Shown: in pieces, positions 1 to 64,000 of the stretch
Layout of the letters: each line of letters starts with the position of its first letter
How positions within the stretch are numbered: the stretch's first letter is position 1
Assembly: GCA_937873455.1 (NCBI GenBank)
Contig: CALMYG010000034.1
Coordinates: forward strand, 25,405-89,404
DNA from: an uncultured Verrucomicrobiota bacterium
GTDB lineage: Bacteria > Verrucomicrobiota > Kiritimatiellia > CAIVKH01
Length of the DNA stretch: 64,000 nt
Reading direction: 5' to 3'
The notes under the pieces: generated by a model
Seen by the model: only the letters and a program-made list of their open reading frames with translations
What the model was told of the DNA's origin: nothing
The model's database searches: none
Position numbers and translations under genes: made by a program

Positions 1-134
1 GAAAGGCGTCCCTACCGAACGCTCATTCTATGTCCCCACCTCATACTATTTGAAGATCACCCTACCGCAAACCCGGTAAAACGTTTATAATATGTCCATG
101 GCCACCGGATCTGGTCCGGCGGCCAGGAGGTTTT

Positions 135-3100
135 TTGTATTGTTTTCAATGCATGGGTTGGAGGGTGGCGTTTCTTGTGCTGGTGCTCGGATGGAGCGCC
201 GGAGCGCAATCCCCGCGCCCGGGATGGGGAGCCACACCTTATGCCGGACCGGGCGGAACCGGAGTGACATTCAGGACCTGGGCCCCTAACGCCTCCAGCG
301 TTACCGTGGCCGGCACGTTTAACGGCTGGAACACAACGTCCCTGACATTGTCGCCGGAAGGCAACGGCGTGTGGTCGCGGGATATCGCAGGTATTTTACC
401 CGGCGCTCAGTATAAATTCGTCATCAACGGTTCGCTCTGGCGGCGCGACCCGTATAGCCGCGGAAACGTGGGAACCGGCACCCGGAACTCCATCGTGGTG
501 AATCCAGATGCGTTTGATTGGGGCGGGGCAAAGACGTTTGTCCGGGCCGACAACCGCGACCTGGTCATCTACGAATTGCACGTGGGCGCTTTTTACGATC
601 CGAACCCGGGTGATGAGGCAGTCGGCCGCTTCACGAATGTCGCGGAAAAACTGGACCACCTGGTCGCTCTCGGCATCAATGCGGTCGAGCTGATGCCGGT
701 CAGCGATTTCGCCACCCCGACCAGTTGGGGCTACAACCCGTCGTACCCGTTCGCCGTTGAACCAAGCTATGGCAACCCGGACGAGCTGAAGGCGCTGGTA
801 AAGGCATGTCACGAACGCGGCATCGCCGTGTTCATGGACATGGTCCACAACCACTGGGGCGACGATTTCAACGACTGGAGCCTCTGGCAATACGACGGCT
901 GGTCGGGCACGGGATCCGGCGGCGGCATATTTTTCTTTGAGGAGCCCGGCCCTTGTTGTTCGCCATGGGGGCCGCGTCCCGATTACCGGCGCACCGAGGT
1001 GAGCGATTATATCGCGCGCTCGTTTCGCCTGTGGCTGGAGGAATACCGCATGGACGGCTTCCGGTGGGATGCGCCCAAGTACATCCTCTTCACCGATAGC
1101 GCGATGACCACCCCGGTTCCCGGCGCTTCGGCCATGGTCGGCCATATCCTTTCCGCGCTATCCAACGAATTCGGCTCCGTGTTGAATATCGCCGAAGATA
1201 TCGCCGGGGCGCCCGGGTTCGACGGACACTGGGATTTTTCGTATCACGCCACCCTGCAAAACCTGCTGGCACAGGGCTCGGATACCGACCGCAACATCCC
1301 GGCGCTGGCCTCGGCGATCAACCGGGCGCCGGGCCGCGTGATTTATTCCGAATCGCATGACACCACCGGCGATCTCAACAACGGGCGCCGCTTGCCGGTA
1401 GCGATTGATGCGTCCGACCCCGAAAGCTATTTCGCCCGCAAACGCTCGGCGCTGGGTGCGGTGTTCACGCTGACCGCTCCGGGCATTCCCATGATCTGGA
1501 TGGGCCAGGAAATGCTGGCGACCAACGTGTTCGGCGACCGCCGTCCGCTGGATTGGTCCCGCACCAACACCTTTGTCCATGTCGTGCAGCTGTACCAGGA
1601 TTTGATTCGCCTGCGCCGCAATATGGACGGGGTAACCGCCGGACTTTCCGGAAACCGCTGCGAGATGTTGGTGACGGATAACAGCCAAAAGGTCATCGGC
1701 TACCGGCGCTATGACGACGAGCACCCCGAACAGGATGTGGTGGTCCTGGCAAACCTTCGCAACACCACCCGGCAGCGCGTGATGCCGTTTCCGCGCGCCG
1801 GCGCCTGGTACGTACACATCAACACCGATGCCTCCACCTACGGTCCGGATTACGGGGATGCCGGCCCGGCTTTTGTGGTGGCGGCAGGCTCGCCGCCGAC
1901 CGCGGAAGTGACGATCGGGCCATACAGCGCCTTGATCTTATCGCAACAGCCGCTGATCGGCGTGACCCTGGCGCGGTTGGACCTGGACGATGCAGCGCTG
2001 GGCAACGGCAACGGCGCGGCCGAGGCGGGCGAAATTGTGCTGGCCTCGGCGGTGGTTTCCAACCGGAGCGGGGTGGCGGTAAGCGGCGCGACGGTGGAGT
2101 TGCGGGCGCGCGATTCCGGCGTGACGGTGTTGCAGCCGCTCATCGCATTGCCGGAGCTGGCCGCAGGGCAGGTAGCCACTGGAGCAACCCGGTTTGCGGT
2201 GGCAATGCCGCACGACTGGGCCTGCGGGCGCAGCGCAGCGTTTGATGCCGTGGTTCGATTTCCCGGCGGCGAGTTTTGGAGCGCCCCGGAGTTTCCCGGC
2301 GGGATTGCGGTTGAAACGGGGTCGGCCACCGCGCGCATGGATAGCGCAAACGTCCCCGTGGACATTCTCGACAACATGACCGTGTATTCGAACCTGGAGA
2401 TCAGCGATCCGGCCTGGGGCGACGTGGAAGGACTGAGCGTGTATCTGCGCATCAACCACACGTGGAATGCCGATATGATCATCGCGCTGCAACACCCGGA
2501 CGGCACGGAGGTGACCCTGGCCAATCAGCGCGGCGGCAGCGGCGACAACTTTGGCACGGGCGCCTGCGGCTCGTCGGGCATCGTTTTCGCGGTATTCGAT
2601 GATGGCGCCGCGACGGCGATCGGCGCCGGAACATCGCCATTCGCCGGACAGTTCCGGCCCGAGTCACCGCTGGCCGCTTTCACCGGCAAACCGGCCGCCG
2701 GTACATGGCGGTTGCGAATCGACGACGTGTTCCCGGCCGACCCGGGCGCCTTGCTGTGCTGGGGCTTGGAGCTGCGCGCCCAACGGCGGTCTTATCAATG
2801 TGACACCGTTTTTGAAATCGCCGCGGACCGCGATGGCGACGGACTGCCGGACTGGTGGGAGTGGGCCTACTACGGCGACCCGACCCATGCCCTCGCCGAC
2901 GCGGATGATGACGAGGACGGCTTCGTCAACCGGGAGGAATTCTGGGCCGGCACCGACCCCCGCCGCGCCGACTCAACGTTCACCGCGCGCATCGAACCGG
3001 CCCAGCCGGGAGACCCGACCCCGGCGATTCAGTGGCCAAGCGCTCCCGGACGCGCGTACCGGATCTGGCGCACCCGGGACTTGCTTCATGTCCCGTTTCA

Positions 3101-3203
3101 GCTTTGGCGTCCGCACGTACCGGCCACCCCGATCGTGAATCGTGAAATCGACCCTGAATCCGCGGATGCGCCGTGGTTTTACCGGGTGGAGCTGCTCGAG
3201 TAG
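135..3203 (+). CDS. Secreted GH13 (alpha-amylase family) enzyme. It has a CBM48-like N-terminus and is fused to a proprotein-convertase P-domain, thrombospondin-type-3-like Ca-binding repeats and a C-terminal 'FYRV' beta-sandwich.
   Basis: 1022-aa ORF. AGGAGG lies 4 nt upstream of the TTG at 135; an alternative ATG is at 153. Signal-peptide-like WRVAFLVLVLGWSAGAQS. CBM48-like VTFRTWAPNASSVTVAGTFNGWN. GH13 conserved regions DMVHNH, GFRWDA, YSESHD. P-domain-like HTWNADMIIALQHPDGTEVTL...GTWRLRIDD. DRDGDGLPDWWE / DADDDEDGF. Ends ...WFYRVELLE. Confidence 0.85.
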   Translation: MYCFQCMGWRVAFLVLVLGWSAGAQSPRPGWGATPYAGPGGTGVTFRTWAPNASSVTVAGTFNGWNTTSLTLSPEGNGVWSRDIAGILPGAQYKFVINGSLWRRDPYSRGNVGTGTRNSIVVNPDAFDWGGAKTFVRADNRDLVIYELHVGAFYDPNPGDEAVGRFTNVAEKLDHLVALGINAVELMPVSDFATPTSWGYNPSYPFAVEPSYGNPDELKALVKACHERGIAVFMDMVHNHWGDDFNDWSLWQYDGWSGTGSGGGIFFFEEPGPCCSPWGPRPDYRRTEVSDYIARSFRLWLEEYRMDGFRWDAPKYILFTDSAMTTPVPGASAMVGHILSALSNEFGSVLNIAEDIAGAPGFDGHWDFSYHATLQNLLAQGSDTDRNIPALASAINRAPGRVIYSESHDTTGDLNNGRRLPVAIDASDPESYFARKRSALGAVFTLTAPGIPMIWMGQEMLATNVFGDRRPLDWSRTNTFVHVVQLYQDLIRLRRNMDGVTAGLSGNRCEMLVTDNSQKVIGYRRYDDEHPEQDVVVLANLRNTTRQRVMPFPRAGAWYVHINTDASTYGPDYGDAGPAFVVAAGSPPTAEVTIGPYSALILSQQPLIGVTLARLDLDDAALGNGNGAAEAGEIVLASAVVSNRSGVAVSGATVELRARDSGVTVLQPLIALPELAAGQVATGATRFAVAMPHDWACGRSAAFDAVVRFPGGEFWSAPEFPGGIAVETGSATARMDSANVPVDILDNMTVYSNLEISDPAWGDVEGLSVYLRINHTWNADMIIALQHPDGTEVTLANQRGGSGDNFGTGACGSSGIVFAVFDDGAATAIGAGTSPFAGQFRPESPLAAFTGKPAAGTWRLRIDDVFPADPGALLCWGLELRAQRRSYQCDTVFEIAADRDGDGLPDWWEWAYYGDPTHALADADDDEDGFVNREEFWAGTDPRRADSTFTARIEPAQPGDPTPAIQWPSAPGRAYRIWRTRDLLHVPFQLWRPHVPATPIVNREIDPESADAPWFYRVELLE

Positions 3204-3826
3204 GCGCCGCTTCGCGACGGCGGGGGCCGCGCCTCCTTGACCCGGAAAATCGCTTGCTCGTGTTCTTCGAGCGGGAAATCAAACACCGCATTGAGGTCCA
3301 CCGACAAGCCGGGAAAGGTCGGACTGGTCAACGTATCTTCTTTCCCGAAGGTCTTCCAGCAGGCGTACAAGCCGTCGCGTAACAGAAACACTTCGATCAA
3401 GTGGGGAAACGGGGTGACGATCCAGTACTCTTCGATTCCGAACCGGGCATACAGCTCGCGCTTGACCAGCCGGTCGTGGCGCTCCGAACCGGGAGAAAGT
3501 ATTTCCACCGCCAGCGCGGGCGGGCCCTCGATATGGGTCGGTTTGATGCGTTCCGGATGGCAGACCACCAGCAGGTCGGGCTGCACCACGTCTTCCTCGG
3601 ACAACCGGACGTCCATGGGTGCGTAAAAGAGGTGACAACGATGCCCCTTAAAGAATGGACCCATCCCCAATGTTAATTGCATGGAGATTTTCTGGTGCCG
3701 GCTGGCCGGGCTGGGCGACATGGCTATCGCTTCGCCGCCGATAAGCTCCCACCGTTCCTGATCCGGCCAGGTCCGGTAATCGGCCCAGGTGAAACGCTCG
3801 GACAACTTGAGGGCGGGTGCATTCAT
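3179..3826 (-). CDS. Uma2-family (DUF820) restriction-endonuclease-like protein
   Basis: 215-aa ORF with the typical Uma2 pattern: WELIGGE...MSP, QPDLLVV, PALAVEILSPGS...D..K...YA..GI.EYWIV. Its 3' end overlaps the convergent GH13 gene by 25 nt. Confidence 0.75.
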   Translation of the reverse strand: MNAPALKLSERFTWADYRTWPDQERWELIGGEAIAMSPSPASRHQKISMQLTLGMGPFFKGHRCHLFYAPMDVRLSEEDVVQPDLLVVCHPERIKPTHIEGPPALAVEILSPGSERHDRLVKRELYARFGIEEYWIVTPFPHLIEVFLLRDGLYACWKTFGKEDTLTSPTFPGLSVDLNAVFDFPLEEHEQAIFRVKEARPPPSRSGAYSSSSTR

Positions 3827-4163
3827 GGCTACTAAGGCTATTCATACCCGATTTCCGCGGGCCGGGCAAGCACCGGAGGGGCGGAACCCTGATTCCTTGA
3901 ATGATCCCATTTTTCACCGACCACACCATCAGGATCATAAAGCAGATCATGCAACGAGCCAGTCCTCTTTATGCGCCGCAGGCGCATGCGATACCGCGGG
4001 AATCCGTCGGGCAGCCCACGCGCTTCGCGGGGGCCGGGGAGTCGGTTGATACAGCGGGCCGAGCCGGTCGTCGGCGACCGGCGGCCAGCAAGGCGGAGCG
4101 GGTGGCGCTGACCTCATGGTCGCGCCGCCCGCGACAACACCGCTGGCGGCCCGCTGGGACAAA

Positions 4164-4286
4164 CGACTCCCCGCCGGCGGATTCCCGCCTGGCTCACGCA
4201 CCGCATCACCAAGCCCCTTGATTGCATCAACGGCCTTCAGGTATTCAGCGTCGCGAAAACATCAGCCAATCAGGGGGTGCGCCGAA
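4164..4286. repeat. Intergenic repeat, copy A (about 123 bp); the second copy is at 11711..11833
   Basis: Aligns colinearly with 11711..11833: gac.ccccgccggcggattc.cgc.tggctcacgcacc.cat.acc.agcccctt.attgcat.aac.gccttca.g..ttc.gcg.c.cgaaa.c.tcagc.aatcaggg..gc.ccgcc.aa. Most positions are identical by eye. Confidence 0.8.
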
Positions 4287-4318
4287 GCCCCGTTGCGGGG
4301 TAAAACATAGGTGTTGCC

Positions 4319-4377
4319 AAAAAGTTCCAAACCTTGGAAATTGGAGGTCGGTTTTTTTCCAAGGTTTGGAACTTTTT
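4319..4377. promoter_or_regulatory. Perfect 22-bp inverted repeat (15-nt loop) ending directly at the kdsA ATG. It could be a bidirectional terminator-like or translational-control hairpin.
   Basis: Left arm aaaaagttccaaaccttggaaa (4319-4340). Loop ttggaggtcggtttt. Right arm tttccaaggtttggaacttttt (4356-4377) is the exact reverse complement of the left arm. Flanked by an A-tract and a T-tract. Each arm also contains its own small palindrome, TTCCAA-acc-TTGGAA. Confidence 0.6.
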
Positions 4378-5196
4378 ATGACGACAACGGTAAACATGGG
4401 TGGCGTAAAGATCGGGGGCAAGGCGCCGTTGGCGCTAATCGCCGGGCCATGCGTGATCGAGAGCCGCTCAAAATGCCTGGCCCTGGCCAAACGGTTGGCC
4501 GCCCTGGCCCGGGCGGAAAACATTCCGCTGGTTTTCAAGGCATCGTACGACAAGGCAAACCGCTCATCGCATACCGCCTACCGGGGACCCGGCCTCGAGG
4601 CCGGCCTGGACGTTTTGGCCGAAGTGCGCGAAACCCTGAAGGTGCCGGTCTTGACCGACGTCCACACCCCGGCCGAGGCCACCCGGGCCGGCGCGGTGGT
4701 CGATGTCATCCAAATCCCGGCCTTTTTGTGCCGCCAGACCGACCTGCTCCTGGCCGCCGGGGAAACCGGCAAACCGGTGAACGTCAAAAAAGGCCAGTTC
4801 CTCGCCCCCTGGGACATGAAAAACGTGGTCGCCAAGGTCGAAAGCACCGGCAACCGCGCCATCATCCTGACCGAACGGGGCAGCTCCTTCGGCTACAACA
4901 ACCTCGTGGCCGATATGCGTAGCCTGCTCGAAATGGTGGCGCTCGGCTATCCGGTGGTCTTTGATGCGACGCATAGCGTGCAGCGTCCCGGCGGAGGCGG
5001 TTCGTACACCGCGGGCGACGGCAAGTGGGCGCCCCACCTCGCCCGCGCCGCCGTGGCAACCGGCTGCGACGGCGTATTTATCGAGACGCACCTGAACCCG
5101 GCGGAGGCGCTGTCGGACAAGGAAAATGCCGTGCCCTTCACGCGCATGAAGACGCTCTGGCGCCAGCTCCGGGGGATCGATGAACTGGTCGGCTGA
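4378..5196 (+). CDS. kdsA: 3-deoxy-D-manno-octulosonate-8-phosphate synthase
   Basis: Colinear with KdsA: PLALIAGPCVIES, VFKASYDKANRSS, IQIPAFLCRQTDL, VFDATHSVQ. The ORF is open from 4222, but the upstream 52 aa look non-coding, so the ATG at 4378 was chosen (alternative 4396). Confidence 0.92.
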   Translation: MTTTVNMGGVKIGGKAPLALIAGPCVIESRSKCLALAKRLAALARAENIPLVFKASYDKANRSSHTAYRGPGLEAGLDVLAEVRETLKVPVLTDVHTPAEATRAGAVVDVIQIPAFLCRQTDLLLAAGETGKPVNVKKGQFLAPWDMKNVVAKVESTGNRAIILTERGSSFGYNNLVADMRSLLEMVALGYPVVFDATHSVQRPGGGGSYTAGDGKWAPHLARAAVATGCDGVFIETHLNPAEALSDKENAVPFTRMKTLWRQLRGIDELVG

Positions 5197-5716
5197 ACAA
5201 CGGGCCGCCCGGGTGCGGGCCCTCATCCTTGATGTGGACGGCGTACTCACCGACGGCGGCTTGCTCTACCATGCCAACGGCGAATCCAAAATCTTTAATG
5301 TCCGCGACGGTCACGGCATCGTGCTGGCCCGGCTGGCCGGCTTGCGCACCGCCTTCCTGACCGGGCGGGCCTCCGAAGCCGTCCGGCGACGGGCCGCGGA
5401 ACTGAAAATCGACGCGCTCCGCGAAGGGGTCTACCGCAAAGGCGAGGCGCTGGATGAACTTTTGCGGGCGCTGGATGTCCAACCGGAGCACGTGTGTTAC
5501 GCCGGGGATGACCTGGTCGATCTCGCCGTGCTGCGCCGGGTCGGGTTCCCGGCGGCGCCGGCCGATGCCGTGCCGGAAGTGCGCGACGCCGCTGCGTGGG
5601 TCGCCACCCGCCCGGGCGGAAACGGCGCGGTGCGGGAGCTGGTGGAATTTATTTTGAAAAGTCAGGGCGTCTGGGCGGATATCGTGCGACGCCACGAAAG
5701 GGAGCAGTACCCATGA
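5180..5716 (+). CDS. kdsC: KDO-8-phosphate phosphatase (HAD superfamily)
   Basis: HAD motif I LILDVDGVLTDG. NVRDGHGI and GDDLVDL motifs. Overlaps the kdsA stop by 17 nt. Confidence 0.88.
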   Translation: MNWSAEQRAARVRALILDVDGVLTDGGLLYHANGESKIFNVRDGHGIVLARLAGLRTAFLTGRASEAVRRRAAELKIDALREGVYRKGEALDELLRALDVQPEHVCYAGDDLVDLAVLRRVGFPAAPADAVPEVRDAAAWVATRPGGNGAVRELVEFILKSQGVWADIVRRHEREQYP

Positions 5717-6165
5717 GGGCGGTGCGAACAGCAATAACCGGCGCGTGGCTGGCCGCAATGGCGGCCGGAGCCCTCTGGGCTGAAGACGGGCAAATACGGA
5801 ATTTCCGCGTGCCGAACTTTGATGATCAGGGCTTGATGACCTCCCAGATATTCGGGGAATTCGCCAAAATTCTCGCCGACGGCAACATCGAAGTCACCGA
5901 GTTGCGCATCGAATTCTACAACTACGTGGACGGCGAGCGCCGCACCGAGATGACCGTCACCTCCCCCCGCTGCCTGCTCAACCGCAACCGCGGCATGGCC
6001 GTCTCGGATGACGAAGTCCGCATCAGCCGCGATGAATTTGTCGTGACCGGCAAGGGGTTTACCTTTAACAATGAGAAACAGGAACTGCGCATCCTGAGCG
6101 ACAGCAAAGTCGTGGTGAAGGGCGACCAGCGCAAGCGCCAGACCGAGGAGATCAAACGTGAATAA
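5713..6165 (+). CDS. lptC: LptC-like lipopolysaccharide export protein
   Basis: 150-aa protein with an N-terminal hydrophobic anchor (AITGAWLAAMAAGALWA). Sits between kdsC and lptA. ATGA overlap with kdsC. The assignment rests mostly on size and position. Confidence 0.6.
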   Translation: MRAVRTAITGAWLAAMAAGALWAEDGQIRNFRVPNFDDQGLMTSQIFGEFAKILADGNIEVTELRIEFYNYVDGERRTEMTVTSPRCLLNRNRGMAVSDDEVRISRDEFVVTGKGFTFNNEKQELRILSDSKVVVKGDQRKRQTEEIKRE

Positions 6166-6667
6166 GTTGGCCATCATCGGGATCGCCGCAGGGTTGGTCC
6201 TCGCCGCGGGCCATCCGGCGGCAGCCCAGAAAAAAGCATCGGAGACCGACGTGACCGTCATCACCTCCGAACGCCTGACCTTCGACTACCTCAAAAAGTT
6301 CGCCCTCTTTGAAAAGGACGTGCTGGTGGTCGATCCCCAAATGAAAATCTACGCCGACAAAATGCTCGTCCGGTTCAACAACGACAACCGGGCCACCTAC
6401 ATCAAGGCGGAAGGCAATGTCATCATCATTCAGGACGACAAGCGGGCGCGCGGCGAAGTCGCCGAGTACGAAGTCGCCTCCGGCGAAATCACTCTCTCCG
6501 GAAACCCGATGATCACCAGCGGAAAAAACATCATGACCGCCGACGTGATCAAGTACTGGCGCGACGACAGCCGGATGGAAGGCAAGCCCCGCTCGCGCCT
6601 GGTCATTTATCCCGAAGGCGACCAAAACCGTGACCGCCTGTTCATGGAGCCGTCCCGTGGTCGCTGA
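6158..6667 (+). CDS. lptA: LptA/OstA-like periplasmic LPS transport protein
   Basis: Signal peptide MNKLAIIGIAAGLVLAAGHPAAAQ. OstA-like repetitive beta pattern (ITSERLTFDY..., AEGNVIIIQDD, EITLSGNPMI). Position is upstream of lptB. Confidence 0.75.
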   Translation: MNKLAIIGIAAGLVLAAGHPAAAQKKASETDVTVITSERLTFDYLKKFALFEKDVLVVDPQMKIYADKMLVRFNNDNRATYIKAEGNVIIIQDDKRARGEVAEYEVASGEITLSGNPMITSGKNIMTADVIKYWRDDSRMEGKPRSRLVIYPEGDQNRDRLFMEPSRGR

Positions 6668-7391
6668 AGCGCCATTAATCCGCACCGAAGGACTGGAGAA
6701 GGTTTACCACCAGCGCAAGGTGGTCAACGGCGTCAACATTTCGGTTAACGCCGGGGAAATCGTCGGGTTGCTCGGCCCGAACGGCGCGGGAAAAACCACC
6801 AGCTTCTACATGACCGTCGGCCTGGTGAAGCCGTCGGCCGGCCGGGTCTTTTTCAAGGACTACGACGTCACCGACACCCCGATGTACCTGCGGGCCCGAA
6901 TGGGCATGGGGTACCTGGCCCAGGAACCGTCCATTTTCCGGCGACTGACCGTCGAGGAAAACGTCATGGCCATTCTGGAAACGCTGCCGATCAACCGGCG
7001 TGAACGGCTCAAGCGCCTGGCCTTTCTCCTCGACGAGCTGAAGATCGCCCCGCTGGCCAAGCAACGCGCCTACACCCTCAGCGGCGGCGAGCGGCGGCGG
7101 CTGGAAATCACCCGCGCCCTCGTCACCAACCCCGCCCTCATTCTGCTCGACGAACCGTTCAGCGGGGTCGACCCGCTGGCGGTCAGCGACGTGCAACAAA
7201 TCATCATCGAACTCAAGCGGCGCGGCCTCGGCATTCTCATAACGGACCACAACGTGCGGGAAACCCTCGCGGTCGTTGATCGCGCCTATCTGATCTGCGA
7301 AGGCAAGGTCCTCCGGGAAGGCACCAGCGATTTTCTGGTCAATGATCCGGTCAGCCGGGAGTTGTACCTCGGGCCCCGCTTCAAAATGTAG
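6657..7391 (+). CDS. lptB: LPS export ABC transporter ATP-binding protein
   Basis: Walker A GPNGAGKTT, signature LSGGERRRLEI, Walker B ILLDEPF, and ITDHNVRETL as in LptB. The GTG at 6657 has a GGAG 7 nt upstream. The ORF is open from the GTG at 6630. Confidence 0.9.
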   Translation: MVAEAPLIRTEGLEKVYHQRKVVNGVNISVNAGEIVGLLGPNGAGKTTSFYMTVGLVKPSAGRVFFKDYDVTDTPMYLRARMGMGYLAQEPSIFRRLTVEENVMAILETLPINRRERLKRLAFLLDELKIAPLAKQRAYTLSGGERRRLEITRALVTNPALILLDEPFSGVDPLAVSDVQQIIIELKRRGLGILITDHNVRETLAVVDRAYLICEGKVLREGTSDFLVNDPVSRELYLGPRFKM

Positions 7392-7398
7392 CCCTTCC

Positions 7399-8340
7399 AT
7401 GACCATCACCTTGCGCCAATTTTTCGAAGCGGGCCGGGCCGACCTCAAGTTGACCATTGAGTCCGGCGACGGTTATTTGGACCATGCCATCGGGGAACAT
7501 TCCATCAACCGTCCGGGCCTGGCCCTGGCTGGATTTTTCCAGTATTTCGCCCGCCGCCGCATCCAGGTCATCGGGCTGGCCGAATACAATTATTTACGCA
7601 GCCTGTCCGTCGAGGACCGGTACCGCCGCCTCGAACAGATGTTTAAAAAGCGCATCCCCGCCCTCGTCTTCACCCGGAACCGGCACGCCACCCCGGAAAT
7701 CAAAGTGCTGGCCAACCGGTACAAAATACCGGTGCTGCGCACGCCGATGATCACCGGTCCCTTCATGAATGAAGCGACGGTGCTTATGGAGGCGCTCGCC
7801 GCCCCGGTCACCCGGGTTCACGGAACCACCGTCGACATCATGGGGGTCGGCGTCCTGATCGAAGGGGAACCCGGCATCGGCAAAAGCGAGGCCGCCCTCG
7901 CCCTGATTGAACGGGGACACAGCCTGGTCGCCGACGATATCACGGTATTGCGCCGGGAAAGCGGGAATGTTATAACCGCCAGCTCGGTAGAGATAACCCG
8001 GTATCACATGGAGATTCGCGGGTTGGGGATTATTCATGTTCCCAGCCTGTTCGGGGTGGCGGCCATCCGCACCCACGTGCGGCTGGATTTGATCATCCGG
8101 CTGCAGCGCCCCTCCCCCCAGGTGGAGTTGGACCGCACCGGCTTGAATCCCGTCACCCGCGCCGTTCTGGGGGTCGAAGTGCCTCTGGTCACCCTCCCGG
8201 TGGACGCGGGTCGCGATCTCGCCCATGTCGTGGAGGTGGCCGCCTTGAACCAGCGCCTGAAGATGCTGGGGCATGACGCCGCCAAGGAGTTGGACGACAA
8301 ATTGATTGAAATGTTAAGCAAGCGGAGAGGCCGGGGCTAA
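7399..8340 (+). CDS. hprK: HPr kinase/phosphorylase
   Basis: GVLIEGEPGIGKSEAALALIERGHSLVADD and EIRGLGIIHVPSLFG, which are typical of HprK/P. Confidence 0.9.
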   Translation: MTITLRQFFEAGRADLKLTIESGDGYLDHAIGEHSINRPGLALAGFFQYFARRRIQVIGLAEYNYLRSLSVEDRYRRLEQMFKKRIPALVFTRNRHATPEIKVLANRYKIPVLRTPMITGPFMNEATVLMEALAAPVTRVHGTTVDIMGVGVLIEGEPGIGKSEAALALIERGHSLVADDITVLRRESGNVITASSVEITRYHMEIRGLGIIHVPSLFGVAAIRTHVRLDLIIRLQRPSPQVELDRTGLNPVTRAVLGVEVPLVTLPVDAGRDLAHVVEVAALNQRLKMLGHDAAKELDDKLIEMLSKRRGRG

Positions 8341-8348
8341 CCGGACGG

Positions 8349-8642
8349 ATGAACACGACGACAGCAGCCATGAAGACCGTTGAGCGCGAAATGAAAATAC
8401 GGAACAAGTTCGGGATTCACGCCCGTCCCGCCGCGCTTTTTGTCAAAACGGTCAGCCAATTCCTCAGCGATATCCAGGTCGAGAAAGACGGGAACATCGC
8501 CTCCGGCAAAAGCATCATGGGCCTGCTCACCCTCGAAGGCTACTGCGACTCCACGCTCAAGGTCACCGCCTCCGGACCGGATGCCGATGAAGCCCTGAAC
8601 GCCCTCCAGGAGCTGGTGGACAACAAATTTTACGAGGACTGA
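8349..8642 (+). CDS. ptsH: Phosphocarrier protein HPr
   Basis: His-15 region NKFGIHARPAA. Ser-46 region ASGKSIMGLLTL. An alternative start is at 8370. Confidence 0.9.
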   Translation: MNTTTAAMKTVEREMKIRNKFGIHARPAALFVKTVSQFLSDIQVEKDGNIASGKSIMGLLTLEGYCDSTLKVTASGPDADEALNALQELVDNKFYED

Positions 8643-8659
8643 CGCGCCACCGGATCATC

Positions 8660-10432
8660 ATGGAAGCCACCAACCATAAAGAGGTCATGCTCAAAGGCAT
8701 CGGCGTCTCGTCGGGCGTGGCCACCGGCCCGGTATTCCTGCTGACCACCGAAGAGGAACGGTTCGTCGAACGCGACATCGGCGACGACGAAATTGCCCGG
8801 GAAATCGCCCGGTTCGAAGAAGCGCTCATCGCCACCCGCCACCAGATTCACGAAATCCAGAAACAAGTCGAAGACGCCCTCGGACCGGAAAGCGCCAGCA
8901 TTTTCGACGCCCATCTGCTCGTCGTGGATGATCGCGCCCTCGTCGAGGAAGTCATTCGCGGCCTCAAGCAGCAAAAGAAAAACGTCGAGTCCGTCCTGCG
9001 CGTGGTCGCGGAACGGTACGCCGCCGCCCTGCTCCGGGTCGAAGACGACTACTTGCGCGAACGCGCGGTCGACGTGAAAGACGTCACCCGCCGGATTCTT
9101 CGTAACCTGTCCGGCTCCAGCAGCACCTCGCTGGCCCACCTGACCGTACCGCACATCCTCGTCGCCAACGATCTCGCGCCTTCGGAAGCGGCCATTCTCG
9201 ACAAAACCAAAGTCCTCGGCTTCGCCACCGACCTCGGGAGTCCGACCTCCCACACCGCAATCATGGCCCGCGCCCTGGGCATCCCCGCCGTCGTCGGCAT
9301 GCACGACATCAGCGTCCGCGTTTCCGCGGGCGAACAGTTGCTGATCGACGGCAACACCGGCGTGGTGTTGATCCACCCCTCCCGCGAACAGCTCGAGCGC
9401 TACGGCAAGGTCCAGGCCTCCCGCAAACAGATCCTTTCCGAGCTCGAACGCCTCAAGGACGAAGCCGCCGAAACCTGCGACGGCTACACCGTCGCCCTGT
9501 CCTGCAACATCGAGTTGCCCACGGATGTCGAAAGCGTGAAACGCCAGGGAGGCAGCGGCGTGGGACTGTTTCGCACCGAATACCTGTACCTCGCCCAAAA
9601 AGGACTCCCGGGCGAAGACGAGCAGGCCGAGATTTACAACAAGGTCGCAGCCGAACTGGCGCCGGACCCGGTGGTGATCCGCACCCTCGACCTGGGCGGC
9701 GACAAGTTTTTATCGCAAATTAAAACACCGGCGGAAATCAACCCCTTCATGGGCTGGCGGGCCATCCGGTTTTGCCTCGCCCAACCGGAAATTTTCAAAA
9801 CCCAGCTCCGGGCCATGCTGCGCGCCAGCGTCCACGAAAACGTCAAAATCATGTATCCCATGATTAGCAACCTCGATGAGGTGCTCAAAGCCAACGAGCT
9901 ACTGGAGGGTTGCAAGAACGAGTTGCGGGCCGCCGGCATCCCCTTCAACGAAAACGTCGATGTCGGCGTCATGATCGAAGTGCCCTCCGCCGCGCTCACC
10001 GCCCACCTGATCGCGCCCCACGTCAGCTTTTTCAGCCTCGGCACCAACGACCTGGTGCAGTACACCCTCGCCGTGGACCGGGTCAACGAACGCATCGCCT
10101 ACCTCTACGAACCCACCCACCCGGCCATCCTGCGCCTGATTAAAAACACCATCGACGTCGGCCATGAACACGGCATTTGGACCGGCATCTGTGGAGAAAT
10201 GGCCGGCAATCCCCTGCTGGTGCCCCTCCTGGTCGGCATGGGCGCCGACGAGCTGAGCGTCAGTCCCAGCGCGATTCCGGTGGTCAAGGACGTCATTCGT
10301 AAACTGCGCTACTCCCAGGCCGAAGAACTGGCCGAAGCCGCCATGGGATCCACCTCCGGCACCGATGTCATGAACCGCTGCCGGGATCTGGTCCGGGACA
10401 TCGCGCCGGAAATTCTTGAATTAATGGGATAA
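8660..10432 (+). CDS. ptsI: PEP-protein phosphotransferase (PTS enzyme I)
   Basis: GSPTSHTAIMARALGIPAVVG (phospho-His region), GVGLFRTEYLY, FFSLGTNDLVQYTLAVDR. Confidence 0.93.
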   Translation: MEATNHKEVMLKGIGVSSGVATGPVFLLTTEEERFVERDIGDDEIAREIARFEEALIATRHQIHEIQKQVEDALGPESASIFDAHLLVVDDRALVEEVIRGLKQQKKNVESVLRVVAERYAAALLRVEDDYLRERAVDVKDVTRRILRNLSGSSSTSLAHLTVPHILVANDLAPSEAAILDKTKVLGFATDLGSPTSHTAIMARALGIPAVVGMHDISVRVSAGEQLLIDGNTGVVLIHPSREQLERYGKVQASRKQILSELERLKDEAAETCDGYTVALSCNIELPTDVESVKRQGGSGVGLFRTEYLYLAQKGLPGEDEQAEIYNKVAAELAPDPVVIRTLDLGGDKFLSQIKTPAEINPFMGWRAIRFCLAQPEIFKTQLRAMLRASVHENVKIMYPMISNLDEVLKANELLEGCKNELRAAGIPFNENVDVGVMIEVPSAALTAHLIAPHVSFFSLGTNDLVQYTLAVDRVNERIAYLYEPTHPAILRLIKNTIDVGHEHGIWTGICGEMAGNPLLVPLLVGMGADELSVSPSAIPVVKDVIRKLRYSQAEELAEAAMGSTSGTDVMNRCRDLVRDIAPEILELMG

Positions 10433-10474
10433 CTTCCCCATAGTAATGTGTTCTAACCGTATAAGGAGTTCGTT

Positions 10475-11656
10475 ATGTCGATCAGTAATTTTGTGTTCAC
10501 GTCCGAATCGGTCACCGAAGGTCATCCGGACAAATTGTGCGATGGCGTTTCCGATGCCATCCTGGACGCCTTGCTGGCCCAAGACCCCAAAAGCCGGGTC
10601 GCCTGCGAAACGCTGGCCAAGACCGGCATGATTGTCGTCGCCGGGGAAATCACCACCAAGGCCATCGTGAATTACGCGGAAATCGCCCGCAAGAAAGTGG
10701 AAAAAATCGGCTATGTCGGCTCCGATATGGGATTCGACGCCAACACCTGCGCCGTGCTGGTCGCGCTCGACCGCCAATCGCCTGACATCAGCCAGGGCGT
10801 CGACGCCAAAAAGGCTGAAGGCAAAGCCACCGCCGAACAAGGCGCCGGCGATCAGGGCATGATGTTCGGTTACGCCTGCGACGAAACACCTGAACTGATG
10901 CCCTTGCCGATCCAGCTTTCCCATCGCCTCACCCAGGGCCTCACCAACGCCCGCCGCTCCGGCAAACTCCCCTTCCTCCGCCCCGACGGAAAATCCCAGG
11001 TCAGCGTGGTGTACGAGAACAACCGCCCGGTGCGCATTGACACCGTGGTCATTTCCTCCCAGCACGCTCCGGAGATCAGCCACAAGAAATTGAGCCAGGG
11101 CATTATTGATGAAGTCGTCCTGAAAAATGTCCCGGCGAAATTCATCGACAAAAAGACGCGCTTCCTGATCAACCCGACCGGCCGCTTCGTTACCGGCGGG
11201 CCTCAAGGTGACTGCGGCCTGACCGGGCGCAAGATCATCGTGGACACCTACGGCGGCATGGGTCGTCACGGTGGCGGCGCCTTTTCCGGCAAAGACCCCA
11301 GCAAGGTGGACCGCAGCGCGGCCTATATGGCCCGCTACGTCGCCAAGAACATCGTCGCGGCCGGCCTGGCCAAGCGCTGCGAAGTTCAGTTGGCCTATGC
11401 CATCGGCTACCCCGAACCGGTATCCGTATTGGTGGACACCTTCGGAACCGGCAAAGTCGACGAAGTGAAATTGTCCCGGGCCGTCCGCAAGGTGTTCGGC
11501 CTCAAGCCGGCGGAAATCGTCAAGCAACTTGATCTGTTGCGCCCGATTTACGAGCCGACCTCGGCGTACGGGCACTTTGGACGCAAACCCACAGCCGGCG
11601 GACTTTTCCCCTGGGAAAAAACCGACCGCGCCGACGCCCTCAAGAGCGCGGTATAA
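10475..11656 (+). CDS. metK: S-adenosylmethionine synthetase
   Basis: [47 protein letters not shown]. Confidence 0.95.
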
Positions 11657-11677
11657 CGGCTCCCGGGCCGTAAACGG

Positions 11678-11707
11678 AAAGGCGGTGGCAACACCGCCTT
11701 TTTTTAT
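11678..11707 (+). terminator. Rho-independent terminator after metK
   Basis: Stem aaaggcggtg, loop gcaa, stem caccgccttt, followed by a T-run (11701-11706). Confidence 0.75.
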
Positions 11708-11710
11708 AAT

Positions 11711-11833
11711 GACGCCCCGCCGGCGGATTCTCGCATGGCTCACGCACCACATAACCAGCCCCTTCATTGCATGAACCGCCTTCACGGGTTCGGCGCCACG
11801 AAACCGTCAGCGAATCAGGGATGCACCGCCAAA
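11711..11833. repeat. Intergenic repeat, copy B (see 4164..4286)
   Basis: Same about 123-bp sequence family as copy A, in the same orientation. Lies about 115 nt upstream of gcvH. Confidence 0.8.
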
Positions 11834-11946
11834 AATTCGGGCCTGCAATCAAAGCTTGACGCGGCGATGGGAATGGTAAAAAAGAACACCTGAAATCGAA
11901 ACCCGGCGAATGAACACCGGGATCAGCCACGGTTAAAGAGCATGTT

Positions 11947-12333
11947 ATGGATACACCGCGCAACTTGAAATACACCGACTCCCACGAATGGGTCCGCGTG
12001 GAAGGAAAAAACATCGTCGTCGGCATCACCGACTTCGCCCAAGATCAACTATCCGACCTGACCTACGTGGAATTGCCCACCGTCGGTGATTCCTTTTCCG
12101 GCCAGGAAGAAGCGGCGGTCGTCGAATCGGTCAAAGCCGCCTCGGACGTATACGCCCCGGTCAGCGGCACCATTACCGCGGTGAATCAAAAGTTGATGGA
12201 CCACCCGGAACTGGTCAACACCGACCCCTACGGCGACGGCTGGCTGTTCAAAATGACGCCGGACGACTCCAGCGAACTGGAAGGCCTCATGGACGCCGAC
12301 CAGTACGACCAGTCCATGCCGGACGAAGAATAA
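11947..12333 (+). CDS. gcvH: Glycine cleavage system H protein / lipoyl carrier
   Basis: YTDSHEWV, lipoyl-lysine motif [18 protein letters not shown]. Confidence 0.92.
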
Positions 12334-12344
12334 TCGCTCCGCCG

Positions 12345-13037
12345 ATGGCCTGCGCCATCTTTTTCCGGGATCCCGTTCCCTATGCGGAAGGGCTTCGTAT
12401 TCAGGAGGCGCTCCACGAGGCCCGCCGCAACGACCGGATTCCCGACACCGTACTGCTGCTGCAGCACCGCCCGGTCATCACGCTGGGCCGGCGCGGCCGC
12501 ACCCAGCATTTGCTTGCCCGCGAAAGTGAATTAAACCGGCGCGGCATCGACTTGTTTGAAGCATCCCGTGGCGGCGACGTTACCTATCACGGCCCGGGCC
12601 AGGTCGTCATGTATCCGATCATTCGCCTGGGGCGTGGCGGCTCGGACTCCCACCGCTACCTGAACCAACTCGAAGAGATCGCCATACGCGTCTGCGCCGG
12701 GTACGGGGTTGAAGCGTGGCGTCGCGAAGGCAAGTCCGGCGCCTGGACGGCGCAAGGCAAGATCGCGGCCATCGGGTTCAAACTTCAGCGCTGGGTTACC
12801 TTGCACGGCATGAGCTTTAACGTTGAACAGGAATTGGCCGGTTTCAACCTCATCGTCCCCTGTGGACTCGCCGGGGAACCCATCGCCTCCCTGCGTGGCC
12901 TGCTGGGTGCGGCTGGACCTTCACCGGACGATGTCGCGCGCGCCATGGCCCGCCAGTTCGAGGCGGTTCGCTCCGTCACCCTGGAAGCCTACACCTACGA
13001 AGAATCGCTCCCCGACACCCTACGGGACATTCTATAG
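12345..13037 (+). CDS. lipB: Octanoyltransferase (lipoyl(octanoyl) transferase)
   Basis: LLLQHRPVITLG, RGGDVTYHGPGQ, KIAAIGFKL..WVTLHG. Confidence 0.88.
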   Translation: MACAIFFRDPVPYAEGLRIQEALHEARRNDRIPDTVLLLQHRPVITLGRRGRTQHLLARESELNRRGIDLFEASRGGDVTYHGPGQVVMYPIIRLGRGGSDSHRYLNQLEEIAIRVCAGYGVEAWRREGKSGAWTAQGKIAAIGFKLQRWVTLHGMSFNVEQELAGFNLIVPCGLAGEPIASLRGLLGAAGPSPDDVARAMARQFEAVRSVTLEAYTYEESLPDTLRDIL

Positions 13038-13114
13038 GGTCACGCGACATCGAGTTTGAGTAAACTTGACCCTGCACTCACACAAGTGTGCTTTAAGTGC
13101 ATGGAGATGTGTTT

Positions 13115-13351
13115 ATGGCCGTAAAAACCATTACCATTGACATGGCCGCTTATGATCTTTTGAGCAGCCAAAAGAGCCCGAACGAGTCGTTCAGTAAATT
13201 CATTCACCGTCGGCTTGCTCCGGAGAAAACCGCAAAAGGATTGCTAAAAGTCCTTCCAGAGTTGGCACTTGACCCGGACACGCTGGGCAAAATGGAAGCT
13301 ATTGTGATGTCCAGAAAAAGCAGCATGGCGGAATCCCTGGAGCTTCATTAG
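13115..13351 (+). CDS. VapB-type antitoxin (DUF217/PF02697-like)
   Basis: MAVKTITIDMAAYDLLSSQKSPNESFSKFIHRRL matches the KTITI..e.Y..L...K...ESFS..I pattern. GGAGA lies 7 nt upstream of the ATG at 13115. Confidence 0.65.
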   Translation: MAVKTITIDMAAYDLLSSQKSPNESFSKFIHRRLAPEKTAKGLLKVLPELALDPDTLGKMEAIVMSRKSSMAESLELH

Positions 13352-13360
13352 GAGGCTTGA

Positions 13361-13762
13361 TTTCATGTTCTTGGAGACCGGTTTTGTATCGACTTGTTAA
13401 GGGAAGCGAGAACAGGTCGCGGACCGGCAACGGAGTGCCTGAAGCGACAAGAAAACACGATCTTATCCATTTCGGTGTTTGTCGCATGCGAGCTTCATGC
13501 CGGCGCACGACTTTCCGCATCGCCCGACTAGCAATTGCGGATCGTGGAATAATTTCTGGAGCAACTTGAGATCGTCTATCCCGACGAAAAATTCCCGATC
13601 GCCTACGGCGAGTCCCAGACCGCGTTACGGCAGAAGGGCGTCCCCATCCCCACCATGGATCTCCTGATCGGGGTTTTGGCAAAAATGCACGGGCAAATCC
13701 TGGTCACCCGCGACGCGGAACACTTTTCCCGCATACCCGGATTGATCGTGGAGACGTATTGA
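13361..13762 (+). pseudogene. Degenerate PIN-domain toxin (vapC-like)
   Basis: A single frame reads ...LGDRFCIDLLRG...ILSISVFVACELHAGARLSASPD*QLRIVE*FLEQLEIVYPDEKFPIAYGESQTALRQKGVPIPTMDLLIGVLAKMHGQILVTRDAEHFSRIPGLIVETY*. In-frame TAG at 13529 and TAA at 13550. There is no start codon after the TGA at 13358. Confidence 0.65.
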
Positions 13763-13786
13763 GCAACGATGGAGCATTTCGGATGG

Positions 13787-13806
13787 GTTAACGAGGGTGT
13801 TAACGG
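13787..13806. repeat. Double-GTTAAC motif (GTTAACGAGGGTGTTAAC), related to the core of the 43916/44928 repeats
   Basis: gttaacgagggtgttaacgg lies 25 nt after the vapC-pseudogene stop. Compare gttaacgagggggttaacgag in both long repeats. Confidence 0.5.
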
Positions 13807-13841
13807 CGGAGGCAGGCCGATAGACACTCCAGCCAACCGGG

Positions 13842-15059
13842 CTATTTCGCCCGGGCGTTCAGATCCGACGTGTTCACCATGCCACGGATGACCCGCTCCA
13901 TCTGGATCAGGTGCGGGCGAAGATGATTGAAAAACATGCGGTATCCCCGGCATAGGTAGTTCAATCCGGGCTCGCCATCGGGAGTTTTTGTAAACCTGTG
14001 CTTGGGACATTCCCCGCGGCACAAGTCCAGCACTTCGCATTCAAGGCAATAGCGCGGCAACGTGTCGCGTTTCGCGTTTCCAAAACGAATCTGTTCGGGC
14101 GATGCCACCATATCGCCCAACGCATGGTGCATCAGGTTCCCAAGGCGGTATTCCGGATACACATAATGGTCGCAGGAATACACATCCCCGTTGTGTTCAA
14201 GCGCAAGGGCCCGGCCACAGGTCTCGGAAAAAACACACATCCCGGAACCCAATCCCATGTGGTTGGCCAGCGCCACATCGATCAATTGGACAAAAATCCT
14301 GCCGACATCCCTCCGGCGCCACTGCTCGAAGACCGCCACCAGAAACTTCCCGTAGGTTTCGGGCTCCACGGAGAAATCGCTGACTTCGACATCCGCTTCG
14401 GCCTGGGCGGGAAACGGAGGCGGATGAAAATGCAATCCGGAGGAGGCTTGTACCGGCCCGGGTTTCCGCTCCACCAGGGGAATGAATTGCAGGAAGGTCG
14501 AGCCGATCGAGGTGAGAAAGGAATAAACGTCTTCGGGATGTCCGCTGTTGGCCCGATGCACCACGGTCAAGGTGTTGAACGATACGCCATGCTTCTTGAG
14601 AAAACCGAGCCCCCGCATAACGTCATCAAACGTGGCGCGGCCGCGTTTGTCGCGGCGATACACATCGTGCAAGGCGCGCGGTCCATCCACACTGATTCCC
14701 ACCAGCATGTTGTGCCGGGCAAAGAATTCGCACCATGTGTCGTCCAGCAAGGTTCCGTTCGTCTGGATCGCATTGAATACAGAACGACCTCCCGCGTAGC
14801 GTTGCTGCAGCGTCAGGGCGCTCTGGAAGAAATCAAGACCCATCAGCGTCGGCTCACCGCCTTGCCAGGCAAAATGCACGTCTCCCTCCGGATGGTTTTC
14901 GATGTAACTTCTGATGTAGGTCTCCAGTACGTCGGGCGTCATGCGCATGGACCCCGAGGCCGGATACATCGACTCCTTTTCCAGATAATAACAATAGCGG
15001 CAATCCAGGTTGCAGACCGCCCCCACCGGCTTGGCCATGACATGGAAGGGCGTCTTCAT
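13842..15059 (-). CDS. Anaerobic sulfatase-maturating enzyme (radical SAM/SPASM)
   Basis: CNLDCRYCYY radical-SAM cluster plus C-terminal Cys clusters (CVFSETCG...SCDHY, YCLECEVLDLCRGECPK). The ORF is open to 15263, but the first 68 aa are low-complexity, so the start was taken at MKTPFHV. Confidence 0.88.
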   Translation of the reverse strand: MKTPFHVMAKPVGAVCNLDCRYCYYLEKESMYPASGSMRMTPDVLETYIRSYIENHPEGDVHFAWQGGEPTLMGLDFFQSALTLQQRYAGGRSVFNAIQTNGTLLDDTWCEFFARHNMLVGISVDGPRALHDVYRRDKRGRATFDDVMRGLGFLKKHGVSFNTLTVVHRANSGHPEDVYSFLTSIGSTFLQFIPLVERKPGPVQASSGLHFHPPPFPAQAEADVEVSDFSVEPETYGKFLVAVFEQWRRRDVGRIFVQLIDVALANHMGLGSGMCVFSETCGRALALEHNGDVYSCDHYVYPEYRLGNLMHHALGDMVASPEQIRFGNAKRDTLPRYCLECEVLDLCRGECPKHRFTKTPDGEPGLNYLCRGYRMFFNHLRPHLIQMERVIRGMVNTSDLNARAK

Positions 15060-15259
15060 GATGCCGGGCAGGTGCGGTGTGGTCCGGTCATACGGCGCTT
15101 CCTGAATACGCCCATGGCGTAACGCAGAAGCCCCACCATCGGGGTGAGGGTGCACACCCGCGGGATGTTGCCGGTTCCGGCGATCGGCGCGAGCGCGGAG
15201 ATCGGCTTTCCATGCTTTCGCACTGTCTGCCGGCAAACTATCGGATGGCGGGAGGGCGG

Positions 15260-16540
15260 TCATGAAGGCGGTCGAACACAGCCGTCAAATTCGCTCACCG
15301 CGGGCCGACCCTCCAGCCAGGCCATCAGGTTCAACACGAGAAAATTCCAGTTTTGAAATCCGATATTCAACACTGGCTCGCCGTTTTCCGGTTGATAATA
15401 TTCATGCATGGCCCCGCTCCTTTCCACGTCGCGAACGAGCAGGCGCACCGTCTTTTCGGCCAAATCCCGCGCGTCGTCGCGAAAACCGTAAGCGTCCAGC
15501 CCGCGATGCACCATATAATTCGAGATCACCCAGATCGGCCCGCGCCAGCAGGATGGATTGCCGGTGGCGCGGATGGCATACATTTTTTCCATTTTGGACA
15601 GGGTGCGCACGCCAAAGGGTGCGTGAAAGGTGGCGGGGTTGCGGTAGTGTTCCGCGACCATGCGGCCGGCCTGTTCGCGTGTCGCGACGCCCGCCCACAT
15701 CGCGAGAAAACCGGACCACACGCCGATGCGCTGGATCAAGCCGGGCCACGAGCGCGGCTCCCCGCTATGCAGAGCCCAACGCCCGACCGGATTGGGAAGC
15801 AGGTTCACGTCCACGCTGTAGAAGAATCCGTCGCGTTCATCCCAGCAATGCTCCTGGATCGCCGCGATCAGATGCTCGGCATCGCGCCGGTATTCGGCGG
15901 CGCAATCGTCCAATCCCGCCAGATCAAGCAGATAGACGAGCGCCTGAAGCTCCCGGACCATGAGGCAATTTAAATAAATGGAAGCACTGCTGCGCGGAGG
16001 ACGGCTCATCGTGCAGGGGTCGTCGTCCACTCCGATGCCGGTGTCGTTCTGCCAGAAATACAGGCCGCAGGGATGGCGGTGATGGTTGCGGTAGTTGTTG
16101 ACGAAATACTGGAGGTACATGAGATCTTCGCGCAACCATCCGATGTCGCCCCCGTCCTGCCGAACGAGAAACGCCGCGTGCTGGGCCAGGCAGGGTTTGT
16201 GCATATTGTCGGCGTAGATGTCGGCGGGAACGTCCCCGCCCCCGCGCGTCATGATCACCGGCACCCAGCCGCGGGCATTGGTTTTCCGGGCCACGGAGAG
16301 CCAGTTGAGGATGCACCCGCGTTCATAGATCCGCGCCTTGTCCAGCGCGGCGCCATCTCCCGCCTCAAGAAAATACTGGCGGAGCGCGATATTGAACAAC
16401 CAACTGTCCCAGTCCCACAATTGATCAGCATACTGGTGGCTGCCCGGAGTGAAAAAAGGATAAGGAATGCCCCCGCCCGCCTCGCGGAAGGTGTCGGTGA
16501 TATTCCGGGATATATAGTCCTTCAACAAGGCGGTGTTCAT
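15260..16540 (-). CDS. (alpha/alpha)6-barrel glycoside hydrolase, GH63/GH37-like (MGH1/trehalase-like)
   Basis: LWDWDSWLFN, NPSCWRGPIWVISNY, MHEYYQPENGEP patterns. No signal peptide. The start at 16540 has a GGAG 8 nt upstream (alternative 16549). Confidence 0.6.
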   Translation of the reverse strand: MNTALLKDYISRNITDTFREAGGGIPYPFFTPGSHQYADQLWDWDSWLFNIALRQYFLEAGDGAALDKARIYERGCILNWLSVARKTNARGWVPVIMTRGGGDVPADIYADNMHKPCLAQHAAFLVRQDGGDIGWLREDLMYLQYFVNNYRNHHRHPCGLYFWQNDTGIGVDDDPCTMSRPPRSSASIYLNCLMVRELQALVYLLDLAGLDDCAAEYRRDAEHLIAAIQEHCWDERDGFFYSVDVNLLPNPVGRWALHSGEPRSWPGLIQRIGVWSGFLAMWAGVATREQAGRMVAEHYRNPATFHAPFGVRTLSKMEKMYAIRATGNPSCWRGPIWVISNYMVHRGLDAYGFRDDARDLAEKTVRLLVRDVERSGAMHEYYQPENGEPVLNIGFQNWNFLVLNLMAWLEGRPAVSEFDGCVRPPS

Positions 16541-16634
16541 GGGCGGCATCTCCGATGATTTCTCGTTTAGGTGATAGCATCAAGGCAATGGCCACCGGGC
16601 GGCAATCAATATTTCTTTCATGAATGTGCAAAAA

Positions 16635-16673
16635 GCGTATTCTGCGCAGTTTGGGAAAAAATGCGTATTCTGC
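16635..16673. promoter_or_regulatory. Direct repeat GCGTATTCTGC x2 (28-bp period) in a divergent promoter region
   Basis: aaaaaGCGTATTCTGCgc (16635-16645) and aaaaatGCGTATTCTGCcc (16663-16673), between the GH63-like gene (-) and the sulfatase (+). Confidence 0.35.
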
Positions 16674-16705
16674 CCGCCCGGCGCCCGTGCTATGTTTTCC
16701 CCGAG

Positions 16706-18220
16706 ATGACGCAGAGGCCATTCAACATTCTTTGGATCACCAGCGACCAGCAGCACTGGAACACGTTGGGTTCGCTCAATCCGGCGATCAAGACGCCGAA
16801 CCTTGACCGGCTGGCCGCTGAAGGCACGTTATTTACCCGCGCGTACTGCCCAAACCCGACCTGCTCGCCGACGCGCGCCTCGATGATCACCGGACTGCTG
16901 CCCAGCCAGCACGGATGCTGGGCACTCGGCACCAAACTGCCCGAGGACCAACCAACGCTTGGCGAATATCTCCAACGCGCCGGGTACTTTACCGGCCTGG
17001 TCGGCAAGGCCCATTTTCAACCATTGGCCTCGACGCCGGAATATCCGTCGATGGAAGCTTACCCGCTGCTGCAGGATTTGGAGTTTTGGCGCAATTTCCA
17101 CGGCCCGTTCTACGGCTTCCAGCACGTTGAACTGACCCGCAACCACGCCGACGAGGCTCATGTCGGCCAGCACTATGCACTGTGGATGGAAGAAAAAGGC
17201 TGTCACAACTGGCGCGACTATTTCCGCCCGCCCACCGGAAACAATGACCGGCAGCTGCATACCTGGGAAATCCCCGAGGAGTTCCATTACAACACCTGGA
17301 TTGCCGAACGCACCAATGCACTGCTAAGCGAATGCAAGGAACAACAAAAACCCTTTTTCCTCTGGGCGAGCTTTTTTGATCCGCATCCCGATTACCTCGT
17401 CCCCCGGCCCTGGGATACGATGTACGATCCGGCCATCATCGATGTCCCATCCATGGTTCCGGGCGAGCATGACGCCAATCCGCCCCACTTCAAGATGACC
17501 CAGGAAGCCGCGCCGGATTTTTCCGGCTACGCCGAGCCGGACGGCGCGGGCTGTCACGGACTGCACAGCCATCTTCAAGACCGCGCACCGCTCGCCAAAG
17601 ACGTCGCCATTTATTACGGCATGGTCAGTTGCATGGACAAATACATCGGGCGGATCGTCGATCACTTGGACGCGCTGGGACTGGCGGAAAACACCCTGGT
17701 CGTTTTCACCAGCGACCACGGCCATGTTTTCGGCCAGCACGGACTGATCCGCAAAGGGCCGTTTCATTATGAGGATTTGCTCCGGGTTCCGATGATTGTC
17801 CGGCAGCCAGGCACGGTGCCGGCCGGCGTGGTCTCCTCCTCGCTTCAATCCCTCGTGGACTATGCGCCGACCATGCTCGACCTGGCCGGCCTGCCGGTCC
17901 CGCGTACCATGAGCGGCGTCAGTCAGGCCGAGGCATGGCGCGGCGCCGCGGAAGCGCGGCGTGACCATGTGCTCGTTGAGCATCGCCATCAGCCCACGAC
18001 CATGTTCCTGAAAACCCTGGTTGAAGAGCGCTATAAAATCACCGTGTATTACGGGCGCGATTACGGCGAGTTGTTCGACCTGCGCGAAGATCCCGGCGAA
18101 GTCCGCAACTTGTGGGATGACCCCGCCGCTCACGATGTGAAAGCTAGGCTGCTGCTCCGCCTCATCCAGGCGCAGATGATCAGCGAACCCATCTGGATGC
18201 CGCGGATCAGCGGGGCGTAA
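16706..18220 (+). CDS. Sulfatase (formylglycine-dependent), no signal peptide
   Basis: NILWITSDQQ and CSPTRASMITG (the C-x-P-x-R maturation motif). FTSDHG. The start at MTQRPF has no leader. Confidence 0.88.
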   Translation: MTQRPFNILWITSDQQHWNTLGSLNPAIKTPNLDRLAAEGTLFTRAYCPNPTCSPTRASMITGLLPSQHGCWALGTKLPEDQPTLGEYLQRAGYFTGLVGKAHFQPLASTPEYPSMEAYPLLQDLEFWRNFHGPFYGFQHVELTRNHADEAHVGQHYALWMEEKGCHNWRDYFRPPTGNNDRQLHTWEIPEEFHYNTWIAERTNALLSECKEQQKPFFLWASFFDPHPDYLVPRPWDTMYDPAIIDVPSMVPGEHDANPPHFKMTQEAAPDFSGYAEPDGAGCHGLHSHLQDRAPLAKDVAIYYGMVSCMDKYIGRIVDHLDALGLAENTLVVFTSDHGHVFGQHGLIRKGPFHYEDLLRVPMIVRQPGTVPAGVVSSSLQSLVDYAPTMLDLAGLPVPRTMSGVSQAEAWRGAAEARRDHVLVEHRHQPTTMFLKTLVEERYKITVYYGRDYGELFDLREDPGEVRNLWDDPAAHDVKARLLLRLIQAQMISEPIWMPRISGA

Positions 18221-18261
18221 ATGGCCTGATGGAACCGCATGCATAAAGAAAGAAGCGTATC

Positions 18262-20985
18262 ATGATGAAATTTATCCTCCGATCAAGCGCCGTCGTGGCG
18301 ATTTGCCTGACCAGCTCTTGCACCCCGCCCGCCCCACGCCCCGCTCCGGCGCCCGAAACCGAACACCAGGAAACACGCTCCGCAAAACATCCGGCCATGG
18401 AAATGCAGGAAATCCCCCTCCCCGCGGAGCCGGTTGATCATCGCGACTACGGAACGTGGCGCAGCTCCATCTTTGGCGGCGGCGGTTACCTGCAAAACAT
18501 CATCATCGCGCCGTCTCGGCCCGAAACCCTCTATGGCTACGTCGATGTGGGCGGCGTGTACCGGAGCGGCGACGCAGGAAAAACCTGGAGCATGATTCAC
18601 GGCAGCATGCCCGCCGGCGACGGTTTTTACTCCGTGCGCGGGCTGGATGTATCGCCAGAACATCCGGATCATGTCGTGATCGCCGTGGGCAATCAATGGT
18701 CGCCCCGCAAAGGCCTGTATCAAACCCGCGATGGGGGAAAAACCTGGAAGCAGGTTCTCGAAGCCCAGGTATACGGCAACGAAACCCACCGGTCGACCGG
18801 GGTGATTTTCGCCCGAGATGCGAAGGGCCGGCTGCACTTCGGGTCCGCCGGTGACGGCGTGTGGGTAAGCGAAGACCATGGCGCCACCTGGAACAAGCGC
18901 GGGCTGGATGGCATCAACATCACCGACGTGAAATTTGCATCCGACGGCCGGGGCTGGATCAGCGCCCATGCCTGGAGTCCGCATGGCAAAGCAGAACTCG
19001 CCGGCGGATTTTTCATTTCCCGCGATCATGGCGATACGTGGACCTCGGTTACCGATCGCGCGCCGGACGAACTCGTGGTTACCCCGGACGGATCAATCGT
19101 CGGAATTTTTGACGCCAGTCGCCTCAAACGCAGCGCCGACGACGGATTGACCTGGTCGGATTTTTCGGAAGGCCTTCCCATCGACCCCGAAGCCGCCAAC
19201 AAAGGGTGGACCAGCGAAAGCCGTTTTCGCGCACTGGCCTCCGGCCCGGATTTCCTTCTCGCCGGTTCGTCGCGGGGCACGATCTACCGGCGCGATACCG
19301 GGGCGGCAAGCTGGCAAAAAATCGAGCGCGAAGGCGTAACCGAAGTGGTCGAAGGCGAGCCGTGGTGGGGCCGGTTGCAGCCGGGCGTGTGGCCGCATTT
19401 TGGTGCGGCCATGGGCAGCCTCGTCGTCGTGCCCGGACATCCGAATCACTGGTGGTTTACCGACTGGTATAGCGCCTATGAATCCACCGACGCGGGGCGC
19501 ACCTGGGTGCAGCGTATCGACGGCATCGAGGTCACGGTCATTCACCACATCATCGGCAATCCCGCCGATCCGGCCCGGATTCATGCCGGCATGGCCGACA
19601 ACGCCTACGCCGAATCCACCGACGGCGGTGTTCGCTACAACACGCCCAAGAAAACCTTTTCCAACATGAAAATGCTGGGCGTCTCGCCCGCCCTGCCCGG
19701 ACGGCTGTACGGGGTCGGCGACCAGCGGGCGGAATGGCGCGCGGAGAAACTGTGGGTCAGCACCGATTCCGGCGCGACCTGGTGGGCCGCCCCGATGCTC
19801 GGACTGCCGCCCCCGGCCAAGCACAGCATGAACTCCATCGCCGTTCATGCCCAACGGCCCTACGAATTGGTGGTCGGAGTATCCGGCAAGGTCGGTGAAG
19901 GCGGGGGCGTGTACCGGAGCGTCGATGGCGGCCGCTCCTTCGTACCGGTCAACCAGGGACTCGAAGAAGCGGGCGCTTTGTTCCGCCATGAAATTTGGTC
20001 GGTCGGACCAGAACTGGCGATGACCCCGTCCGGTCGCATGGTTGCGGCCAGCCACGAGTCGGGCCGCATCCATTTTTACGATGGTTCGGCATGGCAGTTG
20101 GCGAACGTTACGCCGGGCGGCAAGCCGCGCTATACCGTGGCCGCGGGCGAGACCTTTTATGTGGCCTGCCGCGAAGGCGGTTTACTGAAAAGTTCGGATG
20201 GCGGTCGCCAATGGACGCAAATCCTCGGCGAGGAAACCATGGTCGTCGCGGCGGACGCTTCGGTCATTGCCGCGGCCACAGCCAGCCGGTTGAAAATCAG
20301 CCGCGATGGGGGCGAAACGTGGTCGGAATTCCCGCTTACGCCCCAGGGCCAGGTGCGCACCCTGGCGATTTCCGGATCCCGCCTCCATGCCGGCACCTCG
20401 GGCGGCGGCATGTTCTGGATGGCGCTGGATGAGTCAGGCCGGATGCCGATGCAGGCTGGCGAGATCGGTCCCGGCATCCTGCCGGTGCGGGAAAATGCAG
20501 ACGCACGCGCGCCGGAAATTACCGACGCATCCTTCACCACGGAAGAGATCGTCACCCAACGCTGGTCGCTCTGGACCGGACAGGGAAAGAGCGAAAAGGC
20601 CTGGAGTTCGGAATCGGCCGACGACGAGGGCGGCTCCCTGGTTCTTCGCTCGCTCGAAGGACCGGTCAACACCTCCGTCGGTTACAATTTCAAGCCCGTC
20701 AACAACAGCTTCACAATCCGGCTGGCCTGGAAGTCCACCGGATCACCCGACGTGGACGTCCAAATCGCGTTGCGCTCCTACCGGGGCGGCGCGCAGGCCG
20801 ATTGGCAAACGTTGAACCAAACCACGGGCGCGTCGCCGGAGTGGGGTTGGATCGAGCGGGAAGTGCAACTGGCCGAGGACGCCGATCGTGGCGAACTGGT
20901 CTTGGTACTCAAAGGCGAAGGCGCGGTTTGGCTGGACGCCATTTCCGCCTCCATTCCTCCGCAAATTTTTGGAACACCTCAATAA
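18262..20985 (+). CDS. Lipoprotein with a BNR/Asp-box double beta-propeller, GH74-like, plus a C-terminal CBM4/9-like domain
   Basis: Lipobox LTSSC. WRSSIFGGGGYLQNIIIAP...YGYVDVGGVYRSGDAGKTW resembles the GH74 N-terminus. At least 9 Asp-box-like motifs (RDGGKTW, EDHGATW, RDHGDTW, TDAGRTW, TDSGATW, SDGGRQW, RDGGETW...). The C-terminal jelly-roll-like tail ends in ...GEGAVWLDAIS. Confidence 0.7.
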   Translation: MMKFILRSSAVVAICLTSSCTPPAPRPAPAPETEHQETRSAKHPAMEMQEIPLPAEPVDHRDYGTWRSSIFGGGGYLQNIIIAPSRPETLYGYVDVGGVYRSGDAGKTWSMIHGSMPAGDGFYSVRGLDVSPEHPDHVVIAVGNQWSPRKGLYQTRDGGKTWKQVLEAQVYGNETHRSTGVIFARDAKGRLHFGSAGDGVWVSEDHGATWNKRGLDGINITDVKFASDGRGWISAHAWSPHGKAELAGGFFISRDHGDTWTSVTDRAPDELVVTPDGSIVGIFDASRLKRSADDGLTWSDFSEGLPIDPEAANKGWTSESRFRALASGPDFLLAGSSRGTIYRRDTGAASWQKIEREGVTEVVEGEPWWGRLQPGVWPHFGAAMGSLVVVPGHPNHWWFTDWYSAYESTDAGRTWVQRIDGIEVTVIHHIIGNPADPARIHAGMADNAYAESTDGGVRYNTPKKTFSNMKMLGVSPALPGRLYGVGDQRAEWRAEKLWVSTDSGATWWAAPMLGLPPPAKHSMNSIAVHAQRPYELVVGVSGKVGEGGGVYRSVDGGRSFVPVNQGLEEAGALFRHEIWSVGPELAMTPSGRMVAASHESGRIHFYDGSAWQLANVTPGGKPRYTVAAGETFYVACREGGLLKSSDGGRQWTQILGEETMVVAADASVIAAATASRLKISRDGGETWSEFPLTPQGQVRTLAISGSRLHAGTSGGGMFWMALDESGRMPMQAGEIGPGILPVRENADARAPEITDASFTTEEIVTQRWSLWTGQGKSEKAWSSESADDEGGSLVLRSLEGPVNTSVGYNFKPVNNSFTIRLAWKSTGSPDVDVQIALRSYRGGAQADWQTLNQTTGASPEWGWIEREVQLAEDADRGELVLVLKGEGAVWLDAISASIPPQIFGTPQ

Positions 20986-21021
20986 CCAGCAACCGAAACA
21001 CGGCAACCCCAGGAGAATCAC

Positions 21022-21549
21022 ATGAACAAGATCATCATCGCCGCTAGTGTACTCATGGCATACGCATCGGCAACGCATGCCGCGAACCTGTTCGTTATGC
21101 CCGACGGCAGCATGGACAGCATGCCCACCAAGGGAATGCAAATCTACGAACCCCCGGCCACCAAGGGCAATGCCGCCATCGCCATTTCCACCGATAATCC
21201 CGCCCACGGGACAGGCGCGTTGAAAGTCGAATGCGAAAGCGGTATTTACGTCAGCATCTCTTTCCCGATGAACAACGCGATCAAAACGGGAAGGGCCAGC
21301 GTGTATCTGCGCGGCGCCATTTCCAATGCGGAGACGGTCACCGTCGGTCTGCAAAGTTTCACCATGGATGGCGGCTTCAAAAGTGTGGATTTCGTCCCCG
21401 TAATGGATGCCAAGAACCGAATCGGAACGGATTGGCAAAAGTTTACCTTTGACCTGGAACGCGACAGCCGGGCCACCCATTGGCAATTGTCCTTCATCCT
21501 CAAAGGGCCGGGCATCCTGTGGATTGACCAGTTGGAAGAAATCAAGTAA
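21022..21549 (+). CDS. Small secreted CBM4/9-like (jelly-roll) protein
   Basis: Signal peptide MNKIIIAASVLMAYASATHA. GALKVECESG...WQKFTFDL...ILWIDQLE pattern. AGGAG lies 8 nt upstream. The stop overlaps the GH94 ATG (TAATG). Confidence 0.6.
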   Translation: MNKIIIAASVLMAYASATHAANLFVMPDGSMDSMPTKGMQIYEPPATKGNAAIAISTDNPAHGTGALKVECESGIYVSISFPMNNAIKTGRASVYLRGAISNAETVTVGLQSFTMDGGFKSVDFVPVMDAKNRIGTDWQKFTFDLERDSRATHWQLSFILKGPGILWIDQLEEIK

Positions 21550-24005
21550 TGGCGGCGGCCGGGAACAAGGCCTACGGGCGATTTGACGATGCGGCGCGTG
21601 AATATGTCATTCACCGGCCCGACACGCCCCTGCCCTGGCTGAACTACCTCGGCCAGGATGATTTCTTCGCCCTCTGCACCAACGGCGCCGGCGGCTACAC
21701 CTTCTGGCGAGATGCCAAACTGCGCCGCATCACCCGCTACCGGTACAACACCCTGCCGATGGATGTCGGCGCCCGCGCGCTCTACATCCATGACGGCGAC
21801 GCCGTATGGTGTCCCGCCTGGAAGCCGGTGAAAACCCCGCTGGACCGCTACGAATGCCGCCACGGCCTCGGCTACACCCGGTTTGTTGCCGAGAAAAATG
21901 GCGTGGAAGTCGAATGGCTGCTGCTCATCCCCCCCGGGGAAACCGCCGAAGTCTGGCGCGTGCGCGTACGCAACCTGACCACGACCGCCCGCTCCATCCG
22001 CTTGTTCTCCGCCGTCGAGTTCTGCCTCTTCGAGGCGTTGAACGATATGACCAACTACCAGCGGACCTACTCCATCGGCGAGGTCGAGGTGGAAGGGTCG
22101 GCGCTTTACCACACGACCGAATACCGCGAGCGGCGGAACCACTTCGCCGTGTTTTCCTGCAGCCGCCCGGTCGATGGCTTCGACACCTCCCGCGATGAGT
22201 TTTTCGGCGTGCATAGCGGCTGGCACGAACCCGAGGCGCTGCGTCGGGGAGCTTGCGCCAACAGCATTGCCCACGGATGGAATCCGGTCGGCGCCCATCA
22301 GCTCAACCTGGAACTGCCCGGCGGCGGAACCGAAGAAGCGGTGTTCGTGCTCGGTTATGTCGACAACACCGGCCTCGACAAGTTCGAGCGCCCACAGGGG
22401 ATCAACAAGACCCGCGCCCGCGCCTTGCTCGCGCGGTACGCCACCGGCGAACAGGTCACCGCCGCCTACGACACGCTGCGGGCCAACTGGGACCGCCAAC
22501 TCGGCGCGTTCCAGTGCGCCTGCCCGGATGACGTGATCAATCGCATGGGAAATATCTGGAACCCCTATCAGTGCATGGCGACGTTCAACCTGTCGCGCTC
22601 GGCCAGCGGATACGAAACCGGCATCGGACGGGGCATGGGTTTCCGCGACAGCAACCAGGACATCCTCGGTTTCGTCCACATGATCCCCGAGCGCGCACGC
22701 GGACGCATCCTCGACATCGCCGCCACCCAACTCTCCGACGGCGCCTGTTACCATCAGTACCAGCCGCTCACCAAAAAGGGCAACGCCGACATCGGCGGCG
22801 ATTTCTATGACGACCACCTCTGGCTGGTCCTCAGCACCTGCGCCTACGTGCGCGAAACCGGCGACGCCTCCATCCTCGACGCCCCGGTCGGATATGCCGA
22901 CACGCCCGGGTCCGGTGAAAGCCTGTTGCATCACCTTGAAACCAGCATCCGCTACACCCTCACCCACCTCGGCCCCAACGGCCTGCCCCTGATCGGGCAT
23001 GCCGACTGGAATGACTGCCTGAACCTGAATTGTTTTTCCACCGAGCCGAACGAATCCTTCCAGACCGCCGGCGATGTACACGGGTCCAAGGCCGAGTCGG
23101 TCATGATCGCAGGGTTGTTCCTGAAAGCCGCCGACGACCTGATGCGCCTGTACCAGTGGCTGGGCCGGCCCGATGACGCCGCGCGTATGCAAGGCCATCA
23201 TGCCACCATGCTCGCCTCCATCGAGGAAAAAGCCTGGGACGGAGCCTGGTACCGCCGCGCCTACGATGCGGAGGGAAGGCCGGTCGGATCGCACGAGAAC
23301 GAGGAAGGACAAATTTTTATCGAGAGTCAGGGTTGGTGTATTCTCGGCGGCGCGGGGCGGGATAACGGCCGGGCCCGCCAGGCGCTGGACAGCGTTCACG
23401 AGCGCCTGTTCACCTCCCACGGCGTGGTCCTGCAACAGCCCGCCTACCAGACCTACCACCTGCACCTCGGCGAGGTCTCGAGTTATCCCCCGGGTTACAA
23501 GGAAAACGCAGGCATTTTCTGCCACAACAACACCTGGATTCAAATTGCCTGGTGTATGCTCGGCGAAGGCGACCGGGCGCTGGAGTATTACCGGAGCATC
23601 TGTCCGGCGGCCAAGGAATCCATCATCGATCGCTACCGTTGCGAGCCCTACGTATACGCACAGATGATCGCGGGAAAAGATGCGCCGGATCATGGGGAGG
23701 CCAAAAACTCCTGGCTGACCGGGACCGCCGCCTGGACCTTTGTCGTGCTCTCCCAATACATCCTCGGCATCCAGCCCGATTATGAGGGCCTCACCGTGGA
23801 TCCCTGCATCAGCCGGGACTGGCCGGGCTTTCGCGTCGAGCGCCGGTTCCGGGGCGCGCTCTATGACATCGAAGTGAAAAATCCGCGCAAGGTGTGCCGC
23901 GGGGTCACGACCATGACCGTGAACGGCCGGGTCATCGCGGGCAACTGCATCCCCATCGCCCCGGCCGGAAGCCGGGTCCGGGTAAGCCTCGAACTGGAAG
24001 GATGA
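21549..24005 (+). CDS. GH94 cellobiose (cellodextrin/chitobiose) phosphorylase
   Basis: Colinear with known cellobiose phosphorylases: YGRFDDAAREYVI, RITRYRYN, NYQRTYSIGEVEVE, IGRGMGFRDSNQD, YHQYQPLTKKGN, ADWNDCLNLNCFS, YPPGYKENAGIFCHNN, EPYVYAQMIAGK. Confidence 0.93.
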   Translation: MAAAGNKAYGRFDDAAREYVIHRPDTPLPWLNYLGQDDFFALCTNGAGGYTFWRDAKLRRITRYRYNTLPMDVGARALYIHDGDAVWCPAWKPVKTPLDRYECRHGLGYTRFVAEKNGVEVEWLLLIPPGETAEVWRVRVRNLTTTARSIRLFSAVEFCLFEALNDMTNYQRTYSIGEVEVEGSALYHTTEYRERRNHFAVFSCSRPVDGFDTSRDEFFGVHSGWHEPEALRRGACANSIAHGWNPVGAHQLNLELPGGGTEEAVFVLGYVDNTGLDKFERPQGINKTRARALLARYATGEQVTAAYDTLRANWDRQLGAFQCACPDDVINRMGNIWNPYQCMATFNLSRSASGYETGIGRGMGFRDSNQDILGFVHMIPERARGRILDIAATQLSDGACYHQYQPLTKKGNADIGGDFYDDHLWLVLSTCAYVRETGDASILDAPVGYADTPGSGESLLHHLETSIRYTLTHLGPNGLPLIGHADWNDCLNLNCFSTEPNESFQTAGDVHGSKAESVMIAGLFLKAADDLMRLYQWLGRPDDAARMQGHHATMLASIEEKAWDGAWYRRAYDAEGRPVGSHENEEGQIFIESQGWCILGGAGRDNGRARQALDSVHERLFTSHGVVLQQPAYQTYHLHLGEVSSYPPGYKENAGIFCHNNTWIQIAWCMLGEGDRALEYYRSICPAAKESIIDRYRCEPYVYAQMIAGKDAPDHGEAKNSWLTGTAAWTFVVLSQYILGIQPDYEGLTVDPCISRDWPGFRVERRFRGALYDIEVKNPRKVCRGVTTMTVNGRVIAGNCIPIAPAGSRVRVSLELEG

Positions 24006-24009
24006 AGCC

Positions 24010-25443
24010 ATGACGGAAGCAGAAAAACCAAAACCGGCCAAGGTGCCGTTCGGCTCCAAACTCGCCTACGGCGCAGCCGGCCCGGTGGACATCTGGTGCA
24101 CCTGGGTCCCGCTCGGCATGGCCAACCAGGTGTTCAACATGACCCTCGGCCTGTCACCGGTGCTGGTCAGCATGGCATTCGCGATCTTCCGCTTGTACGA
24201 TGCGATCATCGACCCGCTCATGGGCTGGATATCCGATAACACCCGCACCCGCTGGGGGCGGCGCAAACCCTATATCCTCGTCGGGGCCATCCTGACTGGC
24301 CTGTGTTTTCCCCTGATATGGATGGTCGGACGCGACTGGTCGCCCATGGCCATGACCGCCTGGCTCATCGTCACCGGTATTTTATTTTACACCTGCACCA
24401 CGCTCTGGAACATGCCCTATCAAAGCATGCTCCTGGAGATGACCTCCGACTACAATGAGCGGACCACCATCACCAGCTTCCGCGCCTTCTTCCAAAATTT
24501 CAGCACCATTATCGTCACCTGGGTGTGGGCGATCACCCAGTTGCCGTATTTTATGGATGCGGAAACGGGAAAGGCGGACACCCTGGCCGGTATACGCACC
24601 GTCGCGGTGGCGATGGGCATTATCGTGATCATACTCGGGCTTTTGCCATTGCTCGTCAAAGCCCGCGCCGATGCCGCGCCCTTGTCCGACAAGAAGGTCC
24701 GCTTGCGGGACAGCTTCCGCAAGACCATGACCCACAAGCCCTTTTTAATCATCCTGGTGTTTGCGATTTTATTTTCCTTTGGCGGCAGCATGGTGGGCTC
24801 GTTCAACATCTACGTTTCCACCTATTACGTATACGGGGGCGATCAGGCCGGCGCATCCATTATCAACGGGCTCTCCGGCACAATCGGACTCTTTCTGTCC
24901 ATCGGCTCGCTCCCCGTTTTTTATGCAATTTCCCGACGCATCGGAAAAACCCGCACCTTGTTTATTTGTGTCGGCATTCAAATCCTTTCCACCGCCACCA
25001 AATGGTGGACCTACACGCCTTCGTTACCGGAACTGATTATTGTCGCCAATTCGCTCATGTACATCAGCAATGCCGGCCTCTGGGTCATGCTCCCCTCCAT
25101 GATGGCCGACGCGGTCGATGCCGACGAGCTCAAGACGGGGGAACGCCGCGAGGGTTCCTTTGCCTCGGTCTTTTCCTGGGTCCTGAAAGTCAGCATGACG
25201 GCCGGCCTGGCCTTGAGCGGGCCGCTTCTCGCCATCACCGGATTTGATGTGAAGGTCGGACCCGTTCAGCCGGAGGAAGTGCTCACCCGGATGCGGTTGA
25301 TCATGACCGTGCTTCCCTCGGTCATGCTCTTGTTTGCCGCGCTGGTGTTGATGCGCTATCCGCTGGGTCCCGCGCGCATGGCGGACATCCGGACTGAATT
25401 GGACGCACGCAAAGCAGACGCGGCCGATCCGCAACCCGCTTGA
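24010..25443 (+). CDS. GPH-family glycoside:cation symporter (MelB/XylP-like)
   Basis: 12-TM-like hydrophobicity. GPH motif LYDAIIDPLMGWISDNTRTRWGRRKPY. Confidence 0.85.
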   Translation: MTEAEKPKPAKVPFGSKLAYGAAGPVDIWCTWVPLGMANQVFNMTLGLSPVLVSMAFAIFRLYDAIIDPLMGWISDNTRTRWGRRKPYILVGAILTGLCFPLIWMVGRDWSPMAMTAWLIVTGILFYTCTTLWNMPYQSMLLEMTSDYNERTTITSFRAFFQNFSTIIVTWVWAITQLPYFMDAETGKADTLAGIRTVAVAMGIIVIILGLLPLLVKARADAAPLSDKKVRLRDSFRKTMTHKPFLIILVFAILFSFGGSMVGSFNIYVSTYYVYGGDQAGASIINGLSGTIGLFLSIGSLPVFYAISRRIGKTRTLFICVGIQILSTATKWWTYTPSLPELIIVANSLMYISNAGLWVMLPSMMADAVDADELKTGERREGSFASVFSWVLKVSMTAGLALSGPLLAITGFDVKVGPVQPEEVLTRMRLIMTVLPSVMLLFAALVLMRYPLGPARMADIRTELDARKADAADPQPA

Positions 25444-27770
25444 AGAAACCCGCCGTGATCCCTCCACCCGACCACCCCTACCGGAACCCCGCACTGGCCG
25501 TCGCCGAGCGGGTCGCCGATCTGCTGGCGCGCATGACCCTCGAGGAAAAAGTGGCGCAAATGTGCTGCTTTGTGCGCGGGACCGCGCCTGTGAATGAAGA
25601 CGGCGCCTTTTGTCCGGTCAAGGCCCGCACCATTTTTCCCCACGGCATCGGCGGCATCGGTCAACCCGGAGACCTCGGTAAAAGCCCCGCCGGGTATACC
25701 CCGCGGCCGGCCCTGGAGATGGCCGCCGCCGCGCCTTGCTCAACCGGCGCCCGCGAAACCGCGGAAATCACCAATGCCATCCAACGGTTTTTCATGGAGG
25801 AAACCCGCCTCGGCATTCCCGTCCTGTTTCATGTGGAGTTGCTGCATGGCCTGGCCGCGCAAGACGGCGTTTGTTTTCCGCAGGCCATCGGTCTGGCCAG
25901 CGCGTGGGATGAACATCTGATCCGCGACGTCTTTGCGGCGGCGGCAGTGGAGTCCCGGTCGCGCGGTCTGGCCCAGGCCCTCTCACCCGTGCTCGATGTC
26001 GCCCGCGATCCGCGTTGGGGGCGCACCGAGGAAACCTGGGGTGAAGATCCTTATCTGTGTTCCCGCTATGCAGTGGCGGCGGTGCGCGGCGCACAGGGCG
26101 AAGGACCATCCATCGGCCCCGACCACGTCGCCGTGACCCTCAAACACTTTGCCGCCTATGGGCAAAGCGAAGGCGGCCGCAACACCGCACCCGCCAATCT
26201 CTCCGAGCGGGTGTTGCGCGAAGTCCACCTCCCGCCGTTCGAGGCCGCCATCACCGAGGGTGGCGCTCTCGGCATCATGCCCGCGTACAACGAAATCGAC
26301 GGAATGCCCTGTCACGCCAACCGATGGCTTCTTCATGACATCCTGCGGAACGAGTGGAAATTTGAGGGGGTTGTCATCAGCGACTACTCCGCTATACGTA
26401 GTTTGTGCGATGCGGATGAGGGGCACCACGTCTGCCCCCACGCCGAAGCCGCCGCGCAACGCGCCCTTCACGCTGGCGTGGACATGGAAACGCCCGACGG
26501 GTTTGCCTACCCCACCCTCGTCGCCCAGGTGCGGAACGGGCAGGTCAGCGAAGATGCGGTCAATGTCGCGGTCGCCCGCATCCTCCGCCTGAAGTTCCTG
26601 CTCGGGCTTTTCGACAATCCTTATGTGGAACCGGATCACGCCGAGCGCCGTTGCGGCAGCCAGGAGCACAACGCACTGGCCCTGCACGCCGCCCACCGAT
26701 CGATGGTGCTTCTGAAGAACGACCGGCAGACGCTCCCATTCTCCCGGGCAAGCCTGTCGAAACTGGCGGTCATCGGCCCCAACGCCGCAGACTGCCACAT
26801 CGGAGGTTATTCCGGTTGGCCGAGCTATGCGGTGGACCTGCTCAGCGGCATGCGCAACCGCGCGGGTGCTTCAATCGATGTGGTCTATGCTGAGGGATGC
26901 CGCATCACCGAAAACCGGGGAGCGCGGGACTGGATGTCCGAGGTCACGATCCCGCCGCGCGGGGACAACAAAGCCCGCATCACGGAGGCCGTGGCGGTGG
27001 CGCGGGAGGCCGACGCCATCGTGGTGGCGATTGGCGAAAACGAGGAATTGTGCCGCGAAGGCATGGACATGGATTCCCTCGAACTGGTCGGACCGCAGAA
27101 CGAATTGGTGTCCGCGCTGGCCGCACTAGGCAAGCCCCTCGTCGCGGTCGTATTCAACGGTCGCCCCCTGTTGCTCAACCAGGTGACCGAACAGGCCGAT
27201 GCCATCATCGAGGCCTGGTACCTCGGACAGGAAACCGGCCACGCCGTCGCCGACGCGTTATTTGGTGACATTAACCCCGGCGGCAAATTGCCCATCACCT
27301 TCCCCCGCACCACCGGATCGCTGCCAGCGTATTACAACCGCAAACCCTCAACCGCCCGTTATACCTTCGGCGAAAACACACCGCTCTATCCGTTCGGTCA
27401 CGGCCTCAGCTACACCACGTTCCGCTACGACGACCTACGCATCGACCCGCCGGTCATCCGGGCGGATCAAGCGACCCGCGTCATGGTCACCGTCACCAAC
27501 ACCGGAGCCCGCGAAGGCGACGAGGTGGTGCAGCTTTATATCCGCGACCGGGTCAGCTCGGTCACCCGTCCGGTCAGGGAACTCAAGGGCTTTGAGCGCA
27601 TCACCTTGGCACCGGCTGAATCGCGCACCGTGCGTTTCGAGATTGGGTTTGAACACCTTAGCTTCTACAACGAGGATATGAAGCTGACTGTGGAGCCGGG
27701 CGAGTTCGAGTTTTTTGCGGGCGGTGATTCGACCGCACCGTTAACCGCCGTACTAACGGTGACAACATGA
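25440..27770 (+). CDS. GH3 beta-glucosidase
   Basis: MTLEEKVAQM, DPRWGRTEETWGEDP, KHFAAYG, GVVISDYSA (nucleophile region), and a C-terminal Fn3-like domain. The TTG start overlaps the upstream stop. Confidence 0.88.
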   Translation: MKKPAVIPPPDHPYRNPALAVAERVADLLARMTLEEKVAQMCCFVRGTAPVNEDGAFCPVKARTIFPHGIGGIGQPGDLGKSPAGYTPRPALEMAAAAPCSTGARETAEITNAIQRFFMEETRLGIPVLFHVELLHGLAAQDGVCFPQAIGLASAWDEHLIRDVFAAAAVESRSRGLAQALSPVLDVARDPRWGRTEETWGEDPYLCSRYAVAAVRGAQGEGPSIGPDHVAVTLKHFAAYGQSEGGRNTAPANLSERVLREVHLPPFEAAITEGGALGIMPAYNEIDGMPCHANRWLLHDILRNEWKFEGVVISDYSAIRSLCDADEGHHVCPHAEAAAQRALHAGVDMETPDGFAYPTLVAQVRNGQVSEDAVNVAVARILRLKFLLGLFDNPYVEPDHAERRCGSQEHNALALHAAHRSMVLLKNDRQTLPFSRASLSKLAVIGPNAADCHIGGYSGWPSYAVDLLSGMRNRAGASIDVVYAEGCRITENRGARDWMSEVTIPPRGDNKARITEAVAVAREADAIVVAIGENEELCREGMDMDSLELVGPQNELVSALAALGKPLVAVVFNGRPLLLNQVTEQADAIIEAWYLGQETGHAVADALFGDINPGGKLPITFPRTTGSLPAYYNRKPSTARYTFGENTPLYPFGHGLSYTTFRYDDLRIDPPVIRADQATRVMVTVTNTGAREGDEVVQLYIRDRVSSVTRPVRELKGFERITLAPAESRTVRFEIGFEHLSFYNEDMKLTVEPGEFEFFAGGDSTAPLTAVLTVTT

Positions 27771-29590
27771 AAACATGCAAAGCAGATGTAGCCATCATCG
27801 GTGGAGGATTCGGCGGCGTAGCCGCAGCGCTGGTTTTGCTGGAACAAGGCCGATCCGTGGTGATGATCGAAACCTACCCATGGATCGGCGGACAGGTCAC
27901 CAGCCAGGCGCTATGTGTGCTCGACGACTACCACGACCCGGTGGGCGAGACCACCGGCATCAGCCGCGCCTATGCCGAATTCCGCCGTCGCGTGCGTGAC
28001 TATTACCGGGAACACCTTCTGTTCTCCCCGCTGGGCGCGGCGCAGCTATATTTGAACCCGGGCCAGGCGATTTGTTCCCACCTCGCCGCCGAACCACACA
28101 TTGCCCACGCGGTGTTGATCGCATGGCTCAAGGAACGTTGCGCACGCCCCGAACAGCTTCGGCTTTTCGCCGGGTATCGCGCCCGATCACTTCAGCGCGA
28201 AGGCGACACCATCGTATCCTGCATTGCCGAACCGATCGATGCGCAGACCGGAGAAGCCTTCCAGATCGAGGCCGGTTTTTTCCTCGATGCCACCGAGACG
28301 GGCGAAACCTATCCGCTCCTGAACATTCCCTTCCGGACCGGATCCGAAGCGCGCGATGAATTCGACGAACCGCATGCCCCCGCCGTGGCGTTACCAGAAT
28401 CGCTCCAGTCCTTTACCATGTGCCTGGCAGTTGAATACGTGCCGGGCGGAGATTACCGTATCGCGAAACCGAAGGACTACGAACGCTGGCGCGACCGCCA
28501 ATCCTTTGCCTTATACGCGCCGGGATGCAGCCCCTCCTTCCCCGCCCGGATGTTTGAAGCCCGCACATCGCCTCAAGGGCAGTATGTCTCCGGCGCGTGG
28601 TACTACCGCAGCGTGCGCGATCCGCGCAATTTTTCGCAACCGGGACTGACCGCCCGGACCATCATCAACGTATCCGGCAACGACTACCACGAAGCGCCTT
28701 ATCTCGCCCGACCACACGATGGCCAAGCGCTGGATGAAGCTCGCCACTTGTCGCACTGTTACCTCTACTGGTTGCAACACGAAGCGCCCCGGGATGAAGG
28801 TGGTCGCGGTTATCCGGAAATCCGGGCCGTCCCGGAAATGACCGGCACGGCGGACGGCATCGCCATGGCCCCCTACATCCGCGAAGGCCGTCGCCTCGCC
28901 GCCTGCACCATCGTCACCGAACGCGATCTGCATGCACAGTTCTGGCCGGGCAGCCGGGCCCGGCCGTTTAGCGACTCGGTCGGCCTCGGTTGTTATATGA
29001 TCGACATCCACCGCACCACCGGCGGCGCGCCGAACGTATGGGAACCAGCCCGCCCCTACCAGATTCCGCTGGGTGCGTTGGTGTCCCCGGCGCTCAACAA
29101 TTTCGCCGTGGCCAACAAAGGCATCGGGGTCACCCAGATCGCCAACGGCGCCTACCGCCTACATCCCGTAGAGTGGGCGATTGGCGAAGCGGCCGGCCTG
29201 CTGGCCGACTACGTCCTGACCCACGAACCGCGACACCCTCATCTGCAGGGCGATGATTTACATAACTTTCAACGTGCACTCGTTCGTCGCGGCGTGCCGG
29301 TTTACTGGTATCAGGATGTGCCGTTCGACCTGCCCGGCTTTGAGGCGATGCAACTGCTCGGCGTCGAGGGCATCTGGACCGGTGACGCCGAACACCTGCG
29401 CGGCCAACCCTTCGACAGCATCAACTATCACCGCGAGCCGTTCGTCGCCGCCCTGGAAAAACTGCCCGCCCTGCCGGATCGCGATCTGCTGCGCCGGGTC
29501 TATCTTACCGCACACAACGCCCGCAAACATGATGTCATGCAGGTCATCGACACCATGCGGCGGACATACGAAAGAACAACAGCATCATGA
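27767..29590 (+). CDS. FAD-dependent oxidoreductase (PF12831-like), function unknown
   Basis: Rossmann motif DVAIIGGGFGGVAAA at the N-terminus. ATGA overlaps with both the GH3 stop and the GH1 start. Confidence 0.7.
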   Translation: MKTCKADVAIIGGGFGGVAAALVLLEQGRSVVMIETYPWIGGQVTSQALCVLDDYHDPVGETTGISRAYAEFRRRVRDYYREHLLFSPLGAAQLYLNPGQAICSHLAAEPHIAHAVLIAWLKERCARPEQLRLFAGYRARSLQREGDTIVSCIAEPIDAQTGEAFQIEAGFFLDATETGETYPLLNIPFRTGSEARDEFDEPHAPAVALPESLQSFTMCLAVEYVPGGDYRIAKPKDYERWRDRQSFALYAPGCSPSFPARMFEARTSPQGQYVSGAWYYRSVRDPRNFSQPGLTARTIINVSGNDYHEAPYLARPHDGQALDEARHLSHCYLYWLQHEAPRDEGGRGYPEIRAVPEMTGTADGIAMAPYIREGRRLAACTIVTERDLHAQFWPGSRARPFSDSVGLGCYMIDIHRTTGGAPNVWEPARPYQIPLGALVSPALNNFAVANKGIGVTQIANGAYRLHPVEWAIGEAAGLLADYVLTHEPRHPHLQGDDLHNFQRALVRRGVPVYWYQDVPFDLPGFEAMQLLGVEGIWTGDAEHLRGQPFDSINYHREPFVAALEKLPALPDRDLLRRVYLTAHNARKHDVMQVIDTMRRTYERTTAS

Positions 29591-31005
29591 ATCATTCCCT
29601 TACATTTCCGCCATCGTTCATCTGGGGCGCCGCAACCGCAAGTTATCAACTGGAAGGATCGACGCAAGGCGTGGACGGGTGCGCCGAGTCGGTCTGGGAC
29701 ATGCTCTGCCGGAGACCCGGCGCGATCAAGGATGGCACGAACGGATTCATCGCCTGCGATCACTATCACCGTTATCGGGAGGATGTGGCACTGATGAAAG
29801 ATCTCGGCATGAATGCCTACCGGTTTTCCATCATGTGGCCCCGCGTGATGCCCGAGGGAACCGGCGCGGTCAACGAAAAGGGCATGGACTTCTACGACCG
29901 GCTGGTCGATGAACTGCTCGCGGCTGGCATCACTCCTTGGGTCACCCTGTTTCATTGGGACTATCCCCTGGCCTTGTTTCAGCGCGGCGGCTGGTTGAAC
30001 GCCGACTCACCGCAATGGTTCGAGGACTACACACGGGTGGTGGTGAAACGCCTGTCCGATCGCGTGCATCACTGGCTCACGCTCAACGAGCCGGCCTGCT
30101 TCATCGGGTTTGGCCACCGCACCGGCATGCACGCTCCCGGGTTGCAACTTGCCGACAAGGAAGTCTGCCGGGTTTGGCACCATGCCATGCTGGCCCACGG
30201 CCGCGCCGTTCGCGCCATCCGCCAGGAATCCCTTCATCCGTCACCCCGGGTTGGTTACGCCCCGGTCTTCCGCACCACCATCCCCGACACCGAATGCCCC
30301 GCCGACATCGAGGCAGCCCGGACCTGGATGTTTGCTCATGATGGCGGCAATCTTTTCGATACCCGATGGAATCTCGACCCCTGCTTCCGGGGCGCTTATC
30401 CGGCGGAAATGATGGCGCACTGGGGCGACGCTGCTCCGCGCATTCAAGACGGCGACATGGAGCTGATCCGCCAGGAGCTGGATTTCCTCGGCTTGAACAT
30501 CTACCAGTCCTCACGGGTTCGCGCCGGCGCGGATGGCTTGCCCGAAGTCGTGGAATTTCCCGCGGATCATCCGCGCAACTCCCTTGGCTGGCCGATCACG
30601 CCGGAGGCCCTGCGCTGGGCGACCCGCTTCCTGCATGAAGAATACGGCAAGCCGCTGATCATCACGGAAAACGGAATTACCCTGGACGAGGCGCCCGATG
30701 AGCACGGCGTGGTGAACGATGCCCGGCGCATCGCCTTTCTAAACGACTACCTCGTGGGCCTCCAGCGCAGCGTGGATGAAGGCATTCCCGTGTTGGGCTA
30801 TTTCCACTGGTCGTTCTGCGACAACTTTGAGTGGGCCGAAGGGTATGTCCCGCGATTCGGATTGATCCGTGTGGATTACGCCACCCAGCGCCGGACCATC
30901 AAGGCATCGGGAAATTTCTATCGGGACATCATCCGGGGCCGGCCGGGAACACCCGTCACCACCAACGCCAGCGGCCGGACGCAAGCAGAAGCTCTTCGCG
31001 CTTGA
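29587..31005 (+). CDS. GH1 beta-glucosidase
   Basis: [14 protein letters not shown], acid/base LTLNEP, nucleophile ITENG, and [11 protein letters not shown]. Confidence 0.92.
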
Positions 31006-31615
31006 GGCTCTTCACGCCTCCATCCACAAACAGCATGTTGGCCAGGTCCCGCGATCCATGGCGGAAACCGGGCACCCCCCAGGTCTGGTTCCGGTCCGCT
31101 TCATACATGATGTCGGTATTCCCCTCCACGACATCTCCGATCAGAATAATGTGATTGGGGCGCTCGACCACGGCAGCGTTATAATTCCATTGCGCCCACT
31201 CCATGTAGGCATTCAACGCATATGAGGTCTGGTTGCCCGCCAGCGGACCGGAAACGGAACAATTCAAAACCGACTCAACATTCGTCCGGCCGCCTTGTGA
31301 CAAAATGTAGGGTTCCAAGTGCCGCTGCCAGCTTAGGGGGCTCGGATTAAATTTCGGTGTGAACCGGTTGTCATGGTCGGCGCGATAGGCGGTCTGCGCG
31401 ATTCCGATCTGACGGAGATTGGAAAGGCACTTCGTCGTTTGGGCGCTTGCCCGGGCTCTTCCCACCATGGGAAAGAGTAATGCGCCCAGAATAGCAATAA
31501 TCGCAACCACCACCAGCAACTCAATCAGGGTAAAGCCGCACGCACACATGCTTTTTCCGCCAGGGTGCTTCTCGCTTGTTATCTTGTTTCGTTTCATCGG
31601 CACGGTAGTGTTCAT
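30956..31615 (-). CDS. Prepilin-type N-terminal cleavage/methylation domain protein, DUF1559 (H-X9-DG) pseudopilin-like
   Basis: [21 protein letters not shown] class-III signal. C-terminal [18 protein letters not shown]. The start is uncertain (31615, 31597 or 31549). The 3' end overlaps GH1 by 50 nt. Confidence 0.8.
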
Positions 31616-31706
31616 GCGTTAAAGATACCCGGCCCACGCGAAAACCGGTCCTATCATTTTATTATATTTCTTGCAGATTATTCGGGGTGGATGTTTGCGA
31701 TTCAAG

Positions 31707-32585
31707 CTAATGCGCCTGGTGGCGATAACGAAGCGGGGATACGCCATAGACCTGTTTAAAGGCCCGAATAAACGCGGTGGGCGATTGGTATCCCACTTGC
31801 TGCGCCACGTGCATCACTTTTTTCCGCGTACTGCGCAACAGCTTGGCCGCTTCAGCCAACCGGGCCCGATGCAACACCTTGCCGGGCGATTCGTTCCACT
31901 GCGCCTTTAACTTGCGGGACAGGTAGGTTTGCGAATACCCCATCTTCTCAGCCAGCTCCTGAATGGATCCCGGATGAAAGGAAAGCAATTTGCTGTCATA
32001 GCTCTTGGACAACAACACCGACTTTCCGGAAACCGTATGCTTCTCCGCGGCTTGCCACCAGGTATTCAGAAATTCAAAGGTACACAGGGACCATTCCTGA
32101 ACGGGGAAGGTTTTTGCAGATTCCGCCATGGCAATAAGCTTCCGGGCCTTGGGTATCACCGCGCATCGTGTGGGCAGGCGGTGGATGATGCCGAATTGGG
32201 AACGGATATAATCAAACATGGCCAAGGCCAAGTCGCCCGCCACATGTACCCATATCGTGTGCCACGGACTTCCCTCTGGAACCCGCACGAACGCGCCTTG
32301 GGCCGGACGATGCAGCGCGATCACCGTACCGGCATCCAGTGTAAACTTCCGGTCGCCCACCTCGTAATAGGCAAAACCGCCGAGCGTCATCACAAAAGCG
32401 CCCTGGGCGTCGATGGCATCCATGAAGAGATCGTGCCGCCGCTTTTCCTCAACCACGCTTCGGGACTCCCCGCACATGAAGAGCTGGTACACCGGCCCAT
32501 CCCAATTATCCACCACCGGACGAAGGTTGTGATCCGACTCGTCATGCAACGAACGCGGGAAGGCGGCTGATGTTCGCTTCTGCAT
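31707..32585 (-). CDS. AraC-family transcriptional regulator
   Basis: N-terminal cupin-like domain and a C-terminal double HTH (IQELAEKMGYSQTYLSRKLK ... VMHVAQQVGYQSPTAFIRAFKQVYGVSP). Confidence 0.88.
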   Translation of the reverse strand: MQKRTSAAFPRSLHDESDHNLRPVVDNWDGPVYQLFMCGESRSVVEEKRRHDLFMDAIDAQGAFVMTLGGFAYYEVGDRKFTLDAGTVIALHRPAQGAFVRVPEGSPWHTIWVHVAGDLALAMFDYIRSQFGIIHRLPTRCAVIPKARKLIAMAESAKTFPVQEWSLCTFEFLNTWWQAAEKHTVSGKSVLLSKSYDSKLLSFHPGSIQELAEKMGYSQTYLSRKLKAQWNESPGKVLHRARLAEAAKLLRSTRKKVMHVAQQVGYQSPTAFIRAFKQVYGVSPLRYRHQAH

Positions 32586-32731
32586 GGTTTTGATATTAGT
32601 GCATATCGCCAGGCCTGTCCACCGTTTCGTATCTTGACCCCCTGAAAAGCGTCGTTGACGTCCATGCGGTTTATCGACGCCGGCACGCCATCGAATCAGG
32701 GAAACCCGCCAAACCGCCGCGGAGCATGATC

Positions 32732-34402
32732 ATGACGAAACAAACCTATGCATCACGATCCAGCAAACTGGCCGTCGGCTGCGCGGCCCTGGCCGCTATC
32801 TGCGGCCCATCATCCGCGTTTACGGAGGAGACCATCATGCCCTCGAAAACAACCACCCGGACGGAGCGGCCCAACATCGTCTTTGTGATCACCGACGACA
32901 TTGAGCGCTTCATGTTCAACGCGCTTCCCGAAGGCCGGGGCAAAAATCTGACCCCCCACCTTGATCGACTGGAGCGCGAAGGTGTACTCATGGCCGGACA
33001 ACACGTTGCTTCGGCGGTATGCACGCCCAGCCGCTTCAATGTGCTGACCGGATTGTTTGCCAGCCGGGCGCTGAATGTCACCGAAGACGAACAGGCCGTG
33101 GTGGCCTTTACCACGCACATTCATCCCGATGACAACACCCTGCCCAAACGACTTCAACAGGCCGGTTACCGGACCGGCATGGCCGGCAAAAACCATGTAG
33201 TGCACGGTCCCAGCGGCCCCGACATCCCGCTGGAGGCCGATCCGAGAGATCCGGAAATCCAAACCGCGTTACGCCAGTATCAATCGGAATATGAGGCAGC
33301 CATCCGCCAAGCCGGTTTTGATTTCGCCGGCGGTATCTATCCCGGCAACCCCGACGAATTGCGTCCGCGGGCGCTGCGCATCCACAACATGGATTACGTA
33401 ACCGACGCCGCCCTGCGATTCATTGACCAACAAGACGAGCGCGCGCCGTTTTTCCTCTACTTCGCCACCACCTTACCGCATGGCCCGATTGAACCGGAAC
33501 GATCCTGGGACAGCGATCCGCTGCTGACCCCGTTCGGCGTGCTCGACGAGCCGCTTCAGGTCCTGCCGCCTCGCGCTTCGATCGGCGAACGAATCCGGGC
33601 CGCTAACCTGAAAACGTCCGGCCCCGACGAGGGAACCCATTGGGCGGCCGAACAGGCCCCTTATGTGATGCTGGCCATTGACGATGCCCTCGGCGCCTTA
33701 TTGGCGCGCATGGAATCCCGCGGCCTGCTGGAGAACACCATCCTCTTTTTCTTCAACGATCATGGCTGCGACGCCAAAGGCACGCTGTATCAAGGCGGGC
33801 TTCAATTCCCCAGCATCGCTTGGCGACCGGGGGGATTTGCCGCGGGATCGCGCCGTGATGACCTGGTCAGCAATGTCGATTTCGCCCCCACCATTCTCGA
33901 TCTGGCCGGCATCGCTTATGAACCGGCGCAATTCGATGGCGTCAGTTTCCGCGACATTCTCGAGGGCGCGGAGCAACCGGCCGATCGAACGCTCTACGCC
34001 GAAATGGGATTCAGCCGGACCGTGCGAAAGGGCGAGTGGAAATACCTCGCGCTGCGGTACCCCCCGGAGGCGGTAAACATGCCCATGGAGGAGCGCCGGC
34101 GCCGACTGGAGGAATGGAATGACCACTTGGGGGAGCGCGGCATCGAACCGGTAAACACCGACCCCGCCGCTCCATTCAGCCACCTGACCGATCTCCCCGG
34201 CGGCGCCCACGCCGAACACTCGACCACCGGCAAGAAGCTCCACTACTACGATCCCGATCAATTATTCAACCTGGCCGACGACCCCGGCGAAAACCACAAC
34301 CTCGCCGGCGACCCCGCTTACGCGGAAAAACTGGCGGAAATGAAAGAACTTATGCGGCTGCATGTCCAAAAATTGCCCGGAAGTTTTGGGGAGTTCAAGT
34401 AG
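32732..34402 (+). CDS. Exported sulfatase (formylglycine-dependent)
   Basis: Signal peptide KLAVGCAALAAICGPSSA. NIVFVITDD, CTPSRFNVLTG. GGAG lies 7 nt upstream of 32732 (alternative ATG at 32726). Confidence 0.88.
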   Translation: MTKQTYASRSSKLAVGCAALAAICGPSSAFTEETIMPSKTTTRTERPNIVFVITDDIERFMFNALPEGRGKNLTPHLDRLEREGVLMAGQHVASAVCTPSRFNVLTGLFASRALNVTEDEQAVVAFTTHIHPDDNTLPKRLQQAGYRTGMAGKNHVVHGPSGPDIPLEADPRDPEIQTALRQYQSEYEAAIRQAGFDFAGGIYPGNPDELRPRALRIHNMDYVTDAALRFIDQQDERAPFFLYFATTLPHGPIEPERSWDSDPLLTPFGVLDEPLQVLPPRASIGERIRAANLKTSGPDEGTHWAAEQAPYVMLAIDDALGALLARMESRGLLENTILFFFNDHGCDAKGTLYQGGLQFPSIAWRPGGFAAGSRRDDLVSNVDFAPTILDLAGIAYEPAQFDGVSFRDILEGAEQPADRTLYAEMGFSRTVRKGEWKYLALRYPPEAVNMPMEERRRRLEEWNDHLGERGIEPVNTDPAAPFSHLTDLPGGAHAEHSTTGKKLHYYDPDQLFNLADDPGENHNLAGDPAYAEKLAEMKELMRLHVQKLPGSFGEFK

Positions 34403-34477
34403 CCGGTGACCTCCGGGTCCCCAGAGCGCGGCCCGGGACATCGACGAGCGGGCGGTAGTGCGAAAAAACACCTCGCC

Positions 34478-37400
34478 ATGGTGGCCGCCTGCGCGTGGCT
34501 GACCGGTTGCAACACCGCTCACGCCGCGACCCTCCTCACCGATACGTTTTCGGACGGAGATCGAACCAACCATCCCGCATGGTTCATCAGCCAGGGATCG
34601 TTTAACGTCGCCTTTGGCGAGGCCAATAACAACAACTCCTCGGCGAACCAGTTTTTTACCACCGCGTTTGCGCCCACGCGCCCCGACGATCAACAGGGAT
34701 TGCGGGTGACCCTGAGCTACCGGCCGGAAGGACTCAACCTGTCCTCGGTCAGGGTGGGGGTTTTTGCCGGCGATCCGCCTGCCGCCGACAGCTGGGACCA
34801 ATGGAATCCGGGCAACCCGACCCGCGCGTGGCGGGGATATGTGGCGTCGATTGCCGTAAACGGGAGCAGCGCCACCGAGATCCGGCGCAATGACAACGAC
34901 ACCGACAATCACGCCTTTTTCGCCGGCGCCATGATCGGCAGCCCGGGCACCACGCTGCATACCGCCGGCTCATCCGTCTTCCGTTGGATTCGTTTTGAGT
35001 TGTATCGCCGCCAGGAGGCGATGGTGTTGGAGGTGTTTGAAGGGCCTACCCAGAATGATTTCGTCAGCCTGGGTCAAGTCACCGACGAAGATGCGCTTAT
35101 GGATGACTTCCGGAATCTCGCCCTCTATCAGACCACCAGCGGCGGCAACGGTCATATCCGCTACGACAACATCACGCTGGAAACATTTTCCACGGCGCAT
35201 GCCGTCGAGCCGCCGGTTCTGTCCATCCACCCCGCCGGGGCGGGCCACCTGTTGGTGACGCTCTCCAATGTGACCGTTGGCCAGACCTACGAAGTGAGAA
35301 CCGGTCCCTTTATGGATATCGATACGTATACCGTGGTTGACCGCGTCACCGCCACCAACACGGCGGCCTTGGCAACCTTTCCCGCAATTCATGACATCGC
35401 ATGGATCTGGGGCGTCGCCACCAACGGAAGCGCGATGCTGGACGTGGCGGCTCACCGTGACTACGGCACCTGGCGCAGTTCCATTTTCGGCGGCGGCGGC
35501 TACCTGCAGCATATAGTGTTCGCACCTTCCCAGCCCAACCGCATGTACAGTTATGTCGATGTGGGCGGGGTGTACCGCAGCGACGACGCGGGCCGGACCT
35601 GGCGCATGATGCACGGCGGCATGCCGGTCGGCGACGGGTATTACTCCGTGCGGGGCCTGGCCGTCGCCCCGGACGATCCCGACCGGGTCGTCATCGCGGT
35701 GGGCAATCAGTGGACGCCCCGCAAAGGCATTTACGAATCCCAGGATGGCGGCCTGAGCTGGACGCCCGTGCTGACCGCCCAGGTGTACGGCAACGAAACG
35801 CGCCGCGCCACCGGCTTCGTCTTCGCCCGCGATGCGCTGGGCCGGTTGCACTTCGGCTCCGCCGGTGACGGCGTCTGGGTGAGCCTGGACGACGGCGCCA
35901 CCTGGTCGGCGCGCGGCTTGACCGGGATCAACATCACGGATGTGAAGTTTGCCTCCGATGGCCGGGGCTGGATCTGCGCCCATGCCTGGACGCCCCACGG
36001 CAAATCGCCACTGGCCGGCGGATTAATTATCACCCGCGATCACGGCGAGACCTGGTCGCCGATCGCCGGACCCGCGCCCGATGAACTTGTCGTGGCCCCG
36101 GACGGATCCATCGTCGGAATTTTCTCGTTCAACCAACTTCAGCGCAGCACCGATGATGGAGAAACCTGGATGGAGTACTCGGACGGCCTCCCCGTCGACC
36201 CGGTAGCCGCCCAAGGCTTGACCAGTGAAAGCCGTTTCAGCGCATTGGCCGCCGGCCCCGGCTTTCTCCTCGCCGGGTCCGCGCGTGGCTCCGTCTATCG
36301 CCGCGGGATGAACGACGCCGCATGGCAGAACATCGTGCGCGAAACCGTGGTCGAGGTCGTCGAGGGCGAACCGTGGTGGGGCCGGTTGCAACCGGATGTC
36401 TGGCCGCATTTCGGCGCGGCCATGGGCAGCTTGGTCGTCGTGCCGGGACAGCCGGATCACTGGTGGTTTACCGACTGGTACAGCGCCTACGAAACCACCG
36501 ACGCCGGCCGCACCTGGGTGCAGCGCATCGACGGCATCGAGGTGACGGTCATTCATCACATGGTCGGCAACCCCGCCGATCCCGCCCGGATTCACGTCGG
36601 CATGGCCGACAACGCCTATGCCCAATCCACGAACGGCGGATTGCGCTATGACACGCCGAAAAAAACCTTCTCCAGCTTGAAGATGCTGGCGGTGTCGCCC
36701 GCCCTGCCCGGACGGCTCTACGGGGTCGGAGACAACCGGACGGAATGGCGCGCCGAAAAATTATGGGTCAGCGTGGATGCCGGCGCGACCTGGCTGACCG
36801 CCCCGATGCTTGGCCTTCCCCCCAGCTCCCAGCACAGCATGAACTCGATCGCCGTCCACACCGAGCGACCCTATGAGCTCGTGGTCGGGGTCTCCGGCCG
36901 GGTGGGCGAAGGCGGCGGCGTGTACCGGAGTGTCGATGGCGGACGCTCCTTCAGCCCGGTGAACAACGGCCTCGAAGGGGCCGGCTCCTTGTTCCGCTAC
37001 GACATTTGGTCCATCGGACCCGAACTCGCCATGTCCCGGTCCGGGCACATGGTCGCGGCCAGCCACGAAACGGGCCGGGTTTATTACCACGACGACTCCC
37101 AATGGCGCGTGGCGGACGTCACGCCGGGCGGCAAGCCCCGTTACCTCGTGGCGGCGGGCGACCTCTTTTACCTCGCCTGCCGCGAAGGCGGTTTGCTGAA
37201 AAGCGAGGACGGCGGACGACGCTGGACCTCCATCCTTGCCGAGCAGACCATGGTGGTCGCGGCGGATGCGACGGATCCCGGGCTGATTGCCGCCGCCACC
37301 GCCCACCGCCTGCTGATCAGCCGCGACGGCGGCAATGTGTGGTCGGAATTTCCGCTGCCGCCGCAAGGCCAGGTTCGCGCGCTGGCCATCTCCGGCCCGC

Positions 37401-38005
37401 GCCTTCATGCCGGCACCGCGGGAGGCGGCATGTTCTGGATGGCGCTGGACGAGGCGGGCCTACTGCCAATGACGGCGGGCGAGACCGGCCCCGGCATCGT
37501 GCCGGTGCGGGAAGATGTCGATGCGCGCGCGCCGGACATTACCGACGGCTCCTTCACGAACGCAGACAGCGTCGCCCAGCGCTGGTCAGGCTGGACCGGA
37601 CAGGGAATCAGCGAGCGGTCGTGGAGCGCGGACTCGGCCGACGATCAGGGCGGATCCTTGCGGCTCCGTTCCGTGGATGGACCGGCCAACACGTCGGTCG
37701 GCTATGCGCTTCAAGCCGTCGAAAACCGTTTCAATATCGCACTGGCCTGGAAATGCACCGGGAACGATAACGTGGACGTTCACATCGCGGTGCGTTCCTA
37801 CCGGGGCGGCGCGCAGGTGGGCTGGCAAACCCTGACCCGGATCACCGGCCCATCGCCGGCATGGATCCGGATCGAACGCGAGGTCCATCTCGCCGAAGGC
37901 GCCGACCGGGGCGAGCTGGTCGTGGTGCTTACCGGCGAAGGCGCAGTTTGGCTGGACACCCTATCCACCTCCATTCCCCCGCTCCTATTCGGAACACCCC
38001 GGTAA
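34478..38005 (+). CDS. Lipoprotein made of three parts: an unassigned 'DGDRT-NPAW' domain, a beta-sandwich, and a GH74-like double propeller with a CBM-like tail (paralogue of 18262..20985)
   Basis: The ORF is open from 34406. MVAACAWLTGC lipobox at 34478. From HRDYGTWRSSIFGGGGY (35453) onward it is colinear and highly similar to 18439..20985. Confidence 0.8.
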   Translation: MVAACAWLTGCNTAHAATLLTDTFSDGDRTNHPAWFISQGSFNVAFGEANNNNSSANQFFTTAFAPTRPDDQQGLRVTLSYRPEGLNLSSVRVGVFAGDPPAADSWDQWNPGNPTRAWRGYVASIAVNGSSATEIRRNDNDTDNHAFFAGAMIGSPGTTLHTAGSSVFRWIRFELYRRQEAMVLEVFEGPTQNDFVSLGQVTDEDALMDDFRNLALYQTTSGGNGHIRYDNITLETFSTAHAVEPPVLSIHPAGAGHLLVTLSNVTVGQTYEVRTGPFMDIDTYTVVDRVTATNTAALATFPAIHDIAWIWGVATNGSAMLDVAAHRDYGTWRSSIFGGGGYLQHIVFAPSQPNRMYSYVDVGGVYRSDDAGRTWRMMHGGMPVGDGYYSVRGLAVAPDDPDRVVIAVGNQWTPRKGIYESQDGGLSWTPVLTAQVYGNETRRATGFVFARDALGRLHFGSAGDGVWVSLDDGATWSARGLTGINITDVKFASDGRGWICAHAWTPHGKSPLAGGLIITRDHGETWSPIAGPAPDELVVAPDGSIVGIFSFNQLQRSTDDGETWMEYSDGLPVDPVAAQGLTSESRFSALAAGPGFLLAGSARGSVYRRGMNDAAWQNIVRETVVEVVEGEPWWGRLQPDVWPHFGAAMGSLVVVPGQPDHWWFTDWYSAYETTDAGRTWVQRIDGIEVTVIHHMVGNPADPARIHVGMADNAYAQSTNGGLRYDTPKKTFSSLKMLAVSPALPGRLYGVGDNRTEWRAEKLWVSVDAGATWLTAPMLGLPPSSQHSMNSIAVHTERPYELVVGVSGRVGEGGGVYRSVDGGRSFSPVNNGLEGAGSLFRYDIWSIGPELAMSRSGHMVAASHETGRVYYHDDSQWRVADVTPGGKPRYLVAAGDLFYLACREGGLLKSEDGGRRWTSILAEQTMVVAADATDPGLIAAATAHRLLISRDGGNVWSEFPLPPQGQVRALAISGPRLHAGTAGGGMFWMALDEAGLLPMTAGETGPGIVPVREDVDARAPDITDGSFTNADSVAQRWSGWTGQGISERSWSADSADDQGGSLRLRSVDGPANTSVGYALQAVENRFNIALAWKCTGNDNVDVHIAVRSYRGGAQVGWQTLTRITGPSPAWIRIEREVHLAEGADRGELVVVLTGEGAVWLDTLSTSIPPLLFGTPR

Positions 38006-38142
38006 CCGGCAAAACACACCACAACAACGGAAGTCTGTTTCTGCACACTTACAATATTATTGCAATGCTCACACGCCGGGCAAAACGTGTAATTTAATGA
38101 CAAACAACGGAAGTATTTGTTTCCAAACCATCAGGAGTAATT

Positions 38143-39117
38143 ATGACGAATCGCCTCGCTTTTTTGGCCGCATTCATCGGGCTTTCGGGATTGGTAAACC
38201 TCCACGCCCAGATCATCGTTTCCGACAACTTTGCCGACGGGGATCGCACCAACAATCCCGCCTGGTTTATCAGCGGAGGAACATTTAATGTCTCCTTTAC
38301 CGAGGCGAACAACAACAATTCTTCCGTGAATCAGTTCTTCACCACCTCGTTCGCCCCGGTCGATCTCGACGATCAGGACGGGCTTCGCCTGACCATGTCC
38401 TACCGCCCGGAAGGAACGAATCTCGCCACGGTCAAGGTTGGCTTGTTTGACGGTGTCGCTCCTACGGTCGATGGTTGGGCGCAATTTACCGCCGGACAAC
38501 CCACCCGCGACTGGCGGGGATATTTGGCCTCAATCGGTGTGGATGGAAGCTCACCCACAGTGATCCTGCGAAACGATAACGCCATCGACGACCACGCCTT
38601 TTTTACCGGCACGACGATTGGAGCCACCGGCACGACGATCACTGTGGCCGGGGCCGCGACGTTCCGCGTGATTCGTTTCGAAATCTACCGGAGCGGCGTG
38701 GACATGGTACTTGAGGTGTATGAAGGCGCGACCGTGGACACCCTGACCAGCCTGGGCCAGGCGACAGACCTTGGCGCTCCATTCTTCGGCGAATTTAATA
38801 ATTTGGCATTTTTTCAAACCACCCCCACTGGCAACGGCCATATCCGCTATGACAACATCACACTGGAAACCTTTGTTACCGGAAGTCCGATCGACGAGCC
38901 GGTCATGTCCATCCTGCCCGGGGGAGCGGGCAACGTCCTCGTCACCCTTTCCAATCTGACCGTGGGCCTGGTTGGCAACCTCTGGTCGGGAACGACCACG
39001 GACATCCCCAGCGGGGTGATCGTCACCAGCTTTCCGGTCGTCACCGGTACGGAGACCCTGTCGGTGAGCGCGGATGAACCGGTTAAAATGTTCTGGAGCA
39101 CTATCGTTAACCCATAA
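38143..39117 (+). CDS. Secreted protein: 'DGDRT-NPAW' domain plus a beta-sandwich of about 80 aa
   Basis: Signal peptide MTNRLAFLAAFIGLSGLVNLHA. Colinear with residues about 41-370 of the upstream gene. AGGAG lies 7 nt upstream. Confidence 0.8.
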   Translation: MTNRLAFLAAFIGLSGLVNLHAQIIVSDNFADGDRTNNPAWFISGGTFNVSFTEANNNNSSVNQFFTTSFAPVDLDDQDGLRLTMSYRPEGTNLATVKVGLFDGVAPTVDGWAQFTAGQPTRDWRGYLASIGVDGSSPTVILRNDNAIDDHAFFTGTTIGATGTTITVAGAATFRVIRFEIYRSGVDMVLEVYEGATVDTLTSLGQATDLGAPFFGEFNNLAFFQTTPTGNGHIRYDNITLETFVTGSPIDEPVMSILPGGAGNVLVTLSNLTVGLVGNLWSGTTTDIPSGVIVTSFPVVTGTETLSVSADEPVKMFWSTIVNP

Positions 39118-39136
39118 CAAACAAAGGAGAATGAGC

Positions 39137-39946
39137 ATGAAGTTCGCGACCTATCTGTTGGTGTTTGTTTTTTGTGGCATCATTACCAGTCGTGGAGACA
39201 TCATTGTGGCGGATGATTTTTCTGACGGGGACCGTACCGCGAATCCCGCCTGGTACATCAGCGCAGGCACCTTTGCCGTTAGCGGTGGTTCCGCATTTAA
39301 TAACAATTCAACCTTGAATCAGTTTTTCACCACCAGCTTCACCGGAACGGATATCGCGGATGGCACAGGCTTGCGACTTAGCCTGGCCTACCGGCCGGAC
39401 GGGGCGAACCTGAACAGCTTGCGAGTCGGCATTTTCAATGGCATGGCTCCCACCGCCGACGGGTGGGCCCAGTTCACCGCCGGCCAGCCCACCCGCGATT
39501 GGCTCGGTTATTACGCCAATATCGGCTTGACCAACAACTCCGCCACGGCCCTGGTCTTCAATAATAACACCGTCGACGACCATGCGTTTTTCAACGGCAC
39601 CGTGCTGGGAACGCCGGGCGCCGGGACCAATGTGGCGGGCGTGTTGTCCTTCCGGAGTGTAGTGTTTGAGATGTCACGCGACGGCTCCGACATGGTGCTC
39701 AACGTCTACGAGGGACCAAACCTCGACAGTCTAACCCTACTCGCCTCCGCCACCCATGCCGGAGGATCGTTTTCGGGCTTCAATAACGTTGCGCTTTTCC
39801 AAACCACGGGAAACAATCTAAACGGCAATATCCGTTACGATGACATCGAGCTTAGCACGTTCATTGTACCTGAGCCCAATGTGATGCTGCTGTTATGCAT
39901 GGGCGGAAGCTTGCTCGCGCTCCGGCGAAAAATCGCCTCGGTCTAG
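39137..39946 (+). CDS. PEP-CTERM-anchored protein carrying the 'DGDRT-NPAW' domain
   Basis: Signal peptide [21 protein letters not shown]-terminal [22 protein letters not shown] (PEP motif, TM segment, basic tail). AGGAGA lies 6 nt upstream. Confidence 0.82.
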
Positions 39947-39948
39947 TT

Positions 39949-40980
39949 GTGAGCCCGCATTTCCCCCACCGCCGCTTCAACCTATTAACCGGCGACTGGG
40001 TATTGGTATCGCCGCATCGCACCCAGCGCCCCTGGCAAGGGCGCCGGGAACCGGCCGCTCCGGCCGGTCGGCCGACCTACGATCCCGCGTGTTACCTGTG
40101 CCCGGGCAACCAACGCGCCAACGGCGAGCGAAACCCGGATTACGTAGGAACGTTTGTTTTTCCCAACGATTTTCCGGCCTTGCTTCCGGAGGTTCGCGCC
40201 GTGGAAAGCAAGGGCCTTTTCCGGAGTGAAGCGGCTTCGGGTGTCTGCCGGGTCATTTGTTTTTCTCCCCGCCACGATCTAACGCTTCCCCGAATGCCGA
40301 CCTCGGAAATCCGCCGGGTGGTGGACTGCTGGGCGGAACAGGTGGACGAGTTGAGCCGCACGTATCGATGGGTGCAGGTATTTGAGAACAAGGGCGAGGT
40401 CATGGGATGTTCCAACCCCCACCCCCACGGTCAAATCTGGGCGGGAAACTTTTTGCCCAATGAACCGGCCAAGGAAGACGCCCGGCAACGCGAATACCTG
40501 CAGTCCAACGGGCGCATCCTCTTGATGGATGTGTTGCGCGAGGAGCAGGCGGATGGCCGCCGGATCATTCTGGAAAACGAGTACTGGACCGCCATGGTAC
40601 CATTCTGGGCGGTGTGGCCCTATGAGATGCTCATCCTGCCCCGGCGGCATGTACTGCGCCTGCCGGATTTAACCGGGACGGAACGGGATGCCCTGGCCGA
40701 TGTGTTGAAAAAGATTCTATCACGCTACGACAACCTGTTTGAAACGTCGTTTCCCTATTCGATGGGCTGGCACGGCGCGCCCGGCGGCGATGAACGTGAT
40801 GTGGCGCATTGGCAATTGCATGCGCATATTTTCCCGCCCCTGCTCCGTTCGGCGACGGTGAAAAAATTCATGGTCGGATACGAGATGCTCGCCGAAGCCC
40901 AGCGCGATCTCACTCCGGAACAGGCCGCGGAAAAACTGCGGAGCTTGTCGAATACCCATTACCTTGACGCCAGACCATGA
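39949..40980 (+). CDS. galT: Galactose-1-phosphate uridylyltransferase
   Basis: [49 protein letters not shown]. The start is uncertain: GTG at 39949 just after the upstream stop, or ATG at 39895. Confidence 0.88.
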
Positions 40981-42137
40981 ACACCATCACAGACCGGGTC
41001 ATCAAGGCTTTTCACAATCATTTCGGGGCCCCCCCGGCCTGGATCGTCCGGGCACCCGGGCGAGTCAACTTGATCGGAGAGCACACGGACTACAACGACG
41101 GCTTTGTCCTGCCCATGGCCATCGGCCGCGCCACATGGATCGCCCTCCGGTCGCGCCCGGACGGGGTGGTCCATCTTCATTCCCTCGACCATGACGCGTC
41201 CTGTTCGTTTGCGCCCGGGACCGTGGAGCGCGGCCCGATGCACTGGAGCGAGTACCCCAAGGGCGTGGCCCATGTGTTGTCCGGACAGGGGTTCGCACTT
41301 TCCGGTTGGGAAGGCGTCACCGCTTGCGATGTACCGATGGGCGCCGGCCTCTCCTCCTCGGCATCTTTCGAACTCGCCGTGGCCCGCGCCTTCTGCGCCG
41401 TTTCCGGATTTCCCTGGAATGCGCAGGAGATGGCCCGCCTTTGCCAGCAAGCGGAAAACCAATGGGTGGGTGTAAAATGCGGAATCATGGACCAGATGAT
41501 TTCCGCGATCGGCGAGGCCGGAAAAGCGACCCTGATCGACTGCCGCGACAACACCCACCGCGCCGCGCCCCTGCCGCGGGACGTCACCGTGGTCATCATG
41601 GACACCATGACCCGTCGCGGCCTGGTCGAATCCGCGTACAATGAGCGCCGCCGGCAATGCCAACACGCCGTCGGGGTTTTTGGCGTCCATGCCCTGCGCG
41701 ACGTGGATCATCAAACCTTCAACGACAAGGCCGCGCTCCTCGACCCCGTCACGCGGCGGCGGGCCCGGCATGTCATCACGGAAAACCAGCGAACCCTCGC
41801 CGCGGCCGCAGCCATGGAGCGAGGCGATGCGGCAACCCTCGGACGATTGATGAACGAGAGTCATGACAGCCTGCGCGATGACTTCGAGGTCACGAATGAC
41901 GCGCTGAATACAATGGTGGAAGCGGCGCGATCGCACCCGGGATGTTGGGGCGCCCGCATGACCGGGGCCGGGTTCGGCGGATGCGCGGTAGCGTTGGTGG
42001 CGACGCCGGACGTGGCATCGTTCATGGATCATGTTACCACCGCATACCGGCAGGCCGGCAATCAGGCGCCCAATCTTTACGCGGCCACGGCCAGCGCCGG
42101 AGCATCCGCTGATTCCCACGAAAAATCCCGCGAATGA
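40977..42137 (+). CDS. galK: Galactokinase
   Basis: [43 protein letters not shown] overlap with galT. Confidence 0.92.
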
Positions 42138-43090
42138 GAATTGATCTACAGACGATAACCTACGGCGGCTGGTCCAACTGCCTGCGCCTTACCAACGGCC
42201 ACGTCGAGGCGGTGATTACCACCGATGTCGGGCCACGCATCCTACGCTATGGGTTGGTAAGCGGCGAAAACATGCTGGGCGAAAACCAGCACGAAATGGG
42301 CCGACGAGGCGGGGCGACATGGCGCATGTACGGTGGCCACCGCCTTTGGATCGCCCCGGAAGACGAGACCCTCACCATGGTCCCGGATAACGACCCGGTG
42401 GCATGGCGATGGGACGGCAAGACGCTTTCGCTGCAACAAACTGTCGATCCGGCATCGCGGATAGGCAAGACCTTGAACCTCTCGATGATGCCTGGAGGGG
42501 CCTTGATCCTTTCCCACCGGTTGACCAACCACGGACGCAAAGCCGTAACCTTGGCGCCATGGACCATCACGGTCATGGCGCCGGGTGGTGAGGCCATCCT
42601 TCCCCAGGAGCCTTATCGATCCCACCGCGCGCAAAAAACCCCGGCCCGCCCGCTTGTCTTGTGGCCCTACACCAACATGGCCGATCCACGCGTCGCCTGG
42701 GGCCGCGACTACATCCGCGTGCGCGGTGACGCCACCCTGTCCGTTCCCTTCAAGATTGGATTTTTCAGTTCTCGCGGGTGGATGCTTTACCGGAAGGGCG
42801 ACCTGGCCTTTATCAAATATCATCCGGTGTGCGTCGGCGCGCACGCGGATTACGGATGCAACGCCGAGGTTTTTACCGCTGGGCGCGTGCTTGAACTTGA
42901 ATCACTCGGCCCGTTGGTGCGTTTGGCGCCGGGCAAATCAGTGGAACATGCCGAATGCTGGCAAGTGCTTCACACCTCCTCGGCCTCGCGGAATGTAGCC
43001 GTCCCAATAAATAAATCGGCCACATTACCCCAGACGGTGTCCGGATCGGAGCTGATGCGGGCGATCTTGGCGTCGAATTCCGCCCACTGA
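42134..43090 (+). CDS. DUF4380-like / galactose-mutarotase-fold protein (candidate aldose epimerase)
   Basis: YGGHRLWIAPE and LELESLGP...L.PG motifs. ATGA overlap with galK. The last about 40 aa overlap the convergent CE4 gene. Confidence 0.5.
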   Translation: MRIDLQTITYGGWSNCLRLTNGHVEAVITTDVGPRILRYGLVSGENMLGENQHEMGRRGGATWRMYGGHRLWIAPEDETLTMVPDNDPVAWRWDGKTLSLQQTVDPASRIGKTLNLSMMPGGALILSHRLTNHGRKAVTLAPWTITVMAPGGEAILPQEPYRSHRAQKTPARPLVLWPYTNMADPRVAWGRDYIRVRGDATLSVPFKIGFFSSRGWMLYRKGDLAFIKYHPVCVGAHADYGCNAEVFTAGRVLELESLGPLVRLAPGKSVEHAECWQVLHTSSASRNVAVPINKSATLPQTVSGSELMRAILASNSAH

Positions 43091-43650
43091 TCGGCGGAGG
43101 TAAACTCAAACGAGTGCCCCCAGAAATAAAATACGCCGCCTGATTTAGCCCGCTCATAGCGCGCCCAAAAATCATCGGCGAGCACATGGCAAGAGGGGTG
43201 AAAAGCCATCGGATCGTCCGGCGGAAAAGGGTGATCAACGCCGACGACCGTGCGGGCATAGAGGTGACCGGCTTCACGGACAGACTCCATCACCTCGGGG
43301 TTGTATACGCCGAACGGATAGGCGAACCCGTCGACCGGCTGCCCGAAGAAATCCTGCAACCGCGCGCGTCCATCGCGAATTTCCCGCCGCACCGCCTCCG
43401 GCGCCTCTTCGGTCAATCGCTTGTGGGTGGCGGTATGATTGGCAATCATGAACCCTGCATACACCTCAGCCATCTCCGACCAACCGAGGTACACCAACTC
43501 CTTGCCCCGGTAGTTCCAAGCCGCTCTGCGCTGATTTCCGTACAGGCCGGGGTTCAAATTAAACGTGGATTTTGCGTTGTGGCGGTGCAGTATATCCACA
43601 AGCTGTAAATCACTCGACACACCATCATCCCAGCACTGAACAACCCTCAC
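42970..43650 (-). CDS. Polysaccharide deacetylase (CE4 / NodB homology)
   Basis: CWDDG..SD, ANHTATH, FAYPFG motifs. GTG start with a GGAG about 9 nt upstream. No signal peptide. Confidence 0.8.
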   Translation of the reverse strand: MRVVQCWDDGVSSDLQLVDILHRHNAKSTFNLNPGLYGNQRRAAWNYRGKELVYLGWSEMAEVYAGFMIANHTATHKRLTEEAPEAVRREIRDGRARLQDFFGQPVDGFAYPFGVYNPEVMESVREAGHLYARTVVGVDHPFPPDDPMAFHPSCHVLADDFWARYERAKSGGVFYFWGHSFEFTSADQWAEFDAKIARISSDPDTVWGNVADLFIGTATFREAEEV

Positions 43651-43915
43651 CGGGTCTGCTCCGTTATCATGACGGGATCATAGCGCATAGAATGCTTCCG
43701 GCAACGCCCGATGACAACTCCCTGCCGCCTTGTCACCAAGGCGGCTACAGTTACTCGTTTTTTGCTCCTCTTAATCTCCACCCATAACCGGTGATTGCCC
43801 GCAACCCAATCTTTGTCACAAGCTTCGTCGCGAGCTTTGTCGACAATGTTTCCGGCAAAGCACGCGACAACGTATGGCGCCTCCCCATTCGTATCCATTC
43901 GTGGTTGCGCGTTAT

Positions 43916-44038
43916 CCTTCGTTTCCCCTGTAACATCATCTTTTCCCGCGCTTTCCCCGCCAGAGGCGGGCAGGCGCGTCGTCCGTAGTTTATCTTTTCG
44001 ATTATTGTTAACGAGGGGGTTAACGAGTGTGTTTACAA
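43916..44038. repeat. Direct repeat R1 (123 bp) flanking the phd/vapC cassette
   Basis: Aligns with 44928..45061. The 51-bp core gtttatcttttcgattattgttaacgagggggttaacgagtgtgtttacaa (43988-44038) is identical to 45011-45061. Confidence 0.85.
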
Positions 44039-44096
44039 TTCATCCGCTCCAATATTGTTCACTCAATTTCACCAGTCCCCCGCCCATCCGCGCCAA

Positions 44097-44483
44097 TCAC
44101 CAAATCCTGGATAGCCCATACCGTTCGAAGACCGGGTCGCGACTGATGACCGCCCATCCACGCCGTCGCGCTTGCATGATCTGAATCCGGTCGAAGGGAT
44201 CGCCATGATGCCGCTCAAGATCATGCATCATGGCGGCATCGCTCCACTCAATGGCCAACACCTGAAAACCGTTCTCCGCCAACAAGCCGGGAAGATCTTC
44301 ATTCAACCGGTAGGGTAGAATCAGCTTGCCCAGTCCAATTTTAATCGCCGCTTCCCATATTCCCGCGATGGAGATGAAGCATCTCCCGGGCGTCTGGGAC
44401 ATCATCTTCCTGGCGTTCTTTCCAAAATCGCGGCGGCCTTCAAAGAATCCGATCCAGGCATTGGTATCTACGAGATAATTCAT
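44097..44483 (-). CDS. vapC: PIN-domain toxin
   Basis: LVDTNAWI, ISIAGIWEAAIK, HGDPFDRIQIMQA. 4-nt overlap with the antitoxin gene. Confidence 0.85.
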   Translation of the reverse strand: MNYLVDTNAWIGFFEGRRDFGKNARKMMSQTPGRCFISIAGIWEAAIKIGLGKLILPYRLNEDLPGLLAENGFQVLAIEWSDAAMMHDLERHHGDPFDRIQIMQARRRGWAVISRDPVFERYGLSRIW

Positions 44484-44716
44484 TGGTAGTCCCGGAATTC
44501 ATCCAAGGGCGCATCGAAATCCGGGGCCATATAGAATGTCTTGCCCTTGGCGCAACCGAACTTGGCCGTTACCGACGGCATGGCCGGACGCAACTCGGCG
44601 ACCGGCTTTCCGTGACGGGTGATGATGATACTCACGCCCTTCTCCACATCGTCCAGCAGGCGGGAGAGATGCGTCTTCGCTTCAAAAGCCCCTATTTCAT
44701 GCCGATTGGAAATCAT
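44480..44716 (-). CDS. Phd/YefM-type antitoxin
   Basis: 78 aa. AFEAKTHLSRLLDDVEKGVSIIITRHGKPVAEL is typical of Phd/YefM. Confidence 0.8.
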   Translation of the reverse strand: MISNRHEIGAFEAKTHLSRLLDDVEKGVSIIITRHGKPVAELRPAMPSVTAKFGCAKGKTFYMAPDFDAPLDEFRDYQ

Positions 44717-44752
44717 GCATATAAACTAGTTTGACTGGTTGGATGTGTCAAC
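44717..44752 (-). promoter_or_regulatory. Candidate sigma70-type promoter giving a leaderless phd-vapC mRNA
   Basis: The minus strand reads G-TTGACA-N17-TAGTTT-atatgc-ATG. There is no Shine-Dalgarno sequence. GTTGAC..GTCAAAC is an imperfect inverted repeat overlapping the -35 and spacer. Confidence 0.45.
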
Positions 44753-44927
44753 CCAGATGCGGATAATGTTCCGATCCATCGGGCCGCGACAGAATTCACC
44801 GCGCGCATCGCACGGCCGGCCCCTCCCCGCAGGAAAATGAGGAACGACGCGGGTCGATGAAGGGTATCCGGGTAAGCGTGGCGAGTAAGAGTTCGGTTGC
44901 GAGGAAAACGGACACCAACCGCTCCGG

Positions 44928-45061
44928 CCTTCGTTATCTTATGTAACATCCTCTTTTTTCCGCGTCTTCTCCGCCAGGGGCGGGCAGGCGCGTGTTCCGC
45001 TTGTTCCGTCGTTTATCTTTTCGATTATTGTTAACGAGGGGGTTAACGAGTGTGTTTACAA
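44928..45061. repeat. Direct repeat R2 (134 bp), partner of R1
   Basis: See R1. It has a small indel relative to R1 in the middle and ends 22 nt from the stop of the 45084..46142 gene. Confidence 0.85.
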
Positions 45062-45083
45062 GGGGGGGTCACAACTCATCATC

Positions 45084-46142
45084 CTACTCTACCAGCACCA
45101 CCCGGAAGTGTTGCATGCCGACACCGGGTACGTTGGTGATGACGATGGCGGTCTCACCAGTCGGCCCCGCTGTGACGACCTGCCCGATGCTTTCAAACGG
45201 CTGCGGATTCATCAGATCCAGCATGGCGTGTTGGATTTGGTAGGTTTTGCCCTCGACCGACTGCCAACGCACCTCGACCGTACCGTTGGCCCGAGGTGTG
45301 ACTTGGACCATCTGCAGATAGTCCCCATCGTCCAGCGGATTGGTCCCAGCCAACATTTCCTGATGATCACTAACCCCGTCGCCGTCGGTATCGGCCAGGT
45401 AGGGATCGGTGCCCAGGCTGCGCTCCCAGGAGTTGACCAACCCGTCGCCGTCGTCGTCGCCCTCGTCCAGCGGTTGGGTGGTTTGCAAACCGGCGATCTG
45501 AAAAAGCCCGTAGGTCGTGGTTGAATTGGTGTAGATGACGCTATCGGCATAGAAACTCGAATCCTCCGTCGTCGGGCGGTTGAACACCCGGGCGAAGATC
45601 CGGCCGCCCTGATGCCGGTTGATTGAGACCGAACCCGACGCCTTGCCCAAGGGGCCAGCCATAGGATCGGTCCCAGCCCCGATCCGCGTCTCGGCGAGCA
45701 CCGGGTTGCGGGGGTCCGGGGTTCCATCCACCGCCGGCGGGAAGACGCCCTCCGTAGCGGACAGGATCTGCACCAGCGCTCCGGGAGCCACGGCGGTGCC
45801 GTCGAGCAGGTGACCGTATTCGTCGGTCGCTCCCTGAACGAGACCAAAGTGCAGCGGCACGCTCAGTTGCTGGGCCGAGGCCAGTGAGGTGAACAAGGCG
45901 ATGAACATCCCCAGGGCCAGAGCATTCCGCGCCCAACGGGCGCGGCTACAGGCGTTGTAGCCGCCCGCGATGAGGGCGGCCGTTTTCCGTGCCCAACGGG
46001 CGCGGCTACAGGTGTTGTAGCCGCCCGCGGTGAGGGCGGCCGTTTTCCGCGCCCAACGGGCGCGGCTACAGCCTGGGGCGGCTCCGGCCAGCATCCAGGT
46101 TTTTACATTCGTTTTCATGATGGCGTTTCCGTTGGGCTTCAT
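45084..46142 (-). CDS. Secreted protein with thrombospondin-type-3-like repeats and a C-terminal 'FRVV' beta-sandwich, coupled to the giant gene
   Basis: Its ATG lies 2 nt after the giant-gene stop (TAAccATG). Signal-peptide-like ALALGMFIALFTSLASAQQ. DEGDDDGDGLVNSWE..DTDGDGVSDHQE. Ends VEVRWQSVEGKTYQIQ...MQHFRVVLVE. The true start is uncertain (46142, 46118, 46094 or 45908). Confidence 0.75.
   Translation of the reverse strand: MKPNGNAIMKTNVKTWMLAGAAPGCSRARWARKTAALTAGGYNTCSRARWARKTAALIAGGYNACSRARWARNALALGMFIALFTSLASAQQLSVPLHFGLVQGATDEYGHLLDGTAVAPGALVQILSATEGVFPPAVDGTPDPRNPVLAETRIGAGTDPMAGPLGKASGSVSINRHQGGRIFARVFNRPTTEDSSFYADSVIYTNSTTTYGLFQIAGLQTTQPLDEGDDDGDGLVNSWERSLGTDPYLADTDGDGVSDHQEMLAGTNPLDDGDYLQMVQVTPRANGTVEVRWQSVEGKTYQIQHAMLDLMNPQPFESIGQVVTAGPTGETAIVITNVPGVGMQHFRVVLVE
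45925..46071. repeat. 2.45 copies of a 60-bp tandem repeat
   Basis: Exact 60-nt period (45926/45986/46046 ...tccgcgcccaacgggcgcggctacagg.gttgtagccgcccgcg.tgagggcggccgtt). Each unit holds two GC hairpins. In frame it encodes CSRARWARKTAAL(T/I)AGGYN(T/A). Confidence 0.85.
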
Positions 46143-46144
46143 GG

Positions 46145-49100
46145 TTAAGGGGTAAAATTCCGGGTGGGCGGGTTATACATCACCGGGCGGTTGGTCCAGA
46201 CCAGGGTCGTTCCATGACGGCGGACGATGACCACGGTATCGTCGGGCTCAATGATGTACCCGGAAGCATTTTGCAGCGATCCGGCATGGCGCCAGGTGTT
46301 GTCCGTCGTCCGCCAGAAAATGCGGGCTTTCGGCGCGACCAGCGAGCCGCTGCCCACCACCTGATTCATTTCATTGGTCACCGGCTTATTGCTCAAGATG
46401 CGGATTTCATCCGACTGCCCGACATTGGGGCCGCCACGGAACCCGTTGTTGGTGGTAATGCCCAAGCTGGACAGCGGAATACGTTCCGGCATCTGGTGGC
46501 TCAGGATGTGGTACATCACGTTGGTTGGCGAAGCAGTCGGCGAGGAAATGGCGTGAACCAGTTCCTGGGTCGGCAGGCGACCCACCATGATCAGGGTTTG
46601 CGGGCTGGCGGATACCGGCAACTCAATCAGGAAGCCCTGACCAAGCGGGATGCGTTTGTTGTTCGCGTTGCCGCTACCGCCGACCAGCCAAGTCCAGTTA
46701 CCCGAATTGGCCAGCCAAACCGTCGCGGTCGGGGCGCTACCCATCGCATCGCCACTGCCGCTATTGCCGAACCACGAAATCTTGGTGGCGTTGATAAAGC
46801 CATCCGCCGAAGGCAACAAGTTGGTGCCGAACACATAGGCCAGGGTGCCTTCGGTCTCGTTGGTGGTCGCCGGATCCGGGAAAGCGAACATCGAGTACCA
46901 GTTTTCGCCCGGATGCAATTGCAGCGCCTTGGCCGCGTAGATTTCCGCGCTGGCCAATCGGTTGGCGTTGTTGGTCTCCCAGCGGCCCGGACGGGCCACG
47001 CGGTAGAACCGGTAGGTGGTTCCGGTCAAATTGCCCGGGGCCACCCGGTTCGTGCCGCCGTGGTCCAGCAACGCCGGGCGGTTGGTGTACTGCATGAACT
47101 GCCACTGGTTGGACAAGCTGTTGCGGAAGCCGAGGGAAGACTCGGTAAACAACACATCGTAATCGCGGAAGACATCTTCTTCTTGCGGCCCGGTCCAGCG
47201 CAGCAGCAGGTCGGTGGAGGTCCGGGCCACGCCCTGAGTGACGATGAACCGGTCGGTGTTGCCGATGATGCTAGCCGCCGGCCCAACATTTCCAGCTCCA
47301 TCGCGGCCTTGGATGTGAATGCGGTAATAGGTGTCGAAGACCAGGTTCGACAACACCAAGTTGGTGAAGGCCCAGTTGTTGAGCACATTCGACCAGGTGG
47401 TGTTAGCTCGAGTCAGGGTCGTAGTCACCGCATTGGCCGCCGGGATCCCGTTGGTATCCGTGACTTCATAATAGGTAACGATGAAGGTATCCCACGGCGA
47501 GAGCGGCGTATTATCGGACTGACGCCAACCGGCGGCTTGGGCGACGTTGGTTCCGCCCGGAGTCCATTCGACCTTGATTTCCGAGGATTCGTCGATCGTG
47601 GGGTCGAAGACATTCCCCCCGGCCGCATCGGTAGCCCGCAACGCAGCCACTGGCGGCGGCGGATTCGTATCCACGCGCAGCGCAAAACTCATGGTATTAC
47701 CCATGGACTGGTCGCCCGGGCGATCGTTGTCGTTATCTACCGCATACAAGAACCCGGTGATGATGCCTTGGTGGCCGAGAATACTGGCCGAAGCGCCGGT
47801 CACGCTGGAACCGTGAATATCGCCTTGCCCCATCGCGGGGGCCGCGCTTCCCTGGGCCGGGGCAACCAGGCCGTAGTAAGCAACCCCGGAGAAGTCGTCG
47901 ATGGCCGGCGCCCAGCTCATATGGATGGTGGCATTGGTCAGGGCATTGGTGCCGATCCAGCCGGAGAGTGTGGTCAGGGCCAGATCGTCGACATAAATCT
48001 GCGACCGGCTCACGCCGCTCGGATCTGCGCGGCGAACCCGATACCTCAGACCCGAACCGTCCGTATCGATATTCCAGGAGAACTGCTGGTAGTCGGTGCT
48101 ATCCACGGTAATGGCCGCAGGTTTCCGGGTGGTGAAAACGCTGATGTTATCGTATTGAATATGCCCGTTTAACCCATCGCTGGTGGTGAAATAGAACGCG
48201 ATATTGTTCAAGCTAAGGTTAGTCAGCGCGCTGGTGTCGGTGGCGGTACCCATACTGAGCAGGGATCCGGGGCTCAGGCCCTCGAATACCTGGAGCTGCA
48301 TGTTGCCGCCGGCCAGGCGGGTCAAATCAAACCGCATCGTCCGAGGCCCGATGCCCTGACGCATGGCCGAGAATCCGGTTCCCAGCTCGGTTCCAGAAAA
48401 GAAGGCGTGGTCGTCGATGGTGTTTTCATTCCGCACCAACCGGGTCGCCTCGACGTTGTCCACGCCCAGTTGGGCAAAATAGCCGCGCCAATCCCGGGTC
48501 GGCTGACCCGCGCCCCATTGGTTCCACCCATTCGCGGTGGGGGCCGCGCCTTGAAAGAGTCCGACCCGGACCGAATTGACCTTCTGGCCGGAATTGGTCG
48601 GCAGCTCGTAGGTGAACATCACGGAAACCGTCTCCCCTTCCGCCAGGCTGACCGGTGCAATCTCGGTGGTAAAATATTGATTCAAGGTGGAACTGTTGTT
48701 GTTGGCGATATGATTGGTCGCCGGCGTGGTGGTGATAATGAAGTTGCCGCCGGTAAACCGCCAGGTCGGGTTGGCGGTGAAGTCGCCGTCATCGAACCCT
48801 TCGGCGAGGATGGATCTGCCGTCATAATTGATCCAGTTCACGCCATCCCACTTGTCCAAGGCCAGCGCAGGAGCGCCGGATCCGCCGGAGACGCGTGAAG
48901 CATATAGGGACAAGGCGCCCGGGTTGTCCACCGGCGGTAGTTGAAGGGCAGCGACGGGAAAGTCGTTGGTCAGAAATCCAATGCGCGCCTTGCCGGACAC
49001 CTTGGGATCCAGGGTGGTAAGGGTGACGCCCTGGCCGCGCCATACCCGGTTATCGAAATCGGTATTGGTCCAGATGACGCCGCTGCTGAACGAGGAGGCC

Positions 49101-52100
49101 CAACCCTGATTGGTTTCAAAGCTGGTGGATAGGCTCGCCGACAGATTCCCCTGCACCACGCTCATGGTGGAAAGAACCGGCCCGTTGATGTCATCATCCA
49201 CCACAACCAATTGGCCGACGTGCAGGCTGTGCACGATGGATCGGTCGTTCGGCCGGTCGTTATCAGCGTCGGGAATGGTGACGCGCACCGGATGACCGGT
49301 ACTGCCCGCGCTGGTCATCATTGTATTGATCAAGGCGCCATCGAAATTCCCGAAGGTCCACACGTTGGTCAGGATTTGATTGGTTCCGGTCTGCGGAGTG
49401 GACAGTGCGCTGTTGTAATCCGAGAAATTGCCGACGATGACATTGCCAATACTGAAGCTCATCACCTCATTGGTGGTCCCGCTGTTTCCGCGGGAGACGC
49501 CGGAGTGGGTATCCCGGGCGCTGAAGCGGAACTCCAGCCCCAACGAGGCGGCATTGGCGAGATCGGCATCGGTCACCCGGGTGAGCACATTGGAGGCGCC
49601 ACCGCTGGTGTCGCGGCGGCCCAGGAAACCTCGGATCAGATCGCCGGGCGCGTAGTTGTTCGTGGTCACCGCAAACGGCACATTCAAGCTGGTGCCCGGA
49701 ATGTTGACATTGGGCGCGAAGGGCGCGTTGGTGTCGTTATCAATCACCCGCATCAGGCCGAAGAACCGGTTGCTGACCCAGAGGTTGTCGTTTGCCCGGT
49801 CAAAGTCTGCGTCGGAGAACGAGGCGAAGATCGGCCGGTTGCTCAAGCCGTTGGCGTAGAGATCGCCGATCTGGTTATAGCCGAACGAGGTGAACGACCA
49901 CAGGCTGGTGGAGGTATTCACGGTGGAATCGCCGGAGCTACGCGAAGCCGAATATCGCGCACTGTCGTTGGTGGCAAAACCGGAAATCGAGACATGCATG
50001 TTGGATCCGGCCACGGTTCCGCGCGACAAGCCGCTGATTTCGTCGAAGACGTTGAATGAGAAGGCGAGGGCATTGGCGTCGTTGGTCGCCTGGGCCAGCA
50101 TCCGGTCGGTGACTTCAAAGTAAGTAACCGGCTGGGCGTTAAACTGAACATTGTCGAAACGGTTGTTACCGCCCGAACCACCGCCAAAGGTGATCCGTAC
50201 GGTTACGCTGGTCGCATCGTTGACGGCCGACACCGCACTGAGATCGACGGTCTTTATCGTGTCGTTGGTGGTCGGGTTCCATCCGGTTTCGAAATCAACA
50301 AACCCACCGCCATTCACCGAATAGGCGATGGTGTTGTTGTTATAACCGGCGCCGCTGCGGCGCGCGGCAAAGGTCATCACCAGGGACTGGTAATACTTCA
50401 TGCTGATGGTGAATTGAAGGTGGCGCCCGACGTTGGTGCCGCCCTGGATTGTCCAGTCTTGGCCGGGGATATCGGCGTTGACCAGATTCAGCGAGCTTCC
50501 CGATGTGGTGTTGGTGGTGTACAGATTGGCGGACATGGTGCCGGCGCCATGATTGACTTGGAGCCGGTTGGCGGTGTCGTTGAAATTCCAACCGGCAATC
50601 AACAACGTCGGGTTTGATGTGGCAACCTGGTGGGTGCCGGCGAGAATCTTCAACCCTGCCGCCCCTACTTCCGGCGGGGTGGGATCGTTGTCGATCACGC
50701 GGAGCCAGCCAAAGAAGTCGTTGGTGAAGGCCTGATCGTTGGCCCGGTCGTCGTCGTTGTCGGCGAGGAACGCATTGACCGGCAAGTCCTGACCCTGCGC
50801 ACCCGATCCATCACCGCCCCACATATCGGTGAGGGTGTTGTAGGTGAACAGCGAATTGGCGAAGGACCAGACATTCGATGCGTTTTGATTGGTGCTCACC
50901 GTGGTACTGCGCGAAGCAACGTAATGGCTGATGTTGCTTTCCACCAGCCAGGGGATGGTCACGTTCATGTTGGTGGCAGGGTCGCCGGTATTCGCCCGTT
51001 GCAGCCCGCTGTATTCATCGTAGGCCTTGATCGCGAGGTCCATGCCGTGGGTGGCCAGGTCGCGGTCGGTGATGAGGAATCGACGCACCCCGTCGCCGGC
51101 ATCCTGGCTTTGGGCCGCCTGATTGTTTACCTTGATATTCAGCGGCACATCGCCCCGCACCGGCGGATCGGGATCGTCGTCGTAGACATAGAACCGGAGC
51201 GGATGGTTGATGGTAATGGCCCGGTTGGTCGGCACGGCGTTGCCGCCATTTGGCGCAGTTACCGTTCCGGCGCCAGAGGGCGCGGCCTCAGCGGAAACGG
51301 TCACGAAGTACTGCACTTCAAAATCAATATCTTGAATATTGAAGGCGTTTTGCTGGAAGGTGGTTACCACGCTGAATCCATTGAAGCCGAATCGGTTGTC
51401 GAAGAACCGGTCGAGGTTGAACTCGTTGGTGGTAAGCCCAATCGCCAAGGGGTCCCAGTTGGGGTTCACGCGCCCCAGGTTGGAGCCGATGTTGGTGGTG
51501 CTGGCCGTGTTGTTGGTCAGGAAGATGCCGAAACCGCTGGGGGCATCCCACCGGACGGCGAAGTCGATACCGCTAGCCGACTTCAATTCCGCGTCACTGA
51601 GGTTGGTGATGACCTGGCTGTAGAAGGAAGGTCCGTAATTGGTTCCGATATAGACCAGGCTTGGGGTAGGGCCGAAGTTCTCGTGCCACTGATCGGGCAG
51701 GCTCCACATGGTCTGCTCCCAGCTCGGCGAAATACGAATATGGTCAAAGATCAAGTCCCCGACATTCTGGCCGGCCAGCCGGATGCCGGTGATCTGGGAA
51801 ATGTTGACGTTGGTCAGCACCGTGGTCCAGGCCAATTCCCGGTCGGGATCGGTGTGCAGCAGTTGGTTCTCGGCATAGGCACGCCCTTTCAGCACCTTGG
51901 CGTCAAAGTCGTATTCCATGACGATCAGGTAGGCATCGCCCCCGACCAGCGTCCAGGTCGTATTGGTGTGCAACGCGGAGTTGGTGGCCACGCTGCCGGC
52001 CTGCAAGGTCAGAAGACCACTCGACACGCCCCAGCCTTTACCGAGGAAGCCAACTTCCGTGCTGCCATCCATGAACGACATGCCGGCGAACGCGCTGACG

Positions 52101-55100
52101 TTGAACGACGACTGGATGTTGATCTTCACCGAGGCGACAATCTTGCCGCTGTTGCGGGTGGCGAAGGAACGGGTGGCGCCGAAGGCCGGGCTGGCCTCGG
52201 TCACAAACTTCAACTGGCGGCTGTCGTCGCAATTATTGCCGCAATTGCTGCGATCATCGAGGGGATAGCCCCGGAAACTGTTCGGCGAATTGGCATCATC
52301 CACCGCGCCGTATCCGCCAAAGGTGGACCAATTGCCGCTCCAGCCACTACCCGTTCCGGCGCCGCTCAGGTTGTTATTGGCGTAATTGCCAAAGTAGTTC
52401 CAGACAAACCGGTCGCTGGCCACTCCGAACGCGGCGGTGGCGGTGGTGCGCGGATTGTTGGCGGCGTTGTTGGTGTTGTAGTCGGAACTACTGGCCGAAC
52501 CATTGAAGGTGTACACCTTGAAGGTGTAGGTCTGGCCGATCGTCAATCCGGACACGGTGGTTACGTTGTTGGTGCCGCGATAGACCACATAGTTGCCGGT
52601 CCCGATCTGGGTGCCGCTGGCGAAGGTGGAGCTGGAGGTGTAACTCAGGCCATCCACCGGATCGGCGGTAATGGATGTGCCCTGCCGGGCCAGCACCATG
52701 CTCCGGGTACCGCTGCCGAGGGTCCAGGACAGGCGGATGAAGTCGGTACCGACGTTCTGGAACACGATTTCCGAAGCCTGGACGGAAGGCTCGCCGCAAC
52801 CGGTTTGGGCGTCGGCGACCGGGCCGGATGAAAGGTTGTAGTTGATGGTCTGCGGATCCGCGGCCTGATTAAAGGCGTAGATGCGGAAGTGGTAGTTCGA
52901 GCAACTGGCCAGGCTGGAGTGCAACAGGGCGGTGGCGCTGCCTGGCGTGACCACACGGACGGTGACGTCGCCGATCGTCTGGTTGTCGGTAAAGGCAAAG
53001 CCATCCACGGGAATATTGGTCACGGCGGCGCCAGGGCGACGGAAGATCACATAGCCCGAGGCGCCACTCGCGGTGGTCCAGAGGTTACTGATGGCCACAT
53101 CGGAAGCGGCAATCGCACTGAACGATCCGGGAACCCCATCCGGCTCGGTGGTCAGGGTCCAACGATCGCCGGCCAACGGCGTACCGCTGGTCAGATAATC
53201 CGGCGTTCCGCCGCTGACGTTGTACTCGAATACCTGGAAATAATACCGGGTCGCCGGATTGAGTCCAGACACATTCACGGTGTTGCCCGCCTCGTTGTAG
53301 ACGATACGGTTGCCGTTACCCAAGTCGGTCCCGGCGGCAAAGCTATTGTTGGCCGTATAGGTCACGCCATCTACCGGAGTGAAATTCACCGGCCCGTTGG
53401 TGCGGGCGACCACGATGCGGGCCACGCCGTTGCCGTTCACCCAGTTGACGGTCATGCTGTTAGTGGTGATGTTCTCGAAGCTCATGCTCGAGGCATGGAG
53501 GGTCGGCTCGTTTTCGAAGAAGTTGAGCAGGTTGGCCCAGGTCCGGGCCACCCGGACTTCGTCGATGCACAGGGTGCCGACATTCTGGCCGGAAATACGG
53601 ATGCGGTCGATGCGCGGTATGCCGGGGTTGCTGCGGGTCAGCGTGAACGACGGTTCGTTGGTCGGCATGGTATCGCCGGAATTGCGGACATAGACACCCG
53701 CATCGCCAGCATCGAAATCGTACTTGATCACGAGTAAATAGGTACCGTTGTAGAAGTCAAAAGTTCCGCCGGTGAACCCGCCGGAATCCAGGCCGAGCTT
53801 CGTGCTGCCGCCCGCCTTGCCACCCCAAACCCGCTCGGTGTTGTTGTCGAAGAAATGAATACCGAAATACCCGTTGGTGTAATCGTTTCCGGGCGGCGTA
53901 CCACGAGTAAACGCGTAGGCGGCGTAAATCTTGCCCGTAGTGACGGCTGGGAAGTTGCGCCAGGCCAGGACTTCCGTGCCCATGGTATCCGCACACATCC
54001 GGTTACCGGCAGCGGCGGGGTAATTTACCGGCACGCTCAAGCTTCCGCTATGCGAGGTATAGTTGCCGCCGGATACCGCCCAGACGCCATCCCACCCGGT
54101 GCCGCTGTTGGCGTTGTTCAGCGTAGAGCCGACAGCGTTGGTGAACTGATCCACGATTTCGCTGGCGAAGAAGCCGACCACGGTCAGGCGGTTGGTGACG
54201 TACCGGGCGCCGTTGGTCTGGTTGCCCGACAGCGTGAAGACCGCCTCGTAGGTTCCCGGGTTCAGCGAGCCGATGTTCAGGGTCACGTTGATGTTCGTCG
54301 AATTGCCGGTGCCGACCGTGGTGCTGGACGGCGAAGCCGACAACCACCCCGCACTGGGACTGGCACTGAAGACCAGATTGCCGAGGCCGACATTGTTGAC
54401 GGTGAAGTTGGTCGGACCCGACACCACGCCAAACTGCGAGGTCTGGGTCAGCAGGGTCGGGGTGGCCTCCAACCCGGCGAAGCTGTCGCCGGCCACGACC
54501 ACGAACGTGAAGGTGTTGGTGCCGATCGCGCGGTCGCCCGGCCACTCCAGATCCGCGTCGGCCACGACCACCCGGGCGGTCCAGATGCCGGTGGGGGCGC
54601 TGACCAGCGTCGTATTGTTCGAGCTGGAAATACGGGTGGCGCTGGTGGCCCCGCCGTTGCTGAACGGAATCTGGTTGAACGCCTGGCGCAACTGCATCGC
54701 CCCGCTCGGATCCCACAATTCAAAGTACGGCGAGATGTTGGGCTGGATGGTATTTGTACTGTTGACATTGATGCCGCTGGCATCATGTACCCGACCGGTA
54801 ATCGCCCAGTGCAAGCTAAAGATGAGTTCTTCCACGGTGACGGTATTGACGCCGGTCACACCGCGAATATCAAAATTCTGAATGGTCGGTGGATCGACGT
54901 CATCATCGTTGACGATCAGATAGCCGTGCTGCTGGTTCCAGAGGGTGGATTGATCATCCGGACGATCAAAGTCTGCGTCGCGCCAGGTGGCGACCACGGC
55001 GTTGGTGCCGGTCAGGACCAGGCTTTCGATCTCGGCCGGCAACATCGGGGTGATCCAGGACCAGGCATTGGTCGCGGAGGCGACGTAAGTATTGGTGAAC

Positions 55101-58100
55101 GTGGAACTCCGGGTAGAATCCCATTGCGTCACGTTGCTGACGATCGCCGATCCTATGGACAAGCTGCTATTGATGTCTGGATTCGTATTGTCGCGGCTCA
55201 GACCCGATCCGGCGTCGCGCGCGCCCAGCCAGAACACCAGGGCATTGCCACCGGACAGGTTGGTCAACGCGGCATCGGTGGTGGTGTAGGTGATGTTGGT
55301 GGAAGAACCCGACCCGGTGGATATCTGGGCCGAACCAAGCGAGATGTGCAGGTTGCGTGATGCGCTGTTGTGCGGCGAGGCAATGGTCTCCAGCGTCGGC
55401 GCAGTTGTATCGTCATCCACCACCGTGAACGCGATCGGGGTGCTGTTGGACAAGACGGCGATGTTGAGGGCGGGCACGCCGTTGGAAGAAATCGCGCTCC
55501 AGCGGCCGGTATAGGAGCCCAGCATCACCGCCGCCTGGGGCACGGTGAAGCCAAAGCTGGTGTTGGAGGCGATCAAGGTCTTGCCGCTATCCTGGTAGGA
55601 CATGGCCGAAAACACCCGGTCGGTGACGATTTCGACACCGTTGGGATTGAGGATATCGAAGTTGGGCAGGAAGAACGGCGGGGTGGTGCTGGAGGAATTG
55701 ACCCCCGCCTCGGCACGAAGGGCGACCATGAACGGGAAGCTGCCGGCGGCGACCTGGCCGTCGAATACGTGGTTGGTGGCGTTCCCGGCGATGTAGTTGG
55801 TCGCCACCACGCCCTGGAGTTTAAGCAGGTCCGACCACGACGATGCCACGCGAATTTCGTCGAAGAACACGTCGCCGATGGTGCCGTCGGGCGCGGCCAC
55901 CGCGCCGGCGTGGATGCGGATGCCATTGACGGAATTGATTTCGTTGACCGGCGCGGTGCTGGTGGCATCCCACGACGAGGGCTCAACCTCGGGTACGGTT
56001 GAGGTGCGGTAGAAGCCCTTGGCATCGAGTTGCCGGGTGTCGAGGTTGTAGCGCATGACCACGAGGTACACGTTGCCGGTGTCGCCAGAACCACCGCCAA
56101 ACGGATTGAATTCAAACGAGGACACATTCTTGGTGATATTCGGGCCGTTGACGCCAAGCCGTCGACCTTCCGTGGCGTCAGACACCTTGCCGGCGAAGGC
56201 CTTCTCGGTGGTATTGGACATGAGCGAGATACCGGCCCACTTGTTCGCGCCCTGGAACTGGTAGGAGATGATTGCCGCGGCGTAAATGGTGCCGGAGTTG
56301 ACCGCCGGGAACGAGCGTTCGGCCCGTCCGGAGAGGCCATCGCCGGGATTGGTCAACCGCACACGGTTGGCCGCCTGGTTCGGATAGGCGGGCATGTTGA
56401 AGAAGCGCGGAACCGCCGGGGAATCCGATCCGAAATTGGTCCGGACGCCCCAGGTCCCCGCACCCACCGACCACGCCCCGCTCCATCCGTTACCGCCGCT
56501 CAATCCGGCCAGCACGTTGACGCCATTGGTGTAGGCAAACGGCTCGATGATCTCAGGACCGTAATTGCCGGTGGTCGCGGTCGCGAGCAGATGCGTCGAG
56601 TAGTGGTTGTTGTTCACGGCATACACCCGGTAATTGTGGGTCTGGCCGGGAGCCACGATGTGTTCGAAGTACGCCGATGACCCCTGATAAATGACCGTCC
56701 CGCCACCGAGCGCGGTAGTGACCGGGTAGGAGGTATTATCGGTCGGATGGGCCGATGGTTCCGCCCCCTCGCGATAGACAATCATCACCGGCAAGGACGA
56801 TCCGATGGTGAGATGTACCGTCTCATTGCCATCCGCCGTCGCGGTAAAGCTGGTGGCCGGAGGAATGTTGGTCACGGTCATGGTGTACACCACATCCACG
56901 GCGCCGTTGGTCTGGTTGCCGGTGATGCGGTTGGTGGCGACATAGGTGCCCGCCGCGATGTTGACCGCGCTGACCGTGCCGGTATGGATGCGACTTGCGC
57001 CGCCGTTGACCGTCCCGCCAGTGGGGGCCACGGTCAGCCAGCCGGAACCACTGCCGTAGGTGGTGGTGTTGGTGTAGAGCAAGGCCGACGAGCCGGTATT
57101 GGTCACGGCAAACGTCGCGGAGGCGGTGTTGCCTTTCATGACCGAGAGGGCGATGTTGGTCGGTCCGACATAAACCGCCGGTTCCGTAGAGACGATGTCC
57201 AATAATTCATAATAGTTCGTGGCAATGCGGACTTCATCCCACCGCATGCCGACATTGCCGCCGAGGCGGATGCGGTTTACCTGGGTCATGGCGCCGGCAT
57301 GCGTCAGTTGCCAAGTTACCGGCTCGATGGCCGGCACGGACTGGGTGGCGTTGGTGTAGAGATTGCCGTACGTGATGTTGGCCCCGAAGTCGTGCATTGC
57401 GATGATCGTGTAGTCAGTATCCGGCAACAGGGTTGCCGTGCCGAGAACGTTGTTACCGATGGTAAAGCCGCGATCCCCGGAGAACGACTCGCCGACGAAC
57501 TTCAATTCGGTGGCGCCGTTGTAGAAGCTGAAGCCGCTCCATTGGGTGGTGTTGCCGCCGTCGTTGCGGAACTTGAAGGACACGTAGAGTTTCCCGGAAT
57601 TGACGTTATTGATGCCGCGGAATGCCTGGGAGTTGGTGCCGACCAGAATGTTGCCGCCCATCGCCGGATAACCGCTCACCTGCGTGAAGTGGGTGGTAGA
57701 GATCGTGTAGTTGCCGGAGGTTACCTCCCAATTGCTGGTCCAGTTGCGCCCGCCGCCGCGGTTATTCAGCGACAACCCGTTCGTGTAGGCGAACTGCTCT
57801 ATGACCAGATTCTGGTAGGCCGGATTGGTCGAGGCACCGGTCACGCCGGTCGAGTAGTGGTTGTTGTTGATCGAATAGAAGGCGTAGTGGTTGATGGTTC
57901 CGGGAATGACCACATGTTCAAAGGTGGCGGCCGCGCCCTTGTAGATGACCCGTGATCCGTCTCCGCCGAAGGCTTCGCCCGCGTTGTAGGATGTTCCATT
58001 GACCGGCACGGACGGCGCATTGGTGGCGCGGTGGATGATCATTACGTCATGCGAGGCATTCTTGGTCCAGAACAAGCGGGTGAACTCCGGCGCCTCGCCC

Positions 58101-61100
58101 TGTACCGTCACCGCCGTCGGGTCGGGAATCGCGGTCAAGGTAAGCTGAACGTTGATGGTCTGCGGCGAGTTGGTCGCGGCGTTTTCGCCGGCGCCGGTCT
58201 GGGTGATGGTGATGGTCGCGTTGCTGACCCCGGCGTGGAGGCCGGCCACGCTGTAGGTCACGGTGTGCGACTGGGTCTGACCGGAGGTGCGGTTGGTCGC
58301 GGTAATCGGCGACACCGACAACCAACTTGCATTGGTGCTGATGACATACGACAAGCTGCTACCACCGACGTTGGTCACCGCAAACGATCCGGCGGACGGG
58401 CTGGTGCCGACAGTGGTCGAGACGGTCAATCCGCTTCCAACACCGATGCCGGGGGCGATGTCGGCGGTGGTGAAGTTGGCCGGATTGCCACTGGCCGTGT
58501 TGGTGTTGTAGTTCACAAACACCGCGCTGGTGTAATACTCATACACCCGGAAGTGATAGGAGGTGTTGGTCTTCAGGCCGGTCACGGTGATCGGGCCGCC
58601 GCCAGTGCCGGCAAATACCACCCAGTTTCCAGTGCCGATTTGACTGCCGCTGCCAAACACGGTGTTGGCGGTGTAGGTGTTGTTGTTCACCGGGTCGGCG
58701 TTGACCGCCGAAGCCTCGCGGGCCACGACCAGGCGGTGCGAGCCGTTGCCGTTGGACCAGTTGATGGTCAGGCTGGTCTGGGTCCGGGACGACAAGGTGA
58801 TCGTGTGGGCCTGGGTGGCCGGCATGGGCGTGAAGGTAAGCACCAGGTTGCCACCGCTAGCGCTCAAGCTGAACACGCCGCCGTTCTTGGCCGAGGCCCA
58901 ACTCGTCTCGTCGAGGGTGAAGTTTGCCGCCGAGGAAATCCCGCCCACAATCAGGTTCCAATTGTACTCGTTCGCCGAGTTCCAGTTACTGATCTGGCTG
59001 GAATCGATGGCCACGGTCACGGTGGCGTTGATGGTGACCGAACCGGCGTTGTTGATGAAGTCGCGGTCGGCGGTGTTCGCAGCGTTGCCGATCTTGAACC
59101 GGGCGGTCGAGCCGTTGTTCATGACCAGCGAGGCGACATCGAGACCGCCGATGGCTGAAGCGCTGTTGCCGGGGGCGACGGTACCACTGACGGTCAACGC
59201 TCCAACCGTGCCATTGCCGCGCAGGGTGGTTCCGGAATAGACGCGGAAGCCAGCGTCAGCCACGGATCCGCTGACCACCACGGTACCGTTGCTGATATTG
59301 AAGTCGCTATTGAAGGTACTCGTGCCGGATAGGGTAAGCGAACCGGCCCCAATCTTGTTGATAATACCGGGTCCACTCAAGGCCCCGGCATAGGTGCCGT
59401 CGGTCGACTGATCAAACACCAGCGTATCCTCGACAGTGATCGCGCCCTGCAAGCTGGTCGTGCTGCCCTGCAAGATGCCTTCGTCGACCACGGTGCCGCC
59501 CGAGTAATTATTAGCCCCGGTCAAGATCACCCGCCCGGAACCCACTTTCATTAGCTCGTAGGCGCCGGAGATCTCGCCGGATAGATTCATGACTCCCAAA
59601 GCGCCGATGGCCGTGTCGGAGGCCAAGCTGATGTTGCCCGAGAAGGTTACTTCGTTGGCGGAGTTGAACAACGCGCCCACGCCGTTAGTTCCTGTGCCGT
59701 TCAGCACCAGGTTTTCGGCATAGGACTGCCCGTTGATCGATGACTCAAGGGTAGCACCAGCTTCCACCACGGTGTTCCCGGCGGTTGTCCCCAATGCATT
59801 GGCATGGCTGAGGCGAATGCCGCCGGCGCTGATGGTGGTCGCTCCGCTGTAGGAGTTGTTACCGGAGAGGGTAATCGTACCGTTGGCCAGTTTAACCACG
59901 GAACCCGTTCCACTGATCACGTCGCTGTGCGTCAAGGCATTTGAGCGATTGAACACCAAAACCGCATTGTTTGTGATCGCACCCGTTATGGCGCCTGCGG
60001 TACTGCCGATGCCGATATGAAGTTCGCCGTCGTCAATTCGAGTGCCCATGTCATAGGTGTTCGCACCGGAGAGGGCCAGAGGAGCCGCCCCCTGCTTGAT
60101 CAAACCGCCATTGGAAATAATGCCGCTGATGATATTGGTCCCGACGGCTAAACTGGTGATCGCGCGCATTTCACCGCCCAGATTCATAGTGCCGCTCATG
60201 GTCATAAGGCCGGAGGCATAACCCAGGGTGAAGTCACCATGCAGAACCGAACGCTTGGGAGTCACGCGACGTGTGCCGCTATTGCCGCGAAGCGTCGTAC
60301 CATCATGGATGTTGATCAAACCGCTGGGCCCAAGGCCATTATTATTGCCGATGATAATCGTTCCATTAACAAGGTTAATTGTTCCGGTCATGGTGTTGGC
60401 GACGCTCAGGGTCAAGTTGCCCGCATTATTTTTATAAATAGCGCCGTCGCCCGTTGCTTTATTTCCGTTGACCAGGACTAGGCTGGGGGTCAATGAACCG
60501 GCGCCGATCAACGATAACGTATTGTTGGCCAAATCAACGGTATTGCTGAAGGTCAGGGTGGCATTCGCGTCCAGATTGACCAAGGTATCCCCGGCCAACG
60601 TAATCGTTCCGCCCAAGGTCCGGTTATTCGCCGTAACGTTGCGCAACGCGCCGCCACTTGACACCCCCGAACCCGAGATCGTCAAGGTTTCGTGAACCGG
60701 CGTAAACGCGCCGCTGAATTCCAAAGCGCCTCCACTGGCGATGATCGTCGCGCCATCAATGGTTCCCAGTCCGTTGGTTTGTTGAATCCTCACGATGCCG
60801 TTATTGATGGTCGTCAACCCGGTATAGCTATTGTTGTTGGTGAGAATGATGCGGCCGGAGCCTTCCTTAACCAAACTCCCCGAGCCGCTGATTACGCCAA
60901 AGAACGACAAATCATCGGCGTTGTTATGGGTCCAGGTCTGATTGGCCCCGAGTACGATGGGGTGGCGAAATACGTGGGCGCCCGATCCGCTGGCGTGGGT
61001 GGTGATGCCGGCGCCTCCGATGGTCAAAGCGCTGGTATTGGTGAAGTTCAGCGCGGTGACCGCCGTATTGAGGAAGTCAAGTCCGCCGACCGAATAGGTG

Positions 61101-64000
61101 GTATTGATGTTGATATTGGTGCCACTGCTGATGGCCTGATAGAACCGGGCGGTGGCGGTGCTGGCCGGCACGGCATTGTCGCTCCAGTTCGCCGTCGTCC
61201 CCCAGTTGCCGTTGGCACCCAGGCCGGCCCAGACCGAGACTACCGTCGCGGCGCGGGTTCCGGCATCGGAGGTGCCGAAATCGCTCATGCTTGCGCTGGT
61301 GTCATTGGTCGCCCGCACCCAGTAGTAATAGGTCACTTCCTGGGTCCCGGTGGTGTCCTCGTAGCTGGTCACATTCGGTCCCAGCGCGGCGCCGCTGATC
61401 AAAGTGGCCCCGGCGGTGTTGTCCACCGTGTTGCGCCACACGGTGTAGCCAGTTTCGCCATTGTTGCTGTCGGTCCAGGTGATGACCACCTTGTCGGCGA
61501 AGGTGCTGTCGGTGGCGCTGACCCCGGCGACGGTGGGGAGGCGGCGGTAACCGGCATCGCTGGCGCTGAACGCGCTCTGGGTCTCCAGGGTGCTGTTGGT
61601 GGCCCGCACCCAGTAGAAATACAACTGACCGGGGTTGGCGGTGGTGTCATCGTAGGTGGTGGTGTTCGCGGCGACCACACCAAGGTAGCTGGCCGAGCCG
61701 GAATTGTCGGTAGTGTTGCGCCAAATGGCAAATCCGGTTTCGCCCGTGACATCCGCCCAAGTCACGGTGACCTTATCGAGATGGGCGCCATCGGTGGCGG
61801 CGACACTGCCCGGCGCGGCCATCTGCCGGAATCCGGAATCGCTGGAACTGAACGCGCTTTGGGTCACCAGCGTGCTGTTGGTGGCGCGAACCCAATAGTA
61901 GTAGAGCGTACCGGCGGTGGCCGTGGTGTCGTTGAAGGTGGTGACGTTGGCCCCCACTGCGCCGACGTAGCTGGCGCTTCCGGAAACGTCGGAGGTGTGC
62001 CGCCAGATGCTGAAGCCGGTTTCGCCGGTGACATCGGCCCAGGTAATCGTCACATGATCAACCGACGTCCCATCGCTGGCCGCGACACTGCCCGGTGCAG
62101 ACAGTCCGCGGTAACCGGAATCACTGGAGCTGAACGCGCTCTGGGTGACCAGCGAGCTGTTGGTGGCCCGCACCCAGTAATAGTACAACGTGCCGGCGAC
62201 GGCGGTGGTGTCGTTGTAGGTCAACACATCCGCGCCCACCGCGCCGACATAAGTCGCCGAGCCTGAACTGTCGGACGTGTGCCGCCAGATGCTGAAGCCG
62301 GTTTCGCCGGCGACATTGCCCCAGGTGATCGTCACATGATCGGCCGAGGTGCCGTCGCTGGCGGCGACACTGGCCGGGGCGGCGAGGTTGCGGAAGCCGG
62401 AATTGCTGCCGCTGAAATCGGACTGGCTGGTGCTGGTGCTGTTGGTGGCGCGCACCCAGTAATAGTACAGAATGCCGGGGTCGGCCGAGGTATCATTGAA
62501 AGTCAAAACATCCGCGCCCACCGCACCGACATAGGTGGCGCTTCCGGAGCTGTCGCTGGTGTGCCGCCAGATGCTGAAGCCGGTTTCGCCGGTGACGTTG
62601 TTCCACGTCACGGTCACATGGGCGGCGGACGATCCATCGCTGGCGGCGACGCCGGTCGGGGCGGCAAGTTTGCGGAAACCGCCGTCGCCGTTGCTGAACG
62701 CGCTCTGGGTCTGCAAGGTGCTGTTGGTGGCGCGCACCCAGTAATAATACTGCTGGCCGGGGGTGGCGCCGGTGTCATTGTAGGTCAATACATCCGCACC
62801 CACCGAGGCGAGGTAGGTGGCGGTTCCGGAATTGTTGGCGGTGTTGCGCCAGATGCCGAAGCCGGTCTCGCCGGCGACATTGCCCCACGATAGGGCGACA
62901 TGGGCTTCTGACGTTCCATCGCTGGCGGTCAGGCTGGCCGGGGCGGTCAGGCCGCGGAAGCCGGAATCACTGGCGCTGAAGTCGGACTGGCTGATGCTGG
63001 TGCTGTTCGTCGCCCGGACCCAATAGTAATACAAGGTGCCGGCGGCAGCCGTGGTATCGTTAAAGGTCAACACATCCGCGCCCACCGCGCCGACGTAGGT
63101 GGCGGAGCCGGGCACATCGGCGGTATGCCGCCAGATGCCGAACCCGGTTTCGCCGGTCACATTGCCCCAGGTTACGGTGACATGGGCATCAGACGTGCCA
63201 TCGCTGGCGGCGACGCTGGCCGGGGCGGCGAGTTTGCGGAAGCCGCTGTCGGAAGCGCTGGGCTCGCTGGCAAACGAAGCATTGGTAGCGGTGATCCAGT
63301 AGTAATAAAGCTGGCCGGGTGTGGCCGAGGTATCGTTGTAGGTCACGGTATTCGCCGCATTGGTGAATATTGCCGAAGCCGAACCGAACGTGTTGGCGGT
63401 ATGCCGCCAGATCAGGTAACCAGTTTCGCCGGCGATGTCGTCCCACGAAAGGGCAACGTGCGCTTCGGATGATCCATCGGAAGCGGACAGCCCGGTCGGG
63501 GCGTCGAGACCGCCGATTAATTGCGACCAGTTGGTAGCTACTCGGATCTGATCAAACAACGCACCGCCGATCCAGTCTTCATTACTGCCCGCCTTGAGGC
63601 GAATGCGATTGATTTGGCCGAGGCTTAACGATCCCCACGTGGCATCCCACGAAGACGGCTCGGAACCCGGGATATTTTCGCTCCGATAAAAGGCCTTAAC
63701 CCGGGCTTGTTGGGCGGCGAAGTCGTATTTCAGGACAATCCAATACCAGTTGTTGGTGCTGTTCTGGTAGGGGTTGATGTTATAAGAGCTGGATGCATTG
63801 GAACCGCCCCTACGAATGCTGAACCTTCGGTTTTCCCCGAACACTTTTCCAAATTCCAGATGCTCGTCGGTACCGTCCATAATGGCGATAGTCGCCCATC
63901 GGCGGGACTGTTCAAACGTCTCTTCGTAGCGGTAGGCGATAAGAGCAGACACATAGATGACGCCACTGTTCACGTTCGGGATACCACGGGTGGCAATACC
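46145..64000 (-). CDS. Giant mosaic surface/adhesin-like protein (more than 5,942 aa; 5' end lies outside the window)
   Basis: Uninterrupted minus-strand frame from 46145 to the window edge. Codons 63974-64000 are also open, and the sequence begins mid-domain. Contents: 8 FN3-like repeats; an autotransporter-associated beta-strand (PATR) repeat region of about 800 aa; 5 jelly-roll modules ending in DE(I/V)R(I/V)A..W..L; Ig-like and FN3-like units; 5 DxDxDR(P/A)xD modules; one DGDxT-NPxW domain; an FYRV domain; and an unassigned tail of about 280 aa. Confidence 0.9.
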   Translation of the reverse strand, partial: GIATRGIPNVNSGVIYVSALIAYRYEETFEQSRRWATIAIMDGTDEHLEFGKVFGENRRFSIRRGGSNASSSYNINPYQNSTNNWYWIVLKYDFAAQQARVKAFYRSENIPGSEPSSWDATWGSLSLGQINRIRLKAGSNEDWIGGALFDQIRVATNWSQLIGGLDAPTGLSASDGSSEAHVALSWDDIAGETGYLIWRHTANTFGSASAIFTNAANTVTYNDTSATPGQLYYYWITATNASFASEPSASDSGFRKLAAPASVAASDGTSDAHVTVTWGNVTGETGFGIWRHTADVPGSATYVGAVGADVLTFNDTTAAAGTLYYYWVRATNSTSISQSDFSASDSGFRGLTAPASLTASDGTSEAHVALSWGNVAGETGFGIWRNTANNSGTATYLASVGADVLTYNDTGATPGQQYYYWVRATNSTLQTQSAFSNGDGGFRKLAAPTGVAASDGSSAAHVTVTWNNVTGETGFSIWRHTSDSSGSATYVGAVGADVLTFNDTSADPGILYYYWVRATNSTSTSQSDFSGSNSGFRNLAAPASVAASDGTSADHVTITWGNVAGETGFSIWRHTSDSSGSATYVGAVGADVLTYNDTTAVAGTLYYYWVRATNSSLVTQSAFSSSDSGYRGLSAPGSVAASDGTSVDHVTITWADVTGETGFSIWRHTSDVSGSASYVGAVGANVTTFNDTTATAGTLYYYWVRATNSTLVTQSAFSSSDSGFRQMAAPGSVAATDGAHLDKVTVTWADVTGETGFAIWRNTTDNSGSASYLGVVAANTTTYDDTTANPGQLYFYWVRATNSTLETQSAFSASDAGYRRLPTVAGVSATDSTFADKVVITWTDSNNGETGYTVWRNTVDNTAGATLISGAALGPNVTSYEDTTGTQEVTYYYWVRATNDTSASMSDFGTSDAGTRAATVVSVWAGLGANGNWGTTANWSDNAVPASTATARFYQAISSGTNININTTYSVGGLDFLNTAVTALNFTNTSALTIGGAGITTHASGSGAHVFRHPIVLGANQTWTHNNADDLSFFGVISGSGSLVKEGSGRIILTNNNSYTGLTTINNGIVRIQQTNGLGTIDGATIIASGGALEFSGAFTPVHETLTISGSGVSSGGALRNVTANNRTLGGTITLAGDTLVNLDANATLTFSNTVDLANNTLSLIGAGSLTPSLVLVNGNKATGDGAIYKNNAGNLTLSVANTMTGTINLVNGTIIIGNNNGLGPSGLINIHDGTTLRGNSGTRRVTPKRSVLHGDFTLGYASGLMTMSGTMNLGGEMRAITSLAVGTNIISGIISNGGLIKQGAAPLALSGANTYDMGTRIDDGELHIGIGSTAGAITGAITNNAVLVFNRSNALTHSDVISGTGSVVKLANGTITLSGNNSYSGATTISAGGIRLSHANALGTTAGNTVVEAGATLESSINGQSYAENLVLNGTGTNGVGALFNSANEVTFSGNISLASDTAIGALGVMNLSGEISGAYELMKVGSGRVILTGANNYSGGTVVDEGILQGSTTSLQGAITVEDTLVFDQSTDGTYAGALSGPGIINKIGAGSLTLSGTSTFNSDFNISNGTVVVSGSVADAGFRVYSGTTLRGNGTVGALTVSGTVAPGNSASAIGGLDVASLVMNNGSTARFKIGNAANTADRDFINNAGSVTINATVTVAIDSSQISNWNSANEYNWNLIVGGISSAANFTLDETSWASAKNGGVFSLSASGGNLVLTFTPMPATQAHTITLSSRTQTSLTINWSNGNGSHRLVVAREASAVNADPVNNNTYTANTVFGSGSQIGTGNWVVFAGTGGGPITVTGLKTNTSYHFRVYEYYTSAVFVNYNTNTASGNPANFTTADIAPGIGVGSGLTVSTTVGTSPSAGSFAVTNVGGSSLSYVISTNASWLSVSPITATNRTSGQTQSHTVTYSVAGLHAGVSNATITITQTGAGENAATNSPQTINVQLTLTAIPDPTAVTVQGEAPEFTRLFWTKNASHDVMIIHRATNAPSVPVNGTSYNAGEAFGGDGSRVIYKGAAATFEHVVIPGTINHYAFYSINNNHYSTGVTGASTNPAYQNLVIEQFAYTNGLSLNNRGGGRNWTSNWEVTSGNYTISTTHFTQVSGYPAMGGNILVGTNSQAFRGINNVNSGKLYVSFKFRNDGGNTTQWSGFSFYNGATELKFVGESFSGDRGFTIGNNVLGTATLLPDTDYTIIAMHDFGANITYGNLYTNATQSVPAIEPVTWQLTHAGAMTQVNRIRLGGNVGMRWDEVRIATNYYELLDIVSTEPAVYVGPTNIALSVMKGNTASATFAVTNTGSSALLYTNTTTYGSGSGWLTVAPTGGTVNGGASRIHTGTVSAVNIAAGTYVATNRITGNQTNGAVDVVYTMTVTNIPPATSFTATADGNETVHLTIGSSLPVMIVYREGAEPSAHPTDNTSYPVTTALGGGTVIYQGSSAYFEHIVAPGQTHNYRVYAVNNNHYSTHLLATATTGNYGPEIIEPFAYTNGVNVLAGLSGGNGWSGAWSVGAGTWGVRTNFGSDSPAVPRFFNMPAYPNQAANRVRLTNPGDGLSGRAERSFPAVNSGTIYAAAIISYQFQGANKWAGISLMSNTTEKAFAGKVSDATEGRRLGVNGPNITKNVSSFEFNPFGGGSGDTGNVYLVVMRYNLDTRQLDAKGFYRTSTVPEVEPSSWDATSTAPVNEINSVNGIRIHAGAVAAPDGTIGDVFFDEIRVASSWSDLLKLQGVVATNYIAGNATNHVFDGQVAAGSFPFMVALRAEAGVNSSSTTPPFFLPNFDILNPNGVEIVTDRVFSAMSYQDSGKTLIASNTSFGFTVPQAAVMLGSYTGRWSAISSNGVPALNIAVLSNSTPIAFTVVDDDTTAPTLETIASPHNSASRNLHISLGSAQISTGSGSSTNITYTTTDAALTNLSGGNALVFWLGARDAGSGLSRDNTNPDINSSLSIGSAIVSNVTQWDSTRSSTFTNTYVASATNAWSWITPMLPAEIESLVLTGTNAVVATWRDADFDRPDDQSTLWNQQHGYLIVNDDDVDPPTIQNFDIRGVTGVNTVTVEELIFSLHWAITGRVHDASGINVNSTNTIQPNISPYFELWDPSGAMQLRQAFNQIPFSNGGATSATRISSSNNTTLVSAPTGIWTARVVVADADLEWPGDRAIGTNTFTFVVVAGDSFAGLEATPTLLTQTSQFGVVSGPTNFTVNNVGLGNLVFSASPSAGWLSASPSSTTVGTGNSTNINVTLNIGSLNPGTYEAVFTLSGNQTNGARYVTNRLTVVGFFASEIVDQFTNAVGSTLNNANSGTGWDGVWAVSGGNYTSHSGSLSVPVNYPAAAGNRMCADTMGTEVLAWRNFPAVTTGKIYAAYAFTRGTPPGNDYTNGYFGIHFFDNNTERVWGGKAGGSTKLGLDSGGFTGGTFDFYNGTYLLVIKYDFDAGDAGVYVRNSGDTMPTNEPSFTLTRSNPGIPRIDRIRISGQNVGTLCIDEVRVARTWANLLNFFENEPTLHASSMSFENITTNSMTVNWVNGNGVARIVVARTNGPVNFTPVDGVTYTANNSFAAGTDLGNGNRIVYNEAGNTVNVSGLNPATRYYFQVFEYNVSGGTPDYLTSGTPLAGDRWTLTTEPDGVPGSFSAIAASDVAISNLWTTASGASGYVIFRRPGAAVTNIPVDGFAFTDNQTIGDVTVRVVTPGSATALLHSSLASCSNYHFRIYAFNQAADPQTINYNLSSGPVADAQTGCGEPSVQASEIVFQNVGTDFIRLSWTLGSGTRSMVLARQGTSITADPVDGLSYTSSSTFASGTQIGTGNYVVYRGTNNVTTVSGLTIGQTYTFKVYTFNGSASSSDYNTNNAANNPRTTATAAFGVASDRFVWNYFGNYANNNLSGAGTGSGWSGNWSTFGGYGAVDDANSPNSFRGYPLDDRSNCGNNCDDSRQLKFVTEASPAFGATRSFATRNSGKIVASVKINIQSSFNVSAFAGMSFMDGSTEVGFLGKGWGVSSGLLTLQAGSVATNSALHTNTTWTLVGGDAYLIVMEYDFDAKVLKGRAYAENQLLHTDPDRELAWTTVLTNVNISQITGIRLAGQNVGDLIFDHIRISPSWEQTMWSLPDQWHENFGPTPSLVYIGTNYGPSFYSQVITNLSDAELKSASGIDFAVRWDAPSGFGIFLTNNTASTTNIGSNLGRVNPNWDPLAIGLTTNEFNLDRFFDNRFGFNGFSVVTTFQQNAFNIQDIDFEVQYFVTVSAEAAPSGAGTVTAPNGGNAVPTNRAITINHPLRFYVYDDDPDPPVRGDVPLNIKVNNQAAQSQDAGDGVRRFLITDRDLATHGMDLAIKAYDEYSGLQRANTGDPATNMNVTIPWLVESNISHYVASRSTTVSTNQNASNVWSFANSLFTYNTLTDMWGGDGSGAQGQDLPVNAFLADNDDDRANDQAFTNDFFGWLRVIDNDPTPPEVGAAGLKILAGTHQVATSNPTLLIAGWNFNDTANRLQVNHGAGTMSANLYTTNTTSGSSLNLVNADIPGQDWTIQGGTNVGRHLQFTISMKYYQSLVMTFAARRSGAGYNNNTIAYSVNGGGFVDFETGWNPTTNDTIKTVDLSAVSAVNDATSVTVRITFGGGSGGNNRFDNVQFNAQPVTYFEVTDRMLAQATNDANALAFSFNVFDEISGLSRGTVAGSNMHVSISGFATNDSARYSASRSSGDSTVNTSTSLWSFTSFGYNQIGDLYANGLSNRPIFASFSDADFDRANDNLWVSNRFFGLMRVIDNDTNAPFAPNVNIPGTSLNVPFAVTTNNYAPGDLIRGFLGRRDTSGGASNVLTRVTDADLANAASLGLEFRFSARDTHSGVSRGNSGTTNEVMSFSIGNVIVGNFSDYNSALSTPQTGTNQILTNVWTFGNFDGALINTMMTSAGSTGHPVRVTIPDADNDRPNDRSIVHSLHVGQLVVVDDDINGPVLSTMSVVQGNLSASLSTSFETNQGWASSFSSGVIWTNTDFDNRVWRGQGVTLTTLDPKVSGKARIGFLTNDFPVAALQLPPVDNPGALSLYASRVSGGSGAPALALDKWDGVNWINYDGRSILAEGFDDGDFTANPTWRFTGGNFIITTTPATNHIANNNSSTLNQYFTTEIAPVSLAEGETVSVMFTYELPTNSGQKVNSVRVGLFQGAAPTANGWNQWGAGQPTRDWRGYFAQLGVDNVEATRLVRNENTIDDHAFFSGTELGTGFSAMRQGIGPRTMRFDLTRLAGGNMQLQVFEGLSPGSLLSMGTATDTSALTNLSLNNIAFYFTTSDGLNGHIQYDNISVFTTRKPAAITVDSTDYQQFSWNIDTDGSGLRYRVRRADPSGVSRSQIYVDDLALTTLSGWIGTNALTNATIHMSWAPAIDDFSGVAYYGLVAPAQGSAAPAMGQGDIHGSSVTGASASILGHQGIITGFLYAVDNDNDRPGDQSMGNTMSFALRVDTNPPPPVAALRATDAAGGNVFDPTIDESSEIKVEWTPGGTNVAQAAGWRQSDNTPLSPWDTFIVTYYEVTDTNGIPAANAVTTTLTRANTTWSNVLNNWAFTNLVLSNLVFDTYYRIHIQGRDGAGNVGPAASIIGNTDRFIVTQGVARTSTDLLLRWTGPQEEDVFRDYDVLFTESSLGFRNSLSNQWQFMQYTNRPALLDHGGTNRVAPGNLTGTTYRFYRVARPGRWETNNANRLASAEIYAAKALQLHPGENWYSMFAFPDPATTNETEGTLAYVFGTNLLPSADGFINATKISWFGNSGSGDAMGSAPTATVWLANSGNWTWLVGGSGNANNKRIPLGQGFLIELPVSASPQTLIMVGRLPTQELVHAISSPTASPTNVMYHILSHQMPERIPLSSLGITTNNGFRGGPNVGQSDEIRILSNKPVTNEMNQVVGSGSLVAPKARIFWRTTDNTWRHAGSLQNASGYIIEPDDTVVIVRRHGTTLVWTNRPVMYNPPTRNFTP
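48135..48815 (-). other. Fourth copy of the 'DGDRT-NPAW' domain, embedded in the giant protein
   Basis: GFDDGDFTANPTWRF..., [78 protein letters not shown]. These blocks are colinear with the three proteins at 34.5-39.9 kb. Confidence 0.8.
58840..61250 (-). other. Beta-helix-like region built from autotransporter-associated beta-strand (PATR, PF12951-like) repeats within the giant protein
   Basis: Repeated G.G.L.K.G.G...L.G.N.Y(T/S)G.T.(I/V)..G.L units, for example GSGSLVKEGSGRIILTNNNSYTGLTTINNGIV, VKLANGTITLSGNNSYSGATTISAGGI, LMKVGSGRVILTGANNYSGGTVVDEGIL. Confidence 0.75.
61250..63508 (-). repeat. Eight tandem 282-bp (94-aa) FN3-like coding repeats inside the giant gene
   Basis: The landmark ccagatgc(t/c)gaa(g/c)ccgg recurs at 62003, 62285, 62567, 62849 and 63131, with diverged copies at 61436, 61721 and 63407. 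Protein unit: A.P..(V/L).A(S/T)DG.S..HV.(V/L/I).W..V.GETG(F/Y).IWR(H/N)T...SG(S/T)A.Y...V.........DT.A..G.LYYYWVRATNS....QS.FS.SD.G(F/Y)R. Confidence 0.9.

Follow-up and report, generated by a model that had tools for sequence, protein, structure and literature searches.

A previously uncatalogued domain family of PVC bacteria with a predicted L-type-lectin-like fold and a proposed role in glycan binding

Introduction

L-type lectins, including VIP36, ERGIC-53/LMAN1, Emp46p/Emp47p and the legume lectins (Pfam Lectin_legB and Lectin_leg-like), are β-sandwich domains of ~220-230 aa in which conserved polar and aromatic residues are gathered in long loops. Other non-catalytic sugar binders include the β-sandwich CBMs that are appended to GHs, and the SusE/SusF-like surface glycan-binding proteins (SGBPs) of Bacteroidota PULs, which are lipoproteins encoded in substrate-specific catabolic clusters. 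The NCBIfam PEP-CTERM families (NF038120 QFxxD, NF038129 and NF038125 THxN) and the choice-of-anchor families comprise small, secreted, β-rich proteins in which an 'xxYDNI/FDNV' strand is followed by PEP-CTERM.

Here we describe a domain of ~225 aa that is present in several copies in a 64,000-nucleotide stretch of DNA (hereafter the window) from an uncultured Verrucomicrobiota bacterium. The domain is like L-type lectins in its length, predicted β-sandwich and loop-gathered conserved residues, but no sequence relationship to them is detectable (9-15% identity in structural alignments, with no Pfam or PDB sequence match), and it differs in being bacterial, PVC-restricted and mostly PEP-CTERM-anchored. 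As with GH-appended CBMs, a β-sandwich proposed to be non-catalytic is joined by a linker domain to a GH-like propeller, and the locus also encodes it as a protein of its own. However, no Pfam CBM model matches the domain, which is large for a CBM. The resemblance to SGBPs is proposed as a functional analogy only, that of a surface-anchored, non-catalytic binder in a catabolic cluster. Fold, phylum and anchor all differ (PEP-CTERM/exosortase here, lipoprotein in SGBPs) and the cluster is without the SusC/D pair of Bacteroidota PULs. The three NCBIfam families noted above share the general layout of the domain, but they match only its last strand and sorting signal, with scores of 16-29 bits versus cut-offs of 65-85.

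Results

Adjacent genes carry copies of one domain

Three consecutive genes on the forward strand of the window each encode one copy of the domain, and a fourth copy resides in a giant surface protein encoded on the reverse strand.

34406-38005, + strand: gene 1, open reading frame of 1199 aa from a GTG start
From 34478, + strand: gene 1 in the public gene call, 1175 aa from an ATG start
34526-35194, + strand: domain copy 1 (aa 41-263 from the GTG start; tblastn and HMM boundaries)
35204-35425, + strand: small β linker of gene 1, ~70 aa (aa 267-340; from alignment with the gene 2 tail)
37535-38002, + strand: C-terminal ~155 aa of gene 1, without a Pfam or PDB sequence match
38143-39117, + strand: gene 2, open reading frame of 324 aa (signal peptide, predicted lectin-fold domain, small β domain, no anchor)
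38206-38880, + strand: domain copy 2 (aa 22-246), used for the AF2 model
38899-39108, + strand: small six-strand β domain at the gene 2 C-terminus (aa 253-322; AF2 strands)
39137-39946, + strand: gene 3, open reading frame and public gene call, 269 aa (signal peptide, predicted lectin-fold domain, PEP-CTERM)
39194-39865, + strand: domain copy 3 (aa 20-243; tblastn)
39866-39943, + strand: PEP-CTERM sorting signal of gene 3 (VPEP, hydrophobic stretch, RRK)
48122-48820, - strand: domain copy 4 (aa 5052-5284 of the giant open reading frame 46145-63973; tblastn, HMM envelope)

When each domain was compared with the window by tblastn, identities were 63% for copies 1 and 2, 58% for copies 2 and 3, and 49% for copies 1 and 3 (E 1e-61 to 1e-86). 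Copy 4 is 40-46% identical to the other three (E 1e-45 to 1e-56), and its host protein, of 7295 aa in the public gene call, carries PATR, fn3 and BACON_2 domains. The sequence similarity among copies 1-3 is far above chance, in agreement with a preliminary description of this DNA that had proposed a domain common to the three genes. All motif blocks listed in that description are seen in a MAFFT alignment, with GNPTRAWRGY and AMVLEVFEG among those of copy 1. The residue numbers it gave for copy 1 fit the GTG start at 34406, but not the ATG start at 34478 to which they had been assigned.

From its N-terminus, the gene 1 product is predicted to comprise a signal peptide or possible lipobox (LTGC), the lectin-fold domain, the small β linker, a GH74-like double propeller and the C-terminal ~155 aa. 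The segment following the domain is common to genes 1 and 2 and has no significant Pfam match in either. In the full-length AF2 model of the gene 2 product, this segment forms strands at aa 254-259, 264-270, 277-282, 292-298, 303-309 and 314-320 (10-residue block-mean pLDDT 63-82), and homology to this model predicts that the gene 1 linker is likewise a six-strand β domain. Because this ~70-aa β segment follows its lectin-fold domain, gene 2 encodes a two-domain protein; the earlier view of a stand-alone secreted product is right as to the missing anchor but overlooks the second domain. The same model places an N-terminal helix at aa 3-15 with low pLDDT, consistent with a signal peptide. The PEP-CTERM tail previously recognised in gene 3 passes TIGR02595 (19.9 bits versus a cut-off of 16) and scores 17.5 bits with Pfam PF07589, under the cut-off of 20.7.

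The closest relative of copy 1 is a free 324-aa protein, P0002 (76% identity), which is an orthologue of gene 2, as are P0003 and the copy at locus L001. Protein P0009 differs from gene 3 by one residue.

The domain defines an uncatalogued family

The domain had been presented as unassigned, and database searches support this assessment. There is no match in Pfam-A at E<=1, a profile search against PDB sequences finds nothing, and the domain body has no match in NCBIfam, where weak matches run only through the last strand and PEP-CTERM tail and score far under the cut-offs. A confident profile match of the kind that the preliminary description had named as contrary evidence thus did not appear in these three collections, and none of the results runs against its interpretation. 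Exhaustive HMM searches recovered few relatives: 37 at E<=1e-3 in a set of 1.84 billion cluster representatives, and 44 clusters at E<=1e-5 in one of 5.8 billion. A motif-seeded scan of one genome per species (185,579 species) yielded six confirmed loci, all in PVC MAGs. All matches in genomes fall in Verrucomicrobiota, Kiritimatiellae or PVC-group MAGs, and wherever a relative has a source name, that name is 'hypothetical protein'. The ~225-aa 'DGDRT-NPAW ... IRYDNI' segment is a real domain family, previously uncatalogued in Pfam-A, NCBIfam and PDB sequences, and as far as public data show it is confined to Verrucomicrobiota, Kiritimatiellae and PVC-group bacteria.

The usual form of these proteins is a signal peptide, the domain and PEP-CTERM, and ~44 of the 61 family entries end in this sorting signal. 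In other entries the domain is joined to Laminin_G_3, Ig or PATR domains or lies within a giant protein. In line with the different fates reported for the three window copies, members of the family are PEP-CTERM-anchored, free, enzyme-fused or inside giant adhesins, and such a spread of architectures is typical of an extracellular module. The suggested analogy with choice-of-anchor families is loose, because PEP-CTERM alone is recognised as a sorting signal in the core family.

Predicted fold and conserved residues

The AF2 model of copy 2 is a confident β-sandwich (pLDDT 88.2, pTM 0.89). L-type lectins are its best Foldseek matches, and all 50 listed PDB matches are either L-type lectins (VIP36, ERGIC-53, Emp46/47 and legume lectins) or calreticulin, with E-values of 8e-8 to 2e-6, TM scores of 0.47-0.66 and 9-15% identity. 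For these two reasons the earlier guess of a concanavalin-like jelly roll holds, and we predict that the domain adopts a concanavalin A-like, L-type-lectin-like β-sandwich.

Mapping the alignment onto the model places 14 of 30 invariant residues in long inter-strand loops, with NG among the segments. Among these loop residues are three Trp as well as His, Gln and Asn. The sugar and metal sites of L-type lectins are built from loops of this kind. However, a larger, P0011-like subfamily is without the acidic DGDRT and DDHAFF motifs, and therefore any metal or ligand site would not be uniform across the family.

The GH74-like propeller

Two propellers of this type are encoded in the window.

35450-37453, + strand: GH74-like BNR/Asp-box double propeller of gene 1 (best PDB phmmer matches GH74 xyloglucanases, E 5e-23)
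18262-20985, + strand: second, unfused GH74-like propeller paralogue (Pfam Sortilin-Vps10, E 1.9e-24, and BNR)

As had been proposed, copy 1 precedes a GH74-like propeller, which has Pfam Sortilin-Vps10 and BNR matches and scores 122 bits with the NCBIfam F510_1955 glycosylhydrolase model, under the cut-off of 175. Like GH74 xyloglucanases, it is a double β-propeller (~670 aa) that carries Asp-box repeats and keeps the first catalytic Asp position. Significant similarity to these enzymes, however, covers only the first ~200 residues; the second half could not be aligned with GH74, and this includes the position of the second catalytic Asp. D385 (SYVDVGG) corresponds in the alignment to the position at which Xgh74A entries 2cn2 (D) and 2cn3 (A) differ. 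Judged from sequence, the propeller looks like an enzyme, as it keeps an Asp where 2cn3 carries the Ala substitution. D385 and D690 (FTDWYS) are candidate catalytic residues, the latter proposed as the second Asp by internal pseudo-symmetry only. The genomic context of the propeller, with sulfatases and an FAD oxidoreductase, differs from that of classical xyloglucan loci.

Gene neighbourhood

The genes surrounding the domain copies include the following.

27767-29590, + strand: PF12831 FAD-dependent oxidoreductase (Pfam E 2.7e-74)
31707-32585, - strand: AraC-type regulator (Pfam HTH_18 and HTH_AraC)
32726-34402, + strand: sulfatase directly upstream of gene 1 (Pfam Sulfatase, E 3.8e-39)
39895-42137, + strand: GalT and GalK (Leloir genes), directly downstream (Pfam)

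The stop of the upstream sulfatase is 3 nt ahead of the gene 1 GTG, no convincing terminator lies between the two genes, and genes of the cluster may be co-transcribed. Twelve loci with domain copies down to ~30% identity were surveyed. A ~900-aa GH74-like BNR propeller is located <=10 kb from the domain in nine of these, as is a sulfatase (9/12), and a PF12831 FAD oxidoreductase and an AraC regulator are each nearby in eight. Sulfatases are very numerous in PVC genomes, so background could account for part of their association. One distant relative, P0030, is encoded outside clusters of this kind.

Discussion

The domain is most likely a new sugar-binding module, because it is uncatalogued, has a predicted legume-type-lectin-like fold and, in uncultured Verrucomicrobia-like bacteria, nearly always neighbours sulfatases and a xyloglucanase-like enzyme. 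More specifically, we consider it rather likely, if far from assured, that the domain represents a new non-catalytic glycan-binding (CBM/lectin-like) family that serves a PVC sulfated-glycan utilisation cluster. The cluster served would consist of an AraC regulator, one or more sulfatases, the GH74-like double propeller, the PF12831 FAD oxidoreductase, a pseudopilin-like N_methyl protein, an MFS_2 transporter and exo-glycosidases. By default the module would be exported and fixed to the cell envelope via PEP-CTERM and exosortase, probably displayed at the surface, where it could capture polymer in a manner akin to SGBPs. Fusion to the propeller N-terminus in this genome would direct the enzyme to its substrate in the manner of a CBM. 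The module is also retained as a soluble two-domain protein (gene 2) and forms part of a giant PATR/fn3/BACON adhesin.

Many concanavalin-fold families are enzymes, and the domain could itself be a divergent GH or PL of this fold (GH16, GH12, PL7 or DUF1080-like) that acts on the same substrate. It is always found among catabolic enzymes and has unusually many invariant polar residues (E174, D217, H131, R155 and R163). However, none of the 50 top structural matches is an enzyme, no GH or PL family in Pfam is matched at E<=1, the larger subfamily lacks the acidic motifs and the DDHAFF loop tolerates an insertion of ~210 aa. Furthermore, D217 is located in the terminal 'YDNI' strand, which, together with the tail, is where other PEP-CTERM families in NCBIfam give weak matches. 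This residue is probably structural, because non-catalytic LamG and PEP-CTERM β-sandwiches also carry a motif of this type. We therefore regard a catalytic domain as improbable.

Improbable to the same degree is a protein-protein docking module, whose PEP-CTERM form would tether the secreted propeller to the surface and whose fusion in gene 1 would make the contact covalent by Rosetta-stone logic. The domain and propeller are indeed fused in the window, are separate adjacent genes at L002 and L004, and lie <=10 kb apart in nine of the 12 loci. Yet loci L017 and L019 have the domain but no propeller within 10 kb, and other copies occur in the giant adhesin or with LamG, Ig or PATR partners. The fold and closest structural matches are those of sugar binders, and the separate β linker domain sets the fused copy apart from its propeller, as is usual in CBMs. 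A slightly smaller chance still is given to a self-adhesion lectin that recognises the cell's own exopolysaccharide in flocs or biofilms, unrelated to catabolism, as has been proposed for other PEP-CTERM proteins. Sorting systems of the PEP-CTERM/exosortase type are associated with bacteria that produce EPS, one copy is in a giant adhesin, and the NCBIfam flocculation protein PepA weakly matches one distant member. Against this, the surrounding genes point to catabolism (sulfatases, GH1/2/3/94, transporters and an AraC regulator), a GH74-like enzyme has one copy as its N-terminal part, and no glycosyltransferase or EPS-export Pfam family is present among the annotated neighbours in the 12 loci.

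For the favoured glycan-binding module, the most likely ligand is the sulfated glycan attacked by the neighbouring sulfatases and propeller. The preliminary description had pointed to a sulfated and/or galactose-containing ligand. Its sulfatase link has grown stronger with the survey, whereas the Leloir genes recur in close relatives only, namely in the window and at L017, where GalK and a GalT-C fragment follow the gene 2 orthologue. GH2 β-galactosidases are encoded in two further loci.

A fourfold domain in the window

The DGDRT domain, a module of ~225 aa spanning 'DGDRT-NPAW ... IRYDNI', is shared by three adjacent genes as the preliminary description had proposed, with tblastn E-values down to 1e-86, and a fourth copy lies in a giant ORF on the opposite strand.

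Domain-bearing genes of the window (genes 1-3 from the ORF scan; domain limits from HMM envelopes and motif positions)
34406-38005, + strand: gene 1, 1199 aa from GTG; domain copy 1 at aa 41-263, counted from the GTG
38143-39117, + strand: gene 2, 324 aa; domain copy 2 at aa 22-246
39137-39946, + strand: gene 3, 269 aa; domain copy 3 at aa 20-243
46145-63973, - strand: giant ORF, a surface protein; domain copy 4 at aa 5052-5284

Copies 1-3 share 63%, 58% and 49% pairwise identity (E 1e-61 to 1e-86), and copy 4, at about 48122-48820 on the minus strand, is 40-46% identical to them (E 1e-45 to 1e-56). Beyond these four, tblastn of the whole window yielded no match better than E 0.1. All motif blocks listed previously are present in the multiple alignment, including both variant blocks of copy 1, and an earlier mention of 'four copies' suggests that copy 4 had been noticed already. 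Chance similarity or low complexity is ruled out by E-values to 1e-86 and by motifs that are kept in independent MAGs. A segment of ~70 aa located C-terminal to the domain is also common to genes 1 and 2.

Public gene calls agree with the ORFs for genes 2 and 3 and begin gene 1 at ATG 34478, which yields a protein of 1175 aa. The residue numbers previously given for the '34478 gene' fit the GTG start at 34406 instead. The N-terminus of gene 1 (window 34406-34540, + strand) reads KKHLAMVAACAWLTGCNTAHA and is compatible with a signal peptidase I site (AHA|A) and also with a lipobox (LTG|C). Because its n-region, KKH, can be aligned to the beginning of P0002, a relative found in protein searches, the true start is probably upstream of the public ATG.

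The domain defines a small family outside named profiles

Searches with Pfam-A gave no match to the domain at E<=1 in the products of genes 1-3 or in 33 relatives; the only matches in genes 1-3 were to Sortilin-Vps10 and BNR (the gene 1 propeller) and to PEP-CTERM (gene 3). The L-type lectin profiles Lectin_legB (PF00139), Lectin_leg-like (PF03388) and Bact_lectin likewise gave none at E<=1. The Pfam CBM, Laminin_G_3 and DUF1080 profiles did not match the domain, and the Laminin_G_3 matches in relatives P0014 and P0018 are separate C-terminal domains outside the DGDRT-type domain. No NCBIfam profile matched the domain body and no PADLOC family was matched, while a profile of 13 domain sequences retrieved nothing real from PDB sequences (a reovirus polymerase at E 0.78 is spurious). 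The signature had been called unassigned, and this holds for Pfam (2025 copy) and NCBIfam (2026).

Weak matches to NF038120 (the 'QFxxD' PEP-CTERM family) occur in 13 of the 33 relatives. Membership in NF038120, NF038125 or NF038129 was rejected on whole-protein scores of 16-29 bits versus curated cut-offs of 65-85, and nearly all of these matches are confined to the last 30-60 residues, which correspond to the last beta-strand and the sorting signal. Since the domain fails every Pfam and NCBIfam profile tried, we file it as a new sequence family and not as a member of a named one.

Relatives are few. Twelve proteins were recovered in a first search of ~5.8 billion protein clusters, 37 at E<=1e-3 (16 at E<=1e-30) in an exhaustive HMM scan of 1.84 billion representatives, and 44 at E<=1e-5 in a profile search of the 5.8-billion set. 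Every source name among these 44 is 'hypothetical protein', and their sole precomputed Pfam domain is PEP-CTERM. A broader 19-sequence profile, used in a third, word-indexed search, returned fewer proteins (17), none annotated. A motif-seeded scan of one genome per species (185,579 species), which detects only relatives retaining both seed motifs, confirmed six loci, all in MAGs labelled Verrucomicrobia/Verrucomicrobiota, 'PVC group' or Kiritimatiellae. A full-text literature search revealed nothing on the domain or its type of gene cluster. The family is small and known only from MAGs.

The domain is predicted to adopt a concanavalin-like fold

An AlphaFold2 model of copy 2, computed from a 13-sequence alignment, has a mean pLDDT of 88.2 and a pTM of 0.89, and is almost all-beta, with 14 strands and one 4-residue helix. 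A second run with the full gene 2 protein reproduced the strand order of the domain. Foldseek matched the model to 369 PDB entries at E<=1e-3. Every one of the best 50 is an L-type lectin or the globular domain of a calreticulin (E 8e-8 to 2e-6, TM 0.47-0.66, identity 9-15%), and the lectins among them include VIP36, ERGIC-53/LMAN1, Emp46p/Emp47p, legume lectins and an Entamoeba legume-lectin-like domain. The model forms a two-sheet antiparallel beta-sandwich of the ~200-250 aa typical of the concanavalin A-like lectin/glucanase fold. A concanavalin-like jelly roll had been guessed from the sequence, and the confident model and its lectin matches bear this out. Given that the window copies are 40-63% identical, they share this predicted fold. 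We accordingly file the domain among the concanavalin-like lectins, a known kind, as a new sequence family.

When the conservation list is combined with DSSP assignments for the copy 2 model, 14 of 30 invariant residues fall in four long loops.

Long loops carrying invariant residues (copy 2 model numbering)
aa 9-27: loop 1, DGDRT-NPAW
aa 84-104: loop 2
aa 125-136: loop 3, NDN..DDHAFF
aa 207-213: loop 4, NG turn

Other motifs are borne on strands (NNNS/NQFFTT, YRP, VG.F, R155, R163, EG and IRYDNI). For the candidate metal or sugar residues D12, D14, N37-N39, D129, D130 and H131, conservation is limited to the DGDRT subfamily. This subfamily comprises ~17 entries with DG(D/N)xT and D(D/N)HAFF; a second, larger subfamily carries TG.TFTGW and THPFF in their place.

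One domain in several architectures

Architectures were counted over 61 strong-match entries, a set that contains the four copies of the window and two duplicates of these. About 44 of the 61 have the default form, a protein of ~270 aa with a signal peptide, the domain and PEP-CTERM.

Other architectures
Free 324-aa form with a C-terminal tail: gene 2, P0002, P0003 and the copy in locus L001
Propeller fusion: gene 1
Domain near the C-terminus of a giant PATR/fn3/BACON protein (7295 aa in the public call): copy 4
Domain fused to Laminin_G_3, Ig-like or PATR: P0014, P0018, P0026, P0015
Insertion of ~210 aa in the loop preceding DDHAFF: two proteins, P0010 and P0016

The PEP-CTERM signal of gene 3 consists of a PEP motif, a hydrophobic helix and a basic cluster (TIGR02595, 19.9 bits versus a cut-off of 16, aa 245-267). 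No exosortase was found among the window genes scanned, which represent part of the window ORFs. C-terminal signals in the core family are either PEP-CTERM or none, some members end in a short '..F.FR' tail, and T9SS and dockerin signals gave marginal matches only.

AlphaFold2 predicts a six-strand beta domain for the gene 2 tail (aa 254-320; 10-residue block-mean pLDDT 63-82). This tail is homologous to the gene 1 linker between domain and propeller. Neither it nor the ~210 aa inserted in P0010 has a match in Pfam or PDB sequences. Over its N-terminal 340 residues, gene 1 is closest to the free protein P0002 (76% over the domain), and so resembles a P0002-type gene to which a propeller gene was joined. 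In a neighbour-joining tree, gene 1 clusters with P0002, gene 2 with the L001 copy, and gene 3 with P0008 and P0047. Because each window paralogue groups with sequences from other contigs, the triplication is probably old, not recent.

P0010 and P0016 stand in tandem in locus L012 (8493-11434), adjoining two GH94 genes, a PF12831 gene and a propeller. The tails of P0010, P0016 and P0014 are short and hydrophobic ('..FRFR', '..FLFR', '..FMVVR') and lack PEP-CTERM.

Domain genes reside in a recurrent gene cluster

Genes 1-3 lie within a long same-strand run with short gaps. No convincing terminators were found between genes of the run, where sites are fewer than in shuffles, and co-transcription is plausible.

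Order of the cluster in the window
anSME-like radical SAM/SPASM gene, then GH63-like gene, both - strand
Sulfatase, then a second, unfused Sortilin/BNR propeller (907 aa), then GH94
MFS_2 transporter, GH3, PF12831 FAD oxidoreductase, GH1
N_methyl/DUF1559-like gene, AraC, both - strand
Sulfatase, genes 1-3, GalT, GalK, DUF4380-like gene

Neighbours within 10 kb were tallied for 12 loci, namely the window and 11 further loci (L001 with L003, L002, L004, the P0011 contig, L012, L017, L018, L019, L020, L021 and L023) whose family members range from 74% down to about 28% identity. A Sortilin/BNR propeller of ~850-1450 aa is present in nine of the 12, as is at least one sulfatase; a PF12831 FAD oxidoreductase and an AraC regulator each occur in eight. 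An N_methyl protein, MFS_2, and GH1 or GH2 are also frequent. The neighbourhood of P0030, a distant relative at the edge of detection, is not of this cluster type.

In L002 and L004, a PEP-CTERM domain gene directly adjoins the propeller gene, and the propeller encoded in L002 shows clear homology to that of gene 1. The window fusion therefore joins genes that are adjacent elsewhere.

The propeller fused to the domain in gene 1

In sequence searches, the best PDB relatives of the gene 1 propeller are all GH74 xyloglucanases (E 5e-23 to 1e-12), with similarity limited to its first ~200 residues. Two deposits of Clostridium thermocellum Xgh74A differ at one aligned position, 'ARADIGG' (2cn2) versus 'ARAAIGG' (2cn3), and we take the Ala in 2cn3 to be the D70A catalytic mutant. 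D385 of gene 1 (SYVDVGG) aligns with this position. The second propeller half gave no GH74 alignment against PDB, and the second catalytic Asp is not alignable; internal pseudo-symmetry points to D690 in FTDWYS as a candidate. 'GH74-like' is a fair description, one that stops short of GH74 membership. The C-terminal ~155 aa of gene 1 (window 37535-38002, + strand; DITDGSF...LFGTPR) have no match in Pfam or PDB sequences and could be a second binding module.

A probable role in glycan binding

We consider it reasonably probable that the domain is a non-catalytic glycan-binding module. Its closest structural matches are all sugar binders, Trp, His, Asn and Gln abound in its conserved loops, and it is an extracellular module that combines freely with other domains. 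It is also joined via a spacer domain to a GH-like enzyme and is in the constant company of sulfatases and glycosidases under an AraC regulator. Under this reading, the PEP-CTERM form would keep polymer bound to the cell surface, the propeller-fused form would target the enzyme, and the free form typified by gene 2 would perhaps act as a soluble binder. In the giant protein, the domain would be one adhesive unit among many.

Three other roles were weighed. The domain might itself be catalytic, given a fold class that spans lectins and glucanases; no same-fold enzymes are present among the best 50 of the 369 Foldseek PDB matches, and we regard this role as unlikely. A docking module tethering the propeller to the surface would be in keeping with the gene 1 fusion and with the adjoining genes of L002 and L004, and the domain also occurs in the giant protein and with Laminin_G_3, Ig-like or PATR partners; we consider this similarly improbable. 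The surface-anchored forms would also suit a self-EPS adhesion lectin. Among the annotated neighbours in the 12 loci there are no glycosyltransferase or polysaccharide-export Pfam families, and such a role seems quite doubtful.

If the domain does bind glycans, the sulfated glycan on which the cluster acts is the probable ligand. The presence of GH94, GH3, GH1 and GH74-like enzymes is a hint of a beta-glucosidic backbone, and that of GalT, GalK and GH2 is a hint of galactose.

The domain resembles L-type lectins in fold, CBMs in use, and SusE/F-type surface glycan-binding proteins by analogy only. Verrucomicrobiota and related PVC bacteria rank among the major degraders of sulfated polysaccharides. 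To our knowledge, they lack the SusC/D and SGBP proteins by which Bacteroidota capture glycans, and polymer binding at the PVC cell surface is, as far as we know, poorly understood. A rare, usually PEP-CTERM-anchored lectin-fold domain is thus a concrete candidate for the step in which PVC bacteria capture sulfated glycans. More tentatively, the domain, as an exosortase-anchored lectin, may play in PVC bacteria the part that surface glycan-binding proteins play in Bacteroidota; it would both define and capture substrate for an undescribed, conserved Verrucomicrobial sulfated-glycan system, and would found a new sulfated-glycan CBM family. The AraC regulator, sulfatases, GH74-like propeller, PF12831 flavoenzyme and pseudopilin-like protein would be members of this possible system.

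A lectin-fold module in a catabolic locus follows a familiar principle, and the impact lies in a well-defined new family. The domain is a candidate new CBM family that is consistently near sulfatases, a GH74-like propeller and a flavoenzyme, and is here fused to a propeller; it also marks a conserved gene cluster. The three forms, soluble or anchored, that stand together in an operon-like row provide ready constructs for binding work.

Additional observations

The stretch 13842-20985 of the window holds the radical SAM/SPASM (-) and GH63-like (-) genes, a second sulfatase and, at 18262-20985, the unfused 907-aa GH74-like propeller. In L003, the neighbours of a gene 3 orthologue include a SulP sulfate permease gene and a further radical SAM/SPASM gene. 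The DUF1559-like gene (window 30956-31615, - strand) encodes a protein with a prepilin-type N-terminal methylation motif; homologues are present in the P0011 contig, L020 and L021, and the gene adjoins the AraC gene in several loci.

In L001, from a related Verrucomicrobia MAG, a sulfatase stop is followed directly by ~110 nt homologous to the gene 1 3' end (L001 9678-9810 versus window 37890-38005), and then by the gene 2 orthologue. The ~110-nt remnant ends in ...FGTPR*, and the propeller-fusion gene seems to have been deleted in L001. L017 has neither the propeller-fusion gene nor the remnant.

The giant ORF is called publicly at 7295 aa, with its N-terminus beyond the window. It contains at least four copies of another module (~210-240 aa, 'F.YTNG...GW.G.W ... 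FDE(V/I)R(V/I)A..W..L') that has no Pfam match, and a partial further copy within its first ~150 residues. Kinship of the DGDRT domain with the other LamG-like repeats of this protein was rejected (hhalign probability 0.4%).

A direct repeat of ~110 nt (window 43941-44038 and 44955-45061, 84-94% identical) flanks a PIN / PhdYeFM toxin-antitoxin pair (about 44097-44734, - strand), and this cassette may have been inserted or duplicated there.

Follow-up and report, generated by a model that had tools for sequence, protein, structure and literature searches.

Introduction

Type Va autotransporters end in a C-terminal translocator barrel (PF03797) of about 250–300 aa and 12 strands. Giant adhesins built of β-sandwich repeats extend their binding domains via calcium-binding linkers (PMC7493085). 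PVC phyla frequently encode proteins of 5,000 aa or more, and these are often tied to adhesion (bioRxiv 10.1101/2023.11.21.568195). Kiritimatiellia, the class studied here, include polysaccharide degraders from anoxic marine habitats (PMC10880615).

The whole 64,000-nt stretch of DNA analysed here (the window) comes from a member of this class. An earlier note, made from its letters alone, had described a giant mosaic gene running off the window edge and had read its product as a multivalent glycan- or particle-binding adhesin. We compared this gene and its relatives with the systems above.

Results

A single intact gene of 21.9 kb

Read on the minus strand from position 64000 to 46148, the frame holds 5,951 sense codons without a stop and closes with a TAA at 46145–46147, just as the earlier note had described; its figure of 5,942 aa was reproduced by the mechanical ORF that begins at the first in-window start codon (46145–63973). 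The chance of a stop-free run of this length at 61% GC is ∼1e-81. The true N-terminus and the signal peptide had been placed upstream of the window, and recovery of the 5′ end, a check that the note had suggested, confirmed this: the whole gene measures 21,888 nt and encodes a 7,295-aa protein with a signal-peptide-like start, the first 1,344 codons lying beyond the window edge and the window frame representing the 3′ four-fifths. The identical 7,295-aa ORF is present in two independent public assemblies, from NCBI and ENA (source samples GCA_035324135.1 and ERZ794913; loci L005 and L006; protein P0157); a coverage of 107x is given in the name of the ENA contig. Window aa 1–5669 are matched at 100% identity by protein P0009. 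A second suggested check, comparison with giant genes in related genomes, yielded orthologues that are collinear with the giant protein at 53–60% identity over 2,700–3,400 aa, and intact full-length orthologues exist among the relatives. Given the identical ORF in two independent assemblies and the collinear orthologues, this is one intact giant mosaic gene, and neither several genes, a pseudogene nor an assembly artefact. Its GC3 of 0.78 is similar to that of the adjacent genes, and its codon bias is strong and gene-like. The long plus-strand ORFs within the region have high GC at codon position 1 and not at position 3, indicating that they are shadow frames. No RNA genes turned up when the window was scanned with Rfam and for tRNAs.

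The tandem FN3 array and the many paralogous modules of the gene might raise the suspicion of misassembly, through repeats that were collapsed or chimeric, or of a pseudogene in decay, as might a related copy in a metagenome-assembled genome (MAG; locus L002) that has frameshifts near its 3′ end. Such an origin is extremely improbable and already largely refuted by the ORF, unbroken over 21.9 kb in both assemblies, by its codon bias and by the intact orthologues; moreover, DNA identity among the FN3 units does not exceed 80%, and the longest exact word that they have in common is 39 nt.

A string of more than 40 β-rich modules

Modules were delimited by internal paralogy, through self-comparison of the window protein, and the giant protein proved to be a string of more than 40 β-rich modules (Table 1). 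This agrees with the layout that the earlier note had drawn by eye, in which we recovered the partial jelly roll at the window edge (a putative fold), the eight FN3-like repeats, the PATR β-helix of about 800 aa, the repeated Ig-like/FN3-like/jelly-roll sets, the five modules with a DxDxDR(P/A)xD motif, the DGD-NPxW domain, and the FYRV β-sandwich followed by a C-terminal tail.

Table 1. Features of the giant gene and of related or adjacent genes. Protein positions use window numbering; the full-length protein has 1,344 more residues before window aa 1. U1, U1' and U2 are modules without an assignment.
Feature	Position (nt)	Strand	Position (aa)	Remarks
Giant gene, 3′ part	46145-64000	-		17.86 kb; 5,951 codons + stop
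JR1, C-terminal two-thirds	63515-64000	-	1-162	Paralogous to four internal modules
Eight tandem FN3 repeats	61253-63511	-	164-916	94 aa each; Pfam fn3 and Ig_J_second above cut-off
PATR (autotransporter-associated beta-strand repeat) β-helix	58826-61252	-	917-1725	The C-terminal one of two in the full-length protein
FN3 / BACON_2 / FN3-like / jelly-roll sets	51701-58822	-	1727-4100	Pfam and internal homology
JR2	57191-57823	-
JR3	55811-56563	-
U1		-	2730-2865	Flanks D-module 1; related to U1'
D-module 1	54866-55399	-	2868-3045	Motifs D..SGL.R ... DxDxDRxxD ... V.DDDxxxP
U1'		-	3045-3180	Flanks D-module 1; related to U1
JR4	53516-54163	-
JR5	51701-52423	-
U2 to D-module 4 block	49157-51703	-
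U2		-	4100-4280
D-module 2		-	4280-4450
Insert A		-	4450-4612	Present in only 7 relatives
D-module 3		-	4612-4767
D-module 4		-	4766-4948
Insert B	48833-49153	-	4950-5056	Precedes DGD-NPxW module
DGD-NPxW module	48119-48832	-	5057-5294	Lineage-specific insertion
Start of conserved C-terminal region	46991-48118	-		Kept in 37-40 relatives
D-module 5, variant		-	5295-5470
FN3-like domain		-	5470-5580	Pfam fn3 26 bits
FYRV β-sandwich		-	5580-5670	RFYR invariant
C-terminal domain (CTD), family-defining	46148-46993	-		282 aa; ends in tail motif; window protein is first row of alignment A2
Small downstream gene	45084-46142	-		Starts 2 nt past the giant gene's stop; secreted ∼270-aa protein, calcium-binding TSP3 repeats
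Stand-alone DGD-NPxW paralogue 1	38143-39117	+		Signal peptide; no Pfam match
Stand-alone DGD-NPxW paralogue 2	39074-39946	+		Signal peptide; PEP-CTERM-like VPEP + TM + RRK anchor at end; no Pfam match

The N-terminus of P0157, KFGAVITIFAFTFILLPLGALA/QQ, resembles a signal peptide, and a crude hydrophobic-segment test detected an N-terminal hydrophobic segment in 28 of 44 family members. This signal-peptide-like segment suggests that the giant protein is probably exported via the Sec pathway. The first PATR helix is located in the upstream 800 aa of the full protein. Within the window, the FN3 units are 45–80% identical to each other (TRF period 282 nt), and the PATR region is matched well above cut-off at ∼aa 1040–1600 by PF12951 (49 and 77 bits; cut-off 27) and TIGR02601 (65 and 79 bits). 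An NCBIfam alignment of aa ∼1037–1688 with ShdA (model positions 695–1153) reflects similarity to the passenger only. The repeated sets follow the order BACON_2, FN3-like, jelly-roll, interrupted by U1, D-module 1 and U1', and are matched in Pfam by BACON_2 (39.5 and 40.7 bits; cut-off 25), fn3 and Pur_ac_phosph_N. As for PATR, FN3 and BACON_2, the matches of the Ig/ASH spacers (ASH/HYDIN-Ig) exceed the Pfam cut-offs.

The paralogues of JR1 within the protein (aa 2126–2254, 2558–2714, 3345–3470 and 3942–4086) have in common the family-specific pattern ...GGxGW..W ... FDEIRVAxxW..L. Neither the jelly-roll profile, built from 34 modules, nor its members matched Pfam or PDB sequences, the best PDB hit being CIP1 (3zyp; E 0.37) over the terminal 'FDxI.vA' strand only, and LamG/Laminin_G Pfam models, representing the presumed concanavalin-A-like lectin/glucanase jelly roll, matched 0 of the 34.

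Pfam and NCBIfam scans of the giant protein matched no catalytic family, in keeping with the earlier observation that no enzyme active-site motif could be recognised. The absence of detectable peptidase, lysozyme, nuclease, toxin and dockerin domains across all 7,295 residues also speaks against a weapon of predation that contacts and damages other cells. Such a role was proposed in Omnitrophota, where giant PVC proteins have been tied to cell contact and cell-wall degradation (bioRxiv 10.1101/2023.11.21.568195); here, it is very unlikely, as the remainder of the window encodes sugar catabolism and the little known of Kiritimatiellia indicates polysaccharide degradation (PMC10880615).

D-modules, inserts and a gained module

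The DxDxDR(P/A)xD motif occurs exactly five times (aa 3008, 4414, 4730, 4911 and 5422). The D-modules are acidic, and each combines a DxDxDRxxD loop with a DDDxxxP linker. Their invariant positions are D141, D143, R146, D149 and D165/D167, of which the acidic ones would be compatible with a metal site. A profile of 24 D-module sequences found no PDB match with E under 0.5 and no consistent one in Pfam, be it to the cadherin, TSP3 or BIg families of the presumed calcium-binding extenders. The two inserts that the earlier note had called CBM-like are indeed present, but nothing in Pfam or in the comparison with relatives supports their identity as CBMs.

The DGD-NPxW module is 42–45% identical to two neighbouring ORFs (E 5e-57 and 9e-51). 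Two orthologues (L002 and P0011) do not have it, their alignments jumping from aa ∼5060 to ∼5300, and the sole match among the relatives, P0009, is the same protein. Its profile had no match among PDB sequences, and a metagenome scan found nothing. The missing insert in the orthologues, together with the identity to the neighbouring ORFs, shows that the giant protein is a mosaic in which the DGD-NPxW module is a lineage-specific gain, common to two small neighbouring secreted proteins.

A conserved C-terminal domain with a fixed tail

In 59 clusters, the CTD closes with the motif WTNxxxY[TS]xP[TG][KR]N[FMI]xP-COOH. Counted from the C-terminus, the tyrosine is at −10 in 50 of these clusters, a proline at −7 in 53, K/R at −5 in 51 and the final proline at −1 in 48. 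The AlphaFold2 model of the CTD (pLDDT 87, pTM 0.83) is all-β with 18 short strands, and its last ∼13 residues are of low confidence. The CTD is thus confidently predicted to be an all-β domain and not a membrane barrel. Foldseek searches of this model against PDB and BFVD returned nothing at E ≤1e-3; we gave no weight to the top matches (tandem CUB, capsid jelly rolls and a phage 'hemin binding protein', TM 0.39). The CTD profile had no match among PDB sequences, and a metagenome scan with a single CTD sequence found one locus. An AlphaFold model of aa 5290–5951 made with 8 sequences reached a pLDDT of 41 and was excluded from the fold search.

Comparison with known export and anchoring systems

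The giant protein has both the N-terminal signal peptide and the PATR/TIGR02601 β-helix of type Va autotransporters such as ShdA. In contrast to these, it does not have the 12-stranded translocator barrel: at E ≤0.1, the last 1,150 aa matched neither PF03797 nor an NCBIfam barrel, and Foldseek of the model of the last 282 aa gave no barrel neighbour. Moreover, its two PATR regions stand among unrelated modules in a chain of 7,295 aa, ∼3–7x longer than typical autotransporters. The repeats that the earlier note had taken for a passenger-like β-helix are therefore there, but, with no barrel domain, they do not make the protein an autotransporter.

Giant type 1 secretion (T1SS) adhesins (SiiE and LapA/RTX proteins, e.g. 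MpIBP) belong to a comparable size class and have long runs of β-sandwich spacers; the acidic junction motifs of the giant protein recall their calcium-binding linkers, and putative ligand-binding modules near one end are a further likeness (PMC6272769, PMC7493085). However, the giant protein differs from them in its Sec-type N-terminus, in the lack of RTX nonapeptides (GGxGxD count 0 in the window protein; no RTX/HemolysinCabind Pfam match) and in the lack of adjacent transporter genes: the 10 kb to each side of the gene in L005/L006 contain no ABC transporter, MFP or TolC-like genes, and none were found in L007 and L008.

PEP-CTERM/exosortase substrates likewise carry a strongly conserved motif at a fixed C-terminal distance in secreted proteins, and the same genome puts PEP-CTERM on a paralogue of one giant-protein module (ORF 39074–39946). 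The C-terminus of the giant protein, ...WTNRPVMYNPPTRNFTP, is not a PEP-CTERM signal: it directly follows a folded domain of 270 aa and has neither a transmembrane helix nor a basic cluster after it. The giant protein matched no NCBIfam sorting-signal model, the T9SS Por C-terminal domain (TIGR04183/PF18962) had no Pfam or NCBIfam match in the last 551 aa, and the in-window sequence contains neither LPxTG nor a hydrophobic stretch of ≥15 residues.

Together with its tail (Y-x-x-P-[TG]-[KR]-N-[FMI]-x-P-COOH), which is fixed in position and probably flexible, the CTD might be a new sorting, secretion or anchoring signal for giant proteins of Kiritimatiellia/Verrucomicrobiota, read by an unknown machine; we offer this as a tentative and rather doubtful reading. 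Since none of the recognised devices for anchoring or for outer-membrane translocation was found in the giant protein, its surface exposure is an assumption, and a periplasmic or fully released protein is possible.

Full release would make it a matrix or aggregation protein of the medium or a biofilm, with the CTD as secretion signal or self-association domain. A chain with no membrane anchor, lipobox or sortase-type signal would suit this, a free conserved C-terminal tail could serve an export machine as signal, and the residue composition (only 6 cysteines among the 5,951 in-window residues; T, G, A, S and N the five commonest) is like that of secreted β-rich proteins. However, a two-step route is indicated by the signal peptide, none of the loci examined has dedicated transporter genes beside the giant gene, and the data fit release and retention alike. 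Overall, we regard such release as quite unlikely.

Neighbourhood and companion genes

The small gene downstream is probably co-transcribed with the giant gene. Its product is matched by Pfam TSP3_bac (51–53 bits) and ends in a C-terminal sandwich closing with HFRVVLVE. A homologue follows both giant paralogues in a Kiritimatiellia MAG (L001 and L002), whereas none was found at L003, L004, L007, L008 and L009. We thus rejected the TSP3 gene as a universal partner, as it follows the giant gene only here and in that one MAG; it is a companion restricted to certain lineages. Similarly, an SGNH/TPR protein was dismissed as a conserved neighbour, being upstream in L007 and L008 only and missing here. 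No conserved secretion partner emerged from the neighbourhoods of the loci examined.

Upstream, the giant gene is flanked by a transposase and arginine-biosynthesis genes. The earlier note had assigned it to the same functional neighbourhood as the polysaccharide island. This was not supported, as the neighbourhood is not preserved among relatives and a toxin–antitoxin pair intervenes between gene and island. One positive link to the island was observed: both stand-alone DGD-NPxW paralogues adjoin galT/galK within the window. Genes of the GH74-like, GH94, GH3, GH1 and sulfatase kinds also lie nearby.

The companion gene also bears on a scaffold function, in which the protein would be a structural or organising element (envelope, sheath, S-layer-like, or a cellulosome-like platform for other secreted proteins). 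Many enzymes with a TSP3 + FYRV C-terminal tag are candidate cargo, and the internal FYRV sandwich shows weak profile similarity to this C-terminal TSP3-associated tag, as carried by the small companion and by a secreted amylase-like enzyme (hhalign probability 41%, P 3e-4). Tag-bearing genes adjoin giant genes at L003, L008 and L009, and an NCBIfam 'putative S-layer protein' model matched weakly (E 0.026), far under its cut-off. However, the tag similarity is not significant by itself, the Pfam scan detected no cohesin/dockerin-type pair, and the adjacency may be due to chance, since tag-bearing genes appear common in these genomes. Divergent paralogues per genome also suit variable binding proteins more than one structural layer. 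Taken together, a scaffold seems unlikely.

A family of giant proteins in Kiritimatiellia/Verrucomicrobiota

An exhaustive search of 1.84 billion representative proteins detected the jelly-roll module in 144, mostly giants of 2,000–8,000 aa; it was far more informative than a word-indexed search, which gave 2–7 mostly fragmentary relatives even with a profile. At 50% identity, at least 47 clusters of proteins >3,000 aa share the CTD at the extreme C-terminus, along with 1–6 jelly-roll and 0–11 D-modules. The giant protein falls among them with five jelly-roll and five D-modules, the CTD and its tail, a signal-like N-terminus and a length >3,000 aa. Judged by these common modules, the proteins form a coherent, previously undescribed family of giant proteins (3,000–7,600 aa) from metagenome genomes of Kiritimatiellia/Verrucomicrobiota, an assignment resting on the few named relatives, which are Kiritimatiellia or Verrucomicrobia. 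Relatives are annotated as 'hypothetical', 'autotransporter-associated beta strand repeat' or 'fibronectin type III domain-containing'. Module content is reshuffled between lineages, and the gene is often present in multiple divergent paralogues per genome, tandem copies included.

The very large PVC genes of the Omnitrophota survey (bioRxiv 10.1101/2023.11.21.568195) and Giant1–5 of Apilactobacillus kunkeei (PMC12863079) resemble this family in encoding giant extracellular multi-domain proteins with proposed surface contact, often as tandem paralogues. They differ in taxon and in that the jelly-roll, D-module and CTD are specific to the present family, which has no lytic or dockerin domains here.

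Discussion

The best explanation of these data is, in our view, a Sec-exported, multivalent, adhesin-like binding fibre at the cell surface, to which we give a probability of roughly 55%. In such an extended fibre, spacer modules would hold multiple binding modules off the cell, and calcium may stiffen the D-modules. The binding modules could then let the cell attach multivalently to polymers, particles or other surfaces, while the conserved CTD and tail would keep the protein at the cell surface or deliver it there; one module, gained here, is common to two neighbouring small secreted proteins. 'Binding' and 'calcium-stiffened' rest on motif resemblance, since the putative binding modules (jelly-roll, DGD-NPxW and inserts) and the putative calcium modules lack any detectable relative of known function. 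Of the multivalent adhesin proposed earlier, the all-β, repeat-rich, adhesin-like architecture and the signal peptide were supported, but the glycan ligand was not: BACON_2 is the only carbohydrate-flavoured match, and neither Pfam nor PDB offered a match for the jelly-roll, D-module and DGD-NPxW profiles.

If the protein is merely another adhesin, the result is a useful annotation and no surprise. If the CTD and tail do act as a signal, they would define a new route that places 3,000–7,600-aa proteins on a diderm surface, and the jelly-roll and D-modules would add novel folds for binding and extension. Four or more of the conserved domain types in the family lack a counterpart in Pfam and PDB; one of these, the CTD, is modelled with high confidence, yet has no structural neighbour. 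The module common to small PEP-CTERM proteins and the giant protein points to domain traffic between them. The conserved tail offers a handle on the export or anchoring, in diderm PVC bacteria, of proteins longer than 7,000 residues that use none of the known systems, and this family of giant exported proteins may be the main surface-contact device of Kiritimatiellia.

Integrity and extent of the giant gene

The giant frame lies on the minus strand: 5,951 sense codons run from position 64000 to 46148, and a TAA stop (46145–46147) closes it. Counted from the first start codon in the window, the ORF (46145–63973) has 5,942 aa, the same figure that an earlier note had given for one uninterrupted frame. 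At 61% GC, the probability of meeting no stop over 5,951 codons is ∼1e-81, and the GC3 of the frame (0.78) is similar to that of the genes around it. Long plus-strand ORFs within the region have their surplus of GC at the first codon position and were dismissed as shadow frames.

When one internal module was used as query, an exhaustive search retrieved a database copy of the window protein (P0009; 7,013 aa), which is 100% identical to window residues 1–5669 and has 1,344 more residues at its N-terminal side. Its cluster mate P0157 has 7,295 aa, exactly 1,344 + 5,951, and shares the C-terminus of the window protein. The 1,344 extra residues begin with a signal-peptide-like stretch, in agreement with the note's placement of the N-terminus and signal peptide upstream of the window. 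The note had also named repeat collapse, chimeric assembly and a split ORF as risks. An identical intact 7,295-aa ORF was present in two independent assemblies (NCBI GCA_035324135.1, contig DAOLCH010000001.1; ENA ERZ794913, NODE_27, whose contig name states 107x coverage), and the units of the FN3 array share ≤80% DNA identity, with a longest common exact word of 39 nt. A pseudogene, split gene or repeat collapse is therefore very unlikely, and an artefact is hardly credible.

Module architecture

The architecture that had been read by eye proved largely accurate: the eight FN3 repeats, the PATR helix, the repeated sets, the DGD-NPxW and FYRV modules and the tail could all be located, and the pattern D.D.DR..D occurs exactly five times in the window protein, as claimed.

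Modules of the giant protein, in window numbering (add 1,344 for full-length numbering). JR, family-specific 'jelly-roll' module; D-module, DxDxDRxxD module; CTD, C-terminal domain.
Feature	Residues	Remark
Signal-peptide-like segment KFGAVITIFAFTFILLPLGALA/QQ		Start of full-length protein, upstream of window
PATR beta-helix 1		Upstream of window
Two ASH/HYDIN-type Ig domains		Upstream of window
BACON_2, FN3-like domain, first part of JR1		Upstream of window
JR1, C-terminal part	1–162	
Eight FN3 repeats	164–916	94 aa each
PATR beta-helix 2	917–1725	
Repeated sets FN3/BACON_2/FN3-like/jelly-roll (JR2–JR5)	1727–4100	
Block U1, D-module 1, U1'	2730–3180	Breaks up the FN3/BACON_2/jelly-roll sets
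U2, D-module 2, insert A, D-modules 3 and 4	4100–4948	
Insert B	4950–5056	
DGD-NPxW module	5057–5294	
Variant D-module 5	5295–5470	
FN3-like domain	5470–5580	
FYRV sandwich	5580–5670	
CTD	5670–5951	

The chain is cysteine-poor, rich in Thr, Gly, Ala, Ser and Asn, all-beta, modular and extremely long. Putative binding modules recur with FN3, BACON and Ig spacers between them, and the D-module ends carry invariant acidic motifs. A scaffold or envelope role for such a chain seems rather unlikely. Pfam and NCBIfam gave zero matches to catalytic families anywhere in the protein, bearing out the reported absence of an enzyme motif; a role in antagonism is very improbable.

When the whole in-window protein was searched against PDB sequences, one FN3 domain was the sole match. 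PDB profile searches with the jelly-roll (34 sequences), D-module (24), CTD (35) and DGD-NPxW (3) alignments returned nothing credible, and a Pfam scan of all members of the jelly-roll and D-module alignments found no recurring family. The terms 'jelly roll', 'CBM-like' and 'calcium-binding' therefore describe no more than a resemblance. The top jelly-roll profile match, CIP1 (3zyp; E 0.37), was limited to the terminal 'FDxIxvA' strand, which fits a ConA-like sandwich and proves nothing.

A family of giant relatives

Among 1.84 billion representative proteins, JR3 (251 aa) found just 144 matches, mostly 2,000–8,000 aa long and often with several copies each. Using profiles built in this analysis, we found the CTD at the extreme C-terminus in 47 representative clusters of >3,000 aa, with 1–6 jelly-roll modules and 0–11 D-modules per cluster. 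Met is the first residue in 43 of these (L, L, V or G in the other four), and a crude test detected an N-terminal hydrophobic segment in 28 of 44 family members. The few source names ('hypothetical protein', 'autotransporter-associated beta strand repeat-containing protein', 'fibronectin type III domain-containing protein') belong to Kiritimatiellia or Verrucomicrobia MAGs. An orthologue (P0011) is collinear with the window protein at 60% identity across 3,424 residues. In the Kiritimatiellia MAG JAMLJG010000001, two giant paralogues stand in tandem, of which one is collinear with window residues 1722–4444 (53% identity), and another metagenome contig carries two family genes ∼5 kb apart. The giant protein is thus a member of a coherent, undescribed family with its own domains.

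Frameshifts near the 3′ end of the upstream paralogue in the Kiritimatiellia MAG affect both this giant gene and its small companion (L002, ∼11250–12500), reflecting either a decaying tandem duplicate or an assembly error over near-identical sequence; the downstream copy (L001) is intact.

C-terminal domain, tail and export

AlphaFold gave no usable model for the last 662 residues (8 sequences; pLDDT 41) and a confident one for the last 282 (35-sequence alignment; pLDDT 87, pTM 0.83). The predicted CTD has 18 short strands, with confidence dropping across the last ∼13 residues, and Foldseek found nothing at E ≤ 1e-3 in PDB or BFVD. The model does not have the form of an outer-membrane barrel. 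At a fixed distance from the C-terminus, 59 clusters share the tail WTNxxxY[TS]xP[TG][KR]N[FMI]xP (Y at −10 in 50, P at −7 in 53, K/R at −5 in 51, a hydrophobic residue at −3 in 52 and P at −1 in 48). NCBIfam sorting-signal models did not match the giant protein. Because the conserved linear motif is fixed at the free C-terminus, it suggests recognition by a partner; the tail would be a previously unrecognised C-terminal signal of the family.

Known export systems differ. PATR passengers are present in the giant protein, whereas the barrel is absent, which rules out a classical autotransporter. A T1SS RTX adhesin was rejected as well: GGxGxD repeats are lacking, a signal peptide is present, and no transporter genes were found near the gene. 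The signals of PEP-CTERM, LPxTG and T9SS substrates were not found either, and these assignments were discarded.

Gene neighbourhood

The DGD-NPxW module is 45% (E 5e-57) and 42% (E 9e-51) identical to the products of 38143–39117 and 39074–39946, small secreted proteins adjoining galT/galK, the second with a PEP-CTERM-like end. Alignments with the closest orthologues skip from ∼aa 5060 to ∼5300, and among relatives the module matched P0009 alone, which is the same protein; it is therefore a lineage-specific insertion. It is also the only positive tie to the sugar-utilisation island (sulfatases, GH74-like BNR proteins, GH94, GH3, GH1, an MFS transporter, an AraC regulator and galK/galT). Apart from this tie, the neighbourhood is not conserved. 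Upstream of the gene lie a Y1 transposase and genes of arginine biosynthesis; downstream come a small gene with TSP3 repeats and then a Phd/PIN pair. In relatives the neighbours are TPR proteins, pantoate ligase and cytochromes, or elsewhere a PKD protein and a second giant gene. Of the proposed glycan- or particle-binding adhesin of the polysaccharide island, a giant, exported, adhesin-like mosaic stands; its binding of glycans and its place in the island are no more than putative.

The PhdYeFM antitoxin/PIN toxin pair (78 and 128 aa; 44097–44716, minus strand) lies between the TSP3 gene and galK/galT, and the Y1 transposase (IS200/IS605-type or REP-associated; L005 8319–9308) precedes the giant gene by ∼690 nt, beyond the window, so mobile-DNA-type elements bracket the gene. 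In two relatives, a homologous 720–819-aa protein is encoded immediately upstream on the same strand (L007 2978–5437, L008 3373–5535; 27% identity over 620 aa, E 1e-49); it combines a membrane segment at the N-terminus with an SGNH-like motif (VLGESAAxGFP) and TPR repeats. The 10 kb around the window's giant gene yielded no such protein. The island also encodes a DUF1559-type protein with a prepilin-type N-methylation motif (30956–31615, minus strand); this pseudopilin-like family is abundant in PVC bacteria, and its presence was among the hints of a PVC origin for the window.

The TSP3 companion and nearby DNA elements

ORF 45084–46142 begins 2 nt past the giant gene's stop. Its product is a secreted protein that carries calcium-binding TSP3 repeats and, at the C-terminus, a sandwich whose last residues are HFRVVLVE. 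A homologue (44% identity) follows both Kiritimatiellia paralogues and was not found at five other giant loci; the gene accompanies the giant gene in restricted lineages and is no partner of the family as a whole. Its 5′ end contains a 60-bp unit repeated 2.5 times (45925–46071, minus strand; 95% identity), each unit with two GC-rich hairpins (GCCGCGCCC-GTT-GGGCGCGG and GCCGCCC-N7-GGGCGGC), a motif found nowhere else in the window. The predicted RNA fold reaches −110.9 kcal/mol (z −4.3). With 20 codons per unit, the array is in frame; it separates the annotated ATG from the signal peptide, and the L001 homologue opens at once with MRN and its signal peptide. The array therefore resembles a REP-like element inserted between the two genes, and it may affect the companion's start or translational coupling.

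Unrelated secreted proteins share a C-terminal module of TSP3 repeats (DxDxDGxxD...AGTDP) and a ∼80–90-aa sandwich (W...G..Y...W...[FY][YF]R[VI]) ending a few residues short of the stop; Pfam covers the TSP3 part only. Its bearers (window 135–3203, plus strand, and 45084–46142, minus strand; L001 11734–12498; L003 2413–4359; L008 ∼2000–2455; L009 2423–5449, minus strand) include an amylase/CBM48/P-domain enzyme, the small companion, and proteins of 648 and 1,009 aa. Judged by this pattern, the module appears to be a C-terminal tag that recurs among secreted proteins of Kiritimatiellia; the giant's internal FYRV sandwich is weakly similar (hhalign probability 41%).

Paired palindromes TTCCAA-N3-TTGGAA, two copies ∼17–20 nt apart, lie outside the window just upstream of the giant gene's signal-peptide coding part (L005 10078–10135; read through as FQTLE and SKHWK). 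A second pair (4325–4339 and 4357–4371) falls in the annotated 5′ extension of a DAHP synthase gene (4222–5196); these are two exact matches in the window versus 0.01 expected. Several giant relatives have similar peptides (FQGLE, FQWLE, SNHWK, SKHWN) within their N-termini as called, and the pairs suggest a conserved DNA or RNA element together with start codons called too far upstream.

Proposed function

In giant repeat adhesins, calcium-loaded linkers hold binding domains away from the cell (PMC7493085, PMC6272769), and giant PVC proteins are generally associated with surface contact (bioRxiv 10.1101/2023.11.21.568195). By comparison with these, the giant protein, with its predicted Sec-type N-terminus, would form an extended surface fibre whose many binding modules would provide multivalent attachment, with the CTD and tail serving in delivery or retention. 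We give this reading slightly better than even odds (about 0.55); release as a matrix protein is improbable, more so than a scaffold or envelope role. Giant surface-type proteins are already known; new here are an undescribed family, the domains particular to it and a putative C-terminal signal not recognised before, and the conserved tail motif is the most original lead from the giant gene.
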